Shown: positions 1-64,000, counted from the stretch's first letter. The stretch: DNA of 64,000 nt from an uncultured Gemmatimonadales bacterium (GCA_963825055.1 CAWGSK010000008.1:1-64000); one strand, 5' to 3'. Translations and numbers: made by a program. Notes: a model not told the origin generated them from the letters alone.

Positions 1-94
1 GCAGGTCTCGCAGTGACGCGAGAGCCGGAGGCGCTTCGTACTCGCGGGATCTACATTGGCCAACTCTCGTGAGCCCCTTACATCAGGCGAAACG

Positions 95-211
95 GTCTAA
101 CAAGGGTTTGCTGCTGACAGGGTAGGCTGCGGGGTCCGGCAGCACTCGCCTGGCGGCTCGCGCTGCGGGTCGGCATTGTGGTCCTGCAGCAGAAACCCAG
201 AGTCGTTAGAC
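95..211 (+). mobile_element. attC: integron attC site (117 bp)
   Basis: R'' GTCTAAC (95-101) and complementary R' GTTAGAC (205-211); inner arms GGGTTTGCTGCTG / CAGCAGAAACCC; near-identical copy at 6830-6946. Confidence 0.9.
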
Positions 212-217
212 CGCCCC

Positions 218-829
218 ATGCAGTTCCCCTTCGGCAAGGAGCCACAAGTGCCATTCGCAACAACTTGTCATGTGCGTCGCTCATGCAGCACGGGCATCAG
301 TTTGCTGCTACTCGGCCTCGCGCTCGCGGCGTGCCAGGTTGGCCCGCTCGGGGCTCAGGAAGCCGAGAAGGCGGCGGTCATTGCCGCCAGCCGCAGATTC
401 AGCCGGGCCGAGCGCCTGCATGATCCGGATTCGATCCGCGCGATCCTGTGGGAGGACGCCGTGTTGCAGCCCTCCGATGGGCGCCGGATCGAAGGGCACG
501 AGGCAATTCTCGCATTCTATGGTTTCCGAGCCGGCGGTGGAGGGGCCGCCCCAACGGCGTCCGCGTCCGCCGCCACATCCCCCACCGCCCCCGCGCCCGA
601 CCCAACACCACCGAAGTCGCCGAGTGGACTCGTGATCAGCCCGACGGGTGACATGGCGGTCGAGTGGGGCCCGGGCCAGATTCGGACGAAACGCGGGTAC
701 TACTCCTATAATTTCATGAGCATCTGGGAACGGCGTACTGGTGAATGGAAGCTCTTGGTGAACGCCTGGAACACCCGTCCGGCACCTGTGACCGCGCCCA
801 GTGCGGATACGACCGGGCAGTCTAACTAG
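218..829 (+). CDS. NTF2-like/DUF4440 family protein, possible lipoprotein (cassette gene)
   Basis: Starts just after attC (ATG 218, or GTG 248 after AAGGAG); LALAAC lipobox-like; C-terminal 'GDMAVEWG...IWERRTGEWKLL' typical of SnoaL/DUF4440. Confidence 0.65.
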   Translation: MQFPFGKEPQVPFATTCHVRRSCSTGISLLLLGLALAACQVGPLGAQEAEKAAVIAASRRFSRAERLHDPDSIRAILWEDAVLQPSDGRRIEGHEAILAFYGFRAGGGGAAPTASASAATSPTAPAPDPTPPKSPSGLVISPTGDMAVEWGPGQIRTKRGYYSYNFMSIWERRTGEWKLLVNAWNTRPAPVTAPSADTTGQSN

Positions 830-851
830 CGTTTGCAGCAGACCGTTAGAC
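820..851 (+). mobile_element. attC: truncated 32-bp attC-like site
   Basis: GTCTAAC-TAGCGTTTGCAGCAGACC-GTTAGAC: R'' plus a left-arm-like sequence joined directly to R'. Confidence 0.7.
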
Positions 852-867
852 CGCGGGAGGCATTGCC

Positions 868-1584
868 GTGAAACGTCTTCACATCCCCACCTCAGGTCCT
901 TGCGACTGGCGTCGGCTCCTCGCGGACCCCGAGAATCAGTGGGAACCCTCACGCTCGGCTTTCGAGCTTGCCGTCTCCTGGGAGGCCGCCAGAAAAACTG
1001 TGCGGGGGCTGCCAGCCGAGGTTGCGGCTGCCATCGATGCCACTCCAGCGCTCCAAGGAGCCGAACTGGTTATCGGCCTTCCCGAGCACCAGGTGCACTT
1101 CGTTGGGGGAGGCCACGCTTCACAGAATGACCTATGGGCCCTGCTCCGGCGAGAGCAGACACGCTTTTCAATGTCTGTTGAAGGAAAGGCCGGTGAGGCT
1201 CTTGATAAGCGAGTTCGGGACTGGCTCCTTAAAGCGGGGCAGCGAAGCAGGAAGCCCGAGCGCCTAGCAGCCCTGCAGGCAGACCTCGGCATTTCCGATA
1301 AGGACGTTAGCGACATTCGATATCAGCTATTGCACAGGGCGGCCTCAGCCCTAAAGGAGGCGGTTCGGTTCGGGACCCAATCAGCCATCTTGCTTATCCA
1401 GTCGTTCAATCGGAAGGCCGACGAGGGGAGTTGGCGCGATTGCTGTCAGTTTGGGGAGCTTCTCGGCGTTCAGCTATGCGAGGGATCCTTTGCGCTGGCG
1501 ACTGTCCAGACGGTGGTACCCCTATACTGTGGCTGGGTATCGTCGCCATGTGCCGGCGAGGAGCTCCTCCGCGCTGCGGTCTAA
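868..1584 (+). CDS. DUF6946-like protein (cassette gene)
   Basis: GTG start after GGAGG; 'IPT...DWRRLLADPENQW...SA.ELA.SWE', 'SQNDLW', 'VEGKAGE', 'IRYQLLHR' recalled as DUF6946; stop TAA lies inside attC R''. Confidence 0.7.
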   Translation: MKRLHIPTSGPCDWRRLLADPENQWEPSRSAFELAVSWEAARKTVRGLPAEVAAAIDATPALQGAELVIGLPEHQVHFVGGGHASQNDLWALLRREQTRFSMSVEGKAGEALDKRVRDWLLKAGQRSRKPERLAALQADLGISDKDVSDIRYQLLHRAASALKEAVRFGTQSAILLIQSFNRKADEGSWRDCCQFGELLGVQLCEGSFALATVQTVVPLYCGWVSSPCAGEELLRAAV

Positions 1585-1718
1585 CAAGCGCTTGAAGCTG
1601 TCGGCGCCTGCGGGCACCGGCTGGCGGTGCCGCCCAAGCCGCCCAGCATGCGATAAGGAAGCATTGCATTTACCCGCTGCGACGGCTCGCGCCGCAGCTT
1701 AAGCGCAGGACGTTCGAC
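1579..1718 (+). mobile_element. attC: integron attC site (140 bp)
   Basis: GTCTAAC-AAGCGCTTGAAGCTG ... CAGCTTAAGCGCAGGAC-GTTCGAC; R' deviates from GTTRRRY. Confidence 0.85.
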
Positions 1719-1737
1719 CGCGCACACGAGGGGGCAC

Positions 1738-3618
1738 ATGTTTCGTTTTCTTCGCCCGATCGCCATTGCGCTTGGCAGTTGGTGCGCCATCGTGACATGG
1801 TCGTCGCCGTTGGCAGCACAGCGCCCCCTCAACCTGGACTTCGAGCGTCCGAGCGTGTCATACCGCGACCGGCCATGGGGGTGGACGTTTGGCTGGTCGG
1901 CCTTCGCGAGCGGCCCAGAGGCCGACTTCGTCCTCGACAACGTCACACGGCGGGGAGGGCGCCAAAGCCTGCGCATCGCCGCCACGGACTCAACCTCGGG
2001 CACTGCTCCTTACTCGATGATGCTGCAACTCCCTTCCGACTTTAGCCGAGGTCGGGACGTCGCCCTAGCTGGTTGGGTGAGGACGGGAGGGCCCCGTGCG
2101 CAGGCCATGATCACTCTTGAGGCGTGGAAGGACCGGGCGTTCGCCGCCGCCGACACGGCCCGGTCTAACGCCTCGACCGCTTCTCCCGGTGCTGAGGAGT
2201 GGACGAGGTTAGAACTCCACATACACGTCCCCAACGACTCGGCGGTGCATTCGCTGGTGATTACGGTCGCGCTTGAGGGTCGCGACACGGTATGGTTCGA
2301 CGACTTATCACTTTCCTTGGACGGTGTTCCGTTGAGCGCTGTACCGACGACGGTCCAACCGGCGACCCCAGCGGAGCTTGCCTGGTTGAGGCGCCACGCG
2401 CAACCGCTTCGCACAGTCAGCGCACCCACGGATGGAGCGATCGACGACTCGGATTTACGGCTCATCAGAGACATCGTTGGTGGCGCGCGTGTTGTTGGCT
2501 TGGGTGAATCCACGCACGGTACGCGAGAGTTTTTCCAGGTCAAGCACCGTCTGCTGGAGTATTTTGTGCGCGAGCTCGGCTTCACGGTGTTCGCCATCGA
2601 AGCAAACCAGCTCGCCGTCCAGAAGATCAACGCGTACGTCAAGGGGGGGAGCGGAACGGCTCGGGACGCCATGCGCGTGATGTTCAGAGTCTGGAACACG
2701 GAGGAGATGCTGGAGCTCATTGAGTGGATGCGCGACTACAACGCGGCACATCCTAACCGGTCAGTCCGATTCGTCGGGTACGACATGCAGGACCATCGGA
2801 CGCCGTCAGACACGCTCCGGGCGTTTCTCGAGCGGACCGAGCCCGCCTTCCTTGAGAACTTCGACTCCCTGACGTCCGAGTATCGGCAACAAAGGGGTTC
2901 GGCAACACCGGGCGCTTCCGATAGCGTGCGTGCTCTCTGGGCCCATCAGGCGGATACCCTCTGGAACACCGTCAGCAGGTGGCGGACCACCTGGCTCGCG
3001 CGTGCGTCGACACGGGCGGACACGCTCGAAACAGAGCAGGCCATCCAGGCGGCCAACCTGCTCCGGCAGGCCGCTCGATTCAATGTTGCACTGAGTTCTC
3101 CGGAGCGCGACAGTCTGATGGCAGCCAATCTCGATTGGGTGCTTCGTGTCTTGGCACCGGACGCACGAGCGGTGATCTGGGCGCACGATGTCCACGTCAG
3201 TCACGGAGGCGACGCAACGCTCAGTTTCAATGCCGGCGCGCAGATGGGGGCCTACGTGCGTGCCTTCGGCTACGATTATCGCGCTTTCACGCTCCTGACC
3301 TACGACGGCACGTACAGCGCCACCAGGAGCTTCAGTGACCACCGCATGATAGAGGCGGCAGCTTTTCCGGCGCCCCCTGGCAGCGTGGAGGTCGAGCTAC
3401 ACCGTCTAGGTCACCCCGACCTGAGCGTCGGGTGGGTTGTGGACCTACGCGCAGCTCGCGCAGGTGACACCGCGGAATGGCTCCGCCGCGCGCGTTCGAT
3501 CCGGCATATCGGATACGCCGCCTACGATTACGGCTTCGAGTTCAGCGCTGTTCTTCCACTCGAGTTTGACGGCATTGTATTCGTCGATCGCACGACAGCC
3601 TCACGTCTCCTTCCATGA
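1738..3618 (+). CDS. erythromycin esterase family protein with signal peptide and extra N-terminal beta-sandwich-like domain
   Basis: 'VVGLGESTHGTREFF', 'FAIEAN', 'VRFVGYDMQ', 'RDSLMAANL', 'IWAHDVH', 'EFDGIVFV' match the EreA/EreB family pattern. Confidence 0.85.
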   Translation: MFRFLRPIAIALGSWCAIVTWSSPLAAQRPLNLDFERPSVSYRDRPWGWTFGWSAFASGPEADFVLDNVTRRGGRQSLRIAATDSTSGTAPYSMMLQLPSDFSRGRDVALAGWVRTGGPRAQAMITLEAWKDRAFAAADTARSNASTASPGAEEWTRLELHIHVPNDSAVHSLVITVALEGRDTVWFDDLSLSLDGVPLSAVPTTVQPATPAELAWLRRHAQPLRTVSAPTDGAIDDSDLRLIRDIVGGARVVGLGESTHGTREFFQVKHRLLEYFVRELGFTVFAIEANQLAVQKINAYVKGGSGTARDAMRVMFRVWNTEEMLELIEWMRDYNAAHPNRSVRFVGYDMQDHRTPSDTLRAFLERTEPAFLENFDSLTSEYRQQRGSATPGASDSVRALWAHQADTLWNTVSRWRTTWLARASTRADTLETEQAIQAANLLRQAARFNVALSSPERDSLMAANLDWVLRVLAPDARAVIWAHDVHVSHGGDATLSFNAGAQMGAYVRAFGYDYRAFTLLTYDGTYSATRSFSDHRMIEAAAFPAPPGSVEVELHRLGHPDLSVGWVVDLRAARAGDTAEWLRRARSIRHIGYAAYDYGFEFSAVLPLEFDGIVFVDRTTASRLLP

Positions 3619-3654
3619 CGGGTTCGCGAGAAGGAGGTGTGGCGTGGTATCGAC

Positions 3655-3661
3655 GTTAGAC
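3655..3661 (+). mobile_element. orphan attC R' box remnant
   Basis: gacGTTAGACCGC resembles the other cassette starts (205, 845), but no R''/left arm precedes it. Confidence 0.4.
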
Positions 3662-3789
3662 CGCACTCGTCTACTTGATTGCCGGGCCCCATATCTGGTG
3701 GCTAATCTTCCACCTACCGTCCAGCTGCCGGCGCAGGAGCGTGAGGGTCGCACTTCTGACTCTCGACGCCTGACGAACGGTTCTCTACC

Positions 3790-4978
3790 TCGCGTCCATC
3801 ATAGCTGTGCGCGGCGAAACGGGAGAGCCGGTGTGGCACTATCAGGTGACGCGTGGCGATAACTGGGACTACGATGCCATGCAACCGCTGATGCTGGCGG
3901 ACCTCACGATCGCGGAGAGGCCGCGCAGGGTCGTGATGCAGGCGAACAAGAACGGCTTCTTCTACGTGCTCGATCGTCAGACAGGCCAGATCATCTCCGC
4001 GACTCCGTTCGTGGACGGGATCACTTGGGCGACACGCATCGATTCGATCACGGGGCGGCCGGTGGAGTCTCCCACGGCGTACGCCGGGCTGCAGGCGACG
4101 CTCGTCTCGCCCGATCCCGAGGGTGCGCACAACTGGTATCCGATGTTGTACGACGCCTCGAAGGGACTGGTGTTCCTGCCGACCCGGAGCGGGGGCGTCA
4201 TGCTGCACGCGCCAGATTCCAATTGGCGGTCCGACCTGAGCGGGTGGAATCTCGGCCTCGACGCTCGCTATGATGGTCCACTCGTGGCCAGGCGCGACAA
4301 ATCCCCCGTTCCGCGTGGCGAACTGCTCGCCTGGAATCCTGTCGAGCGGCGCGGAGTGGCGCGTCTCTCTTCCTCTTTCGCAGAGCGGTGGCGTGCTCGC
4401 GACGGCCGGAAATGTCGTCTTTCACGGTTGCGCCGATGGAATGCTCACAGCGTATAGCTCCAACGACGGTTCCAACCTCTGGGAGTTCGATGCCGGCACG
4501 GGGATCATGGCACCGCCTGTTACCTATCTCGCCGGGTGGCAGGCAGTACGTCACGGTGATGGTGGGCTGGGGCGGCCCCATGGGCCTGTTCAACATTCCA
4601 ACCGTGGGTCCCGTGAAGCCGGGACACGGATGCATCCTGACTTTCGCGCTCGACGAGTCCGCCAGCCTTGCGCCGCGTCCATATGGGCACACTAAGCCGC
4701 CGTCGCCCGCCATCCACTTCGACACTACCGCGGCAGCGTTGCAGGAAGGGGCGCTGCTCTATCACACCTACTGCTGGTCCTGTCATGGCGCGAATGTCGT
4801 AGCGGGCCCAGTACCGGATCTGCGCTACTCCACCGCGGATGTACACGCCCAGTTCGACGCGATTGTGCGTCAAGGTGCGCGTAAGCTGCTCGGGATGCCG
4901 GCATTCTCCGATAAACTCAACCCGTCGGAGGTGCGTGCGATTCAGGCTAACGTCCTTTCCCGCGGAGCAGCCAAGTGA
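3790..4978 (+). pseudogene. 5'-truncated, frameshifted PQQ-dependent quinohemoprotein alcohol dehydrogenase
   Basis: Family motifs are spread over three frames: 'WHYQ...DNWDYDA...QANKNGFFYVLDR' (3807 ORF), 'GGVLATAGNVVF...APPVTY' (4270 ORF), 'GRQYV.VMVGWGG...CWSCHG...PDLR' (4388 ORF); N-terminal half absent. Confidence 0.85.
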
Positions 4979-5046
4979 TTTTTCGCTGATGCCCCTCTAT
5001 TCCGAGGCTTCTCCCGATTCCCGCTTTCATGCCTGGAGTGCCCCCA

Positions 5047-5766
5047 ATGCGACTACGCTCATCCATGCGGGTCATGTTCATCGCCAACCTCGCCATGTTC
5101 CTGACGCTCGTGACTCTCGGGACCGTCGGGTACGCGAGGCACCAGTCGGACATCCTCACTGTCGAGCGCATCAACATCGTCGATTCGACTGGGCATCTTG
5201 CGCTGGTACTGTCCAACGGAGCCAGGCTGCCGGGCGCGACCTTCGCCGGCCGGGAGTACCCGCAGTCGTTCGTCGGGCGCGGCCGCAGCGCTGGGATGAT
5301 CTTCTTCAACGAGGTCGGCGATGAGGTGGGCGGCCTCATCTACGAGGGTGCGCCCATGGATTCCGGCTACCGCGCCTTTGGGCACCTCTCGTTCGATCAG
5401 TGGAGGCAGAACCAGGTAGTGGCCGTGCAGTATCAAGATGACGGCCGGTCGCGCTCAGCGGGCGTGAGAGTCTGGGATCGCCCACCGAATGCCCCCTTGG
5501 AGGACCAGTTCTCCCTTGCGGCTCGCATGCAGGCCGCGTCCGGCGCCACCCGTGACTCCCTCAATCAAGAGCGACTTCGGGTTCGGGCTCGCGTGGCGGG
5601 GGCACCACGGCTGTTCCTTGGGAGCGAAGACCGGGTCGCCAAGCTCGAGCTTCGGGATGTCGCAGGGCGCGTGAGGGCACAGTTGTTCGTTGATGCGACG
5701 GGTGTGGCACGCCTGGCCTTCTTGGACAGCCTCGGCCGCACAACCGCTGAGTATCCTGGCCACTGA
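5047..5766 (+). CDS. hypothetical membrane-anchored/secreted protein
   Basis: N-terminal hydrophobic helix, 'LTVERINIVD..G..LVLSN'; ends just before attC at 5789. Confidence 0.7.
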   Translation: MRLRSSMRVMFIANLAMFLTLVTLGTVGYARHQSDILTVERINIVDSTGHLALVLSNGARLPGATFAGREYPQSFVGRGRSAGMIFFNEVGDEVGGLIYEGAPMDSGYRAFGHLSFDQWRQNQVVAVQYQDDGRSRSAGVRVWDRPPNAPLEDQFSLAARMQAASGATRDSLNQERLRVRARVAGAPRLFLGSEDRVAKLELRDVAGRVRAQLFVDATGVARLAFLDSLGRTTAEYPGH

Positions 5767-5788
5767 CCGCCTTGGGGTGGCCGTTGCT

Positions 5789-5913
5789 GCCCAACCCGCG
5801 CATGAAGCCGCCAGGGCGCAGGGCATTCGGTTTGGCTGGAAGAGCGGTTGTCAGGGGGTGTGGCTGGACGGCTTACGGCCGCGCCCTGCAGCTTATGCGC
5901 AAATCCGTTAGGT
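5789..5913 (+). mobile_element. attC: integron attC site (125 bp)
   Basis: GCCCAAC-CCGCGCATGAAGC ... GCTTATGCGCAAATCC-GTTAGGT. Confidence 0.85.
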
Positions 5914-5937
5914 AGCTCTCTAACAGTTGGAGGACGG

Positions 5938-6810
5938 ATGCGGCCCCTGGCAGCGTGCATGGCGTTGGGACTGGGTTGGCTCACGGCGCCAGCGTCGACA
6001 TCGGCGCAACACACAGGTGCGATGGCAGTACTCGATACCCTGGGGCTCCAGTCAGGACGGGTGGGCCGTGTCGAGTACTACTTTGACGCGCCGGACCAGG
6101 CGCGGGCGCAGGTGCTCGCTTCCTTGGTGAACGATGCCGCAGCTGAATTCGAGCGTGAACTCGATCTCCGATTTGAGCTGTCCCTGGCAGCGCTCGGACC
6201 AGACCACTGGTTCTCTGAGTTCCCGGGGGTCCCCTACGCTGTGCCCTGGGCATCGATTCCTGAGCGACTCCTACTGCTTCCCTCATCGCTGTCGCAAGGT
6301 GTGCTCATCACGGGGCCGAATGCGCTTGCGGATCGGCGACGGGTAGACTTCGTGGCGCTTCATGAGTACGGGCACATTGCGGCAAAGGAATATTTCCGGC
6401 CCACAGCGGCCGAGGCCTACACGCCGGTGAGCTGGTTCGAGGAACTCATCGCAACGTATTTCGCATACTCCTACGTGGCGGGAGCGGAGCCCGAGTGGGC
6501 CTCAGCGGTACGGGCAGAATGGTCGTCACAGATAGAAGCCTTCACACCTCCGGTCCTCTCCCTGGACTGGCGCTTCATGAACTCGTTGCCGGGGCCAGAG
6601 CTGTCGCGTACGTACGGGTGGTATCAGTTCGTGCTGAACCAGCGGGCCGCTGAGCTCTATGACCGACACGGTGTCGCCCTGCTCCCGCGCCTCAAAGCTG
6701 CCCTGTCGTGGAGGGACGCGTCCGGTTGGACACCAGCTGGGCTGTTGAAGGCTCTGGACGGGGTGACGCCGGAACTCGCCAGCTGGGCACGCGATTTCGG
6801 TCGCCGGTAG
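5938..6810 (+). CDS. secreted HExxH (gluzincin-like) protein (cassette gene)
   Basis: GGAGG RBS, signal peptide, 'LHEYGH' and downstream 'WFEELIA'. Confidence 0.65.
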   Translation: MRPLAACMALGLGWLTAPASTSAQHTGAMAVLDTLGLQSGRVGRVEYYFDAPDQARAQVLASLVNDAAAEFERELDLRFELSLAALGPDHWFSEFPGVPYAVPWASIPERLLLLPSSLSQGVLITGPNALADRRRVDFVALHEYGHIAAKEYFRPTAAEAYTPVSWFEELIATYFAYSYVAGAEPEWASAVRAEWSSQIEAFTPPVLSLDWRFMNSLPGPELSRTYGWYQFVLNQRAAELYDRHGVALLPRLKAALSWRDASGWTPAGLLKALDGVTPELASWARDFGRR

Positions 6811-6829
6811 GGATCTGGACCTGAGAGCT

Positions 6830-6946
6830 ACCTAACAAGGGTTTGCTGCTGACAGGGTAAGCTGCGAGGTCCGAGAGCACTCGCCTGGCGGCTCGCGCTC
6901 CGGGTCGGCATTGTGGTCCTGCAGCAGAAACCCAGAGTCGTTAGGT
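6830..6946 (+). mobile_element. attC: integron attC site (117 bp)
   Basis: ACCTAAC ... GTTAGGT; differs from 95-211 at 9 positions by eye. Confidence 0.9.
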
Positions 6947-7087
6947 GGCCACACAGCTAGCGCTATGGCTGCCCGTTTGTGAGGCGGCGGCGAAGCTATG
7001 CCTGTCGCAATTGCCCCTAGTGCAGGTTCTATAACTTGACGGCACACTTACCCTCCGATCCTCCCGTGGACGACTCCGGCTCCAGCC

Positions 7088-7333
7088 ATGTCTTACAAGA
7101 CTGTGATTGGTCTACTAATTATCCTCTTCCTCGGCGTCGCGATCGCCATGCTAAGTACGAAGTATGGTGACACGGAGGATTCGGTCCTATGCCAGGCTCT
7201 TTACCGCAACGCTGAGACCCACCAGGACACGCTTCTCGTCGATGCCCGGCCTCCGCACAAGGAGCGCGCCGGTGACGAGCGACAACGGGGTCCAACTTGT
7301 GGCGACCTGAGGCGCTTGCAATCACAGCCCTGA
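7088..7333 (+). CDS. small membrane-anchored hypothetical protein (cassette gene)
   Basis: 81 aa, N-terminal TM helix, two Cys; best ORF between attC sites 6946 and 7345. Confidence 0.55.
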   Translation: MSYKTVIGLLIILFLGVAIAMLSTKYGDTEDSVLCQALYRNAETHQDTLLVDARPPHKERAGDERQRGPTCGDLRRLQSQP

Positions 7334-7344
7334 CTGGCGCGGCC

Positions 7345-7486
7345 ACCTAACAAGCGCTTAAAGCCGCCCAGCGCCCCCGGGCCTCGGCCTCCTTGCGGCG
7401 GGCCCCTGGCGGTGCATACTCAGAGGAAGTCAGACAGTTCGCTGCGGGCGAGGAGTCGCTGGCAGCTTAAGCGCAGGACGTTAGGT
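7345..7486 (+). mobile_element. attC: integron attC site (142 bp)
   Basis: ACCTAAC-AAGCGCTTAAAGCCGCC ... GGCAGCTTAAGCGCAGGAC-GTTAGGT. Confidence 0.9.
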
Positions 7487-7505
7487 GCACAGCAACAAGG
7501 AGCCG

Positions 7506-7910
7506 ATGTCACACCTCGCCTTGGTCGCGCTACTCGTGCGCGAATACGACGCCGCCATCACCTTCTTCGTAGACAGCCTTCAGTTTGAGCTTGTGGAAGA
7601 TGTGCCGTCATGGACGAACGATGGACGCCCTAAGCGCTGGGTCGTCGTCCGTCCGGTTGGTGGTGAGACCGGTATCCTCTTGGCGCGTGTCGATGGTGAG
7701 CATCAAGTGGCGGCGGTCGGGGAACAGTTCGCTGGCCGGGTGGGGATGTTCTTGCGGGTCGACGACTTCGATACAGCACATGCGCGGATGACTGCGGCCG
7801 GTGTTGTATTCGTGTCACCTCCGCGTGCGGAACCGTACGGCATGGTGGCAGTCTTCCTCGATTGTGAAGGCAATCGATGGGACCTTCTCGGACCAGTTGC
7901 TGGCACCTAA
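7506..7910 (+). CDS. VOC/glyoxalase family protein (cassette gene)
   Basis: AAGGAG RBS; 'LVREYDAAI.FF...FELVED', 'EPYG.VAVF.D.EGNRWDL'; stop in attC R''. Confidence 0.9.
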   Translation: MSHLALVALLVREYDAAITFFVDSLQFELVEDVPSWTNDGRPKRWVVVRPVGGETGILLARVDGEHQVAAVGEQFAGRVGMFLRVDDFDTAHARMTAAGVVFVSPPRAEPYGMVAVFLDCEGNRWDLLGPVAGT

Positions 7911-8045
7911 CAAGCGCTTGAAGCTGTCGGCGCCACGGGCGCCAGCTGGCGGTGCCGCCTCGGCCGCCGTGCATGCCATAAGGAAGTCGTTGATTGTCAT
8001 CCCCTGCGGCACGTCGCGCCGCAGCTCAAGCGCAGGACGTTGGGC
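7905..8045 (+). mobile_element. attC: integron attC site (141 bp), last of the array
   Basis: ACCTAAC-AAGCGCTTGAAGCTG ... CAGCTCAAGCGCAGGAC-GTTGGGC; same family as 1579 and 7345. Confidence 0.9.
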
Positions 8046-8223
8046 AGCACCATCGACATTCATTCCATCACCCCGACCCTTCCATACGGAATATTCCGTG
8101 GCATCTCCTTCGCATCCGGCTGACAAGACCAAGGAGGAGCTCCTTGCAGAGGTGCGAGGCATGGCGCCACAGAGTGTCGCCCCGAGAGCCGGCTGCCCCT
8201 GAAGGAGCAGACCGGCTGTCGCC

Positions 8224-10053
8224 CTAATCCCCTACATCCAAGTTCACATGCGACGGGTATCCCCGCGAGCGATACACCCGGTGCGTCTGCGCCTGGTAAT
8301 CGCCGGCAGTCGCCTTGAAGATATTGGGCACCCACGTCTGGGGATTCCGGTCGATGATCGGGAACCACGAGCTCTGCACTTGCACCATGATCCGGTGGCC
8401 CTTCAGGAACCGGTAGTCCTGGGTGTGCATGTCCACCGTGAAGGCGACCACGCTGTCCGACGGAATGGGGGTGGGATGCTCCCAGCTGTCGCGATAGCGC
8501 CCCCGCAGGACGTCGTTGGCCACCATAAGCTGATAGCCGCCCAGCTTCGGGTCGGGCGCGTACTCCTCGGGGTAGACGTCGATGAGCTTGACCACCCAGT
8601 CGGCGTCCTGACCGGTGGTGCTGGCAAAGAGTCGGGCGGCAATGTTGCCGCGCACCACGACGTCCTCGGTGAGCGGGTCGGTCTCCCAGACCAGCACGTC
8701 GGGCCGGGACGAGGCCAGGCGCTGGTCCTGCAGCAGCCAGGTGTACCAGCCGGATCCGCCCGGGTAGTAGGTCGGCTCGATGGGCCGGTGACGGTACGGC
8801 ACCGGGTCGGCCGGGTCGGAGAGGTAGCTGTCGACGCTGTCGGGTGACGCCGCTGGGGCATCGAACGAGAGCTTGCCCCCGGCCCGGAAGTAGAGCCGCT
8901 TTTCCCGCGCGCCTTTCGCAGGCCACGCGTCGTTCCGTACCCACCTGTTGGCGCCGGATTCCCAGGTGAGCGCTTCGGGCAGGGTCATCTCGCCCTGGTC
9001 CTTCAGGTAATAGGCGAAGAACGGCGCCTGCACGCTGTCGCGGAAGAATTCGCCGGTGGGGCTGCCGAAATCGATGTTCCCCAGCTTCTGCCCCGGGCCG
9101 CCGGCCCAGCCGCCGTGATTCCAGGGGCCGACCACCAGCCGGCTCAGGTGCTTCGTGTCGTGCGGCTCCATCGCTTCGTAAATGCGGATCGGCCCGTAGA
9201 AATCCTCCTGGTCCCACCACCCGGCAACGTTGAGCGTCGGCACGGTGACCTTCGTCAGATAGGGCGCGATGGTCTGCCGCTGCCAGAAGGCGTCGTAGTC
9301 CGGGTGCGCCACGTAATCGTTCCAGGTGGGGAGCGAGCCGTGGAGGATGCTGTCGTTCACGTTCGAGAGCGGGCCCAGCTCGCGGTACCAGTCATAGGTG
9401 TCGTAGCGGTCGAACGTGAAATTGCTGTTGGTGTCGGACGCCTCGGTGAGCACCGCATACTCGAAACCGTAGCTCAGCCGGAACGCGCCCTGGTGGTGAA
9501 AGTCGTCGCCCATCCACATGTCGGCCGGGGAGGCCTGGGGCGACGCAGCCTTGAGCGCGGGGTGCGGATCGATCAGCGCCATGGCCGTGGTCCAGCCCGG
9601 ATAGGAAATGCCCAGCATTCCCACCCGTCCGGAGTTGCCGGGCACATGCTTGACCAGCCAGTCGATCGTGTCCCAGGCGTCGGTGCTTTCGTCCACAGCC
9701 TTCCTGTCGGTCAGGTGGAGGGGTGGCCGCTGCATGACGAAGGTGCCTTCGCTGCCGTATCGACCGCGGATGTCCTGAAAGGCGAAGATGTAGCCGTCCC
9801 GGGCCAGCGCGGCGTAGTAGCCGCGGAGGTTGCCGGCCAGCCGATGGTCGATGCCGTATGGGGTGCGGGTCAGGATGATGGGCAGCTTGCCGGTCGCGTT
9901 CTTCGGCACGTAGAAAGTGGTATGCAGCTTCACCCCGTCCCGCATGGGGACCATGACCTCCGTCCCGGTGTACGCGGTGGTGTCCTGCTGTGCGGCGAGG
10001 GGTACCGCGAACAGCCCTAGGATGAGCAGGTGGCGCAGCAGGAGTCGGCGCAT
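8224..10053 (-). CDS. CocE/NonD family hydrolase (alpha-amino acid ester hydrolase/glutaryl-7-ACA acylase-like)
   Basis: Signal peptide, 'MRDGVKL', 'RTPY', 'QDIRGRYGSEG', nucleophile motif 'GISYPG', 'GPWNHG'. Confidence 0.9.
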   Translation of the reverse strand: MRRLLLRHLLILGLFAVPLAAQQDTTAYTGTEVMVPMRDGVKLHTTFYVPKNATGKLPIILTRTPYGIDHRLAGNLRGYYAALARDGYIFAFQDIRGRYGSEGTFVMQRPPLHLTDRKAVDESTDAWDTIDWLVKHVPGNSGRVGMLGISYPGWTTAMALIDPHPALKAASPQASPADMWMGDDFHHQGAFRLSYGFEYAVLTEASDTNSNFTFDRYDTYDWYRELGPLSNVNDSILHGSLPTWNDYVAHPDYDAFWQRQTIAPYLTKVTVPTLNVAGWWDQEDFYGPIRIYEAMEPHDTKHLSRLVVGPWNHGGWAGGPGQKLGNIDFGSPTGEFFRDSVQAPFFAYYLKDQGEMTLPEALTWESGANRWVRNDAWPAKGAREKRLYFRAGGKLSFDAPAASPDSVDSYLSDPADPVPYRHRPIEPTYYPGGSGWYTWLLQDQRLASSRPDVLVWETDPLTEDVVVRGNIAARLFASTTGQDADWVVKLIDVYPEEYAPDPKLGGYQLMVANDVLRGRYRDSWEHPTPIPSDSVVAFTVDMHTQDYRFLKGHRIMVQVQSSWFPIIDRNPQTWVPNIFKATAGDYQAQTHRVYRSRGYPSHVNLDVGD

Positions 10054-10094
10054 GGAATTCTCGTGTTCCGGGTCAGGGGGGTGGTACGGAATAC

Positions 10095-10192
10095 GATAAC
10101 ACGAAAAGATACTTCCCGCGCACCGCCCCTCCGTGTCCTCCGTGCCTCCGTGGTAAACGACTGACGACTCAACGACCAACGACTCAACGATC
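10095..10192. repeat. intergenic repeat cluster (CTCCGTG-type x3; ACGACTCA-type)
   Basis: ctccgtgtcctccgtgcctccgtggt followed by acgactg-acgactca-acgacca-acgactca. Confidence 0.65.
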
Positions 10193-10257
10193 CGCCCCCT
10201 CTTGCGCCCCCTGCTCCAGTCAGCATACTGGGGAAATCACCTCTCATCCGGTGCCGC

Positions 10258-11421
10258 ATGCCTCTCAAAGTCATCCTCCCGGCGGCCCTTCTTCTCCTCC
10301 TGCCCGTGACCTCCCACGCGCAGAAGGACAAGCGGGATCCAAAGGTCCTCCTGGCCATCGTCCAGGCAGACTCCAATGACCCCGTAGCCCACTACGACCT
10401 GGCCCGGGCCTATCTCGAAAAGAAGAAATGGGACGAAGCCGAGTCGGAGCTCCGGGAAGCCGTGGCGCTGGCGCCGCAATACGGCGACGCCTACCTGGCC
10501 CTGGGCCTCATCCCGGAGTACCGGGGCGAGAAGTACTTCAAGAACCTGATCAAGAAGCAGGGGGAGCACGCTGCGGACTCGGTGGCCCTGGAAAGCATGG
10601 CCTACCAGCGCCGGGCCTACCTGCTGAACCCGCTGCTGGATCTGTCGGTGCTGCCGCGGGCACCCGAGGTTCCCACCCTGACGATCAACGGCCGGGGATA
10701 CGTGGTGTCCTGGGCCTGGCAGATGTCCAAGGGGATCAATGCCCTCCGGATGGAGAAATACCCGGAGGCGCTCCGGCGCTTTGGCGAAGTCGTCGGGGAC
10801 AGCGGTACGATCTACCGGTTCATTGCGCCGGACGCCGCCTTCTTCTATCACGCCATGGCCGCTGCCCGGATGCAGCGGTACGACGTCGCGGTGGAAGACC
10901 TCTGGCTGCTGGTGCAGCGGCGCGTGGAACGGGAGGAGCAGCGCCTCGGCTTCTCGATGGACACCAACGACTACCGCTACATGCTGGCCACGATGCTCTT
11001 CCTGGACGGCCGGTTCGACCAGGCCATCCCCGTGTTCAGGCGGACCCTGGAGTTCGACGTCGGTCTCTACCAGTCCCATGTGCAGCTGGCCCGCATGCAC
11101 GAGGCCCGGAAGGAGTGGGACGAGGCCGTGGCCGAGCGAGAGGCCGCCATCATGGCCAATCCCGATGACGCCACCCTGCTGGTGGACCTGGCCGCCACGC
11201 TCATCCAGGTGGGACGGATCCCCGATGCCATCACCCCACTCGAGCAGGCCACCCGCCAGGCGCCGCGCGACCCGCGCGGGTTCTACCTGCTGGGCATCGC
11301 CCGCATGCGCGCGGGTGACGTGGAGGCATCGCATGAGGCGTTCCGGCAGTTCCTGGCCATCGCGCCATCCAGATACGCGACGCAGATTACGGAGGTGAAA
11401 GAGGAACTGCGTGAACGGTGA
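10258..11421 (+). CDS. secreted tetratricopeptide repeat protein
   Basis: Signal peptide and multiple TPR-like repeats ('AHYDLARAYL', 'AYLALG', 'FYLLGIA'). Confidence 0.85.
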   Translation: MPLKVILPAALLLLLPVTSHAQKDKRDPKVLLAIVQADSNDPVAHYDLARAYLEKKKWDEAESELREAVALAPQYGDAYLALGLIPEYRGEKYFKNLIKKQGEHAADSVALESMAYQRRAYLLNPLLDLSVLPRAPEVPTLTINGRGYVVSWAWQMSKGINALRMEKYPEALRRFGEVVGDSGTIYRFIAPDAAFFYHAMAAARMQRYDVAVEDLWLLVQRRVEREEQRLGFSMDTNDYRYMLATMLFLDGRFDQAIPVFRRTLEFDVGLYQSHVQLARMHEARKEWDEAVAEREAAIMANPDDATLLVDLAATLIQVGRIPDAITPLEQATRQAPRDPRGFYLLGIARMRAGDVEASHEAFRQFLAIAPSRYATQITEVKEELRER

Positions 11422-11490
11422 ACGGTGAACGGTGAACGGTGATCGGTGAAAAGGCGGTCCGCCCTGTCCGCCCTGACCGCCCTGACCCTC
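11411..11490. repeat. tandem repeats (GTGAACG)x4-5 then (CCGCCCTGW)x3
   Basis: Read directly; the TPR stop TGA (11419-11421) lies in a repeat unit. Confidence 0.9.
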
Positions 11491-11512
11491 CCGTCCGCCC
11501 TTCCCTCCCCCC

Positions 11513-11542
11513 TTGACATTTCCATGTTATAACACATATTTT
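11513..11542 (+). promoter_or_regulatory. sigma70-like promoter overlapped by putative MarR operator TGTTATAACA
   Basis: TTGACA 11513-11518, TATTTT 11537-11542, perfect palindrome 11525-11534. Confidence 0.6.
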
Positions 11543-11546
11543 GTCC

Positions 11547-12014
11547 ATGTGCCCTGACTTGAAGGTCGAGATCGGCCAGACGGCCCCCTTCACCAGCCTC
11601 GAGCAGGAGGTCTTCCTGAACCTGGTGAGGACCTCCGCCGTCCTGGAGCACAAGGTCGCGGATGCGCTGAAGCCGTATGGACTTACGCTCACGCAGTACA
11701 ACGTCCTGCGGATCCTCCGCGGGGCCGGGCCGGAGGGGCTCTGCCGTCACGAGGTGCTGGCCCGGATGCTGACTCCGGTGCCGGACGCCAGCCGCCTGCT
11801 GGACCGGCTGGAGGGGTGCGGACTGGTGACCCGGACCCGGAGCACGGAGGACCGCCGCCTGGTGGCGTCCAGGCTCACCGACCGGGGCAGGGAACTCCTC
11901 GCGGAGATGGATGAGCCGGTCGCGGAGCTGCACCGCCGGCACCTGGGGCACATGAACCGGAAAGACCTGAAAGAACTCGCGGCCCTGCTCAGGTCCGCAC
12001 GCGAGGGAACCTGA
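11547..12014 (+). CDS. MarR family transcriptional regulator
   Basis: 'YGLTLTQYNVLRILRG', 'SRLLDRLE..GLV.R.RS.EDRR...LTDRG'. Confidence 0.92.
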   Translation: MCPDLKVEIGQTAPFTSLEQEVFLNLVRTSAVLEHKVADALKPYGLTLTQYNVLRILRGAGPEGLCRHEVLARMLTPVPDASRLLDRLEGCGLVTRTRSTEDRRLVASRLTDRGRELLAEMDEPVAELHRRHLGHMNRKDLKELAALLRSAREGT

Positions 12015-12034
12015 TCTCTTGTTGGCTTGTTATA

Positions 12035-12059
12035 TGTTACAACACTGAATGTTTCAACA
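12035..12059. promoter_or_regulatory. two putative MarR operators (TGTTACAACA, TGTTTCAACA)
   Basis: Same TGTTnnAACA motif as upstream of marR, at 12035-12044 and 12050-12059. Confidence 0.55.
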
Positions 12060-12075
12060 TGCAAGGAGCGAAACC

Positions 12076-12642
12076 ATGACCAGCACGACGAGCACCCCGG
12101 CCACCGGCACCACGACCTGGCAGATCGACCCGGCCCACACGCAGGTGGGGTTCGAGGTGAAGCACATGATGTTCGCGAAGGTTCGCGGACGGTTCGAGAA
12201 GGTCGAGGGAGCCATCCTCCTCGGCGAGGACGGGAGCCTGGCCGGCTCGGAGGTGGAGGCCATCATCGAGAGCGCCAGCATCAACACCGGCGTGGCGCAG
12301 CGGGACGAGCACCTCCGCTCACCGGACTTCTTCAACGTCGCGACGTACCCGACGCTCTCGTTCCGGAGCCGCTCGGTGGTGCAGGGCGATGACGGCACGC
12401 TGAAGGTGACCGGCGACCTCACCATCCGCGACGTGACCCGCGAGGTGGAGCTCGAGGCATCCGAGACCGGACGTGGTACCGATCCCTGGGGCAACGAGCG
12501 CATCGGGTTCTCGGCCAGCACGACGATCGACCGCAGGGAATTTGGGCTGGAGTGGAATCAGGCCCTGGAAACCGGTGGGATCCTGGTCGGTAACGAGGTG
12601 AAGATCACGCTGGAGGTGCAGGCGGTGCAGCGGCAGGCGTAG
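12076..12642 (+). CDS. YceI family protein
   Basis: AAGGAG RBS; 'WQIDPAHT.VGF.VKHMM...VRGRF', 'RDEHLRSPDFF', 'GDLTIRDVT', 'DPWGN.R.GF'. Confidence 0.95.
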   Translation: MTSTTSTPATGTTTWQIDPAHTQVGFEVKHMMFAKVRGRFEKVEGAILLGEDGSLAGSEVEAIIESASINTGVAQRDEHLRSPDFFNVATYPTLSFRSRSVVQGDDGTLKVTGDLTIRDVTREVELEASETGRGTDPWGNERIGFSASTTIDRREFGLEWNQALETGGILVGNEVKITLEVQAVQRQA

Positions 12643-12654
12643 GGGCGCGGTGCG

Positions 12655-12836
12655 GGGCAGAAGGGAGTAGGGAGTAGGGAGTAGGGAGTAGGCAGTAGGC
12701 AGAAGGGAGTAGGGAGGGAGTATGGGCGTTGAGTCGTTCATGCCGGGCGGCGGAATGCCCTTTTCACGACCTCCCTCCCTGCGACCGCCCTGTTCTCGAC
12801 CGCCTGTCCGCCTGTCCGCCTGCCCGCCTGTCCGCC
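12655..12836. repeat. tandem repeats (AGGGAGT)n at 12655-12721 and (CCGCCTGT)x4 at 12800-12836
   Basis: Read directly, between convergent genes. Confidence 0.9.
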
Positions 12837-12838
12837 AC

Positions 12839-14311
12839 CTACTTCCGATACCCCGCCACCATCTCCTCCAGGCTCTCCCCAGCCCGAAGGCGCTCGTACC
12901 AGCCCGCCGTGATCAGCCAGTCCCTGAACAGTGGGGCCAGCTCCGGTTCCACTCGACGCCCTCCATGGCGTCCACGAACTGACGCGACGTGCTGCCGCGT
13001 GGATCGGTACTTCCGGAACCAGGCGGACAGGGCCCGGTCGAAACTCTCCTCTCCGAGGGTGCGGTAGAGGGCGTAGAACATGAGCGCACCGGTGCGGTAG
13101 GATAGTCCTGTCATCCCCGCGCGCCCGTAGTCCAGCATGGGAACGCCGGGGTGTCCGGCGCTCTCGACGCGCTGTCACCTGCCCGGCCGCGATGTCGGCA
13201 AAGGTCTTCTCGAGCGGCCCGATCTCCCCCCGGTCCGCCGCCATGCGATAGGAGAGGAAGGTGGCCAGCCCTTCATTCCACCGCGGCGGGGCGCTGTCAA
13301 CGTCGGCCGGGTGCCAGAGATGGGCCAGTTCGTGGTACAGCTGGACGAGTTCAGTGGTATCCCGGAAGGCGTCGGCGGTCTGGATGATGCCCGCGTTCAG
13401 GTCCGCCTGCGAACCCCAGCCCTCCGGAATCTCGATCACATGCAGCCGCAGCCTGGATCCCACCGGACCGAACCAGCGGCCGTAGGTCCTCACGGCATCC
13501 TGCATGGCTCCCATGACGGTCCGCGCGCCCGACGAGTCCTCCGGGAAGTAGAAGACCCGGAGATCGCCCTCGGTCAGCGTTTCATACGGGGCGATCGCGA
13601 CAAGAAGGAAGGGGACAGGCGTATCGGACGCGAATGTCCAGGTGGACAGGCTGTCCGACTCGACCCTCGCCGTCGCGGCCGTTCCCGTTGCGACCACCAG
13701 GTCCGCCGGCACGGTCACGCGGAGGGCATAGGTGAACCCTCCTGCCGGCATCGCTCTCGACTGCTCGAACGACGGCACCCGGATCTGGGGGAACCCGAAG
13801 GACTCCGCGCGCAGGATCGTGAAGGAGCGCTCCACGTGGTCCCGCACGTAACGCATCCCCGTCTCGGTGTAGGGGACGAGAAAACCGGACCAGGCGATCG
13901 TGACGTCGGTCCGGGCGCCGGGGCTCGAGTGGAGTATCGAGGCGGACCCGGAGCTGGGTGACCTGGCGATTCGGCCAGTCCTCATAGACAACCACGTCCT
14001 GGGTGAAGTCGAGGCTCCTCCCGGCTCGTGTGACGGCGCCGGCCTGCATGAGCCGGCCGATCTGCACCGGGATGACACCAATCGGCGTCGTGCCCGTATT
14101 CTCCAGGGTCCAGATTGCCTCGCCGTCGATCGAAGCATCTGCATAGTTCACCCTGACCTGGAGGTCGAGGTGGACGGGAAGGATCGCAAGGCTGTCGGGT
14201 GGCGCAGCCGGTGACCGGGTCGATCCGGCGGTGCGGGTTCCGGGGGCGGCGGCGACGATGGACGCTCAGGAGGACGAGCCAACCCGTCACCCTGAGGCTG
14301 CTGCGGTGCAT
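12839..14311 (-). pseudogene. multiply frameshifted secreted M1/gluzincin aminopeptidase-like gene
   Basis: One protein logic split over several frames; 'YHELAHLW...WNEGLA' in the 12738-14144 ORF, 'Y.TGALMFYAL...LGEE.F' in the 12839-13138 ORF, signal-like start at 14311. Confidence 0.75.
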
Positions 14312-14396
14312 GGATCACTCCTCTCGCCGGGGGATCTCGGGGGCGGCTGTGGAACGATCAGGTGCAATCATGACGCTCCGGGAATCTATCGGGTTT

Positions 14397-14457
14397 CCGA
14401 CCGCCCCGACCGCCCCTTCCGCCCTGTCGTCGTCCGCCCTGTCGTCGTCCGCCCCGT
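14397..14457. repeat. C-rich degenerate repeat (CCGCCC...)
   Basis: ccgaccgccccgaccgcccc and (ccgccctgtcgtcgt)x2 upstream of the APC gene. Confidence 0.6.
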
Positions 14458-14516
14458 CTTGCCCTCCTCCGCCCCCATCCCTACACTGCGAACATCCCCA
14501 ATCCCACGGAGCGGCC

Positions 14517-16775
14517 GTGCCGGTTGAAGTCCGCCTGAGCCGCGAGATGCGGTTGATTGACGTCACCATGATCGGTGTCGGCGCCATGATCGGTGCCGGC
14601 ATTTTCGTGTTGACCGGCATCGCGGCCGGTGTGGCGGGCCCGGCACTCCTGCTCGTCTTCCTGCTGAACGGTTTCGTCGCCCTGCTCACCGCCATGGCCT
14701 ACGCCGAGCTGGGCGGCGCCATCCACGGCGCCGGCGGCGGCTACCTCTGGATCAAGCAGTCCCTGCCGGACCCGAGCGGCTTCCTGGCCGGCTGGATGGA
14801 CTGGTTCGCCCACGCCGTGGCCTGTTCCCTCTACGCCCTGGGCTTCGGCGCCTATTTCCGGGAGCTGCTCACCGTGCTCGGCATCCGCGAGGTGCACATG
14901 CCGGTGGCCCCGCTCGAGATCTGGGCGGCGGTGGGTGCCTGCGCCATCTTCGCCTTCATCAATTACCGGGGCGCCTCGGAGGCGGGGAAGGCCGGCAACG
15001 TGGTGACGCTGGGCAAGGTCGCCATCATCGGCGCGTTCATCGCGGTGGGGCTCTATGCGATGGCCCAGAAGACCAACTGGCAGGCCGCTTTCAGCCCGTT
15101 CATGAGCGAGGGATGGGGCGGGATCTTCGCCGCCATGGGCCTCACGTTCATCGCCTTCGAGGGCTACGAGATCATCGCCCAGACCAGCGAGGAAGTGGAG
15201 AACCCCAAGCGCAACATCCCCCGCGCGGTGTTCCTGTCGCTCATCATCGTGATCCCGATCTACCTCCTGGTGGCACTCGTGGCGATCGGCGCGGTGACCC
15301 CGCCGGCCGGCATTTCGGTGACGCAGTACCTGGGAGAGGAGAAGGAGGTCGCCCTGGTCTCCGCCGCCAACCAGTTCGTGGTGGGCGGCGGGATCGTCAT
15401 CCTGGTAGGCGGGCTCCTCTCCACGCTCTCAGCGTTGAACGCGACGATCTACTCCTCCTCGCGGGTGGCCTTCGCCATGGCGCGCGACGCCAGCCTCCCC
15501 CAGGCCGTCGCGAAGGTGCATCCGACCAGGGGCACGCCGCACGTGGCGATCCTGGTGTCCACCCTGCTCATCATTGCGATGGCGATCGCGCTGCCGATCG
15601 AGGACGTGGCCGCCGCAGCCAGCGTGATGTTCCTGCTGCTCTTCGGCGGGGTGAACGTCGCGCTCGTCCGGCTCCGGAAGCTGCAGCCGCACCTGGACCG
15701 CGGTTTCAAGGTCCCGTTCCTTCCCCTCACCCCGATCCTCGCGATCGCGGCGATGCTGTTCGTGGCCGTGTTCATGTTCGTGGGCTACCCGCTCGCCTGG
15801 GCGGCGGCCGGCGGCTGGATCGTCCTGGGCTGGTTCTTCTACATGGGCTACAGCCGCAAGCGGGAGACGGCCTTCCAGGCCCGCACGTCGTGGATGGAGC
15901 GGATCGAGCGGGACGAGTATCGCGTGATGGTGGCACTCGCCGACCGTGAGAGCCTGCCGACGCTCATGGAGACCGCGCTGGCCATCGCCCGGACCCACAA
16001 GGGCGAAGTCGTCGCGGTCACGGTCCTGGAGATTCCCGATGGTGAGCCGATCACCTCCGGATTGAACCTGCCGCTCCGCGTCGAGGCACGGCTGGAGGAG
16101 GCGGTCCGTTACGGCCGCGAGCGCGGCATGGAAGTGCGCCCGGTGGTGGAGGTCGGCCGCCGGATGAGCCACGCGCTGGTGCAGGCCGCCCGCGAGGCCG
16201 GCTGCAACTTCCTCGTCCTGGGCCAACCCAGGCTGCAGTCATTCCTGGAGCGGCTGCTGCCGACGGCGGTGGATCGCGTGCTGGAGCAGGCGCCCTGCCA
16301 GGTCGCGGTGGTGTATGGCCGGATCGTGCCCGGGGCGGTGAAGCGGATCGCACTGCCCGTGACCACGGGCGCGAACGCGGCGCTGGCCGCCCGGCTCGCC
16401 CCCGCCTTCAGCGAGTGGTTCAATGCCGACATCCGGGCGCTGACCGTGATCGATCGTTCCCTGAACGACACCGAAGTGGGCCAGCGGGCCGCCGAGGCAC
16501 AGACCGTACTGGAAGGGGCGGAGCTGAACCGGGAACTCGAGGTGCTCCGGCGGCGCGACCCGGCCATCGGGCTCTACCGCGCCATCAAGGATGGGGAGCT
16601 GGTGCTGATCGGCGCTCCGTCCAGCGGTCCGCTGGTGCCTCTCGTGGGCCAGACCATGCCGGGCATCATCGCCGGCCGCCACCGGAATCCCGTCATCGTC
16701 ATCCGCGCCGTGGAGGAACAGCGCTCCGGCGGGAAGGCGGACGTCTTCTTCTCGAGGAAGCAGGCAGCCCAATGA
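14517..16775 (+). CDS. APC amino acid permease fused to tandem universal stress protein domains
   Basis: 'GVGAMIGAGIF', 'YAELG', 'FIAFEGYE', many TM helices; soluble C-terminus with USP-like 'VMVAL...DRVLEQAPCQVAVV'. Confidence 0.9.
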   Translation: MPVEVRLSREMRLIDVTMIGVGAMIGAGIFVLTGIAAGVAGPALLLVFLLNGFVALLTAMAYAELGGAIHGAGGGYLWIKQSLPDPSGFLAGWMDWFAHAVACSLYALGFGAYFRELLTVLGIREVHMPVAPLEIWAAVGACAIFAFINYRGASEAGKAGNVVTLGKVAIIGAFIAVGLYAMAQKTNWQAAFSPFMSEGWGGIFAAMGLTFIAFEGYEIIAQTSEEVENPKRNIPRAVFLSLIIVIPIYLLVALVAIGAVTPPAGISVTQYLGEEKEVALVSAANQFVVGGGIVILVGGLLSTLSALNATIYSSSRVAFAMARDASLPQAVAKVHPTRGTPHVAILVSTLLIIAMAIALPIEDVAAAASVMFLLLFGGVNVALVRLRKLQPHLDRGFKVPFLPLTPILAIAAMLFVAVFMFVGYPLAWAAAGGWIVLGWFFYMGYSRKRETAFQARTSWMERIERDEYRVMVALADRESLPTLMETALAIARTHKGEVVAVTVLEIPDGEPITSGLNLPLRVEARLEEAVRYGRERGMEVRPVVEVGRRMSHALVQAAREAGCNFLVLGQPRLQSFLERLLPTAVDRVLEQAPCQVAVVYGRIVPGAVKRIALPVTTGANAALAARLAPAFSEWFNADIRALTVIDRSLNDTEVGQRAAEAQTVLEGAELNRELEVLRRRDPAIGLYRAIKDGELVLIGAPSSGPLVPLVGQTMPGIIAGRHRNPVIVIRAVEEQRSGGKADVFFSRKQAAQ

Positions 16776-17443
16776 CCCAGATCCCCACGTCCGGCACGCT
16801 CGCCGAGTTCCAGCAGCGGCTGTCGACCTATCTCCCGACGCTCGCCGCCGGCCTGGTGCTGCTGCTGGTTGGCCTGGGCGTCGGCTGGCTCGCCAAGCGG
16901 GCCGTCATCCGTGCGCTCGTCTGGCTCCGGCTCGACCGGCTCGGCGCCAGCCGGTCCTGGCGCGCAGCCTTCGCGAAGGGTGACTGGCGCGAGGCGCTGT
17001 ACAACGTCGTGGGTACCGTGGTCATGGTGCTGATCGTGCTCGTGTTCCTCGACAACGCCCTCCAGATCTGGGGGCTCGTGGTCCTGTCCCGCCTGGTGGA
17101 CCAGGTGCTGTTCTACCTGCCCAATCTCGGCATGGTGCTGGCCATCAGCGCCTTCGGCATCCTGCTGGCCAACGCCCTGGCAGGCCGGGTGGAGGAAGCA
17201 CTGGAGGAGGAAGGAATCGCGCGGGCGCGGCTGGTGGCGAAGGTCTTCAAGGGAGCCCTGCTGGCCGTCGTGGGCGCGCTCGCCCTGTGGGAACTCAACT
17301 TCGCCCGGCAGATCGTGCTCGGCGCGTTCCTGATCGGGTTCGGCGCGATCGGCGTGGCCTTCGCTCTGGGCGTGGGGGTCGGGTCCTCCCGCGTGTTTCA
17401 GCGCGCCTGGGATGCGATGCTGGACAAGACGAAGGACCGGTAG
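16772..17443 (+). CDS. MscS-type TM-helix membrane protein (CmpX-like)
   Basis: ATGA-coupled to the APC gene; repeated 'YLPTL/YLPNL' helices, 'AFALGVG.G'. Confidence 0.75.
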   Translation: MTQIPTSGTLAEFQQRLSTYLPTLAAGLVLLLVGLGVGWLAKRAVIRALVWLRLDRLGASRSWRAAFAKGDWREALYNVVGTVVMVLIVLVFLDNALQIWGLVVLSRLVDQVLFYLPNLGMVLAISAFGILLANALAGRVEEALEEEGIARARLVAKVFKGALLAVVGALALWELNFARQIVLGAFLIGFGAIGVAFALGVGVGSSRVFQRAWDAMLDKTKDR

Positions 17444-17456
17444 CGTCCCGGGTGGG

Positions 17457-19166
17457 TCAGGACGGCGCGTCGGCCCGGGACGCTCCCTCGTCTTCTCCCC
17501 GTGGCTGCGCGACGTGTTCCCGTGTCGCTGACATGATCTTCGTGTCGGGAAAATGGCGGAAATACTCGGCGAGGGTTTCGTTGGTACCGCTCAGGTAGAC
17601 CACGTCCTCCGCCTGCACCGTAAATCCCTCCGGGAAATCCACCACGACATCCTCGCCGCGCTCCACCGCCACCACCGAGCAGCCGGTGCGGTCGCGGATC
17701 CGGCTCGTGACCAGCGGCTGGCCGGCATGGCTCCCTGCCGCCGTTGCCATGATCTTGATCTCCGCCTCCAGCGAGACCGACTGCTGGCCCAGCAGGTGGA
17801 AGGCGAGCAGCTGTCCCGCAACCTGTCCGACGGAGAGTGCGAAATCCGCCCCGGCCCGGTGGATACGGGACACGTTCTCCACGCGATTCGCCGCGGCGAT
17901 GATCACCGCGTCCGGGGCGAGGTCACGCACCACCGCGGCGGCGAACAGGTTGGCGCTGTCCCCATCCAGCGCGAGAATCACCGCCTGGGCCTGCTGCGTA
18001 CCTGCCCGCTCCAGCACCTGGATGTCCAGCGGATCGCCCACCACGTCCACCCCGGAGCGGTTTTCCGGATCCACCACCGTCACCGCCTCGCCGGCGTCCA
18101 GGAGGAATTCGGCAACCTTGTTGCCGACGTCTCCATATCCCAGCACCAGGAACGGGCCCTGGCGTGGTACCGGCGTGGCCAGCTCGCCGAGCCGGCCGAT
18201 GGCCGACTGGCTGCCCACCGCCACCATGATGGTGCCTGCGTTGAGTCGAGTCGTCTTGGGTGGCTGCCGGATGAGGCGGTCGCCCACCCAGAGGCCTACT
18301 ACCGTCGCGCCGGTGCGCGCGCGGAGCGACGACTGGGCGAGCGTCCGTCCCGCCAGGGGGCTGCCACCGGTGACGCGGAGCTCCGCCACTTCGAGGTGCT
18401 GACCGAGTCGCCGTGCGCCGGCCACGCGGGGCTTGATCCGCACGCTGGCACGGGAAGCGAGCGCGGCCGCCAGGACGTGAGTGGGAGTGAACACCGTGGT
18501 GGCCCCGGCCCGGAGCATGGGGGGCCGGCGGCTCGGGTTGGTCACCAGCGCCACGATCGGGCCCTGGTAGCCGTGGTAGCGCGCGCTCAGCGCCATCGCC
18601 GCGTTGTCGTCATCGTCACCGTTCAGCACCAGCCCGCGCGCGCCCACCAGCTCGGTCAGGTCGACCTCTTCCTCCTCCACGTTGGCGAGGACGACCTTGC
18701 GGTCCCGGTCCATCAGCCGCCGGGCGGTGGCCTCATCCTCCTCGAGGATCACGGCCGGCACCTGGGCCTGGTCCAGCTCGGCCAGCAGGGACGTCACCGC
18801 GGGTCCGTAGCGGTAGACGAGCACGTGGTCCGCCAGCTTCGGCAGCCGGGCCGGAACCCGTCCCTGGAAGCGCTCCTCGAAGAACGGCAGCACGAACACG
18901 GGGAACACCATGAACACCATGAGCAGGCCGGTGAACTGCGCCGCGACGACGTAGACCTCCATCACCGGATGTTGCCAATGCGAGTCCCGCCCGTAGCCCG
19001 TGGTCGTGAGGGTCTCCGCCGCCCACTCGATGCTGGCGCCGAGGGTGCGTGGCGAGCCCTCGAGATGGGCCATGCCGAACTGGTAGAGCAGGGCCATCAC
19101 CAGGAGCACCACGGGGAGTGCCAGGAACAGTGTGATCAGGCGCCGGTACGGGCGGGGGATGGACAT
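17457..19166 (-). CDS. potassium channel with two RCK (TrkA-N/TrkA-C) modules
   Basis: Selectivity filter 'TTTGYG' between two TM helices; 'GYGDVG' Rossmann motif; TrkA-C repeats. Confidence 0.9.
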   Translation of the reverse strand: MSIPRPYRRLITLFLALPVVLLVMALLYQFGMAHLEGSPRTLGASIEWAAETLTTTGYGRDSHWQHPVMEVYVVAAQFTGLLMVFMVFPVFVLPFFEERFQGRVPARLPKLADHVLVYRYGPAVTSLLAELDQAQVPAVILEEDEATARRLMDRDRKVVLANVEEEEVDLTELVGARGLVLNGDDDDNAAMALSARYHGYQGPIVALVTNPSRRPPMLRAGATTVFTPTHVLAAALASRASVRIKPRVAGARRLGQHLEVAELRVTGGSPLAGRTLAQSSLRARTGATVVGLWVGDRLIRQPPKTTRLNAGTIMVAVGSQSAIGRLGELATPVPRQGPFLVLGYGDVGNKVAEFLLDAGEAVTVVDPENRSGVDVVGDPLDIQVLERAGTQQAQAVILALDGDSANLFAAAVVRDLAPDAVIIAAANRVENVSRIHRAGADFALSVGQVAGQLLAFHLLGQQSVSLEAEIKIMATAAGSHAGQPLVTSRIRDRTGCSVVAVERGEDVVVDFPEGFTVQAEDVVYLSGTNETLAEYFRHFPDTKIMSATREHVAQPRGEDEGASRADAPS

Positions 19167-19213
19167 GCTTCAAGATGGGCCCCGTGCGCCGGGATGGCCA
19201 GCAGGGGCAGGTG

Positions 19214-19328
19214 TCGGGTATCGGGTATCGGGGATCGGGACCGCTCACGGCGTGCTGTGCACGCTTCTTCATGAACGACTCAACGCCTGCCCGCTCCCTA
19301 CTCCCTACTCCCTACTCCCTACTGCCTA
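19214..19328. repeat. tandem repeats (TCGGGKA)x3-4 and (CTCCCTA)x4-5
   Basis: Read directly; the YfcC stop (CTA 19326-19328) lies in the last unit. Confidence 0.9.
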
Positions 19329-20648
19329 AAGAAGCGCCACCCCGATCCCCGCAATCCCCACCAGTGCTGCGATCAGCACCCCACCGATCGCGAACCTGAT
19401 CCACCGGCCGTAGGGCACCTTCGCCGCGAGCAGCACCGCCATCAGGGCTCCGTTCGTCGGCGTCAGGAGGTCGGTGAGGCCGGCGCCGGTCTGGTAGGCG
19501 AGAACGGGGACCTGGCGGGACATCTGGAGCAGGTCGGCCAGCGGCACCACGACCGGCATGGTAAGGGCGGCCTGCCCCGAGACGCTCGGCACGGGGATGT
19601 GAAGCAGGGCATGGAACGGGATCATGAGCAGCGCGCTGGCCAGGGCGGGGACATGGCCCAGCGGCTCGGCCAGGCCGTGAAGGATCGTGTCTATGACGCG
19701 ACCGTCGGCCAGCACGAGCGAGATGCTCCGCGCGACGCCGATGATCACCGCCGCGGGCAGCATCGCCTGCATGCCCTCCACGAAGCCATTGGTGGTGCCG
19801 CCCGTGCCGAGCCGGCCGAGGAAGCCTACGACGATGCCGCTGACAACGAACCCCGCCGACAGCTCGTTGAAACCCCAGTCGAGGCGGAGAGCGCCGTACA
19901 CGTACGCCGCCATGGGGGCGATGGCGATGAAGAGGATCAGCCAGTCGCGGCCCGTCATCGCCTGGTCCGCCGCGACCGGGGCGTGATCCACTGTCGAACG
20001 GTTCCGGCTGGCGTATCGGACGGTCCAGAGAATCCAGAGGCCGACACCCGCGCCCCACATGGTGATCCGCAGCCCGCCAGCGGAGAGTGGCGGCAGCTCC
20101 GCCAGCTTGAGGGCAATCCCGGCCTGGAACGGATTGATCGGGCTGAACGCGCTGCCCACCGCGGCCGCCCCGACGCTCACCGCGACCATGGTCACCGCGT
20201 CCACCCCGAGTCCCGCGCCCAGCACGAGCAGCACGGGCACCAGCGCGACGATCTCCTCCTGCATGTTTTCGAGCCCGCCCATGACGGCGAAGAGCACCGC
20301 GACAACGGGTAACGCCCAGAGCCCCCGCCCACGGAAGAGCGCCACCAGCCACCGTACCGCCCGGCCGAGCGTGCCCACCCGTTCGACGATCACCCACGCC
20401 GCCCCCACCAGCAGCACCAGCGCGATCACGTCGGCGCCCTCGATCAGCCCGCGCGGGATCGCCACCACCGCGGCGAACGGTCCGACCGGCGCCGCTTCGA
20501 CGCGATGGTAGGTGCCGGGTTCGACCACATTGCGGCCGGTGGCGGTGTCCACGTGCCGGTCGTACTCGCCGGCGGGAAGGACCCACGTGAGCGCCGCCGC
20601 GAGCGCGACGCAGCCGACCAGCAGGACGAGCGGGTGGGGAAGGCGCAT
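19326..20648 (-). CDS. YfcC/ArcD family transporter
   Basis: 'LPHPLVLL...LTWVLPAGEYDR', 'PINPF', 'PSVSGQA.LTMP', 'TPTNG'. Confidence 0.9.
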   Translation of the reverse strand: MRLPHPLVLLVGCVALAAALTWVLPAGEYDRHVDTATGRNVVEPGTYHRVEAAPVGPFAAVVAIPRGLIEGADVIALVLLVGAAWVIVERVGTLGRAVRWLVALFRGRGLWALPVVAVLFAVMGGLENMQEEIVALVPVLLVLGAGLGVDAVTMVAVSVGAAAVGSAFSPINPFQAGIALKLAELPPLSAGGLRITMWGAGVGLWILWTVRYASRNRSTVDHAPVAADQAMTGRDWLILFIAIAPMAAYVYGALRLDWGFNELSAGFVVSGIVVGFLGRLGTGGTTNGFVEGMQAMLPAAVIIGVARSISLVLADGRVIDTILHGLAEPLGHVPALASALLMIPFHALLHIPVPSVSGQAALTMPVVVPLADLLQMSRQVPVLAYQTGAGLTDLLTPTNGALMAVLLAAKVPYGRWIRFAIGGVLIAALVGIAGIGVALL

Positions 20649-20655
20649 GAGAGAA

Positions 20656-20676
20656 AGGGAGTAGGGAATAGGGAAG
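20656..20676. repeat. (AGGGART)x3
   Basis: Inverted relative to 19294-19328, so the pair brackets yfcC. Confidence 0.7.
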
Positions 20677-20755
20677 GGGCGGCCGGCCGGCCGCCCGCGT
20701 AGAATCGTTAACTCGTTGAGTGGCCCGCCGTCCGCCCTTGTTTCATCCCTGCCTG

Positions 20756-21243
20756 CTACGGCCTCACTTGATAGCTCCCCGTCCACATGCCGCCGCCGGA
20801 TCCGTCCTGGCTGTCGTCGGTCGCGGTCCAGGTGCCGCCGCCGCTGATGCCCTTGAGCTTGCCTCGGCCGTCGATGTAGCGCCATTCCCCGCAGGCCCAT
20901 TCACAGGCGCCGACGCCGAAGGACGTCATCCGGAACGCGTACGAGTAGAGATTGCCGTCCTTGTCCATGGCGGTGCAGGCGCCTGTGTTCATGACCGGCT
21001 TGCCATCGGCGGAGACCAGCAGCGTGGCCGTACAGTAGGGCTCCGTGTCCTTCATGGGCGACATGCCCTCGGTGACCACCAGGTCTTGCCGGAACTGCGA
21101 CTGGATCATCGTGGTGCCGTCCTCCATCGCCATCGTATCCGCCCACGTCGTCGAAACGGTATAGTCGCCCTTCGAGGCCATTTCCTGGGCCTGGAGTGGC
21201 ACGGCGATGGCGAGTAACACGGGGCAATACGGTTGCGTGACAT
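20756..21243 (-). CDS. secreted hypothetical beta-rich protein, possible frameshift near the start
   Basis: 'LLAIAVPLQAQ' signal end; the RBS-linked ATG at 21243 is out of frame with the body. Confidence 0.55.
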
Positions 21244-21339
21244 GGAGACCTCCAGGGGAGAGGCCGGGGAGACTTCCCCGTCGCATGAAGAAGGGATTGG
21301 ATCGATACAGTGGGGCGCGGGGCGGGGAAAGTCAATTTT

Positions 21340-21513
21340 GGCGGACAGGCGGACAGGCGGACAGGCGGACAGGCGGACAGGCGGACAGGTGGACAGGCGG
21401 ACAGGCGGACAGGGCGGACAGGGCGGACAGGTGGACAGGCGGACAAGGCGGACAGGCGGACAGGCGGACAAGGCGGACAAGGCGGACAGGCGGACAGGCG
21501 GACAGGCGGACAA
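21340..21513. repeat. tandem repeat (GGCGGACA) about 21 units
   Basis: Read directly; 8-nt unit with 9-nt variants. Confidence 0.95.
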
Positions 21514-21528
21514 GGCGATCGGTGTTGG

Positions 21529-21581
21529 TGTCATTCCGAGCGTCCAGCGAGGAATCTTCTGTCCCGGGATCGAGTGCCTTC
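21529..21581. repeat. left half of a REP/MITE-like element
   Basis: TGTCATTCCGAGCGTCCAGCGAGGAATCTTC is identical to 27948-27978. Confidence 0.8.
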
Positions 21582-21593
21582 CATGATCCCGCG

Positions 21594-21625
21594 ACTCAAC
21601 CACTCAACCACTCAACCACTCAACC
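21594..21625. repeat. (ACTCAACC)x4
   Basis: Read directly. Confidence 0.9.
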
Positions 21626-21637
21626 CCCTCGCCCATC

Positions 21638-22078
21638 TCACTTCAGGTCAACCACCTCAATCCCACCCCATCGCTGCTGCAGATATTCCGCCACCATGGT
21701 CCGATGGCAGTCCGCCGGGTCGTGTTCAGAGCAGAGCAGGCACGCATCCTCGAATTCCGATGGATCCAGCATCTTTTCCACCTTCCGCTGGCGCAGCAGT
21801 GCGGTGAAGCGGTCATGGAACTCGCCCTGATTCCGGGCCTTGTCCCTCCGGTACTTCTTCAGGATCTCGTCCGTCGGCGCCAGCAACGGCTCATGCCGGT
21901 AGCCGATGCCGCCAATGGTCTCGAGGAACCAGGGCAGGTCCTGCGCCCGGGTGAAACCGGCCAGCTGGGAGGTGTTGTTGAGGCGGACATCGACGACGCG
22001 CTTCACGCCTGCGTCCACGAGCAGCCCGAAGAACTGCTCAGCGCTTTTCTGCGTGAAGCCGATGGTGAAGAGGCGCAT
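21638..22078 (-). CDS. DUF488 family protein
   Basis: 'LFTIGFTQKSAE.FF', 'VVDVRLNN.SQLAGF', 'LLCSE....CHR'. Confidence 0.9.
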   Translation of the reverse strand: MRLFTIGFTQKSAEQFFGLLVDAGVKRVVDVRLNNTSQLAGFTRAQDLPWFLETIGGIGYRHEPLLAPTDEILKKYRRDKARNQGEFHDRFTALLRQRKVEKMLDPSEFEDACLLCSEHDPADCHRTMVAEYLQQRWGGIEVVDLK

Positions 22079-22115
22079 GTCGCAATCTCGATCGTGGAGT
22101 GGAGGAACAGGGGGA

Positions 22116-22216
22116 GTGATTGGTGAGTAGTGAGTAGTGCATGGTCGGCAAGACCGGGGCGCGCTGATTGCACTCCGAGTCACCTTGAAGCACTACTCAC
22201 TAATCACTAATCACTG
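22116..22216. repeat. inverted heptamer arrays (GTGAKTR)n ... (CACTAMT)n
   Basis: Arms at 22116-22139 and 22191-22216; the Fpg stop lies in the right arm. Confidence 0.85.
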
Positions 22217-23085
22217 ACCTTCTTCGGCCAATCCTCCTTGAGCAACCTCGACAACCCCCGATCCGCCAGCAGGCGCCCGCCCGTCTGGCATCTCGCGCAG
22301 TAGTTGGTCTCGTTGTCTGCCCAGCGGATGCGCTGGATCGGAGTGCCGCAGTCGGGACACGGCTGGCCAAAACGGCCGTGCACCGCCATGCCCTCGCGAA
22401 ACGCCGTGACCTTCTCGGGAAAGGCCTCCCCGTTCGCCTCCCGGAGCCGGGCGGTCCACTCGTCGAGCACCGACCGCGTTGCCTCGTAGAGCTGTTCGAT
22501 CTCCCCGTCGTCCAGGTTGGTGGAGAGCTGCACCGGTGACAACCGGGCCCGGTGCATGATTTCATCGGCGTAGGCATTCCCGATGCCGTCCAGCAGGCGC
22601 GGGTCCGTCAGGGCCCGCCGGAGGGTATGTCGCTCGCGACGGATCGCGGTCTGGAATTCCTCGAGCGACGCCGCCTGCACATCGAGCCCGCCGCGGTGGA
22701 ACGCGACGAGTGACTCCCGGCCCCGCACCAGATGGAGTGAGGCCCGTTTCTTCGTGCCGGCCTCGGTGAGCCACAGGGAGCCGTGGGGAAACGCGAACTC
22801 AGCCTGGGCGAGCTTCCCCGGCGGTTTCTTTCCCGGCTCCCTCCACCGGAGCCGCCCGGCAATCATGAGATGCAGGATAATGAAGTGGTCGCCCTCGAGG
22901 TCCAGGACGAGGCGCTTCCCGATCCGCTCGATCCCGGTCACCCGCCGGCCCGCGGCGTCCGCCAGCGGCGGATCCACGGTCTTGAGCAGTGAGGGACTCC
23001 GCACCCGCACGTCTTCGAGCACATGTCCGGTCACGAACCGGTCGAGTGCGTCCAGGTAGAGGAGGATGTCGGGGAGTTCGGGCAT
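22207..23085 (-). CDS. Fpg/Nei family DNA glycosylase
   Basis: N-terminal 'MPELPD', 'HLMIAGRL', H2TH 'GIGNAYADE', C-terminal Zn finger CPDC...CARCQ. Confidence 0.93.
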
Positions 23086-23100
23086 CGTGTCAGGGTGGTC

Positions 23101-23230
23101 AGGGCGGACAAGGCGGACAGGACGGTCGACCAACGACTCAACGATTCAACCACTCAACGACCACTTGCCACTTGCTACTTGCCACCTGCCACCTGCCACT
23201 CGCCACTCGCCACTCGCCACTCGCTACTCG
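23101..23230. repeat. compound repeat: GGCGGACAA / ACGACTCA / CCACTTG / CGCCACT units
   Basis: Read directly; fills the GNAT-Fpg intergenic space. Confidence 0.85.
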
Positions 23231-23901
23231 CTGCTCTCCCATATCTGCCTCCCCACGTAGTCCTCCGGCTGTGCCAGGTCCTCGTTCAGCCACTCGATCA
23301 CGGCGGCCCATCCCAGGCTCGCGGGGTCGTTCCGCAGGTAGTCACCGACCACGGCAAGGACGTGGAAGTCCTGGCGCAACTGGAAAGAGAGCGTGGGGTC
23401 CGAGAGCTCGCCTGTGACGACCTTCCGGACGTAGCCCTCCGCGCTCATCTGCCCGGCGCAGCGGCTGTACCCCCGCAGGCGTGCACCCGCCCGGATCCGG
23501 AGCAGGTCCAGCCGCCGGACCAGGTCGCGACGCCACTGATAGAGCTTCTTCCCGATGCCCAGCCCCTGATACAACGGGTGAACCATGACCTCGGCGCCGT
23601 ACAGGGTGCGGCCTTCCGAATCGTGGTTGGCGAAGGTCCCGTGCTCGGTGAAGTCGCGCCAGTTGGTGTCCATGTCGTAGTCGTCCCAGAGGACGACCAG
23701 GCTGGCGGCCATGCCGACGACTGTCTTCCCACCCTCGACGGCGACGGCCTGGCCGTCGGCAAAGAGGGCATGATGGCTTTCGAGCTGCGCCAGGCTCCAG
23801 GAGGGGGAATGAGGGTACACGGCGCAGCAGAGGTCGATGATGCCGGGGAAATCCCCCGGCACCGTCGTGCGGACGCTGACCTCGTCCACCCCGCCTCTCA
23901 C
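23224..23901 (-). CDS. GNAT family acetyltransferase (nitrilase-associated type)
   Basis: 'LYGAEVMVHP.YQG.GIGKKLY', 'DPTLSFQL..DF'. Confidence 0.88.
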   Translation of the reverse strand: MRGGVDEVSVRTTVPGDFPGIIDLCCAVYPHSPSWSLAQLESHHALFADGQAVAVEGGKTVVGMAASLVVLWDDYDMDTNWRDFTEHGTFANHDSEGRTLYGAEVMVHPLYQGLGIGKKLYQWRRDLVRRLDLLRIRAGARLRGYSRCAGQMSAEGYVRKVVTGELSDPTLSFQLRQDFHVLAVVGDYLRNDPASLGWAAVIEWLNEDLAQPEDYVGRQIWESSE

Positions 23902-24818
23902 AGACGCACGGTCTCCACGTCGGCCACGATACTCGCCGTGCGCTCACTGTCGAGCAGCGGGATGACCGTGCCGCTCGAGCGGGTGTCGAGGATGGTGTTG
24001 AGGTTCATCTCGCCGATGACCATGCTTTCCTGGTTGGGCTGTCCTTCGGCAAGGATGCCGTCCCGGGAGAAGGGGAAGTCGCTCGGGGTGAGAATGGACG
24101 CCTGGCCATAATTGAGCGAAACCGCCGGCACGTTCGGCAATGAGCCGACGGTGCTGGACTGGATCACGTACATCTGATTCTCGATGGCCCGTGCCTGGGC
24201 ACAGTAGCGTACCCGCAGGAACCCCTGCCGCTCGTCCGTGCAGCTCGGGACGATGAGTACGTGCGCCCCGCGCCGGGCCGCCGCCCGCGCGATCTCGGGA
24301 AACTCGACGTCGTAGCAGACCGCGATGGCCACAGGCCCGAAGCTCGTTTCGAAGATGCGCAGGCCATGCCGGGGCGAGACGTGCCATTCCTCGGTCTCGA
24401 ACCGGGTCATGTGGAGCTTGCCCTGGATGCCGTAGTCGCCCGATGGGCCGAAGAAGAAGCACTCGTTGTGGATCTTGTCGGTCTCCGGGTCACGCACCGG
24501 GATCGTCCCTCCCACGATGTACATCTTCCGCCGCCTCGCCATCTCGCTCATGACCGAGACGTAGGCCTCCTGCTGGCCGGCCAGGTCCCGGATCTGCTCA
24601 TTGATGGGGCGGCGGATGTCGCCCAGCGTCAGGAGCTGGACCGTGAAATATTCGGGGAACACGAGCAGACTGCACTTGTAGTCCGCCGCGGTGTCCACGA
24701 GGCCCTCGACCTGGTCCCTGAACTGGTCGAAGGTCCGTACCGGCCGGATGAAGTACTGGAGCGAGGCGGCGCGTAGGCGGTCCAATGGTCCTCTCAGGCT
24801 GGGGGACGGGGGGCTCAT
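23898..24818 (-). CDS. carbon-nitrogen hydrolase (nitrilase superfamily)
   Basis: Catalytic triad motifs 'FPEY', 'KLH', 'CYDVEFPE'; 'ARAIENQ'. Confidence 0.93.
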   Translation of the reverse strand: MSPPSPSLRGPLDRLRAASLQYFIRPVRTFDQFRDQVEGLVDTAADYKCSLLVFPEYFTVQLLTLGDIRRPINEQIRDLAGQQEAYVSVMSEMARRRKMYIVGGTIPVRDPETDKIHNECFFFGPSGDYGIQGKLHMTRFETEEWHVSPRHGLRIFETSFGPVAIAVCYDVEFPEIARAAARRGAHVLIVPSCTDERQGFLRVRYCAQARAIENQMYVIQSSTVGSLPNVPAVSLNYGQASILTPSDFPFSRDGILAEGQPNQESMVIGEMNLNTILDTRSSGTVIPLLDSERTASIVADVETVRL

Positions 24819-24874
24819 GGATGATAATGGGTCCCGGCCGCGCCCCGGGTGTCCCGCTTGTTTACTTTCCTGTC

Positions 24875-26029
24875 ATGCCACCCAAAGCCGCCTTGTTTGA
24901 GACAGCCCTTGGGACCTGTGCCGTGGCGTGGTCCCCCCGCGGCCTCGTCCGCCTGATGCTCCCCGAAGGACGGCGCGGGCAGGTCGAGGCACGCCTCCGG
25001 GACCTGCATCCCGATGCCGAGTTCGCCGACCCTCCCGGCTGGGTTTCCCGCGAGATTACCCGGGTCCGCCGGCACCTGGACGGGCGGCCACAGTCGTTCC
25101 GCGCGGCCAGGCTGGATCTCAACGGGGCCGGCGGTGGTTTCACGGAAAGGGTCTACGCCGCCCTCCGGGAGGTCGAGGCGGGACGGACGGTGACGTACGG
25201 TGAACTGGCGGGCCTGGCCGGTAGCCCCGGCGCCTCGCGCGCCGTGGGACGCGCGATGGCGACCAACCCGCTGCCGCTCATTATCCCCTGCCACCGGGTC
25301 CTGGCCGCGGGCGGGAAGCCCGGCGGATTCAGTGCCGCTGGCGGGGTCGCGACGAAGCGGCGGATTCTGTCACTGGAGGGCGTCGAGCTGGCGGATGCCC
25401 CCGATGGAGAGCTGCCGTACGACGGCGACGAGGCGGTTCGGCACCTGGTCGAGGCCGATCCGCTGCTCGGGAAGGTGATCGAGCGCGCCGGACCGCTCCG
25501 GCTCCGGCTGGACGTGATGCAGAGTCCGTTCGAGTCACTGGCGGAATCCATCGTGTACCAGCAGCTGACCGGGAAGGCCGCCGCGACCATTCACGGCCGC
25601 CTGCTCGGCCTGTACAAGCCGAGGAAGCGGCTCAGGCCCGTCGACATCGCCGCGTCAACGGATGAGGAGCTTCGCGGCGTGGGGCTCTCCCGCGCCAAGG
25701 TTGCCGCACTCCGGGACCTGGCGGCGAAGACGGAATCCGGCGTGGTGCCGACCCGGGCCAGGCTGCTTCGCATGGAGAACTCGGAGATCATCGAGCGACT
25801 CACGGCCATTCGGGGGATCGGGCCGTGGACAGTGGAGATGATGCTGATCTTCCGGCTGGGCCGGCCCGATGTCCTGCCGGTGACGGATTACGGTGTACGG
25901 AAGGGATTCATGAAGGCGTTCCGGAAGCGGAAGCTGCCGAACGCGGCTGAACTCACCCGCCGGGGTGAGCGGTGGCGGCCCTATCGGTCGGTGGCGGCAT
26001 GGTATCTCTGGCGGGCGTGCGAGGCATGA
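24875..26029 (+). CDS. fused Ogt (O6-methylguanine methyltransferase) and AlkA-type 3-methyladenine glycosylase
   Basis: 'TYGELA...RAVG...NPL..IIPCHRV' then HhH-GPD 'RGIGPWT...LGRPDVLPVTD', 'WRPYRS.A.WYLW'. Confidence 0.9.
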   Translation: MPPKAALFETALGTCAVAWSPRGLVRLMLPEGRRGQVEARLRDLHPDAEFADPPGWVSREITRVRRHLDGRPQSFRAARLDLNGAGGGFTERVYAALREVEAGRTVTYGELAGLAGSPGASRAVGRAMATNPLPLIIPCHRVLAAGGKPGGFSAAGGVATKRRILSLEGVELADAPDGELPYDGDEAVRHLVEADPLLGKVIERAGPLRLRLDVMQSPFESLAESIVYQQLTGKAAATIHGRLLGLYKPRKRLRPVDIAASTDEELRGVGLSRAKVAALRDLAAKTESGVVPTRARLLRMENSEIIERLTAIRGIGPWTVEMMLIFRLGRPDVLPVTDYGVRKGFMKAFRKRKLPNAAELTRRGERWRPYRSVAAWYLWRACEA

Positions 26030-26059
26030 ATCGCGCCCCTGATGACATAAGGTTGAGGC

Positions 26060-27904
26060 ATGTCTGACGAAGCGAAGAAGAAGAGAAAACTCGAGGCCGC
26101 GGTCGTCTGGCGCGAGGCCCGGACCCTGGTCTGGGCCCACCGGCGCAAGCTTTCGATCGGTTTTGGGCTGTTGCTGATCAACCGGCTGGCCGGCTTCGTG
26201 ATGCCTGCCAGCTCCAAGTACCTGATCGACCACGTCATCGGTGAACGTCGCGGACAACTGCTCCTGCCCCTGGCGGCGGCGGTGGGCGTGGCGACCCTGA
26301 TCCAGGCGGTCACGTCGTTCGGCCTGTCCCAGGTGCTGAGCCTGACCGCACAGCGGGCCATCGCGGACATGCGGAAGCGGGTCGAGGCGCACGTCCTCCG
26401 GCTCAATGTCGCGTTCTTCGACTCCACCAAGACCGGCGTGCTGATCTCCCGGATCATGACCGACGCCGAGGGCGTCCGGAACCTGGTCGGGACCGGCCTG
26501 GTGCAGCTCGTGGGCGGGCTCATCACCGCGACCATCGCCCTCTCATGGCTGTTCTACCTCAACTGGAAGCTGACGTCCGTAACCCTGCTGCTGCTGCTCG
26601 TCTTCGGGGGCGGGATGGCCTACGCCTTCAAGCGGCTGAGGCCCGTCTTCCGTGAGCGCAGCGTCATCAACGCCGAGGTGACGGGACGGCTGGCTGAATC
26701 GGTCGCGGGCATCCGGCTGGTCAAGACCTACACTGCCGAGCGGCGCGAGGAACTGGTCTTTGCGAAGGGCGTGCATCGGCTGTACCGGAACATCGCGAAG
26801 ACGATTACCGGCATCTCGGCAGTCTCGGCGCTGACTACGGTCATTGTGGGGGCGGTGGGCGTCCTCATGATCATCGGGGGCGGGCGATCCATCCTGGCCG
26901 GCACCATGACCATGGGCGGGTTCGTGATGTACCTGTTCCTGATCGGCCTTGTGGCCGCACCGATGGTCCAGATCGCCTCGATCGGGACACAGATCAGCGA
27001 GGCATTCGCCGGGCTTGACCGGATCCGGGAGCTGCTCCGCAAGCCGACCGAGGAAGCGGATGACAGCGGACTGGCGCCGGTACCCTCGGTGGACGGGGAA
27101 GTCGAGTTCAAGGATGTGACCTTTTCCTACGTCGAGGGCACGCCGGTGCTGCGCAACGTCTCGTTCCGCGCGCCGTCGGGTTCCACCACGGCGCTGGTTG
27201 GCTCGAGCGGGTCCGGCAAGAGCACGCTGATCAGCCTGGTCATGGCCTTCAACCGTCCCGACAGTGGGGAGATCCTGGTGGACAGCCGGCCCCTCCGGGA
27301 CCTGCGGCTTCGCGAATACCGCAGCCACCTGGGGGTCGTGCTCCAGGACAACTTCCTCTTCGACGGCACGATCGCGGAGAACATTGCCTTCTCCAGGCCC
27401 GGCGCAAGCCGGGGCCAGATCGTGTCGGCCGCGCAGGCAGCGCACTGCGAGGAATTCATCGAGGGGTTCGAGGACGGGTACGACACGATCGTAGGCGAGC
27501 GCGGCGTCAAGCTTTCCGGCGGCCAGCGCCAGCGGGTGGCCATCGCACGGGCGATCCTGGCCGACCCACGGATCCTCATCCTGGACGAGGCCACCAGCTC
27601 GCTCGACAGCGAGAGCGAGGGCATGATCCGCGACGGCCTCCGCCGCCTCCGGAGCGGCCGGACCACCTTCGTCATCGCCCACCGGCTCTCCACCATCGCC
27701 AGTGCCGACCAGATCCTGGTGCTGGAGCACGGCGAGATCGTCGAACGCGGAACCCAGGATGAGCTGCTCGAACTGGACGGCCGGTACCGGCAGCTGTACG
27801 ACAAGCAGTATGGCCTGGAGCGGGACCGGTTCATCAATCCGGGGGAAGACTTTACGCCGGAGCTGGATCTGGGCGTGACGGGGGGACAGTCAGGGCGGTC
27901 GTGA
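26060..27904 (+). CDS. ABC exporter, fused TMD-NBD (MsbA/MdlB-like)
   Basis: Walker A GSSGSGKS, signature LSGGQ, Walker B LILDE. Confidence 0.95.
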   Translation: MSDEAKKKRKLEAAVVWREARTLVWAHRRKLSIGFGLLLINRLAGFVMPASSKYLIDHVIGERRGQLLLPLAAAVGVATLIQAVTSFGLSQVLSLTAQRAIADMRKRVEAHVLRLNVAFFDSTKTGVLISRIMTDAEGVRNLVGTGLVQLVGGLITATIALSWLFYLNWKLTSVTLLLLLVFGGGMAYAFKRLRPVFRERSVINAEVTGRLAESVAGIRLVKTYTAERREELVFAKGVHRLYRNIAKTITGISAVSALTTVIVGAVGVLMIIGGGRSILAGTMTMGGFVMYLFLIGLVAAPMVQIASIGTQISEAFAGLDRIRELLRKPTEEADDSGLAPVPSVDGEVEFKDVTFSYVEGTPVLRNVSFRAPSGSTTALVGSSGSGKSTLISLVMAFNRPDSGEILVDSRPLRDLRLREYRSHLGVVLQDNFLFDGTIAENIAFSRPGASRGQIVSAAQAAHCEEFIEGFEDGYDTIVGERGVKLSGGQRQRVAIARAILADPRILILDEATSSLDSESEGMIRDGLRRLRSGRTTFVIAHRLSTIASADQILVLEHGEIVERGTQDELLELDGRYRQLYDKQYGLERDRFINPGEDFTPELDLGVTGGQSGRS

Positions 27905-27945
27905 ACAGGGCGGACGAGAAACAGGGCGGACAGGCGGACGGCGTT

Positions 27946-28070
27946 ATTGTCATTCCGAGCGTCCAGCGAGGAATCTTCCCACCCGGTATCGAACGCCTTT
28001 GCAAGCTCGACGAAGGTCGATTGCAGGCTGACAAGATCCTTCGGGCCTTGACGGCCCTCAGGATGACAAT
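27946..28070. repeat. REP/MITE-like inverted-repeat element (125 bp)
   Basis: Termini ATTGTCATTCCGAG / CTCAGGATGACAAT (12 of 14 complementary); inner GAATCTT / AAGATCC; flanked by GGCGGAC and CACCCGA units. Confidence 0.8.
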
Positions 28071-28100
28071 ACACCCGACACCCGACACCCGGTTGTTACC

Positions 28101-28805
28101 ATGCGCATCCGCACACTGCACAAATGGATCGGCGTCGGCGTCGGCCTCATCCTCGTCATGTGGCTGGTGACCGGCATCGTGATGGGCTTGCCCAATTCCT
28201 CCGGTGTCGGGCCGGGACGCACCAGTCCCGACGTCGCCTGGATGGACGCGACGCTCTCACCGGCCGATGCGGTCCGCCTGGTGCAGGAACAGGACACGAC
28301 CGGTGCGGAACTCAACTCCGTCACGCTGCACACGGTACTGGAGCAGCCGGTCTACCGGGTGGCGCTCAAGCGGCAGCGTGGGACCCTGATCTCCGCCGTG
28401 ACCGGCGACCGGATCGAGATCGACCGGGACATGGCGGTCCAGATCGCGAACGCCACCTTCACGACCCCACCCAGGGTCACCTCCGTCGAGCGCCTGACGG
28501 CCCACTCGATGACCTACCCCAACGGCAGGCTCCCGGTCTTCCGGATCGCCTACAACGACGAGCCCTCGACCGTTCTCTTCATTATCCAGGATGAAGGCAC
28601 CGTGGTGAGCACCGACCGCCGCCGCCGCACGCGCGCCACGCTCGCGAGCCTGCACGATTTCCACGCGCTTCGGGTCACGCTGGGGCGTGCGTCGATTCAG
28701 GAGGTAGTGCTGGTCGGGAGCGGCCTGATCTGCCTGGTCACGACGCTGATGGGCTACTGGCTGGCGCTGCCGGGGAGGTGGAGAAGGAGGGCGGCAAAGC
28801 GGTGA
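28101..28805 (+). CDS. PepSY-associated TM domain protein
   Basis: 'LHKWIG...W..TG', two PepSY-like segments, 'LHDF', C-terminal TM. Confidence 0.85.
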   Translation: MRIRTLHKWIGVGVGLILVMWLVTGIVMGLPNSSGVGPGRTSPDVAWMDATLSPADAVRLVQEQDTTGAELNSVTLHTVLEQPVYRVALKRQRGTLISAVTGDRIEIDRDMAVQIANATFTTPPRVTSVERLTAHSMTYPNGRLPVFRIAYNDEPSTVLFIIQDEGTVVSTDRRRRTRATLASLHDFHALRVTLGRASIQEVVLVGSGLICLVTTLMGYWLALPGRWRRRAAKR

Positions 28806-28930
28806 ACGGAAAGGCGGTGAGCGGTAAGCGGTAAGCGGTAAACGGTGAACGGGAACTGCACGCGGGGCGAGATGGTACCGTACGAGGTTGGCACCGTTCA
28901 CCGCTCACCGTTCACCGTTCACCGCTCACG
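28801..28930. repeat. inverted heptamer arrays (GCGGTAA/ACGGTGA)n ... (CACCGTT/CACCGCT)x5
   Basis: Between convergent genes; both stop codons lie in repeat units. Confidence 0.9.
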
Positions 28931-31727
28931 CAGTTACTGTCACCGCCTCCCTCCCCTCCAGAACCTCCTTCAAATACCGCCCCGTGTGCGATTCCCGCAC
29001 CCGGGCTACCTCTTCAGGCGTCCCCGCCGCCACCACCCGGCCGCCGCCCGCACCGGCTTCCGGCCCCATGTCGATCACCCAGTCGGCCCGCTTGATGACA
29101 TCGAGGTGGTGCTCGATGACCACCACGGTGTGTCCCGCGTCCACCAGCCGGTCCAGCACGTGGTTCAGGGTGCGGACGTCGTCCAGATGGAGCCCGGTGG
29201 TCGGCTCGTCCAGGATGTAGAGTTTCCGGCCCTTTCTCTTCCGCGCCGAGATGAGCTCCCGTGCGATCTTGAGCCGCTGCGCCTCGCCGCCGGAGAGCGT
29301 CGTGGCGGGCTGGCCCAGCCTGAGATAGCCGAGGCCTACCTGCTGGAGGTGCCAGAGGGCGAGCCCGAGCTTCGGCTGGTGGCGGAACTGGCGGACGGCC
29401 TCGTCCACGGTCCACTGGAGCACGTCGTGGATGGAGCGGCCGTTAACCCGGACTTCCAGGACCTCGGGCTTGAACCGGGTGCCATCGCAGGACTCGCACG
29501 GGACGAAGACGTCCGCCAGGAAGACCATCTCCACCTGCACATGCCCCGCGCCCTGGCAGGCCTCGCAGCGCCCGCCCGGCATGTTGAACGAGAAGGTGGA
29601 GGGAGTGTACTTGCGCCGCCGCGACTCGGGCTGGTCGGCGAACAGTTCCCGGATCTCGTCGAAGCCCTTGATGTAGGTGATCGGGTTGGACCGGGGCGAA
29701 CGCCCGATCGGGGACTGGTCGATCAGGACGACGTCCTCGATTCCGCCGTATCCGTCGACCGAGTCGACCTCGCCGATCTCCTCGCCCAGGTGTGACTTGG
29801 CACTGTGCTCCCCGTGGATCAGCCGCTCGAGCTGCCGGTACAGCACGTCATGCACCAGGGTGCTCTTGCCGCTGCCGGACACGCCGGTCACCACGGTGAG
29901 TGTGCCCAGCGGAATCGAGACGTCCACCCCCTCGAGGTTGTGAAGCCGGGCTCCCTTGACCCTGATCCATCGGGGGCCCGCCACCCGCCGGCCGCTCGGT
30001 ACGGCGATGCGCTTCGTGCCGTTGATGTACTGGCCGGTCAGCGAGGCGGTGCTGTCCCCGGGCGGCCCCGCGTAGACGATCTCCCCGCCGTGCTCCCCGG
30101 CTCCAGGCCCCAGCTCCAGCATCCAGTCGGCGCGCTCGATGGCGGAGAGGTCATGCTCAACCACCACGACGGTATTGCCGGTGTCCCTGAGGCGCTGGAG
30201 GAGGCCGAGCAGCCGGTCAATGTCCCGCGGATGGAGACCGATGGACGGCTCGTCCAGGACATAGAGCGTGTCCACCAGCCGGGAGCCCATGGCGTTGGCC
30301 AGCGCGATGCGCTGGGCCTCGCCGCCGGAGAGCGTCCGCATCTGCCGGTCCACCGTGAGGTATCCCAGTCCGACCGCGCAGAGGAAATCGAGGCGATCGT
30401 CCAGCTGCTCCAGGATCGGGCCGGCGACGGCGCGCTCCTGCTCCGACAGGGTCAGGCCGTCCATCCACTCACCCATGCGCTCGATGGTGCGTGCCGAGAC
30501 ATCCGCGATACTGTCCGGCCCGATGCGGACGGCGAGCGCGTGCTCGTTCAGCCGCGCGCCGCCACACTCGGGGCACGGATGGGCCAGCTGGTACTGGCGG
30601 AGGAAGACCCGGATGTACTGCTTGTACCGCTTGCGCTCCAGGTCCTTCAGGAACGGGAAGATCCCCACATAGCGACCCATGGTCCCGTACAGCAGCTGTC
30701 GGCGGTGGTCAGCCTTGAGCTTCCGCCACGGGGTGTGGGCATCCGCGCCGAGCTTCCGGGCGGCGTCCCGCAGCATGCGGCGCCGCGTCTCGTACCTCGG
30801 CTTGGTCCAGGGATCGATTGCCCCCTCGGCGATGGTGCGGTCCTGGTCGGGCACCACGAGCGATTCGTCGTACTCCAGTACGGCCCCGAAACCGTTACAG
30901 CCGCCGCACGCTCCGCGCGGGTTATTGAAGCTGAAGAGCGACGGGGTGAGGGGCAGCGTGGCGGTGTCGCAGGCGCTGCAGGCCGGCGACTCGCTGAAGC
31001 GGAGGCCATCGGTCTCGCTCACCGCCATCGCGACACCCTCGCCCTCCTGGAAGGCAGTGGCCACCGCGTCTGCCACACGCCCGGCCGGGGCGGAGCCGGT
31101 CAACCGGTCCACCACCACCAGTACCTCGCCCGCTCTCGCGAGGTCCAGCGTCGCCGGCAGTTCGTCGAGGTGCAGCCCGGCTCCGTCCACCTGGAGCCGC
31201 ACGAACCCCATGGCCCGGAGGTTTTCCACCACCGTGATGTGGTCGTTCCTGGCTGATGCCGGGAGCGGGAAGGCGACCTGGAAGCGGTCGGGAAAGCGGG
31301 CGAGGATGGCGTCTGCGGCGGACTGGGGTGTGTCCCGCCGGACGCGGCCGCCGCAGATCCGGCAGTAAGGGATGCCGGCGCGGGCAAAGAGGAGCCGGAG
31401 GTAGTCATAGACCTCCGTGGCGGTGCCCACGGTCGAGCGGCTGCTGGTGACCGGGTTCCGCTGCTCGATGGCGATGCTGGGGGCGATTCCCTCGATCCGG
31501 TCCACCAGCGGCTTGGGCATCCGGTCGAGGAACTGCTTGGCGTAGGTCGAGAGCGACTCGATGTAGCGCCGCTGCCCCTCGGCGTAGAGGGTCTCGAACG
31601 CGAGCGAACTTTTCCCGCTGCCGGACGGTCCCGTCACCACCGTGAGCGACCGGTGGGGCACCTCGACCGTGATTCCACGAAGGTTGTTCTGCCGCGCATT
31701 GACGACGCGGATGGACCGGCTGGACAT
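28926..31727 (-). CDS. uvrA: excinuclease ABC subunit A
   Basis: 'ARQNNL', two Walker A (GPSGSGKSSL, GVSGSGKSTL), two LSGGEAQR, CxxC zinc modules. Confidence 0.95.
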   Translation of the reverse strand: MSSRSIRVVNARQNNLRGITVEVPHRSLTVVTGPSGSGKSSLAFETLYAEGQRRYIESLSTYAKQFLDRMPKPLVDRIEGIAPSIAIEQRNPVTSSRSTVGTATEVYDYLRLLFARAGIPYCRICGGRVRRDTPQSAADAILARFPDRFQVAFPLPASARNDHITVVENLRAMGFVRLQVDGAGLHLDELPATLDLARAGEVLVVVDRLTGSAPAGRVADAVATAFQEGEGVAMAVSETDGLRFSESPACSACDTATLPLTPSLFSFNNPRGACGGCNGFGAVLEYDESLVVPDQDRTIAEGAIDPWTKPRYETRRRMLRDAARKLGADAHTPWRKLKADHRRQLLYGTMGRYVGIFPFLKDLERKRYKQYIRVFLRQYQLAHPCPECGGARLNEHALAVRIGPDSIADVSARTIERMGEWMDGLTLSEQERAVAGPILEQLDDRLDFLCAVGLGYLTVDRQMRTLSGGEAQRIALANAMGSRLVDTLYVLDEPSIGLHPRDIDRLLGLLQRLRDTGNTVVVVEHDLSAIERADWMLELGPGAGEHGGEIVYAGPPGDSTASLTGQYINGTKRIAVPSGRRVAGPRWIRVKGARLHNLEGVDVSIPLGTLTVVTGVSGSGKSTLVHDVLYRQLERLIHGEHSAKSHLGEEIGEVDSVDGYGGIEDVVLIDQSPIGRSPRSNPITYIKGFDEIRELFADQPESRRRKYTPSTFSFNMPGGRCEACQGAGHVQVEMVFLADVFVPCESCDGTRFKPEVLEVRVNGRSIHDVLQWTVDEAVRQFRHQPKLGLALWHLQQVGLGYLRLGQPATTLSGGEAQRLKIARELISARKRKGRKLYILDEPTTGLHLDDVRTLNHVLDRLVDAGHTVVVIEHHLDVIKRADWVIDMGPEAGAGGGRVVAAGTPEEVARVRESHTGRYLKEVLEGREAVTVTA

Positions 31728-31751
31728 GACCGAAGAATAGCCGTACTGGGA

Positions 31752-32032
31752 AGGGGCGGTCGGGGTGGTCCGGAGGGAAGATACGGCCGGGTGGCGGGCG
31801 GTCAGGGCGGTCCAAAGGGAATACCCGGTCTGGAATCGGGCGGTCGAGGCGGTCGACCGACCTGTCCGCCGCGTCCGTCTCGTCCGCCCGCCGCCGGACC
31901 CCTGCTCCCCTGTACACCGTCCCGACCGCCCGCTTCCAGGACGTGTCTCTCCGCCAGACCGCCCCGACCGCCCGATTCCAGGACGCATCTCTCTCCTCCC
32001 GACCGCCACGACCGCCCTGTTCACGACCGCCC
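31752..32032. repeat. degenerate GGCGGTC ... GACCGCC repeats with an internal duplication
   Basis: 'cccgaccgcccg.ttccaggacg..tctctc' occurs twice (about 31921 and 31962). Confidence 0.6.
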
Positions 32033-32058
32033 TCTTTGCGTTTACGTTTCTCCCCTTC

Positions 32059-33168
32059 ATGGCCAAAGCCCTCTCCCCAAAGCTCCTGCTTCGCGGCTTC
32101 GAGGTCTTCCTCCTCATTTCCCTCGTGGGGTACGGGGCGGTCCTGGCCTATGGCAACAACCTGCCGCTGTTCCTCGAGTCCCTGAAGAACATCCACTTCA
32201 TATGGCTGGTGGTCGGCCTGGGCCTGGCCTCGATGGACTGGCTGGGCGGGGGGCTGCGGCTCTGGATCGTGGCCCGGCAGATCCACCCGGACCCGCCGCT
32301 CAAGGGGATGATCCTGGCGGGGGGCATGAGCGCCTGGGCCGCCTACCTGACGCCGCTCCAGTCCGGCGCCGGGCCGATGATGATCTACACGATGAAGCGC
32401 TATGGCGTGAGCGTCCCGGTGGCGATGACCTCCACCCTGATGACCTTCATTGCCACGGTGGCCTTCTTCGCTATCGCCGGCCCGCTGGCGATCATCTTCG
32501 GGGCCGGGCGTTCGCTGGGGGAGAAGGGCAACGTCCTCGGGCTGTCCCTGTACGACCTCTTCCTCGGCAGCCTGACCATCTTCGCCGGCCTCGGTGTGCT
32601 GCTGGTGATCGTGATCGTGTTCCCCCGGCTGGTGCGGGACCTCCTCACGAAACTGACCGAAAAGATCGGTGGCCGGAGTCGGCGGGTGGCCCGGCGGGTC
32701 GAGCGACTCCGGGCCGGGCTGGACGAGGCCCACCACAGCGTCGTCGCCTTCAATACGCCGAAGGGCTGGCTCTCGCTCGTCCTGGCAACGATTCTCTCCG
32801 CGCCCTCCCATGCCAACAAGTTGCTGGCCGGATACGTCGCCCTGCGGGCCGTCGGGGTGCACGCCAACTTCGTGGACGTGCTCCTCGTGCAGACCCTGAT
32901 CACCTTCCTGCTCTACTTCGCCCCGACGCCGGGCGCCTCCGGCATCGCCGAGCTGCTCTCCGCGACGGTCATGACCGTGTACCTGCCGAGGGCCCTGACA
33001 CCGCTGTACACGATCATCTGGCGGATGATCCTGAGCTACTACACCCTCGCCTTCGGGTTCTTCGTATTCAGCTGGTGGGTCCGCAAGGGCCTCAAGGACC
33101 TGGGCGAGACCACCGCCGGGGTCGGCGAACACCCGATGGCCCTCCCGACAGGGCCCGAAGGCCCGTGA
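32059..33168 (+). CDS. lysylphosphatidylglycerol synthase TM/flippase-like membrane protein
   Basis: 'LTPLQSGAGP', 'APTPGASGIAE', 'IIWR...YY'. Confidence 0.85.
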   Translation: MAKALSPKLLLRGFEVFLLISLVGYGAVLAYGNNLPLFLESLKNIHFIWLVVGLGLASMDWLGGGLRLWIVARQIHPDPPLKGMILAGGMSAWAAYLTPLQSGAGPMMIYTMKRYGVSVPVAMTSTLMTFIATVAFFAIAGPLAIIFGAGRSLGEKGNVLGLSLYDLFLGSLTIFAGLGVLLVIVIVFPRLVRDLLTKLTEKIGGRSRRVARRVERLRAGLDEAHHSVVAFNTPKGWLSLVLATILSAPSHANKLLAGYVALRAVGVHANFVDVLLVQTLITFLLYFAPTPGASGIAELLSATVMTVYLPRALTPLYTIIWRMILSYYTLAFGFFVFSWWVRKGLKDLGETTAGVGEHPMALPTGPEGP

Positions 33169-34955
33169 CGGCGCCGGGCCATCCGGAAGAGGAGGTCGCC
33201 GGGTACGACGCGGACCTGCTGCGGCGCCTGTTGCGCTACCTTCGCCCCTACCGGCTGAACGTGGCGGTGGCGGTGGTCCTCCTCCTGGCCAGCGCCGGGC
33301 TCACCCTCGTGGGACCGATTCTCACCCAGAAGGCGCTCGACGTGGCCGTGCCGGCCCGTGACGCGGGGCTCCTCACCGTCCTCGCGCTGTTTTTCCTGGG
33401 CTCGCTCGCCCTGGACCTCTTCGTCAGCTATGGCAGCAACCTGCTGACGACGTTCATTGGCCAGCGCGTCATGTACGACCTCCGGCTGGAGGTCTTCGGG
33501 CACCTGCAGCGGCTGAGTATCCCGTACTTTGACCGCAACCCGGTCGGCCGGCTGATGACACGGGTCACCAGTGATATCGAGACCCTGAACGAGCTGTTCA
33601 GCAGCGGGGTGGTCACCGTGTTCGGCGACGTATTTACCCTCGCTGCCATCATGGCGATGATGCTCCTGGCCGAGTGGCGGCTGGCCCTGGTTGCCTTCGC
33701 GGTGATACCACTGGTCGCGCTCTCGGCGGCGATCTTCAGGAAAAAGGTCCGGACCGCCTTCCAGGACATCCGGATCCGGCTCGCCCGGCTCAACAGCTAC
33801 CTGCAGGAGCACCTGGGCGGAGTGCGGGTCGTCCAGCTCTTCAATCGAGAGAAGGCCGCGGCCCGGGACTTCGAGTCGGTCAACCGGAGCTACCTCGAGG
33901 CCCACCTCCGGGGGATCCGGCTCTATGCCGTGTTCTTCCCGGTCATCGAGGTGCTGACGTCGGTTGCGGTCGCCCTGCTCCTCTTCTACGGCGGCCTCAA
34001 GAGCCTGGGGGGAGGGTTGACGGTCGGAATCCTGGCAGCCTTCATCCAGTTGACGCGCCGCTTCTTCCAGCCCCTCCAGGACCTCTCGGAGAAGTACAAC
34101 CTGCTCCAGAGCGCGATGGCCAGCTCCGAGCGGGTCTTCCGGCTGCTGGACACGCCGGTGACGGTGGCCGAGCCCGTCGGGCCGCGTCCCCTGGCCGAGC
34201 CGGTCCGGGGCGAAGTCGTCTTCGAGCACGTCTGGTTCCGCTACAGCCCCGACGGCCCCTGGGTCCTGAAGGACGTATCCTTCACCGCGACGCCCGGGCG
34301 GACTGTCGCACTTGTCGGGCACACCGGGGCGGGGAAGACCACCGTCATCAATCTGCTGCTCCGGTTCTACGACCCGGAGCGGGGCCGTATCCTGGTGGAC
34401 GGGGTGGATCTCCGCGAGATCTCGACCCACGACCTGCGCGGCCTGATCGGCTTCGTGCAGCAGGATCTCTTCCTCTTCACGGGTGACATCCTGCACAACC
34501 TTACGCTTGATGCGCCGGTGACCCGGGATGTTGCCGAGCTGGCCGCGGGCCGGGTGGGAGCGGACCGGTTCATCCGGAGGCTGCCGGCGGGGTATGGACA
34601 TGTGCTGGGGGAGCGGGGGCGGAGCCTGAGCGTCGGGGAGCGCCAGCTCCTGAGCTTTGCCCGCGCGCTGGCGCTCGATCCCCGGATCCTCGTGCTGGAC
34701 GAGGCGACCAGCTCGGTGGACACCGAATCCGAGGCCCAGATCCAGGATGCGATCGGTGAACTGATGCGGGGGCGGACGAACATCGTCGTCGCCCACCGCC
34801 TGAGCACGATCCTCCACGCCGACGAGATCCTCGTCATGCACCACGGGGAGATCCGGGAACGGGGGCCGCACCGCGCCCTGCTGGACCAGGGTGGGCTCTA
34901 CTGGAAACTGTACCAGTTGCAGTTGAGCGGGCCGGAATCGGTGCGGAGCGCGTAA
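33165..34955 (+). CDS. ABC exporter, fused TMD-NBD
   Basis: GTGA-coupled start; GHTGAGKT, LSVGERQ, LVLDE. Confidence 0.93.
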   Translation: MTAPGHPEEEVAGYDADLLRRLLRYLRPYRLNVAVAVVLLLASAGLTLVGPILTQKALDVAVPARDAGLLTVLALFFLGSLALDLFVSYGSNLLTTFIGQRVMYDLRLEVFGHLQRLSIPYFDRNPVGRLMTRVTSDIETLNELFSSGVVTVFGDVFTLAAIMAMMLLAEWRLALVAFAVIPLVALSAAIFRKKVRTAFQDIRIRLARLNSYLQEHLGGVRVVQLFNREKAAARDFESVNRSYLEAHLRGIRLYAVFFPVIEVLTSVAVALLLFYGGLKSLGGGLTVGILAAFIQLTRRFFQPLQDLSEKYNLLQSAMASSERVFRLLDTPVTVAEPVGPRPLAEPVRGEVVFEHVWFRYSPDGPWVLKDVSFTATPGRTVALVGHTGAGKTTVINLLLRFYDPERGRILVDGVDLREISTHDLRGLIGFVQQDLFLFTGDILHNLTLDAPVTRDVAELAAGRVGADRFIRRLPAGYGHVLGERGRSLSVGERQLLSFARALALDPRILVLDEATSSVDTESEAQIQDAIGELMRGRTNIVVAHRLSTILHADEILVMHHGEIRERGPHRALLDQGGLYWKLYQLQLSGPESVRSA

Positions 34956-35027
34956 GGTGCGTTCCCTTGTCCGGTTACAGCGCCCCGGGTACGTTATTCC
35001 GTTACACTGGATTCGCGGGATTGAGCC

Positions 35028-36455
35028 ATGATGCAGCTCGAAATCGGCGGAGAACGCCACGTCGTCCCCGACGGCGAGACGACCATCGGGTCAGATCCTG
35101 CCTCGAGCATCATGCTCGAAGGTGGGGATGTCGAGCCGCGCCACGCCGTCGTGGCCAGCCGGCCCGGGGTGGTGGCTATCCGCCGCGCCTCACCCATCGC
35201 CCATGTAACGGTGAACGGGATCCAGCTGGGGCAGGAGCCGACGCCGGTGCTCCACGGCGACCGGATCCGGGTAGGGGGCCATGAGATCCGGGTTGTGGAT
35301 ACCAGCAGGGTCGGCAGTACCCAGTTTGCCCGGGCTGTGACGCCGCGCGGGCCCGACGGTCCGCCCCTGGACGGGACGGACCCCCCGGTGGACGGACTCA
35401 CCGCGGGGCGGCTGGTCTCCCTGACCGACGGCCGCGAATACTCCGTCACCAGGGGCCTGGTTCTGGGCCGTGATGCCGACTGTGACGTGGTCATCGAGCA
35501 TAACCAGGTCTCCCGGCGTCATGCCGAGGTGCGCCGCACCGCCTCCGGATACGAGATCGTTGACCTCAGCACCAACGGGACGTTTGTTAACGATGAACGG
35601 GTGAGCGGCCGCCGGCCGCTGGCCCGGGCGGACCTGATCCGCCTCGGCACCCATGAATTCCGCTTTTACGCCGACGAGAAGGACGAGGCGGACAGGACGG
35701 ACAGGACGGACGAGGCGGCCCAGGCGGAAAAGGCGGACGAGGCGGTCGAGGTGGCCCCTCCGCCCCCACCCCCGCCCCCGCCCGTACATCCGCCGCTCCC
35801 ATCCCCGCCGCCGGGTGCCAGCGAGCGGCTGAACGACACGCTCTTCGGTGCGCCGGTCACGCCGGGGCGGGTGCCCCGGGCGGTCGCCCCCGCCGCGCCC
35901 CAGGCGCCCCCCGTGATCGCCTCGTTTCTCGTGCGGAGCGGCCCCCTCCGGGGGACCCGGCTGGCCGTGCGGGCCCCGGTGGTCAACATCGGCCGGAACG
36001 ACTATAACGACCTCGTCGTGTCGGATGAGAGCGTGAGTGGCAACCACGCCAAACTGCAGCGACGTGAGGGGATCTGGATCCTGACGGACCTCGGCAGCAC
36101 CAATGGGACGTACGTCGACGAGGAGAAGGTGATCGGCGAATACCCGCTCGCGCCGGGGGCCGGCGTCCGCTTCGGCCGGGTACAGACCCTGTTCGAACCG
36201 AGCGATGACGCCCTGGGAGTCGCTCCGGCGGGTGGCGGTACGCGGATCATGCCCCAGATGGCGCAGGGTCAACCGGCCGCGGCGGTCGAGCCCGCTGCCG
36301 CTCCCGTGGATGCCTCCGAGGCCAGACCCGCCCCGGCGCGTAAGGGCCCTGTGGTGGTGACAGGGGGGCCGTCCGCCCCGACGTCCCGCTGGCTGGCCCC
36401 ACTCCTCATCCTGGCGGCCGCGCTGGCCCTCGCCAGTTACTGCTTCCTCATCTAG
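35028..36455 (+). CDS. multi-FHA domain protein with Pro-rich linkers and C-terminal TM anchor
   Basis: 'LGRD...VSRRHA...STNGTFVN' and 'IGRN...VSGNHA...STNGTYV', plus a degenerate N-terminal FHA. Confidence 0.9.
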   Translation: MMQLEIGGERHVVPDGETTIGSDPASSIMLEGGDVEPRHAVVASRPGVVAIRRASPIAHVTVNGIQLGQEPTPVLHGDRIRVGGHEIRVVDTSRVGSTQFARAVTPRGPDGPPLDGTDPPVDGLTAGRLVSLTDGREYSVTRGLVLGRDADCDVVIEHNQVSRRHAEVRRTASGYEIVDLSTNGTFVNDERVSGRRPLARADLIRLGTHEFRFYADEKDEADRTDRTDEAAQAEKADEAVEVAPPPPPPPPPVHPPLPSPPPGASERLNDTLFGAPVTPGRVPRAVAPAAPQAPPVIASFLVRSGPLRGTRLAVRAPVVNIGRNDYNDLVVSDESVSGNHAKLQRREGIWILTDLGSTNGTYVDEEKVIGEYPLAPGAGVRFGRVQTLFEPSDDALGVAPAGGGTRIMPQMAQGQPAAAVEPAAAPVDASEARPAPARKGPVVVTGGPSAPTSRWLAPLLILAAALALASYCFLI

Positions 36456-36468
36456 CGAGCGATTCCAC

Positions 36469-37254
36469 GTGCGTTTCTCCTGTGCGGCCCGCACCGACGT
36501 CGGGATCGTCCGGTCCGGGAATGAGGACAGCTACCTGATGCAGGCAGACCGCGGCCTGTTCATCGTGGCGGATGGCATGGGAGGGCACGCGGCGGGGGAG
36601 GTCGCGAGCGAGATGGCAGTCCAGACGGTTGCGGACACCCTGGGGACGCTCCGGGGGGTGGCGGACGAGGAAATGTCCGAGCGGCTCCGGAATGCGATCC
36701 GCTCCGCCAACGAGGCCATTTTCGGCCGGACGCTCACCGAACAGGACAAGCGGGGAATGGGGACCACGGTCACGGCCCTGGTGCTCCGCCCCAGGCGCTA
36801 CCTCATCGGGCAGGTGGGCGACAGCCGGGCCTACCTGCTTCGTGACGGGAGGATGCTACAGCTCACCAAGGACCATTCCTACGTGCAGGAACAGGTCGAT
36901 GCGGGCCTGCTCACCCAGGAGCAGGCCCGTGTGCATCCGTACAGCAACGTGATCACGCGGTGTGTCGGGGCAGGCGAGGACGTCATCCCCGATGTGTACT
37001 ATGGGTCGCTCCGGAAGGGCGACCTGCTGTTGCTCGCCTCCGATGGACTCACCGGCATGCTGGAGGACGAGCAGCTGACCAAGATCCTGGAGGGTGCCGG
37101 CGAGCCGCAGCAGTGGGTGGACCGGATGATCACCGAGGCCAACCGTCGCGGCGGCCTCGACAACATCACGGCGATCGTCATCCGGATCGACGCCGTGGAC
37201 TCACCGTCCGGCGAGCACCCCGCCGTTCCCGTCGGCGCCCGCCGCGGGGAGTGA
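36469..37254 (+). CDS. PP2C/Stp1 family Ser/Thr phosphatase
   Basis: 'NEDS', 'VADGMGGH', 'MGTT', 'GDSRAY', 'SDGL', 'DNIT'. Confidence 0.95.
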   Translation: MRFSCAARTDVGIVRSGNEDSYLMQADRGLFIVADGMGGHAAGEVASEMAVQTVADTLGTLRGVADEEMSERLRNAIRSANEAIFGRTLTEQDKRGMGTTVTALVLRPRRYLIGQVGDSRAYLLRDGRMLQLTKDHSYVQEQVDAGLLTQEQARVHPYSNVITRCVGAGEDVIPDVYYGSLRKGDLLLLASDGLTGMLEDEQLTKILEGAGEPQQWVDRMITEANRRGGLDNITAIVIRIDAVDSPSGEHPAVPVGARRGE

Positions 37255-38208
37255 ACTCCCGCCGCCGGCCGCCGCCAGCGCGCGGCCGGCCGGCACCAGG
37301 ACCGTCCGCAAGCGCTCCACCTGGTCGAAGAACGCCTCGCGGTCCACCGTCGCGACGGGATCGCCCGCGCCGGTCTCCACCTGTCTCGGATTCCTTGCCA
37401 CGCCGTTGACCCGGATCTCGAAGTGCAGATGCGGTCCGGTGGCGAGGCCCGTCTGCCCGACGAGGCCGATGCGCTGCCCCTGGGTGACGTGGCTTCCCTT
37501 GCGGATGCCCGGCGCGTAGGCACGCAGGTGCGCATACCGCGTGACCATGCCGTTCTCGTGCCGGATCTCGATCATATTGCCATAGCCCCCCGCCCGGCCG
37601 ATCCGCTGGATGACACCGTCGCCTGCCGCCATGACCGGCGTGCCTGAGGCGGCGGCGTAGTCGATGCCCTCATGCCGGCGCATGAGGCCGAGGATCGGGT
37701 GGTAACGGCCGGAACTGAAGGGTGAGCTGACGCGGCGGAACTGGAGCGGGACCCGGAGGAATGCCCGGCGCATGGAGACGCCGTCCTCGTCGTAGTAGGC
37801 CGTCCGGCCCTGCGAGTCGTCGAATTCGTAAGCGACGAAGGTCTTGTTCCCCAGCCGGATTTCGGCCGCGAGGAGGCGGCCATAGCGCACCTCCCCAAAG
37901 GGCAGCAGCAACCGCTCGAACACGATCCGGTAGGTTCCGCCGAGCTGCAGGTCGTGCGTAAAGTCCGTTTCCCACCGGAAGACGTCGGCCAGCTCCCACG
38001 CCATGTATTCGCGTTCCCGGCCGTTCAGGATGCTGTCGGGAATGGCCCGGGCCAGGGTGGCGTAGAGCGTGGGCTCGAACGCGCCCTGGATGCGAAGGGT
38101 CTGCGGGACCCAGTTCGCATCCGAGGCCCGTGCCTGTGGGGCCCACGGCCCCAGCAGGCACGGCAGCAGCACGAGCAACAGGCGGACCGACTTCCATATG
38201 CGGAGCAT
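37201..38208 (-). CDS. M23 family metallopeptidase (MepM-like)
   Basis: Signal peptide, 'HEGIDYAA', 'YAHL', 'TGPHLHFE'. Confidence 0.92.
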   Translation of the reverse strand: MLRIWKSVRLLLVLLPCLLGPWAPQARASDANWVPQTLRIQGAFEPTLYATLARAIPDSILNGREREYMAWELADVFRWETDFTHDLQLGGTYRIVFERLLLPFGEVRYGRLLAAEIRLGNKTFVAYEFDDSQGRTAYYDEDGVSMRRAFLRVPLQFRRVSSPFSSGRYHPILGLMRRHEGIDYAAASGTPVMAAGDGVIQRIGRAGGYGNMIEIRHENGMVTRYAHLRAYAPGIRKGSHVTQGQRIGLVGQTGLATGPHLHFEIRVNGVARNPRQVETGAGDPVATVDREAFFDQVERLRTVLVPAGRALAAAGGGSSLPAAGADGNGGVLAGR

Positions 38209-38289
38209 GGCGCTTCCCCGGAGACACGTTGGGCGGTCCGGGTGCCGGTACCGGCACCCGAAAACTGCGATTCCGGGTACTATAAGGAG

Positions 38290-38305
38290 GCAGGAGGCGT
38301 GCCAG
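38290..38305 (-). promoter_or_regulatory. sigma54 (-24/-12) promoter
   Basis: Minus strand CTGGCACGCCTCCTGC = GG-N10-GC with a TGGCACG core, about 80 bp upstream of the M23 ATG. Confidence 0.7.
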
Positions 38306-38329
38306 CAGAGACGCAATTCCATGCATAGC

Positions 38330-38362
38330 GCAATAATTTGCACGCATGGTGCAAATTATTGC
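38330..38362. promoter_or_regulatory. perfect 14-bp inverted repeat containing an NtrC-type box (TGCAC-N5-GTGCA)
   Basis: GCAATAATTTGCAC-GCATG-GTGCAAATTATTGC. Confidence 0.7.
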
Positions 38363-38480
38363 TGCTTAATGAATTACAATTGTTGATGACGTGGTGAAAT
38401 GTGCAAAAGTGGATGTTCTAGTTACAGGCCACTGATGGGCTCATGGAGGGTGCAGGGAACAGGCAATTTCCGGCTATGCC

Positions 38481-38939
38481 TCAGCCTCCGTAGATCCAGC
38501 CGGTGATCCCGCCATAGACCAGGTGGGCCAGCAGACTGCCGGCGAGCAGTTCGACGTTACCGCGGGAGAAGGGGCCTCCGCCCGTCAGGGGAAGGAAAGT
38601 CACCTGGGCGACGACGAACACCATCCCGCCGTAGACCAGTCCGCGCACCAGTGCAGCACCGGGCAGGCGCCGCACAAACCACCGGGCGTAGATCAGGGCC
38701 AGCAGGGCGCCGGTCGTAAAGTGAATGATCCAGCCGGCCGTGGGGCCGACCGGAAGGTGGGCGGAGGCGCTGCCCAGGGAGGTGCTCAGGATCTGCCCGA
38801 TGGCGATGCGGGGGAGCCCGACCGACGGTTCCACCAGCAGCAGGGCGGTCATGGCCGCGGTCCCGATCAGGCCCGCCGCGACGGCGCGGGCGGGGTTCAT
38901 GCCGCTTCCAGCGCGCCCGGGGCCCCGGGGGTCCGTCAT
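38481..38939 (-). CDS. small four-TM membrane protein with two intramembrane His
   Basis: 'AGLIGTAAMT', 'GWIIHF', 'LLAHLVYG'; ATGA-coupled to cytochrome c. Confidence 0.75.
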   Translation of the reverse strand: MTDPRGPGRAGSGMNPARAVAAGLIGTAAMTALLLVEPSVGLPRIAIGQILSTSLGSASAHLPVGPTAGWIIHFTTGALLALIYARWFVRRLPGAALVRGLVYGGMVFVVAQVTFLPLTGGGPFSRGNVELLAGSLLAHLVYGGITGWIYGG

Positions 38940-39334
38940 GGCCTGGCCTGCCCGTGGCTCACCGCGTACACGTACGCGGCGACGATGAAGACCTGCGACT
39001 CATTGATCCCCCCGGGGTGGGCCACCATGATCGTGCCGGGATTGCCGTGATCGATGCGCCCGAGGATGGCGGCGAAGGTGCCGTCGATGTGCTTCCAGTG
39101 CGGGCCGTCCAACCCGGGCGCGACCGGGCCGCCCTGCAGGTTGTTCCCGTGACAGGCGTAACACGTACCCTTGCCATGGAAAAGTTTCCGGCCCGCTTCG
39201 ATGATTGCAGGGGACATGAGCGCTGAATCCGGGGCTTCCCCGCGCCGTGTGGTATCCACGGCCTGGGCCCGGGCCTCGGCGGCACCGGCGGCCATCATAC
39301 CTGCCAGGAGGAACGCGACCCGCACTCCACGCAT
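38936..39334 (-). CDS. periplasmic monoheme cytochrome c
   Basis: Signal peptide, CYACH, distal Met in 'GTIMVAH'. Confidence 0.9.
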   Translation of the reverse strand: MRGVRVAFLLAGMMAAGAAEARAQAVDTTRRGEAPDSALMSPAIIEAGRKLFHGKGTCYACHGNNLQGGPVAPGLDGPHWKHIDGTFAAILGRIDHGNPGTIMVAHPGGINESQVFIVAAYVYAVSHGQARP

Positions 39335-39482
39335 CAGATGCACCATACACAGGGAATGCCAAAGGATACCCTGCCGAACCCGAGCGCACAATCACGGCCC
39401 CTCAGGAATCTTTCACACTGCATTCACGCCCGCTTCACGTAGCTCGCATATGTAGAAGCATCCCTGACCTCGGAGGCACCCC

Positions 39483-40862
39483 GTGCCCCGGTTCCATCGG
39501 CTGGTTCCCTTCCTCTGCCTGCTGCTCATCGCCCAACCGGCATCGGCCACTGACCGACTGCACGACCTCGCGCGCGCCTATGTCGCCGCCTTCACCGGGA
39601 CGGCTCATGCGGTCCCGAGCTACGCCCGGCAGACGGGGCTCGCCTGCAGTGCCTGCCACTACCAGTTCCTGACCCTGACACCCTTCGGGCGCCAGTTCAA
39701 GCTCGGCGGGTACACGTTCACGAACCAGGTTGTGCTGGGCGAACCGGACTCCACGAACGGGGGGCGCCTGGGCCTCAATCCGTTCTCCATGCTGTCCGCC
39801 ATGGCCACGGCGTCGGTGACGCACACCAGCGATGACCTCCCGGATACGCAGAACGACGCGGCCGAATTGCCCCAGGAACTCAGCGGATTCCTCGCCGGCC
39901 GGATCTCGCCCAAGATCGGGCTGTTCTCCCAGTTTACGTACGCGGGGCCCGACGGCGCCTTCGGCATCGACAATGTCGAGATCCGCTTCGCCGACATGGC
40001 CTCCCTGGGTGGGCGCGAAATGGCCTACGGCTTCACGCTCAACAACAATCCGGGCGTCCAGGACCCCTGGAATACGCTGCCGGCATGGGGCTTCCCCTTC
40101 ATTGGCTCCGAAATCGCCCCCGGTGGTGCGGCCGCCCCGATGATCGACGGCGGGCTTTCCCAGAATGTGCTGGGACTCGGCACCTACGCCCTCCTGGGGA
40201 ACCTGGTCTACGGCGAGGTGACGGTCTATCGCTCAGCCTTCCAGGGCGAAGCCGCCCCGTCATCGGCTACCGGTGCCATCAATGGGGTGGCGCCCTACTG
40301 GCGACTGGCCCTGCAGAAGCAGTGGGACCACAAGTACCTGATGGTCGGCACCGTCGGCCTCCATACCAGTCTCTTCCCGGGGACGCTGAGTGGCCCGCGT
40401 GACACCTACTCCGATGTGGGCGTTGATGCCCAGTTCGAGTCCGGTGTGGGGAGTGGCAATCTGGTGGTGCGGGGAAGCTGGATTCACGAGAACCAGACGC
40501 TCGACGCCACCTTTGCCGACGGTGGGTCGGCCAACCGCAAGAACACGCTGAAGAGCCTGCGGATCAATGCCAGCTACTACCCCCGCCAGTGGCTGGGCCT
40601 GACCGGAGGGTACTTCGACACGCGCGGGTCTGTGGATCCCGGGCTGTACGCGCCGGGGGACGTGGAAGGAAGCGCGAACGGTGATCCCCGGACGAGCGGG
40701 CTGATGGGGGAAGTGGACCTCAACCCGTGGGAAAACACGCGTATCGGCGTGCAGTATACCAGCTACTCCAGGTTCAACGGCGGGAAGAGCGACTATGACG
40801 GATTCGGCCGGAGTGCCTCCGGCAACAACACACTCTACGGATTCGTGTGGCTCGTGTTCTGA
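39483..40862 (+). CDS. Cyc2-like fused monoheme cytochrome c / outer-membrane beta-barrel
   Basis: 'AVPSYARQTGLACSACH....LTPFGRQFKLGGY' at the N-terminus, long beta-strand-rich body, terminal Phe. Confidence 0.8.
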   Translation: MPRFHRLVPFLCLLLIAQPASATDRLHDLARAYVAAFTGTAHAVPSYARQTGLACSACHYQFLTLTPFGRQFKLGGYTFTNQVVLGEPDSTNGGRLGLNPFSMLSAMATASVTHTSDDLPDTQNDAAELPQELSGFLAGRISPKIGLFSQFTYAGPDGAFGIDNVEIRFADMASLGGREMAYGFTLNNNPGVQDPWNTLPAWGFPFIGSEIAPGGAAAPMIDGGLSQNVLGLGTYALLGNLVYGEVTVYRSAFQGEAAPSSATGAINGVAPYWRLALQKQWDHKYLMVGTVGLHTSLFPGTLSGPRDTYSDVGVDAQFESGVGSGNLVVRGSWIHENQTLDATFADGGSANRKNTLKSLRINASYYPRQWLGLTGGYFDTRGSVDPGLYAPGDVEGSANGDPRTSGLMGEVDLNPWENTRIGVQYTSYSRFNGGKSDYDGFGRSASGNNTLYGFVWLVF

Positions 40863-40912
40863 CGTCCATCGGGTGAGTGGCGGGTCCGGGCGCATCCCGG
40901 ACCCGCCTCCCC

Positions 40913-42169
40913 TCACCCTCCCAGCGTGGCCCTGACCTCCACCTCCGTCATCAGGCCCCACTCCAGCAACGGCTCCACCGGCCGCTGCGGGGGTCTCGCC
41001 ACGAAGATCCGGAGCCGCCGTGCACTCCGGTACAGCTCGTCGGCGATACGCGGCAGGCCGAGCCGTCCCGCGCGACCTGCCTCGGTCAGGCGCTCGACGG
41101 TGCCGTTCCGGGTGCGGAGCGGGAGGTTGACCGACAGCATGTTGCTCCGCTCGGGATAGTCGATGAGCAGCTCGCCGGGCTCGAGCCCCACAGCCCGGGC
41201 GCAGGCGTCCTCCACCGCTTCCAGCAGGTCCGGGTCACTGGTCACCCAGGGCTGGATCCCCTCGGGCAGGTCGGCGGCGGGCAGGTCCAGCGCCCGTTTG
41301 TAGAGGGCCCGACGGGCAAGGGCATGGGCGAGTCCTGACGGGTCGTCCGACGCGAGCCGCTCGACCAGGCCGCCATCGGTGTATCCTGCGATCGCGCGCG
41401 TGTCCAGCGAGCCCGCCCGCACGGCACTCCGCACCGCCCGCTTGAACATGCAGGTGGCCGACCGTACGGCATGGTGCCAGTACACGTTCCGGTACATCTG
41501 ATACTTGGCGAACAGCAGGGATTCCAGCGCGCTCAATCCCTTCTCGTGAACGCCCACCTCGATCCGCCCGTCCAGCTCCACCAGCGTGAGCGCGGCCAGC
41601 AGCCGGTTCACGTCCACGGTCCCGTAGGGCACGCCGCACATCCTGGCGTCCCGGCTCAGGTATTCGATCTTGTCCAGATCCAGCGAACCGGAGATGAGCC
41701 CGGCCAGCGGGTTGTCACTCGTGCCCTTGATGAGGGTGCCCACCTGCGTCGCCAGCCCTGCAATCCCCGTCGCCTCGAGGGCGGCCGCGAGGTCCGGTTC
41801 GGCCAGCTTGGCCACGCCCAGGCCTTCATGGTTGGGGAACCCGGCCTCCTCCAGCGAGTGGGAGAAGGGGTAGTGCCCGATGTCGTGCAGCAGGGCGGCG
41901 AGCCGGACGGCGGTGCAGTCTTCCCCGCCGACGCGCGCCAGTTCCCCCCGCTCCCCCAGCGCACCGAGGGCGAGCCGGGTCAGGTGGTACGCGCCGAGTG
42001 CATGCTCGAAGCGGGTATGGGTGGCGCCGGGGTAGACCAGGAAGGCGTGGCCGAGCTGGCGGATGTAGCGGAGGCGCTGGACGGTCGGGGTGTCGAGCAC
42101 GCCCATGGCAAGGCGGTCGACGTGAATGTTGTCCCAGAGGGGATCGCGGATGACCTTGAAATCAACCAT
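40913..42169 (-). CDS. HD-domain phosphohydrolase (dNTPase/SAMHD1-like)
   Basis: 'QRLRYIRQLG...YPGATHTRFEH', 'LHDIGH.PFSH', 'D.DK.EYL.RD'. Confidence 0.92.
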   Translation of the reverse strand: MVDFKVIRDPLWDNIHVDRLAMGVLDTPTVQRLRYIRQLGHAFLVYPGATHTRFEHALGAYHLTRLALGALGERGELARVGGEDCTAVRLAALLHDIGHYPFSHSLEEAGFPNHEGLGVAKLAEPDLAAALEATGIAGLATQVGTLIKGTSDNPLAGLISGSLDLDKIEYLSRDARMCGVPYGTVDVNRLLAALTLVELDGRIEVGVHEKGLSALESLLFAKYQMYRNVYWHHAVRSATCMFKRAVRSAVRAGSLDTRAIAGYTDGGLVERLASDDPSGLAHALARRALYKRALDLPAADLPEGIQPWVTSDPDLLEAVEDACARAVGLEPGELLIDYPERSNMLSVNLPLRTRNGTVERLTEAGRAGRLGLPRIADELYRSARRLRIFVARPPQRPVEPLLEWGLMTEVEVRATLGG

Positions 42170-42246
42170 GACGGTGAACGGTAAGCGGTGAACGGTGAAC
42201 GGTGAACGGGTGGACGGGCCGTTCACCGCTCACCGTTGACGTTCAC
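42170..42246. repeat. inverted heptamer arrays (ACGGTGA)n ... (CCGTTCA)n
   Basis: Fills the whole pckA-HD gap; the pckA stop lies in a unit. Confidence 0.9.
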
Positions 42247-43844
42247 GCTGTCCCGGCTGGCCCGGCCTTCCGCACGCTGTCCGGTACTTCGCCTTCAAAC
42301 TTCTTGAAGTTGTCCCGGAACATGCCCGCCAGCTTCTGCGCCTGGGCATCGTACGCTGCCGGCTCGGCCCACGTGCTGCGTGGGTCAAGCAGTTGCGGGG
42401 GGACACCCGGCACCGCAGTCGGCACTTTCACCCCGAAGATGGGATCGGTGCGGTGTTCCGCGTCCTCCAGCGCGCCGGAGAGGGCCGCGGCGACCATGGC
42501 CCGCGTGAACGGGAGCTTGATCCGGCTCCCGGTGCCGTAGGGACCGCCCGTCCAGCCGGTGTTCACCAGCCAGACGTGGACGCCGTGCTGCTTGATTTTC
42601 TCGCCAAGCATCGTGGCATAGACGCCGGGATTGAGCGGGAGGAACGGCGCGCCGAAGCAGGCGCTGAAGGTTGCGGCCGGTTCGGTAACGCCCCGCTCGG
42701 TGCCGGCCACCTTGGCGGTGTAACCCGAGAGGAAGTGATACATCGCCTGGTCCGGCGTGAGCCGCGCGATTGGCGGCATCACCCCGAAGGCATCGGCGGT
42801 CAGGAACACGATGTTCCTCGGGTGCCCGCCCACGCCGTTCTCGACATGGTTCGGGATGGCATCAATGGGGTAGCTCGCCCGGGTGTTCTCCGTGATGGCC
42901 TGGCTGTCGAAATCCACCGTCCGGCGGGTCTCGTCCAGGTCGATGTTCTCGAGGATGGTCCCGAACTGCTGGGTCGCGGCGTAGATCTGGGGCTCGGTCT
43001 CCGGACTGAGTCTGATGACCTTGGCGTAGCAGCCACCCTCGAAGTTGAACACCCCGTGGTCGCTCCAGCCGTGCTCGTCATCACCGATAAGACGGCGCGT
43101 CGGGTCGGCGGAGAGCGTGGTCTTGCCGGTGCCGGAGAGCCCGAAGAAGACGGCGGTGTCCCCGTCCCCGCCGATGTTCGCGCTGCAGTGCATGGCCAGG
43201 ACGCCGCGCTTCGGGAGCAGGTAGTTGAGGACGGTGAAGATCGCCTTCTTCATCTCGCCGGCATAGCGCGTGCCGCCGATCAGCACCATGCGGCGCCCGA
43301 AGTGCAGCACGATGAACGTGCCGGTCTTCGTCCCGTGCACGGCCGGGTCGGCCTGGCACTCGGGGGCATGCAGCACGGTGAAGCCGGGCGCAAAACCGGG
43401 GAGGTCCTCTGCCGGTGGACGGATGAACATGTTCCGGACGAAGAGGGCCTGCCAGGCATTGGGCGTCACGAAACGCACCGGCAGCCGGTAGTCGGGGTCC
43501 GCGCCCCCGTAGAGATCCTGCAGGAAGACCTCCTGGCCGTCCAGGTGCTCCTGCACGAGCGCGAGGAGGGCGTCGAACTTCTCCTCCGGCAGCGCCGCGT
43601 TCTTCTCCCACCATATGTCCGCCTCGGACGACGCGTCCCGGACGACGAACTTGTCGTTGGGTGAGCGGCCGGTATGCGGCGTGGTCTCGACCGAAAGGGC
43701 GCCGCCCGTCACCAGGCGTCCCTCGTCGCGCCGGAGGGCGTGCTCGTAGAGGCGGGCCGCGTTCAGGTTCGGATGCACCTGGGCCGGCGTGAAGCCGAGT
43801 CCCGTGAGATTCGGGGCCGGCGGGGTGGCCGTGCGAGCGCTCAT
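42243..43844 (-). CDS. pckA: phosphoenolpyruvate carboxykinase (ATP)
   Basis: 'TGRSP.DK', 'YAGEMKK', '[11 protein letters not shown]', 'IGDDEHGW', 'NFEGGCYAK'. Confidence 0.97.
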
Positions 43845-46153
43845 GGAGTCCTTCCGGTCGTGGGGCGGGCCGACCGCTCGCTGGGGGCCGCGGGCGCGCG
43901 CCGTGCGCGTTCCTGGGCGTCCACCGCGGCGATCACCGCCATGTTGACGATGTCATCGACGCTCGATCCCCGCTGCAGCACGTGGATCGGCGCGGCCATG
44001 CCGACGAGGATCGGCCCGATGGCCACGGCCCCGCCGAGGTCCCTCAGCAGCTTGTAGCTGATGTTCGCTGCATTGAGGTCGGGAAAGATCAATACGTTGG
44101 GCGCCTCCCGCAACCGCGTGAAGGGGTGGTGCCCCTTGAGGAGGTCCTTCACGACGGCGGTGTCGGCCTGCATTTCGCCATCAACGGACAGCTCGGGATG
44201 CCGCTCGTGCAGGATGCCGACCGCGGTGGAGACCCGGCGCGCGGCGTCGTTGCTGACCGAACCGAAGTTGGAGAAGCTGAGCAGCGCCACCTGCGGGTCC
44301 ACGCCGAGCTTGCGGACGAACGCGGCCGTTGCGCGGGCGATCTCGGCCAGTTCCTCGGCGGTCGGGTCGATATGGACGGTACAGTCCGCGAAGAACAGCG
44401 TGCGATCAGGGAAGATCATCATGTAGATGCCGGCCACCGTGAGGTTCCGGCTGGCGCCGGCGGCCTCGAGGGCCGGCCGGATGGCGTGGGGGTAGTGCTG
44501 TGCCTGTCCCACGACCAGCGCATCGGCATCGCCCCGGACCACCATCATGGCCCCGAAGTAGGCGGCGTCCGCCATGCGCCTCAGCGCTTCGGCGCGGGTG
44601 ACACCCTTCCGCTGGCGGCTGGTCCAGAGCGCCTCCGCGTACTCCGCCCGCAACGGGCTGGTTCGCGGATCAACGATCTCCAGGTCATCGAGCGGGACGT
44701 CCGCCTGCGCCGCCGAGGCCCGGATTCCCTCCACCGGCCCGAGAAGGACCGGCCGTACGATCTTCTCATCCGCGAGGATACGGGCGGCGCGCAGGACGCG
44801 GGCGTCGGCGGCGTCGCCCAGGGCCACGCGCTGGGGCAGGGCCGCGGCCCGGTTGCTCAGGCCGCGCATGATCTCGCGGCCCCGTCCCAGCCGGCTCTCC
44901 AGCGTGGTCCGGTACTCGGTCATGTCCAGCTCGATCCGCGCAACCCCGCTCGAGATGGCGGCCTGCGCCACCGCGGGGGCCACGTAGAGCAGCACGCGGG
45001 AATCGAACGGCTTCGGGATGAGGTAGTCCCGCCCGAAGCGCATGCTCTCGACCCCGTAGGCGTGCAGCACAGAATCGGGCACGTCCTCCCGCGCCAGTTC
45101 GGCGAGGGCGCGGGTGGCGGCCATCTTCATCTCCTCGTTGATCCCGCGGGCCCGTACGTCGAGCGCGCCGCGGAAGATGAACGGGAAGCCGAGGACGTTG
45201 TTGATCTGGTTCGGGTAGTCGCTCCGCCCGGTGGCGATGATGGCATCGGGCCGGACCGCGAGCGCGTCCTCCGGGAGTACCTCGGGGTCCGGATTCGCCA
45301 GGGCGAAGACGAGCGGGTCGCGCGCCATCTTCTTCAGGAGGTCCGCCCCGATGGCCCCGGCGACGGACAGTCCCACGAACACGTCCGCGCCGTCAAACGC
45401 CTCCTCAAGGGTCTTCGGGCCACCCTCGCGGGCGAACCGCGCCTTGAAGGCATCGAGGTCATCGCGGCCCGCGTGGATGGCGCCCTTGCGGTCGCACATG
45501 GTGACGTGTTCCCGCTTCACGCCGAGCCGCACATAGTGCTCGGCGGTGGCGATGGCCGCGGCACCCGCGCCCATGAAGACCACCCGCACCTCGTCCAGCT
45601 TCTTGTCGATCAGTTCGAGTGCATTGAGCAGCGCCGCGCCAGAGATGATGGCCGTCCCGTGCTGGTCGTCATGGAAAACGGGGATCTCCAGCTCCTCCCT
45701 GAGCCGGCGCTCGATCTCGAAGCAGGCAGGGGCGCTGATGTCCTCCAGGTTGATCCCGCCGACTGTCGGCTCCAGCATGCGGCAGAAGCGGATCACGTCC
45801 TCGGGGTCGGCGGCGTTGATCTCGAGGTCGAACACGTCGATGTCGGCGAATTTCTTGAAGAGAAGCCCCTTGCCCTCCATGACCGGCTTCCCCGCCAGCG
45901 GCCCGATGTTGCCGAGGCCGAGGACGGCGGTGCCGTTGCTCACCACGGCGACCAGGTTGCCCCGCGCCGTGTAGCGGTAGGCGAGTTCCGGGTCGTCCCT
46001 GATGGCCAGGCACGGCACGGCCACGCCCGGGCTGTAGGCCAGGGAAAGGTCCCGCTGGTTCTCGGTCGGTTTGGTGGGGACGACCTGGATCTTCCCCGGG
46101 CGCCCCTCCTCGTGGTAGCGCAGCGCCTCGTGGCGTTTGTCGGCGGCGCTCAT
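43841..46153 (-). CDS. maeB: NADP-dependent malic enzyme with PTA domain
   Basis: '[10 protein letters not shown]', 'KPVMEGK', 'FHDDQHGTA', 'TGRSDYPNQ', C-terminal 'DGEMQAD'. Confidence 0.96.
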
Positions 46154-46824
46154 TATGGCCTGACCGCGACGATGTCGGGGTCGAGATGGTAGATGGCTTC
46201 CGCTGTGCGGATGTCGCGGGCGCTCAGCCGGTCCGTGACCGGGTTGGAGTACATCACGTCCGCGGGATCCCCGGTGTGCTGGATCAGGCCGATGGTGTGC
46301 CCGAGCTCGTGCGTGGCGGTCACGTCGAGGCAGGTGTCGAGGTCGCCCTGGCCGATGAAGCGGGGGCTCAGGTAGACCCGCATCGGCAGGGCGAGCTGGT
46401 TGCGCGTCGCCAGTGTGTCGATATCCGTGGCGCCCTGGCATTCCGGCAGGAGGGCGTGGTAGCGCATCGCGGGCGACGGTTTGACCGGCGGGGTCATGAG
46501 TCGCACGATCACGTCGGCCTGCGTCGAGTCCCCGACCACCGCCCCGTCCCACTCGCCGTAGAGGAAGGCGCCCCGCCAGGTCTCAATGGCGCTCTCCACG
46601 TGCGCCGGCAGGCCGAGCGAGTCCTCCACCCAGTAGCGCACCGGAAGCTGCTCCCGGGTCCAGCGGAAGGTCAGCGAGTCGATCCCGCTCGCCGAGGGGA
46701 TGAAGAGGCGCCACTCGTACGGGTTCACCCGGGACGGGCTGGAGAGCTCGCTGCAGGCGAGCCCCGCACCGGCCGCGAGGACCGCCATCAGGGTCGCTCG
46801 CCGGAAGAAGGTCGTGGCGGTCAT
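46153..46824 (-). CDS. matrixin-like (metzincin) lipoprotein
   Basis: 'GLAC' lipobox; [12 protein letters not shown] and Met-turn 'DVMY'. Confidence 0.8.
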
Positions 46825-47408
46825 CGCGCCACCCCCACGCCGATCATCAGGCGGTGCACGTCCTGTGTGCGGGAGAACCCGCGTGCCTCGAGCTGGTCGG
46901 TCGTGAACCGGTGGTAGCTGTACCGGGCCGAGACTGTAAAATCGAGCCCCGCCCGCCACGGGCGGCGATACTCCGCCCCCACGCTGCCGAGCAGTCGGGC
47001 CGGCCCGCCCTGGAGGAACAGCCCCTGCTTTTCCGACGGCCAGTATTTCAGCATGCCGAGGCCGGCTTTCCAGTAGACATTGCGCACCATGGCCGGGCCG
47101 CTGGCGAAGAGCAGGATCTCGCCTGTTCGCAGGCTGCCCAGGTCAGTGTCATTGCCGGTCTCCTTGGCACTCAGGGAACTGCTGGTGAGCGAGCCCTGGA
47201 GCCCGACCCGGATCCGCTCGCCGAAGGGAAGGGAGCCGCTTGCGGTAAGGGTGGGTGCGATGGCCGCCTTGACGTCGATGGGATTGATAATGTCGTCGCT
47301 CACCAGCGTGGAGGACCAGGTGGCCCCGATGCCGCCCGCCAGCCGGACCTGGGCCATCGCGGGGGACGCTGCCAGCGCGAGGGCTGAAAAACAGAGGAGT
47401 AGGCGCAT
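46821..47408 (-). CDS. small outer-membrane beta-barrel-like protein
   Basis: Signal peptide and alternating amphipathic strands. Confidence 0.6.
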   Translation of the reverse strand: MRLLLCFSALALAASPAMAQVRLAGGIGATWSSTLVSDDIINPIDVKAAIAPTLTASGSLPFGERIRVGLQGSLTSSSLSAKETGNDTDLGSLRTGEILLFASGPAMVRNVYWKAGLGMLKYWPSEKQGLFLQGGPARLLGSVGAEYRRPWRAGLDFTVSARYSYHRFTTDQLEARGFSRTQDVHRLMIGVGVAR

Positions 47409-47439
47409 CCCCGGAAGATGGCCGGGTGCGCCAAGGTGG

Positions 47440-48321
47440 TCAACGCGATGTCCTGGCGCGTCCGAACGCACGGAGGCGACGCAGCATCCTCCGGTCACTG
47501 GTGACCGGGTCGTCCCCCTTGGGGGTTTCGAGGAGCTTCGGGATGGCGGCGAAGGCGGGGTCCCGCATGAGGCGCCGGAAGGGCTCGCGCCCCAGGCTGC
47601 CCTCGCCGATCAGTTCATGCCGGTCCCGGTGGGAGCCGTACGGGGTCCTGCTGTCGTTCAGGTGCATGCACCGGAGCAGGTCCCGTCCGATGATCCGGTC
47701 CCAGGCGGCCCACACGCCGTCCCAGTCGCCCCGCAGGTCGTAGCCGGCGGCGTAGAGGTGGCAGGTATCCGCACAGAACGCGACCCGGTGGCGGACGTCG
47801 TCGCCCACCTGACGGCGCAATTCGGCCAGTTCTTCGAACGTGTGGCCCAGGGCTGTCCCGCACCCCGCCGTCGTCTCCAGGTATACCATGACCGGCCCGG
47901 GCACGGCCCGGAGGCACCGGGTGAGGGCTTCGGCGTTTCTTCCGAGACCCGCGTCCCGGTCGTCAATGTAGTTGCCGGGGTGCGACACCACGGCCTCGAT
48001 TCCGAGGTCGGTACAGCGGTGCAGTTCTGCCTCGAAAGCGCTTACGGAGCGCGCACTTAGCACCCGGTCGGGGGAGGCCAGGTTTATCAGGTACGAATCG
48101 TGCGAAACCACCCCCTGCAGACCGCTGCGTTCATACGCTCTCTGGAAATCTTCACAGAGGGCTGGACTCACTTGAGGCTCACGCCACTGGCTGGGGGTCT
48201 TGGTGAATACCTGGATCGCGGTGGCGCCGATGGCCACCCCCCGCTCCGGAGCGTGGTGCACACCCCCCTGCGTGGAGACGTGCGCGCCGAGTCGTTCCGG
48301 GGCGGGGGGTGGCTGTCGCAC
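47440..48321 (-). CDS. nfo: endonuclease IV
   Basis: 'LGAHVS', 'HDSYLINL', 'HPG', 'ETTAG', 'DTCH', 'HLNDS', 'DRH', 'LETP'; start uncertain. Confidence 0.93.
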   Translation of the reverse strand: MRQPPPAPERLGAHVSTQGGVHHAPERGVAIGATAIQVFTKTPSQWREPQVSPALCEDFQRAYERSGLQGVVSHDSYLINLASPDRVLSARSVSAFEAELHRCTDLGIEAVVSHPGNYIDDRDAGLGRNAEALTRCLRAVPGPVMVYLETTAGCGTALGHTFEELAELRRQVGDDVRHRVAFCADTCHLYAAGYDLRGDWDGVWAAWDRIIGRDLLRCMHLNDSRTPYGSHRDRHELIGEGSLGREPFRRLMRDPAFAAIPKLLETPKGDDPVTSDRRMLRRLRAFGRARTSR

Positions 48322-48381
48322 GCCCTTGGTGTCTGCTGGTGGAATGAGTAGCTTCTCCCGACTTTTGCCCATTGTGAGTCC

Positions 48382-49818
48382 GTGACCGATACCGCGCATC
48401 CCCTCGTGCTGCTGCTCGGCGATCCGTCGGTGCGACCCGACGGTCTCGAGCGCGCACTCGTGCGCGCGGGATTCCAGCTCCTCGAGGCCGACCAGCCACC
48501 CGATCCTTCACATGGCGACCCGGTCCCGGACCTGCTCCTGGTGAGCTGGCCCGACCACGGGGAGGCCCTCCGGGGCTTGCTCGCGTCCCTCCGCACCCCC
48601 GCCCTCGCGGCAGTTCCGAGCCTCGTGCTCCTCGGTACCCCGGAACGCGAGGGCCCGGCCCGCGCCCTCGAGTACGGTGCCAGCGATGCCATGAGCGCCC
48701 CGGTCAACCTTGCCGAAGTCACGTCGCGGCTTCGCGCCCGGCTCGGCGGGGTGGGCCACATGGAGGACATCCGGCAGGCCACCGAGTACCAGGCCATCCT
48801 GCTCGACATCTTCCAGGAGGCTTCGTCGGCGCTGCGCCCGGAGGAGATGGTAAATACGGTGGTCAGGCGGGCAGGGGAAGCGCTGCGGCTCGCGAGCTGC
48901 TCCTTCGTGCTGACGCCGGCGGGCGAGCCGACCGGTCGTGTCATGGCCGTGTACGAGAATCCCACGGTCCGGGACCTGCAGGTCGAGCTGGCGCGGTATC
49001 CGGAGATCCGCGAAGCACTCAGGCGGGACCAGCCGGTGGTTATCGCCGATGTGCGTACCGACCCGCTGTTCGAGGAGGAACGGCGCCACTGGGAGGAACA
49101 CGGGACCGCCGTGGGCTTCCGCGGAGTGGCCGCGTTCCCGGTGCATCTCCAGGGCCGCATCCTCGGCGTGCTGCTGTGCCGGACGGGCCGTGCCGACGCC
49201 CCACTCTCCGAAGCCCAGCTGTCCTTCGCGCGATCACTCGCCACGGCCACCAGCAAGCTGCTGGAGACCGAAGAGCGGCGGGCCGGCATCCAGCGCCGCC
49301 AGGTCGCCGCCGGTGCGACCGACCCACTGACCGGCTGCGGCAGCCTGGACGCGCTCGACCGCCGCATTCGCGAGGAGTTCGCCCGGGCCCGGCGTTACGC
49401 CCTCAGCTTCAGCCTCATCCTGCTGGACGTCGACGAACTGCGGAACTTCAACGAACGGCTTGGTGCGAGCGTGGGGGACCGCGTCCTGACCGAACTCGGG
49501 ACCATCCTCCAGCACGAACTCCGGGCGCCGGACTTCGTCTCGCGCTACGGAGGGGACGAATTTGCCCTCATTCTCCCCGAGACCGACCTCGAAGGCGCCC
49601 GCCGCTCGATCACCCGCGTCCGGCAGAAGATCTCCAGCCATCCATTCCCGGACGTTGCTCCCGAAGACCGCCCCCGGCTCTCCGCCGGCATTGTCGCCTT
49701 CCCCCATCCCGCAGCCATGCAGGCAGAGGATCTGTTCGCGCTGGTCGAGGCGGCGCTGCTTCGGGGCAAGTCGCAGTCGGAGGAACGGATCGGGACGGCG
49801 GAGTCGGTGGCGGCGTGA
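48382..49818 (+). CDS. diguanylate cyclase (receiver-like + GAF + GGDEF)
   Basis: 'DPLTG', I-site RAPD, 'RYGGDEF'. Confidence 0.92.
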   Translation: MTDTAHPLVLLLGDPSVRPDGLERALVRAGFQLLEADQPPDPSHGDPVPDLLLVSWPDHGEALRGLLASLRTPALAAVPSLVLLGTPEREGPARALEYGASDAMSAPVNLAEVTSRLRARLGGVGHMEDIRQATEYQAILLDIFQEASSALRPEEMVNTVVRRAGEALRLASCSFVLTPAGEPTGRVMAVYENPTVRDLQVELARYPEIREALRRDQPVVIADVRTDPLFEEERRHWEEHGTAVGFRGVAAFPVHLQGRILGVLLCRTGRADAPLSEAQLSFARSLATATSKLLETEERRAGIQRRQVAAGATDPLTGCGSLDALDRRIREEFARARRYALSFSLILLDVDELRNFNERLGASVGDRVLTELGTILQHELRAPDFVSRYGGDEFALILPETDLEGARRSITRVRQKISSHPFPDVAPEDRPRLSAGIVAFPHPAAMQAEDLFALVEAALLRGKSQSEERIGTAESVAA

Positions 49819-49825
49819 GGGGGCG

Positions 49826-49900
49826 TTGAGCCGCCTAGTCGTTGAGTCGTTGAGTCGTTACTTCAGGCTACTCAACCACTCAACTACCCAACTACTCAAC
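49826..49900. repeat. inverted octamer arrays (GTTGAGTC)n ... (ACTCAACY)n
   Basis: Between convergent genes; the envC stop lies in a unit. Confidence 0.88.
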
Positions 49901-51110
49901 GCCGTTTCCGGAGCCACTCCGCCGGATCCAGTGCGATCGAAATATCGCCCTGCGTCCCGCGGATCTCGAAGTGCAGGTGGGGGCCCTCGTCGGAATTCAC
50001 GCCGCCCACCGTCCCGATGACCTGGCCGCGGGTGACCTTGTCACCCACCTTCACGGCTGCCGCCGATAGCTGCATGTAGAGTGAGCGGTACCCGTTGCCG
50101 TGCAGCACGAAGACGCTCAGGCCGTACGTGCCCAGGACCTGCACCACTTCCACCGTCCCGCCTTCCACCGCGCGCACCGGGGTGCCCGCCGGCGCGCCGA
50201 TGCCGATGCCGTTGTGGCGGATGACGGCGCCGCTCGCCAGCGTCTCGCGCCCGAAGTTGTAGAGGATGGCCCCTTCCACGGGCCAGTCGAGCCTGCCGAT
50301 GTCCGCCGTGGTGATGGTGGCGGCCTCGGCGGCGCCGCCCGTCCGGGCGTTCCGCGCCGCTTCGGCGCGGGCCGCCCGGGCGAGGGACTCGAGCAGGTCG
50401 TTGACGCGGGCCTCGTCGCGATCGAGCTGGGTGAGTTTCTGGTCGGTCGTGCGGGCGCTCCGCCGGACGGCCTGGAGGCGCTTGCTCCGTTCTTCGGTGA
50501 GCACGCCGTAGCGGCGGAGCTCATCGTCGCGTTCGTCCCGCCGGCGGTTGAATTCCGAGCGCACCATCAGGATTTCGTCACGCTGGCGCTGCACGCGGTT
50601 CCGGAGGTCTTCCACCTCGCGCTCGAGTGCGCGGTCCTGCCGGCTGGTCAGGAAGAGGTACTTGTACCGGCTCAGGAGGTCACCGAAAGATTCCGCCGTC
50701 AGCAGCACTTCCACCGCGTGCAGCGGGCCGCGCTTGTAGATATCCACCAGCCGGCGCTGCAGCACGGCGCGCTTTTCAGCAAGGTTGTCCTGTGCCAGGA
50801 GCAGGTTCATGCTGGCCGAGTCGATCTGCGTATTGAGCGTCCCGATCTGGCCGTCCAGTTCCCGGACGATCCGGGCCGTGGTTTCCTTCTGGCGTTCGAG
50901 GTTGGTGACTTCTTCGTCCAGCGTATGCGCCTGCCCGCGAAGCCGCTCCTGTTCCGACTGCAGGCGTGCCCGCTCCTGGCGGATTTCGTCCAGGCGCCGG
51001 CGGCTCTCGTTCATCTGTCGGGTGATGTTGCCCTGCGCCGCGGCGGGAAGCGCGTTGAGGGTGAGCAGCGCCGCGACGACGATGGCCGGGAAGAAACGCC
51101 GCACGGTCAC
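49896..51110 (-). CDS. envC: murein hydrolase activator EnvC family
   Basis: Signal peptide, long coiled coil, M23-like 'WPVEG...GPHLHFEIR'; follows ftsX. Confidence 0.88.
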   Translation of the reverse strand: MTVRRFFPAIVVAALLTLNALPAAAQGNITRQMNESRRRLDEIRQERARLQSEQERLRGQAHTLDEEVTNLERQKETTARIVRELDGQIGTLNTQIDSASMNLLLAQDNLAEKRAVLQRRLVDIYKRGPLHAVEVLLTAESFGDLLSRYKYLFLTSRQDRALEREVEDLRNRVQRQRDEILMVRSEFNRRRDERDDELRRYGVLTEERSKRLQAVRRSARTTDQKLTQLDRDEARVNDLLESLARAARAEAARNARTGGAAEAATITTADIGRLDWPVEGAILYNFGRETLASGAVIRHNGIGIGAPAGTPVRAVEGGTVEVVQVLGTYGLSVFVLHGNGYRSLYMQLSAAAVKVGDKVTRGQVIGTVGGVNSDEGPHLHFEIRGTQGDISIALDPAEWLRKRR

Positions 51111-51976
51111 ACCCTCCGGAGGTGCCGCCCGACGCTCACCAGGCTCCCGCCAAGGCCCATCACCACCCCGAAGAGGACCAGCAGGGCGAGCTGGGGCGCA
51201 CTGAAGAACACCAGGCCCGTGAGACCGCCCACGTCCTGACCCTGGAACAGGACGAACCCCAGCCAGCACAGCAGTACCGAGAGCAGCCCGCCGAGCAGCC
51301 CCTTGAGGGCTCCCTCCAGGAGGAAGGGGCCGCGGATGAACCAGTCGCTCGCGCCGACCAGGCGCATGATGCCGATCTCGCCGGCGCGCTGGAGCACGGT
51401 CATGCGGATGGTCGTCCCGATGATCACGATGGCGACACCGGCGAAGGCGAGCCCGATCATGAGCACCACGATCCCCGCCACGTTCCTGAGCCGGTCCAGA
51501 CGCTCGATCCAGTCCCGGCCGAAGCGGACGTCCTCCACGAAATCGAACGACTTGACCCGGTCCGCGACCGCCTGGGCGTGCACCGCGTCCCGGTATCCCT
51601 GGCGCAGCCGGATTTCCAGCGACGGCGGCAGCGGATTCACCTCCAGGTCCCGGTAGGCATCGCGGAACTCCACCAGCTCCGTGCGGGCCCGTTCCAGCGC
51701 TTCCTCGGAGGAGACATAGGACACGCTCAGGACCTCAGGAAAGGCGCCGATGTCCTGCGACGCCCCCGCGATCGTCTCCGGCGGGGTTCCCCGAAGCATG
51801 AACGCGACCACCTCCACCCGCTCCTCCACCCCGCGGAGCGCCTGCCGGAGGTTCAGGGCCACCAGGCCGAAGAGGCCGACCACGAACAGGCTGAAGGCAA
51901 TGGTGGTCACCGAGAGCAGCGACAGGAGCGGCGCGCGCCGGAAGGAGAGCAGGGCCTCGCGGGCAACGAGCCTCAT
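51107..51976 (-). CDS. ftsX: cell division permease FtsX
   Basis: 'NPLPPS', 'EI.IMRLVGAS.WFIRGPFLLEG'. Confidence 0.95.
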   Translation of the reverse strand: MRLVAREALLSFRRAPLLSLLSVTTIAFSLFVVGLFGLVALNLRQALRGVEERVEVVAFMLRGTPPETIAGASQDIGAFPEVLSVSYVSSEEALERARTELVEFRDAYRDLEVNPLPPSLEIRLRQGYRDAVHAQAVADRVKSFDFVEDVRFGRDWIERLDRLRNVAGIVVLMIGLAFAGVAIVIIGTTIRMTVLQRAGEIGIMRLVGASDWFIRGPFLLEGALKGLLGGLLSVLLCWLGFVLFQGQDVGGLTGLVFFSAPQLALLVLFGVVMGLGGSLVSVGRHLRRV

Positions 51977-52662
51977 GGCAGGTCTTCCGCCGGCTGGTCC
52001 ATCTTGCTGTCGAACACGATGGCGCCGTCCCGGAGCTCGATGGTACGGTAGTTCGTCTGGCGGATGACCTCGAGGTCGTGCGTGGCCATGACCACGCACG
52101 TGCCCCCCGTGTTGATGTCCCGCAGCAGCTGAGTGATCCCCCGGGTGGCCCGCAGGTCCAGGTTGCCGGTCGGCTCATCGGCAATCAGGATGGGCGGGTC
52201 ATTCACCAGCGCGCGCGCGATGGCGACCCGCTGCTGCTCGCCCCCGGAGAGCTCGTGCGGATAGGCCTGGGCCTTGGCCGCGAGCCCGACCTGGGTGAGT
52301 ACCCGGCCGACACGGGCCGGGATGGTGCTCGCCCGGGCGCCAGTCACCTCGAGCGCGAAGGCCACGTTCTCCCTCGCCGTCCGGTCCGGCAACAGGCGGA
52401 AGTCCTGGAACACCACCCCGAGGCGCCGTCGAAGCCGTGCCACCTCACGGGAACGGAGGTCATTGACCGGGAATCCGGACACTTTCACTTCCCCGCTGGT
52501 CGGCCGCTGGTCGGCGTAGATCATCTTGAGCACGGTGCTCTTGCCCGCGCCCGAGTGGCCGGTCAGGAAGACGAATTCGCCTTTGGGGATGTGGAGGGTG
52601 ACGTCCTTCAGGGCGAAGCCGCCCTTGGGATACGACTTGAAGACACTGCTGAAGCGGATCAC
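51973..52662 (-). CDS. ftsE: cell division ATP-binding protein FtsE
   Basis: GHSGAGKS, '[10 protein letters not shown]', LSGGEQQR, 'ADEPTGNLD'. Confidence 0.96.
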
Positions 52663-52666
52663 GGAC

Positions 52667-53824
52667 TCAACTGCCTCCCAGCGCCTGCGCGAGGTCGGCG
52701 ATGAGGTCGTCCGCGTCCTCCAGGCCGCAACTCAGGCGGACGAACCCGTCGGGGAACCCCAGTCGGGCGCGTTCGGCGGGCGTGTATGCGGCGTGCGAGG
52801 TCAGGCGGGGCTCGGAGATGAGGCTCTCCACCCCGCCGAGGCTGGTTGCGTGCGTGATCACGCGCAGGCGCCGCAGGAATCGCTCGGCACCCGCCGCACC
52901 GCCACGGATCTGGAGTCCCATCATGCCCCCGAAGCCGTCCAGGCACTCGGCAGCGACGGCGTGGTCCTGGTGATCCGGGAGGCCGGGATAATGCACGGCC
53001 TCGATCTCCGTCTGTGTTGCCGCCCAGGTGGCCACGGCCATGCCGTTGGCGTTGTGCCGCTCCATCCGGACCGGGAGCGTGCGGAGCCCCCGGTCGATCA
53101 GCCATGCGCTGTGCGGATCGAGGGACTGCCCCCAGAGCCGCATGAGGCGCGTCACCTCTTCGATGAACGTGCCCTCGCCGGCCACGGCGCCCGCGATCAC
53201 GTCGCTGTGGCCGTTCAGGTATTTCGTGGCGCTGGTGATGACCACGTCAGCCCCGTGCTCCAGTGGCCTGAAGTTGATCGGGCTTGCGAACGTGCTGTCC
53301 ACCAGGAGAGCCAGCCCCGTCTCCTTCGCCACCTGCGCCACCTTGGCCAGGTCCAGGACGCGGACCAGCGGATTGTTGGGCGTCTCCACGAAAATCGCCC
53401 GGGTGGACTTCCGGAGCGCCTTTCGCCACTGGCGCGGCTCGTCGGGGCTGCAGTAGGTGATATCGATGCCCCAGCGGCTGAGTTCGTCGTCGAAAAGCCG
53501 TCGGGTTCCGCCGTAAATCCAGCTGCTGCTGATCAGGTGGTCGCCGGGACGGAGCACCGCCAGGTGGGCGAGGGCCGTCGCGCCCATGCCGCTCGAGAGG
53601 AAGATCGCGCTCTCGGCGCCCTCGAGCAGCGCATACCGTTCGGCGATCCTGACCTGGTTCGGATTGTTCCCATACCGGGTATAGAGAACTTCCTCGCTGC
53701 TGCCGACGGGGTTGGTGAACGTGCTGCTCTGCACCAGCGCGGGCACCACCGGGCTCCAGTCGGGCTTCCGGTGCGGGGTGCCGTGGATGGCGGTGGTGGA
53801 GAGTCCGTGGGTCCGTCGGCTCAT
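52667..53824 (-). CDS. Cys/Met metabolism PLP-dependent enzyme (cystathionine/methionine gamma-lyase family)
   Basis: 'YTRYGNNP', 'SSGMGA', 'SATKYLNGHSD', 'SLGGVESL'. Confidence 0.93.
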   Translation of the reverse strand: MSRRTHGLSTTAIHGTPHRKPDWSPVVPALVQSSTFTNPVGSSEEVLYTRYGNNPNQVRIAERYALLEGAESAIFLSSGMGATALAHLAVLRPGDHLISSSWIYGGTRRLFDDELSRWGIDITYCSPDEPRQWRKALRKSTRAIFVETPNNPLVRVLDLAKVAQVAKETGLALLVDSTFASPINFRPLEHGADVVITSATKYLNGHSDVIAGAVAGEGTFIEEVTRLMRLWGQSLDPHSAWLIDRGLRTLPVRMERHNANGMAVATWAATQTEIEAVHYPGLPDHQDHAVAAECLDGFGGMMGLQIRGGAAGAERFLRRLRVITHATSLGGVESLISEPRLTSHAAYTPAERARLGFPDGFVRLSCGLEDADDLIADLAQALGGS

Positions 53825-54363
53825 TGGACCGGGAGAGGGTGGTACACGCCGCTCCGCTCGCGCACGAGGCGGCGGGCCGAGAGGTCCTGGAGGGCGCCTG
53901 CCGCCGTCTCGAACGGCCAGGCCTTGGATCCCGCCAGGCTGCTCAGGGTACAGGGGCCATCGCGGTGAATGTGCTGGAAGGCTTCCCGGGGCTCCCCGGC
54001 GATCGCCCCGAGGAGAAACGGCGGCTCGTCGGGCTCCGCCAGCGCCGCCATCACCAGGTTGTGGTTCCGGAGCACGTGGTCGATTGCCTCGCGATGGTCT
54101 TCGGACAGTCCTATCAGGAGGACGTAATGCTCGCGCTCCGGCGCCCAGTCCAGCAGGAGCTTGGCGACGATTTCGTCGGCGCAGCTGAAGTCGAGAAGGC
54201 CCACCGCGGAGAAGTCGAGCAGGGCGGTGAGGCACCGCGCGCGATCCATCGCGTTCTGTACTCCGTTACGAACCGCCACACCCGTCGGCCGGGTCACGAG
54301 GTCCCGGTACGGAGTGGCAACGGCGTCCTGCAGAATCCGGTCAAGCCGGATGGTGTGGATCAT
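53821..54363 (-). CDS. STAS-like domain protein with probable C-terminal winged helix
   Basis: 'LVTRPTG..VR', 'LLDFSAVGLLDFSCADEIV'; C-terminal 'LSSLA...ALQDL..RRLVRE..G.Y'. Confidence 0.65.
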   Translation of the reverse strand: MIHTIRLDRILQDAVATPYRDLVTRPTGVAVRNGVQNAMDRARCLTALLDFSAVGLLDFSCADEIVAKLLLDWAPEREHYVLLIGLSEDHREAIDHVLRNHNLVMAALAEPDEPPFLLGAIAGEPREAFQHIHRDGPCTLSSLAGSKAWPFETAAGALQDLSARRLVRERSGVYHPLPVQ

Positions 54364-54445
54364 CGCGTGATGGAACCCTGGCGCGGGGGGTGGACGGAAC
54401 GGGGACGATTGAAGATAGGGAGAGGAGCGGACGGAGTCGAGGGTG

Positions 54446-54586
54446 GGGTGTCGGGTATGGGGTATCGGGGATCGGGGATCGGGGATCGTTGGTTGTTGAA
54501 TGGTTGAGTCGTTGAGTTGGCAGTCGGCAATCGGCAGTCGGCAATCGTCCGTCCCGACCGCCTTGACCGTCCTGACCGCCCTGTCC
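54446..54586. repeat. compound repeat TCGGGGA / GTTGAGTC / GGCARTC then CCGYCYTGA
   Basis: Read directly. Confidence 0.88.
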
Positions 54587-55482
54587 TATTCCTCCTGCGC
54601 CGGTATCACAATCTGCAGCTGCGAGCCCGGGAAGAAAGGCAGGTGCTCCGACAGCGGCACGTCGTCGTCCCAGGAGGGCACGATCGACAGGCGCGCGGTG
54701 CCGCTTCGGATGGAGATCTTGCCGTCCCACCGGGCGAGGTATCGCTTGATGCCGGCCAGGCCCTGGCCGCGGCCGGGATCGCGGAAGCGGCTGATGCCCT
54801 GGATGAGGGCGCTCTCGAGCGCCGCGCCATCGCCCCAGCGGTCGCCATAGCGCCGGGCCTGGACGCCCTCGAGCGAACGGCGGAATCCGATGCCGGCGTC
54901 GCTCACGGCGATCACCACCACCCGCCGGCCGAGCTTCCGGCGAAATGTGTACGCATGGACGGACACCCAGCCGCTCGTCCCGGCGTGCTCGACGATGTTC
55001 TGGCAGGCCTCGGAGAGGGCCATGGCGAAGCCCATGGTCGCCTTGGCCTCCAGGCGGAGCTCGCCGGCCAGGATCCGCGCCGCACCCTCCTGGATCTTTC
55101 CCACCACGTGATGCACGTCTTCCGCGGCGCGCACCGGCGTCACGTCCAGCAGGACGTCGGACTGTTCCTGGGGGGCCATCTTCGGCACGCGTCCGTGGAT
55201 CTCACAGAGTTCGGCGGCATACCGGAAAAAGCCGGCCTTGGCCCAGTAGCGCCGGACGTCCTCGCTTTTCGGCACGGTGAACAGGGGTTTTTCACCCTGG
55301 TGCTCACCCAGCCACTGCGCGGCGGAGAGCATGCCGATCATGCCATAGGGCGATGCCCACTGGGCGGCGTGCGCGTCAATGAGGACGCGTCCTCCCGCCT
55401 CCACCGCCTTCGAGAAGGACTGGGCGAACGTGTCGAAGCTGCGGTCATCAAAGCTGGAGGGTACCTCCACGACGCGGGTCAT
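54586..55482 (-). CDS. STAS-like + GHKL/HATPase (anti-sigma kinase-like) protein
   Basis: N-box 'EACQNIVEHA', G1 'DAGIGF', G2 'GRGQGL'; no HisKA domain. Confidence 0.8.
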   Translation of the reverse strand: MTRVVEVPSSFDDRSFDTFAQSFSKAVEAGGRVLIDAHAAQWASPYGMIGMLSAAQWLGEHQGEKPLFTVPKSEDVRRYWAKAGFFRYAAELCEIHGRVPKMAPQEQSDVLLDVTPVRAAEDVHHVVGKIQEGAARILAGELRLEAKATMGFAMALSEACQNIVEHAGTSGWVSVHAYTFRRKLGRRVVVIAVSDAGIGFRRSLEGVQARRYGDRWGDGAALESALIQGISRFRDPGRGQGLAGIKRYLARWDGKISIRSGTARLSIVPSWDDDVPLSEHLPFFPGSQLQIVIPAQEE

Positions 55483-56426
55483 GCGGTCACCAGTTCGCCG
55501 CGGAGATGCCGGTTGAGCCCGGTTGCGCCGCGGTAGGCGGCGTTCCTGGCCCCGAAAGCATTGGCGTGACGCACGGCGGTCTCGACCGGGTCCCCCGCCA
55601 GCAGCCGGCCGAACAGGGCGGCGCCGAAGACATCGCCGCAACCGGTGGGATCCAGGGCCTCGGCAACCGGCGCCTCGATCCGCGCGGTGCGCACCGGGTC
55701 GCCGCTCCGGCGCACTCGGTCAGCGAGGGTATCGAACCCCGGCGCGGCCACGTAGGCCGTCCCCCGCGGGCCCAGGGTGACCGCGAGCAGGGAGACTCCG
55801 GCGCCCAGCGCCTCCGCGCTCAGTGCCAGCGGGTCGGGCGACAGCTGATGCATCTCGTCCTCGTTCACCTGGACCACGTCGAAGCAGCCGAACCAGTCGG
55901 CCGCGCGAGGGAGGGGTTGCAACCGCCGGATGCCGTCACCCTGCATGGCCAGGAGCAGGCTGTGCAGGTCGGCGTAGATCGGGCCGGCAAAGCCGTGACG
56001 CAGCGCCTGCGCCGTCCCGAGGCACATCTCGAAACCGGAAATGAAGTTCACGTACACCGCGTCGAGGCCCTGGACCATCGGGCCGAGTTCAGCCCAGTTC
56101 CAGCCGGGGACACCGCCTTCCATCCGTTCGCACCGGCGTTCGGTGCGGTCATAGCGGAGCGTGACGCGGTTGTTGGGCACCGGCACCTCGACGCAACGGG
56201 CTCCCGGCGCCAGTCGGCGGAGGCCGCCCAGGAACTCACGGGCACGGTCGGCCAGGTCGCGTCCAACCTTGATGAGGGGGACGATGTTCCAGTCCGGCGG
56301 CAGGGCGGCATCCATCCCCGACAGGGCATAGGCGATGCCCCCCCATTCTTCCACCGGGGGAGTGGCAGGGTCGCGGCCGTAGATGCGATCCCAGACCAGC
56401 GACCCGACGATACCGACCTCAGGCAT
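55479..56426 (-). CDS. PfkB family carbohydrate kinase
   Basis: 'GG..Y', 'NEDE', 'VTLGPRG', 'DPTGCGDVF'. Confidence 0.85.
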   Translation of the reverse strand: MPEVGIVGSLVWDRIYGRDPATPPVEEWGGIAYALSGMDAALPPDWNIVPLIKVGRDLADRAREFLGGLRRLAPGARCVEVPVPNNRVTLRYDRTERRCERMEGGVPGWNWAELGPMVQGLDAVYVNFISGFEMCLGTAQALRHGFAGPIYADLHSLLLAMQGDGIRRLQPLPRAADWFGCFDVVQVNEDEMHQLSPDPLALSAEALGAGVSLLAVTLGPRGTAYVAAPGFDTLADRVRRSGDPVRTARIEAPVAEALDPTGCGDVFGAALFGRLLAGDPVETAVRHANAFGARNAAYRGATGLNRHLRGELVTA

Positions 56427-57414
56427 GCAGGGCCTCGCGCCCGACGGCGGCACGGTGGTTCAGGAAGGCCCGCGCGGCGCCATAGACCCCGGCCGACTCG
56501 ACCAGCTCGCCCGGCACGACCCGACAGACCTCGACGGCTGGCTTGAAGGCGCGCCGGGAGATCTCGCGGCGCAGTGGCACGAAGAGTCGATCGCCCGCCT
56601 GGGTGACGCCGCCGCAGATCACGACGACCTCTGGATTGAGCACGTTCATAAGGTTTGCCAGCCCGGCGCCGAGGAACTTGGCGGTGTCGCTTACCACCTC
56701 CTGGGCCAGTTCGTCGCCGTCGTTGGCGGCGGCGTACACTGTCTGGGCGGTGATGCGCGAGAGGTTGCCGTCCACGTAGGAAGGAATGGCTGTCTCGTAG
56801 CCGGACTCGATGGCCTCCACCGCGCGCTGCGCGATCGCCGGGCCGCTCGCGTACGCCTCGAGGCAGCCGTAGTTGCCGCACTTGCACAGGCGGCCGGTGG
56901 GGTCGATGGTCGTGTGCCCGATTTCCCCGGCGCAATCGGACGCGCCGTGGAAGAGCCGGCCGTCGATGACGATCCCGCCACCGATGCCAGTACCAATGGT
57001 GATTCCGACGACGATCTGCGCATCGCGCGCGGCGCCGAGCCAGCACTCGCCGAGGACGGCGCAGTTCGCGTCATTGTCAAGCCGGGCCGGCAGCTGGAGG
57101 CCGGCCCGGATACGGTCGCGGAGCGGCATGTTGACCCAGCCGAGGTTCGGGGTCAGCAGGACCACTCCGGTCTTCGTGTCGAGAGGCCCCGGCGCCCCGA
57201 TGCCGACACCGAGGAAGGTGGCTTCCGGGTCCTCGAAGGCGGCCTGCTCCATGGCGCCCCGCGCGAGCGTGATCAGCCGGTGAATGACCGCGTCCGCCCC
57301 CTCCTCCGGGCGGGTGGGTTCGCTCCGCAGGCCGAGCAGCGCCGAGCCGTCCTCGGCGACGCAGCCGACGACCAGGTTCGTGCCTCCGATATCCATTCCG
57401 ACGACGTAGCGCAC
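56419..57414 (-). CDS. ROK family sugar kinase (glucokinase-like)
   Basis: GGAGG RBS; 'DIGGT', 'NDAN', 'GTGIGGG', 'GEIGH', 'CKCGNYGCLE'. Confidence 0.93.
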   Translation of the reverse strand: MRYVVGMDIGGTNLVVGCVAEDGSALLGLRSEPTRPEEGADAVIHRLITLARGAMEQAAFEDPEATFLGVGIGAPGPLDTKTGVVLLTPNLGWVNMPLRDRIRAGLQLPARLDNDANCAVLGECWLGAARDAQIVVGITIGTGIGGGIVIDGRLFHGASDCAGEIGHTTIDPTGRLCKCGNYGCLEAYASGPAIAQRAVEAIESGYETAIPSYVDGNLSRITAQTVYAAANDGDELAQEVVSDTAKFLGAGLANLMNVLNPEVVVICGGVTQAGDRLFVPLRREISRRAFKPAVEVCRVVPGELVESAGVYGAARAFLNHRAAVGREALHA

Positions 57415-57427
57415 GACGGCAAACCTC

Positions 57428-58423
57428 CTATGGTCCCGTGACCTGCTGCTCGAGCGCATCGCGTATTGCGGCGGCCACCGTGGTGGCGTCGAGATCCCGC
57501 ATGCAGCGATGATGGCCGAGCGGGCACACCTCCGGGCCGTGCCGGGAGCAGGGGCGGCAGGACAGCGTGTCAATGCCGAGCATCTGGTCGCCGGGTCCGC
57601 GGGGTCCGAAGCCGAAGGCCGGAACCGTGGGGCCGAACAGCGCCACCACCGGCGTGCCAGCGGCCGTTGCCAGGTGCAGCGGTGCCGAATCGTTGGTGAC
57701 CAGCAGCGCGGCCCGGCCGATCAGCGCCGTCGACGCCCGGAGCGACAGGGCGCCGGCGGCGTTGTGAATGTGGTCCGGTGCCCGGGCAGCGACCCGTTCG
57801 CCCAGGTCCCGGTCGGCCGGCCCCCCGACAACGACGATGTCCCGTTCGAGTGTTGCGGCCAGTCCTTCATAATAGGGCCATCGCTTGGTTCCCCAAATGG
57901 AGCCGGGGGCGATCGCGACGAACCCCGGGGAGACGCCATGCTGGCGGAGCCAGGTATCCGCGGCCTCCCTGTCCTGGTCGGTGGTCACGATGGTGACCGG
58001 CGGGGCCGGGTCGTCGTGCCCTGCGAGGGCGAGCAGGCGTTCCACCTCGTGGCCGGCCTTCGGGCGGGGGATGCTCCGGGTGTACAGCGCCCGGGCGCCG
58101 TCGGCAAAGCCGATGCGCTCCGGGATCCGGGCCAGGAGCGCGACTCCTCCCGTACGCCAGGAGCGGTGGGGAAGCCAGGCCCGCTCGTAGCGGGCGTCCC
58201 GGAGCCGGGCGGCGAGACGGTGGAACCCCCTCCACCCGCGGTCCTCCCCCTGCTTGTCCCACGGGATCACCTGCCGGACGGCAGGATGTGTCTCGAGGAG
58301 CGGCGCCGCGGCCGGCGTCGTGACGACGTCGAGCGGTCCCTCACGCTCCGCCAGCACCGTGAGCAGCGGCGTGGTGAGGACCACGTCGCCGAGGAAGGCC
58401 GTCTGGATGAGGAGGGAGGACAT
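57428..58423 (-). CDS. GT9 glycosyltransferase (LPS heptosyltransferase II-like)
   Basis: 'FLGDVVLTTP', 'TKRWP', 'NDSAPLHLA', 'FGPT'. Confidence 0.9.
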   Translation of the reverse strand: MSSLLIQTAFLGDVVLTTPLLTVLAEREGPLDVVTTPAAAPLLETHPAVRQVIPWDKQGEDRGWRGFHRLAARLRDARYERAWLPHRSWRTGGVALLARIPERIGFADGARALYTRSIPRPKAGHEVERLLALAGHDDPAPPVTIVTTDQDREAADTWLRQHGVSPGFVAIAPGSIWGTKRWPYYEGLAATLERDIVVVGGPADRDLGERVAARAPDHIHNAAGALSLRASTALIGRAALLVTNDSAPLHLATAAGTPVVALFGPTVPAFGFGPRGPGDQMLGIDTLSCRPCSRHGPEVCPLGHHRCMRDLDATTVAAAIRDALEQQVTGP

Positions 58424-58594
58424 GTGAGAGTGACTAGTGACTAGTGACTGGTGACTGGTGACTGGTGACTGGTGATTGGTGATTGGTGATTGGTGACTGG
58501 TGATTGGTGATTGAAATCGGTTACAGGGGTGGTGGATCGCCGCTGGACTTCGCCCCTCTATCCCTAGTCACTAATCACTAGTCACTAGTCACTG
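58424..58594. repeat. inverted heptamer arrays (GTGAYTR)x~12 ... (CACTART)x~4
   Basis: Occupies essentially the whole lepA-GT9 gap. Confidence 0.93.
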
Positions 58595-58596
58595 TC

Positions 58597-60396
<1,800 letters not shown>

Positions 60397-60419
60397 GGGG
60401 GAGAATATAGTGGGGAGAG

Positions 60420-60546
60420 GGTGGCGCGGAGGGGGTGGCAGGCGGCTTGTGGCAAGTGGCGAGTGGCAAGTGGTAGGCGGCCAGCAACAGGCGCTCCGAT
60501 TTCTTCAGTCCTCCTCCACTTGCCACTTGCTACTTCCCACTTGCCG
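60420..60546. repeat. inverted heptamer arrays (GTGGCRA)n ... (CCACTTG)n
   Basis: Arms at about 60449-60473 and 60516-60545. Confidence 0.85.
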
Positions 60547-60552
60547 CCTCCC

Positions 60553-61647
60553 TCACCCGCACTTCACCTCCCCTTCCTCCCATCCCGGCGGAGTCAGGGC
60601 ACCGACCCCCATGGCGCAGGTCAGCCTGAGGTCCGGGTGGGTGGCGACGGCTACCCAGGAGAAACCGGAGTGGAGGTAGATACCCAGGGTGGCGCCGGAG
60701 GTCGGCGAGAGCGCCAGGCTGTCGGCGGTCGAGGCGTACGCCCCGTGGTTGGAGAAATACATCTCCTGCGCCATGAGGATGCTGCGGAGGTCCGCCGCGA
60801 TCGACTCCACCAGTTCCGGGTGGGCGGCAGCCTCGGCCACCGGGTTGTAGGGCGGTGGCGCAACGGTACGGTCCGGTGCAGCCGGCGTGGGGGTTCCCTG
60901 AAGGGCATAGAGGGCGATCCGCTCGACGTCGTCCCGGTCCCGCTCGAGGCCCAGCACCCAGTCCGGTCCGAAGTCCTGGACCTCGAAGCCGGCCGGCAGC
61001 CGGGCGCTCGCGATCGGGTGGCCGTCCACGTGCACGGTCCAGGCGCTGTCGCCGGGGTTCCTCGTCCACAGGCTTCCGCTCGACGTCCACCGCGCCTCGC
61101 GCACCCGGCCAGCCGGTATGTCATCGTCCAGCGCGTCCAGCGCTGTCCGGACCGTCTCCGCGCTCACCGTCGCGGGAGGAAGAGTGGCCCAGGTCTGGCG
61201 GTAGACGAGCACGTTCCCCGGAAACTCCGTCGCGTTACCCGGGAGGAGTGGGGCCGTCCGGATGCCGTCGTTGCTGCGGTCAATCAGGGTCAGACGGCGG
61301 TTGCCGCTGTCGAGCACCTTGAGGGTGTCCTCGTTGCCGGCCAGGAAGAGCCTTCCGGTGTACTCCCCAGGCCCCTTTCCCTGTCGTCCCATGGTCTTGA
61401 GAAAATGTCCGGCGCTGTCGAACCAGCGGAGTTCGTGTGTTCCGGAGTTGGCGAGAAGGATCGTGCCGTCGTCCAGCCGGACAGACGAGGTCACCTGGTC
61501 CAGCTCGGTTGGGCCAGTACCTTCCGCGCCGCCGATGACAAGGGATGGTTCTGAAGCGGTGGACCAGGTCGGCAGTGGGGGAGCGGAAGCGGGCTCGCTG
61601 CCACAGGCGGAGAGGAGGATGATCACGACAGCAGCGAGGTTGCGCAT
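60553..61647 (-). CDS. lipoprotein with beta-propeller-like region and C-terminal pilin-like domain
   Basis: 'LSAC' lipobox; 'FD..G.FL...GRQGKGPGEY'; C-terminal 'DLRSILMAQEMYF..HG.Y...C...C'. Confidence 0.65.
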   Translation of the reverse strand: MRNLAAVVIILLSACGSEPASAPPLPTWSTASEPSLVIGGAEGTGPTELDQVTSSVRLDDGTILLANSGTHELRWFDSAGHFLKTMGRQGKGPGEYTGRLFLAGNEDTLKVLDSGNRRLTLIDRSNDGIRTAPLLPGNATEFPGNVLVYRQTWATLPPATVSAETVRTALDALDDDIPAGRVREARWTSSGSLWTRNPGDSAWTVHVDGHPIASARLPAGFEVQDFGPDWVLGLERDRDDVERIALYALQGTPTPAAPDRTVAPPPYNPVAEAAAHPELVESIAADLRSILMAQEMYFSNHGAYASTADSLALSPTSGATLGIYLHSGFSWVAVATHPDLRLTCAMGVGALTPPGWEEGEVKCG

Positions 61648-61768
61648 GTTTGCGAGGCCGAGGGTCGAGAGTCGGATGCGTGAAAGTACCGCACTCCGCG
61701 CATCGGATGGCACTGGATGACTGATAAGTCTATTCATGTCCGGCGGATCGGCCAGGGCGCCACCCGTG

Positions 61769-63316
61769 TCAGTGAACGGCGTACACCACCGCCCGACCCA
61801 GCACTTCCCGCAGCGCCGCGGCAAACTCCGCCAGCGTCGCGGGCTTCTTGAGCGTCTTCACGATGCCGGCTCCCTCCAGTCGCTGTTCCGGCAGCTGGGC
61901 CAGGTGGCCGGTCAGCAGGATGACCGGCGCCGTATTGCCGAGGGCGCGGAGCCGCTCGGCAAGCTCGACGCCGGTGGTGCCGGGCATCGAGTAGTCGGTG
62001 ATGATGGCGGAGAAGCTGTTGGGAGATTCGGTGAACCGGGCGAGGGCCTCGTCCGGTCCGTTCGCCGTGGTGACGAGGTAACCGAGGGTCTCCACCCGGC
62101 GGCGCCCGACCCGCACGAGGGAGGGCTCGTCGTCCACGTACAGCAGGCGCTCGCCCTGGCCGGTGGGGAGCGCGTTCGAGAGCGGCGGTGCCTCGTCCTC
62201 GCTGTGCTCCAGCGCGGGGAAGTAGCACCGGACCATGGTGCCTTCCCCCGGTTCACTTTCCACGGACACGGCGCCCTCGTGATCCCGCAGGATCCCGTGG
62301 ACCATGGACAGTCCCAGGCCGCTGCCTTCGCCCGGCCCTTTCGTGGTGAAGAAGGGCTCGAAGGCCCGCTGCCGGGTCCGCTCGTCCATGCCGGCGCCGG
62401 TATCCTGGACCGTCATCACCAGGTACGGGCCCTCGTGGAGCGAGGGGTTGGCCCGGACCGCGCTGTCAGTCATGTAAGCCGGCGTGAGGCCGATGGCCAG
62501 GGTTCCGCCGTCCGCCATGGCGTGGGCGGCGTTCGTGGCGAGGTTCATCAGGACCTGCTCGACCGCGGTGGTGTCCGCCATGACCCGGCTGGCCCCTGAG
62601 GCCAGGTTGACCTCGATGCTGATTTCGGCGGGGAGCGTGGCGCGCAGGAGGCCGGCGGTATCCCGCAGGACCGCCGCCAGGTCGGTGGGAAGCTGGCGGC
62701 TGACCTGGCGCCGGCTGAACCGGAGGATCCGGTCTACCAGCGTCCGCCCGCGGGTGGCCGCGTTGAGGACCTGCTGCAGGTCAGAAACGGCCTGCGGGTT
62801 GTCATCCAGACCGCGTACCACGAGTTCGGTGTATCCGATGATGCCCGCGAGGAGGTTGTTGAAGTCGTGCGCGATGCCACCCGCCAGGGTGCCGATGGCC
62901 TCCATCTTCTGGGCCTGCCGCAGCATTTCCTGCAGGCGGTCCCGCTCCTCCTCCGCAGCCTTCCGCGCGCTGATGTCGACGATGGAGCTGAGGACAAAGA
63001 GGCCCTCATCGGTCCTGACCGGCGTGAGCCCGATCTCGATGGGTACCTCGGTGCCGTCCTTGCGGCGACCATGGAGTTCGCGCCCCACCCCGAGCTTGAG
63101 CGGCTGGGGATCCTGGAGGTAGGCCTCCAGCTGACCGGGGTGCTTGCCATGCATGTTGAGGGGAACGAGCAGGTTTACCGGCTGTCCAATCAGCTCTTGA
63201 CGATCGTAACCGAACAGCCGTTCGACTTCCCGGTTGACGAGAACGATGGTCCCGGAGGCGTCCACCATGACGAGGCCGCTGGGTGAGTGCTCAACCGCAG
63301 CCCGAAGGCGTTCCAC
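61769..63316 (-). CDS. PAS-domain hybrid sensor histidine kinase (CckA-like)
   Basis: PAS, 'GGIAHDFNN', 'NLATNA', 'DTGAGM', 'FEPFFTTK...GLGL', receiver 'VDDE...TD..MP'. Confidence 0.95.
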   Translation of the reverse strand: MERLRAAVEHSPSGLVMVDASGTIVLVNREVERLFGYDRQELIGQPVNLLVPLNMHGKHPGQLEAYLQDPQPLKLGVGRELHGRRKDGTEVPIEIGLTPVRTDEGLFVLSSIVDISARKAAEEERDRLQEMLRQAQKMEAIGTLAGGIAHDFNNLLAGIIGYTELVVRGLDDNPQAVSDLQQVLNAATRGRTLVDRILRFSRRQVSRQLPTDLAAVLRDTAGLLRATLPAEISIEVNLASGASRVMADTTAVEQVLMNLATNAAHAMADGGTLAIGLTPAYMTDSAVRANPSLHEGPYLVMTVQDTGAGMDERTRQRAFEPFFTTKGPGEGSGLGLSMVHGILRDHEGAVSVESEPGEGTMVRCYFPALEHSEDEAPPLSNALPTGQGERLLYVDDEPSLVRVGRRRVETLGYLVTTANGPDEALARFTESPNSFSAIITDYSMPGTTGVELAERLRALGNTAPVILLTGHLAQLPEQRLEGAGIVKTLKKPATLAEFAAALREVLGRAVVYAVH

Positions 63317-63432
63317 TGTATCAGGGAAGATTCAGGAGTGAGGCGCCCCGGAGCCGGGGCGCAGGGACCGCTGGCATCGGAGAAATGTGGGGCAGGGAAC
63401 GGGTGCGGGATGTGACGGGGGTCACGGGGGGA

Positions 63433-63508
63433 GGGAGTAGGGAGTAGGGAGTAGGGGGACGAGGTCACGGAGGGACGCCTATTCCCTATTCCCTATTCCC
63501 TACTCCCT
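63433..63508. repeat. inverted heptamer arrays (AGGGAGT)x3 ... (AYTCCCT)x4
   Basis: The CMD stop (CTA 63500-63502) lies in the right arm. Confidence 0.9.
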
Positions 63509-63856
63509 GCTCCCCGTTCCCTGCAGTTCCTCCAGCCGCTCCATCGCCCGCCTCAAATGCGGGACCACGATACTCCCACCCACGATCAGCGACACGCTGA
63601 AGATCTCCATGAGCTGGTCCATGGTGACCCCTTCCTCGTGGCAGCGGATGACGTGGTACGTGATGCAGTCGTCGCAGCGGAGGACCATGCTGGCCGCGAG
63701 GCCCAGCATTTCCTTGGTGCGGGTATCGAGCGCGCCGTTTTCGTAGGTCCGCCCGTCCAGGGCAAAGAAACGGTTCACCGTGAGGTTGCCCGCGGCGAAG
63801 ATGCGCTCGTTCATGCGCTCGCGGAAGGCGTTGAAGTCGGCGATGGACTCGGACAT
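63500..63856 (-). CDS. carboxymuconolactone decarboxylase/AhpD family protein
   Basis: 'GALD..TKEMLGL.ASMVLRCDDCITYH'. Confidence 0.9.
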   Translation of the reverse strand: MSESIADFNAFRERMNERIFAAGNLTVNRFFALDGRTYENGALDTRTKEMLGLAASMVLRCDDCITYHVIRCHEEGVTMDQLMEIFSVSLIVGGSIVVPHLRRAMERLEELQGTGSRE

Positions 63857-63881
63857 GCGGGGCCCGTGGAGAGGGGGATCT

Positions 63882-64000
63882 GGAAAGCGTGAAAGGTAAA
63901 AGGTAAAAGACCTCACCCCCCAGCCCCCTCTCCAAGTCGTGTGTGGAGAGGGCGAGGGCACTTCAGTCACGGATCTCTGACCGTCCTGACCGCCCTGTCC
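63882..64000. repeat. (AAAGGTA)n, REP-like hairpin CCCTCTCCA...TGGAGAGGG (63926-63952), then (TGACCGYCC)n
   Basis: Read directly; runs off the end of the window. Confidence 0.75.

Follow-up and report, generated by a model that had tools for sequence, protein, structure and literature searches.

Polarised 7–9-nt tandem arrays at gene junctions of a Gemmatimonadales genome, likely remnants of TIGR02436 cassettes, and a codon bias in the genes beside them

Gene junctions of an uncultured Gemmatimonadales bacterium carry short tandem arrays that, on balance, are likely to be gene-less arms of TIGR02436 (four-helix-bundle) cassettes re-colonising the same junctions by a DNA-level process, with a strand polarity that continues for about 50 nt into the flanking codons. 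As cassette remnants, they probably mark hot spots where insertion has recurred, and strand-biased change of the DNA accompanies them. Intergenic heptamer repeats have been known in bacteria for years, and a mechanism has never been given. The window analysed here is a stretch of 64,000 nt (GCA_963825055.1, CAWGSK010000008.1:1-64000), and the interpretation offered in its initial annotation, that the arrays are footprints or target sites of a junction-targeting element or an RNA-processing/insulator code, is partly supported.

Junction arrays in the window and across the genome

Tandem 7–9-nt arrays at gene junctions are confirmed where they had first been placed. Tandem Repeats Finder returned 38 rows of period 7–9 in the window, compared with 0–1 per shuffle in 20 dinucleotide shuffles. 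Between 10128 and 64000, 19 junctions carry arrays (about 17 had been annotated), 17 of them two-armed and two with a lone C-arm, and all eight unit types named at the outset exist. The G-arm is on the left and the C-arm on the right in 17/17 two-armed junctions, one of which has only a weak C side; eight are cognate inverted pairs and nine join different families (Table 1). A run of 9-mers at 35673-35783 falls within an FHA-domain gene and is no junction.

Table 1. Junction arrays and a flanking codon example in the window, and four-helix-bundle paralogues of the same genome (G000)
Feature	Position	Strand
Lone C-rich arms (CCTCCGTGT-type, then AACGACTC), divergent gap	10128..10190	
Mixed pair: G arm GTGAACG, which provides a TPR gene's stop codon, C arm GTCCGCCCT; promoter-like TTGACA..TATAAC comes after	11411..11514	
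Arms of two families, AGGGAGT (G) and CCGCCTGT (C), in convergent gap after yceI	12656..12836	
Lone C arm, GGCGG(A/T)C family, upstream of amino-acid permease gene	14397..14458	
Mixed pair: G arm GGTATCG/GGGGATC, C arm CTCCCTA	19210..19328	
Codon halo example: last codons of DcuC-family gene, four-fold sites 11 G / 0 C on strand pointing into junction	19326..19390	-
Short AGGGAGT G arm and weak C-rich side	20656..20740	
Mixed pair: GGCGGACA x21.5 copies; central partial GTCATTCCGAGC palindromic element from 21530; C arm ACTCAACC	21340..21625	
Cognate pair, GTGA(C/G/T)T(A/G) family	22115..22215	
Mixed, stacked: short GGCGGACA G arm; C arms CGACTCAA then CCACTTG	23101..23231	
Mixed pair: GGCGGAC-type G arm; central full GTCAT..GATGAC palindromic element (27949-28067); C arm ACACCCG	27891..28091	
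Cognate GTGAACG pair, convergent gap before uvrA-like gene; long hairpin fold, z -6.4	28797..28929	
Degenerate GGCGG(A/T)C-family pair, divergent gap	31839..32017	
Cognate GTGAACG pair, pckA-HD junction	42171..42247	
Cognate GTTGAGT(C/G) pair, convergent gap; hairpin z -5.3	49837..49900	
Three stacked G arms (GGGTATC, GTTGAGTC, GGCAATC) opposite single C arm GACCGCCCT	54446..54583	
Cognate GTGACT(A/G) pair, lepA-GT9 junction	58430..58593	
Cognate GTGGCAA pair upstream of lepA; hairpin z -5.5	60449..60552	
Cognate AGGGAGT pair downstream of CMD gene	63432..63524	
G arm AAAGGTA, CCCCCTCTCC-type stem, C arm CTGACCGCC; junction continues to contig position 64010, ahead of DUF559 element	63892..64000	
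Four-helix-bundle paralogues with unit	C13:112771 GTGACTA; C13:276175 GTGGCAA; C12:680444 AGGGAGT; C7:210410 GGCGGACG	

The whole genome contains 750 arrays, and 398 of the 438 7-mer and 156 of the 169 8-mer arrays are intergenic (intergenic DNA makes up 12% of the genome). The annotated polarity holds genome-wide: neighbouring arrays of opposite skew run G>C in 152 cases and C>G in none within 150 bp, and in 159 and 3 cases, respectively, within 300 bp. Since a G-left/C-right order is its own reverse complement, the proposal that any transcript meets the G-arm first stands as a geometric corollary; lone arms in tandem gaps more often place C than G on the mRNA (67 vs 41). The G-first order is not universal beyond this genome, where 90 tandem-armed cassettes comprise 75 G-first, 8 C-first and 7 neutral ones. 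The idea that stop codons within the units set the polarity holds for four or five families and fails for GGCGG(A/T)C, GGGTATC and GGTCGA, and GGG is present in just two or three of the nine families. Arm polarity has already been published for one unit in Xanthomonas (passages of PMC4692102).

Several arm families and a second, palindromic element accumulate at the junction centre. Of 162 pairs, 74 are cognate (22 after shuffling), and the cognate fraction drops with rising unit GC (rho -0.86, 7 families); 86 pairs combine different families. Nested insertion of whole cassettes predicts mirror-nested stacks and was rejected, with 0 of 21 stacks so arranged. Rearrangement as the origin of mixed pairs found no support in an underpowered comparison with G017 (800 kb), in which 5/12 cognate and 2/11 mixed pairs were syntenic (p 0.37); two mixed pairs occupy conserved junctions. 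The GIY-YIG-type palindrome, GIY-YIG being one of the genes annotated as possibly enclosed, nests at a junction centre in 18 of 23 copies and does not define these junctions. No terminal motif is common to the unit families. Simple deletion footprints are weakly supported: the spacers of 41 empty cognate pairs do not match resident cassette interiors (17.7 vs 16.8, p 0.21), and no target-site duplication was found, the longest direct match of outer flanks being 3.72 compared with 3.70 for swapped flanks. Like the missing mirror-nesting, both results count against the cassette reading too.

TIGR02436 cassettes and orthologous junctions

All eight TIGR02436 genes of the genome are enclosed by cognate arms, using seven of the nine unit families, and all eight are located between called protein-coding genes, none inside an rRNA gene. 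The suspected link to four-helix-bundle genes is thus borne out; GxxExxY and DUF559, likewise put forward as enclosed genes, both have their own, different repeats. Cassettes have the order G-arm, gene, C-arm, with each unit family in one orientation. A wider profile recovered no ninth four-helix-bundle gene in this genome, and the missing resident gene for two of nine families counts against the cassette reading. The genome's two Y1 transposase (PF01797) genes have flanks of other kinds, and no reverse transcriptase was found in the 87% complete assembly; both count against the cassette reading.

Among cassettes of the family and order, 68/96 have inverted flanks beyond the 99th percentile of mismatched pairs, and tandem inverted arms occur at 49 of 74 scorable loci in many phyla. 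On quick trees of the cassette protein, arm period (7 vs 8-10) changes 5 times, compared with 16.5 times after shuffling (0/500 shuffles as low), a concordance that can be plain co-inheritance, kin not being independent. The dispersed arrays of a genome match its own cassette arms: shared 10-mers were found for 344 of 590 arrays here (at most 34 with the arms of other genomes), 7/9 in G018 and 3/5 in G016. The more cassettes a genome has, the denser its arrays (rho 0.71, 16 genomes), and four genomes with no cassette match have 4 arrays in 312 kb. Counting against the cassette reading are the weak own-arm matches in G017 (5/37), G015 (6/30), G019 (2/9) and G007 (1/8), and the single array per 80 kb in each of G013 (5 genes) and G031 (8 genes). 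The cassette protein has the fold of Avd (TM 0.82 to 4DWL, 8% identity); its structural matches are non-catalytic bundles only, which also counts against that reading.

The expected presence/absence variation was found at orthologous junctions. At lepA-GT9, 11/94 have clear arrays and 80/94 none; in relatives CMD adjoins lepA, a junction that G056 has filled and others have arms-only or bare. At pckA-HD, arrays occur in 3/29 (the window's included), with a different unit in each. The best relative among the metagenome contigs has 70% identity, too distant for the direction of substitution to be polarised, and contig comparison revealed no informative change at arms.

A codon halo in flanking host genes

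What is new here is that the junction polarity continues into the codons of host genes. On the inward strand, the one with its 3′ end towards the centre, four-fold sites no more than 30 nt from an arm have G:C odds of about 8, an excess that fades by 75 nt. The last 10 codons of 204 armed genes have G 0.75 and C 0.10-0.13, compared with 0.40/0.39 in 1891 controls, and the halo is mirrored at 59 armed gene starts. At aligned identical residues, C>G exceeds the reverse 43:5 (controls 324:321), the substitutions being unpolarised; the start-side test gave 11:6, which is not significant and counts against the preferred reading. The halo is independent of transcription direction, being equal across four transcription contexts (0.61-0.70). 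Inward-strand bases rank G>A>T>C, i.e., C is lost; this additive ranking is as compatible with selection as with mutation, a further point against the preferred reading. About 330 gene ends are altered both in their synonymous bases and in the amino acids of the tail (K 2.4x, P 0.6x), and TAG stops are commoner beside arms (138/249 vs 730/3082).

Gene ends lacking arms have a skew of 0.000 ± 0.009, so the halo is not a sorting of existing variation; on this ground and its absence from the G017 orthologues of 22 halo genes, a pre-existing target preference was rejected. Relatives show the halo (G180:C68 at 45 gene ends), and outer flanks are G-rich even beside C-first (6/8) or neutral (7/7) arms. 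In a comparison bearing on Rho, viral contigs of unassigned hosts had a weak skew in the same direction (0.09-0.14 and 0.12-0.25). A decayed repeat was rejected as its source: in-register excess reaches 1-2 units out and no further, and 7/8 families have no own-family 5-mer excess (GTGGCAA left out, its values all being inflated, probably by faulty slicing at a contig edge). An extended specific hairpin was likewise rejected, as true flanks equal swapped flanks. Weighing against the preferred reading, the halo is weak at lepA (G64:C34 vs 417:305), and correlates neither between left and right sides nor with arm length or purity. No description of it was found in the openly accessible literature searched, a search partly aimed at skew and synonymous sites.

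Candidate explanations and related systems

The G-versus-C bias reaching about 50 bases into neighbouring codons likely points to a DNA-level process. In the cassette reading, the four-helix-bundle protein would bind its own unit and, once bound, may license arm insertion or copying at the junction centre. Mixed pairs would stem from later visits by other families and loss of strong GC-rich palindromes, and the strand-biased substitutions from repeated opening and repair beside the arm. With eight paralogues, seven different words and targets in the hundreds in one genome, cognate binding is directly testable. The codon halo provides a new measurable footprint, and any mechanism must account for a G>A>T>C bias that is tied to the strand, spans about 50 nt and does not depend on transcription, which sharply limits the candidates.

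The host may instead have retained cassette-derived arms as two-way RNA signals: any RNA leaving the centre would carry a Rho-loading zone, C-rich and G-poor over about 100 nt, or loose purine/pyrimidine stems would be cut by RNase III, the halo then being under selection; we regard this as possible though unlikely. Rho has a C>T>A>G-like base preference, with which the outward-strand ranking C>T>A>G agrees; the zone length fits Rho loading, and the genome has two rho-like genes. Against this, the halo loses no strength at centres that no gene transcript traverses or at divergent genes' 5′ ends, and flank complementarity is no greater than in swapped flanks. Cyanobacteria are not known to have Rho, yet heptamer arrays are plentiful there. 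Occupancy is highest in convergent gaps (30%, vs 14% for divergent and 9% for tandem), a stop codon lies within 15 nt of the arm in 194/267, and hairpin folding is strong for cognate and moderate for 2/3 mixed pairs, all as RNA signals would have it, and Xanthomonas repeats are mostly transcribed according to passages of PMC4692102. The transcribed strand shows no wobble asymmetry (G-U vs A-C; 140 vs 125; 60 vs 60), and with 86/162 pairs mixed and the flanking bias equal in four transcription contexts, the annotated RNA-processing/insulator code gains no support from the sequence. Junction centres could also be recurrent break points, at which a cassette-guided polymerase adds units to two free 3′ ends, telomerase-style, before rejoining. 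This would explain why the 3′-facing strand is G-rich on either side, why arms can be single, mixed or stacked without nesting, why spacers lack homology and why no duplication is seen, and it agrees with the Avd fold, Avd being the partner of the DGR reverse transcriptase, and with a GIY-YIG nuclease element at centres. We nevertheless consider it distinctly unlikely: the genome (87% complete) has no reverse transcriptase (PF00078) match and no template RNA was identified, outer arm ends show no telomere-like degeneracy (0.125 vs 0.114, p 0.26), the halo does not extend the unit in register, and cognate pairs are three-fold above chance.

Slippage repeats in locally skewed junctions, with four-helix-bundle genes just borrowing the genome's repeats, form the least probable account, and one that we give very little credence. 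Slippage of 7 nt has been proposed for such repeats (in the text of PMC4679880), copy number varies freely, array-free gaps have a slight skew in the same direction as arrays (530 vs 353), and viral contigs carry similar arrays with a four-helix-bundle gene within 1.2 kb at 0/161 loci. Ordinary slippage is largely refuted by the 152:0 polarity, the 8/8 enclosed genes and a period that follows the tree; unit sets specific to each genome and the correlation of density with cassette number also tell against it, and a strong skew flip occurs in only 18/1249 array-free gaps, most of the 14 inspected bearing degenerate arms. The initial view that slippage alone is insufficient for the polarity is therefore supported. 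A more far-reaching reading, which we consider distinctly unlikely, is that the four-helix-bundle protein, one paralogue per word, steers a host enzyme such that junctions would be opened and the word written on both 3′ ends telomerase-style, the same reaction replacing C by G, A or T for about 50 nt into the flanking genes, and a selfish family thereby steadily recoding the ends of several hundred host genes. If true, such word-writing would account for bacterial heptamer repeats generally.

Several known systems resemble the arrays in part. Those in layout include REPINs/RAYT, with many extragenic inverted doublets and several families per genome, each beside its own single-copy gene (as outlined in PMC3116915, Bertels and Rainey 2011; PMC3733652, Di Nocera et al. 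2013); here, 7/9 families have a cognate single-copy gene. Unlike REPINs, the arms are variable-length tandem 7-9-mers, not 20-40-nt palindromic REPs with a GTAG or CGTC tag, half of the doublets are hetero-family, and the gene encodes a four-helix bundle, not an HUH (Y1) transposase as in RAYT. ORF-bearing 23S rRNA IVS (S23p) place the same protein family within inverted flanks (PMC4990558, Warrier et al. 2016), whereas the cassettes here have protein-coding neighbours and are accompanied by hundreds of copies that lack the gene. S23p-type bundles and Avd are grouped together by CDD (as given in part of PMC10053308). Unlike in DGRs, the bias is a C loss over about 50 nt and not adenine mutagenesis, and a reverse transcriptase match is lacking; unlike in MITEs, target-site duplications are absent and spacers do not derive from the cassette interior (p 0.21).

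Beggiatoaceae TAACTGA repeats are also oriented intergenic heptamer arrays, with all-frame stop codons at gene ends, but have one unit and mostly single arms before start codons (text of PMC4679880, MacGregor 2015, which contains neither "helix bundle" nor "intervening"). The Xanthomonas/Nostoc GGGAATC and GGGGA(C/T)T repeats are intergenic heptamer arrays of about four units in convergent inverted pairs, with the G-rich strand just past stop codons (sense) or upstream (antisense) (passages of PMC4692102, Rehm et al. 2015). The present arrays are likewise intergenic, with convergent inverted pairs and the G-rich strand after the stop codon; unlike those one-unit repeats, they have nine families of 7-9 nt, mixed and stacked arms, and mostly units without G-runs for quadruplexes. 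The main text of that paper contains none of "helix", "S23", "synonymous" or "Rho", so the cassette link and codon halo are not described there. Its supplement lists, as no. 15, a Xanthomonas GGGAATC repeat overlapping the beginning of XCC0516, the solved four-helix-bundle protein, which favours the cassette reading.

Oriented arrays and their resident cassettes

Tandem Repeats Finder returned 38 rows of period 7-9 in the window, versus 0-1 in 20 shuffles, and together with direct reading gave 19 array-bearing gene junctions, bearing out the approximately 17 of the initial annotation. Two arms are present at 17 of these, the G-rich arm lying on the left and the C-rich arm on the right in 17/17; eight are inverted pairs of one repeat family (cognate) and nine combine two families (mixed). 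The assembly holding the window (G000; 3.53 Mb, 35 contigs, 87% complete, 6% contamination) was annotated with our own dicodon gene caller (3082 genes, 88% coding), of which individual calls may be wrong. Genome-wide there are 750 arrays of period 7-9, with ~90% of the 7- and 8-mers lying between genes. Tabulation of opposite-skew neighbours no more than 150 bp apart confirmed the single polarity (G>C 152, C>G 0), and in two of the three gaps with another arm order there is a gene that the caller missed (DUF559, four-helix bundle). The related statement that a transcript meets the G-rich arm first follows from geometry, because G-left/C-right reads alike on both strands. Arrays occupy 108/364 convergent, 52/362 divergent, and 203/2321 tandem gaps. 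The median distance of an arm is 7 nt to a stop codon and 49 nt to a start, and in 90/249 cases the array contains the stop codon. Flanks are distinct for 579 of 589 classified arrays. A long minus-strand ORF (window 12738-14144) runs through a stop-free GGCGGACA arm (region 12738-12840), and its C-terminus is probably extended by this repeat.

Each of the eight genes of the four-helix-bundle family TIGR02436 in G000 has a G arm upstream and a complementary C arm past its stop codon; a wider profile recovered no ninth gene. The cassettes use seven repeat units, or words: GGTCGAGA, GTGACTA, GTGGCAA, AGGGAGT, GTTGAGTG, GTGAACG, and GGCGG(A/T)C, the last common to two sister paralogues. Six of the eight units originally named are such words, while no resident gene in this assembly uses GGGTATC or GGCAATC. 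The proposed cargo was supported for four-helix-bundle genes (8/8 between arms) and not for GxxExxY, DUF559, and GIY-YIG genes, which have repeats of their own. The family matches Xcc0516 (PDB 2GSC; 43% identity, TM 0.95), BT_0352 (2RLD), and, more distantly, Avd (4DWL; TM 0.82). Eight proteins with seven words form a testable set, from which, together with the codon halo described below, the case draws its interest.

Relatives and orthologous junctions

The family is present in 33 of 40 relatives. Of 89 loci fetched around family matches 88 were kept; with the eight G000 cassettes these make 96, of which 68 score higher for inverted flanks than the 99th percentile for mismatched pairs. Among 50 loci with a clear period, period 7 versus 8-10 changed 5 times on a quick tree (16.5 when shuffled), an agreement that co-inheritance alone could produce. 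In G000 (344/590) and the relatives G018 (7/9) and G016 (3/5), dispersed arrays have 10-mers in common chiefly with cassette arms of the same genome; such sharing is weak in G017, G015, G019, and G007, only part of whose cassettes were fetched. Array density correlates with the number of these genes (rho 0.71, 16 genomes; exceptions G013 and G031). Across phyla, 80 loci were fetched and 74 could be scored; tandem inverted arms occur at 49, with 7-mers in 44 of the 49. Pooled with the relatives, 75/90 tandem-armed loci are G-first, 8 C-first, and 7 neutral.

The predicted presence/absence variation was found at CMD-lepA: of 10 junctions, one is filled by a cassette (G056, 583 bp), several have an arm pair, and several are bare. 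At the two junctions first singled out for comparison arrays vary, with clear arrays of mostly differing units at 11 of 94 lepA-GT9 junctions (80 without array) and arrays at 3/29 for pckA-HD, but no lepA-GT9 allele is filled. CMD and lepA are adjacent in 10 relatives; in G000 they are separated by beta-propeller and PAS histidine kinase genes (window 60553-63268), an arm pair marking each boundary, and new genes may enter at armed junctions. The G000 cassette at contig C2:172499 is missing from the syntenic gap in G017.

A codon halo beside the arms

On the strand pointing into the junction, host genes beside arms show a G-over-C bias at four-fold codon sites, a new observation not found in the literature searched. 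With codons inside the array excluded, the last ten codons of 204 genes ending at a G arm have 75% G and 10-13% C at these sites, versus ~40% for either base in the 1891 other genes; where a gene starts ≤30 nt from a C arm (59 genes), its first five codons average 72% C and 9% G. On the inward strand, G:C odds by distance from the arm are 8.6 at 4-15 nt, 7.9 at 16-30, 3.3 at 31-45, 1.9 at 46-60, 1.3 at 61-75, 1.2 at 76-90, and 1.0 at 91-120. The window contributes 137 G and 23 C over 20 gene ends (a hand-added sum including one doubtful gene call). Odds ratios are near-additive (G/C 5.8, A/C 2.8, T/C 1.8-2.0, AGG/CGG 2.9, TTG/CTG 2.8), with no dependence on the neighbouring base.

Where aligned residues are identical (28 genes), C in the relative and G in G000 outnumbers the reverse 43:5 (controls 324:321), so the changes are truly synonymous; the same test at gene starts gave 11:6 in 14 genes, which is not significant. 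No bias was detected in G017 orthologues of 22 halo genes, nor any depletion of G-rich cases among unarmed gene ends. The halo is equal for all nine families and does not differ among cognate, mixed, and lone arms or among the four transcription contexts; the skew flip at the junction centre occurs even beside lone arms. It is present in relatives too, and sequence outside C-first arms is also G-rich. At the filled G056 cassette it is absent at CMD, and arms-only alleles mostly have it, a single hint that it accumulates after insertion; the eight G000 cassettes do carry it (81 G, 28 C). The halo at lepA is weak.

Proposed mechanism, known systems, and other elements

The 162 G>C pairs of G000 comprise 74 cognate pairs, where 22 are expected, plus 86 mixed and 2 unclassified ones. 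Pairing is weak between arms of mixed pairs (-15.8 vs -35.1 kcal/mol), and across seven families with ≥15 arms the cognate fraction drops from 0.75 (45% GC family) to 0.19 (76% GC family; rho -0.86), which suggests loss of strong palindromes. No stack was mirror-nested (0/21), spacers did not match cassette interiors, and no target-site duplication was found. GGGTATC, the family without a resident gene, takes the outermost place in 11 of 12 stacked neighbours, as arrival of new arms at the centre would predict.

RNA-level readings of the arrays predicted wobble asymmetry within them and transcription dependence of the halo; neither was found. We therefore lean towards a DNA-level process that would re-use junction centres, with putative action of the cognate four-helix-bundle protein as its licence. 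The outward-strand ranking at the junctions, C>T>A>G, agrees with the base preference of Rho; together with two rho-like genes (contigs C34:80899 and C15:84971, one below the TIGR00767 cut-off) it keeps alive the interpretation of junctions as Rho zones, which we consider unlikely. End-addition at breaks best accounts for mixed, lone, and non-nested arms, but no reverse transcriptase to serve as polymerase was found in the 87% complete assembly, and this origin appears more improbable still. The initial annotation was confirmed as observation and partly supported as interpretation.

Xanthomonas GGGAATC repeats have the same polarity, with 70 convergent pairs, and repeat 15 overlaps the XCC0516 start; the text searched does not mention the four-helix-bundle protein family (Rehm et al., PMC4692102). 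Oriented TAACTGA arrays were described by MacGregor (PMC4679880). REPIN/RAYT systems resemble the arrays in layout but have transposase and REP features that the arrays of G000 do not share (PMC3116915; PMC3733652), and 23S rRNA intervening sequences encode the same protein but at a location not shared by G000 cassettes (PMC4990558; PMC10053308).

Other elements noted (C, contigs of G000; C8 holds the window)
Feature	Location	Remarks
Palindromic GTCAT..GATGAC element	window 21530-21590 and 27949-28067	23 copies in genome
DUF559 gene	C8:64000-64950	bracketed by repeated CCCCCTCTCC..GGAGAGGGGG stems; motif 40 copies in genome
Two GxxExxY genes	C13:290996 and C30:97637	inverted CACGGAG-type flanks, 9-nt period
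Lone right arm, CACGGAG type	window 10128-10152	
Two Y1 (IS200/RAYT-like) transposase genes	C20:60213 and C3:21452	tandem GGGCGACCGGACGGTCGCCC palindromes on flanks of the C20 gene, REPtron-like
Integron cassette array	window 1-8050	at least five attC-like sites (CTAACAAG..GTTAG)

Copies of the palindromic element flank a small GIY-YIG gene (C3:91267); 18 of the 23 lie on the centre side of an arm, 10 of these between two arms. The integron cassettes encode a DUF6946 protein, an erythromycin-esterase-family protein, and a glyoxalase, and a PQQ dehydrogenase cassette appears to be in broken pieces; no 7-9-mer arms occur within the array. None of 161 viral-contig loci searched holds a four-helix-bundle gene, and GTCATT(A/G/T) inverted arm pairs lie at gene junctions of viral contigs L374, L400, and L371. 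A strongly AT-rich stretch at C11:105840, in a genome of 68% GC, is possibly a contaminant or foreign insert.
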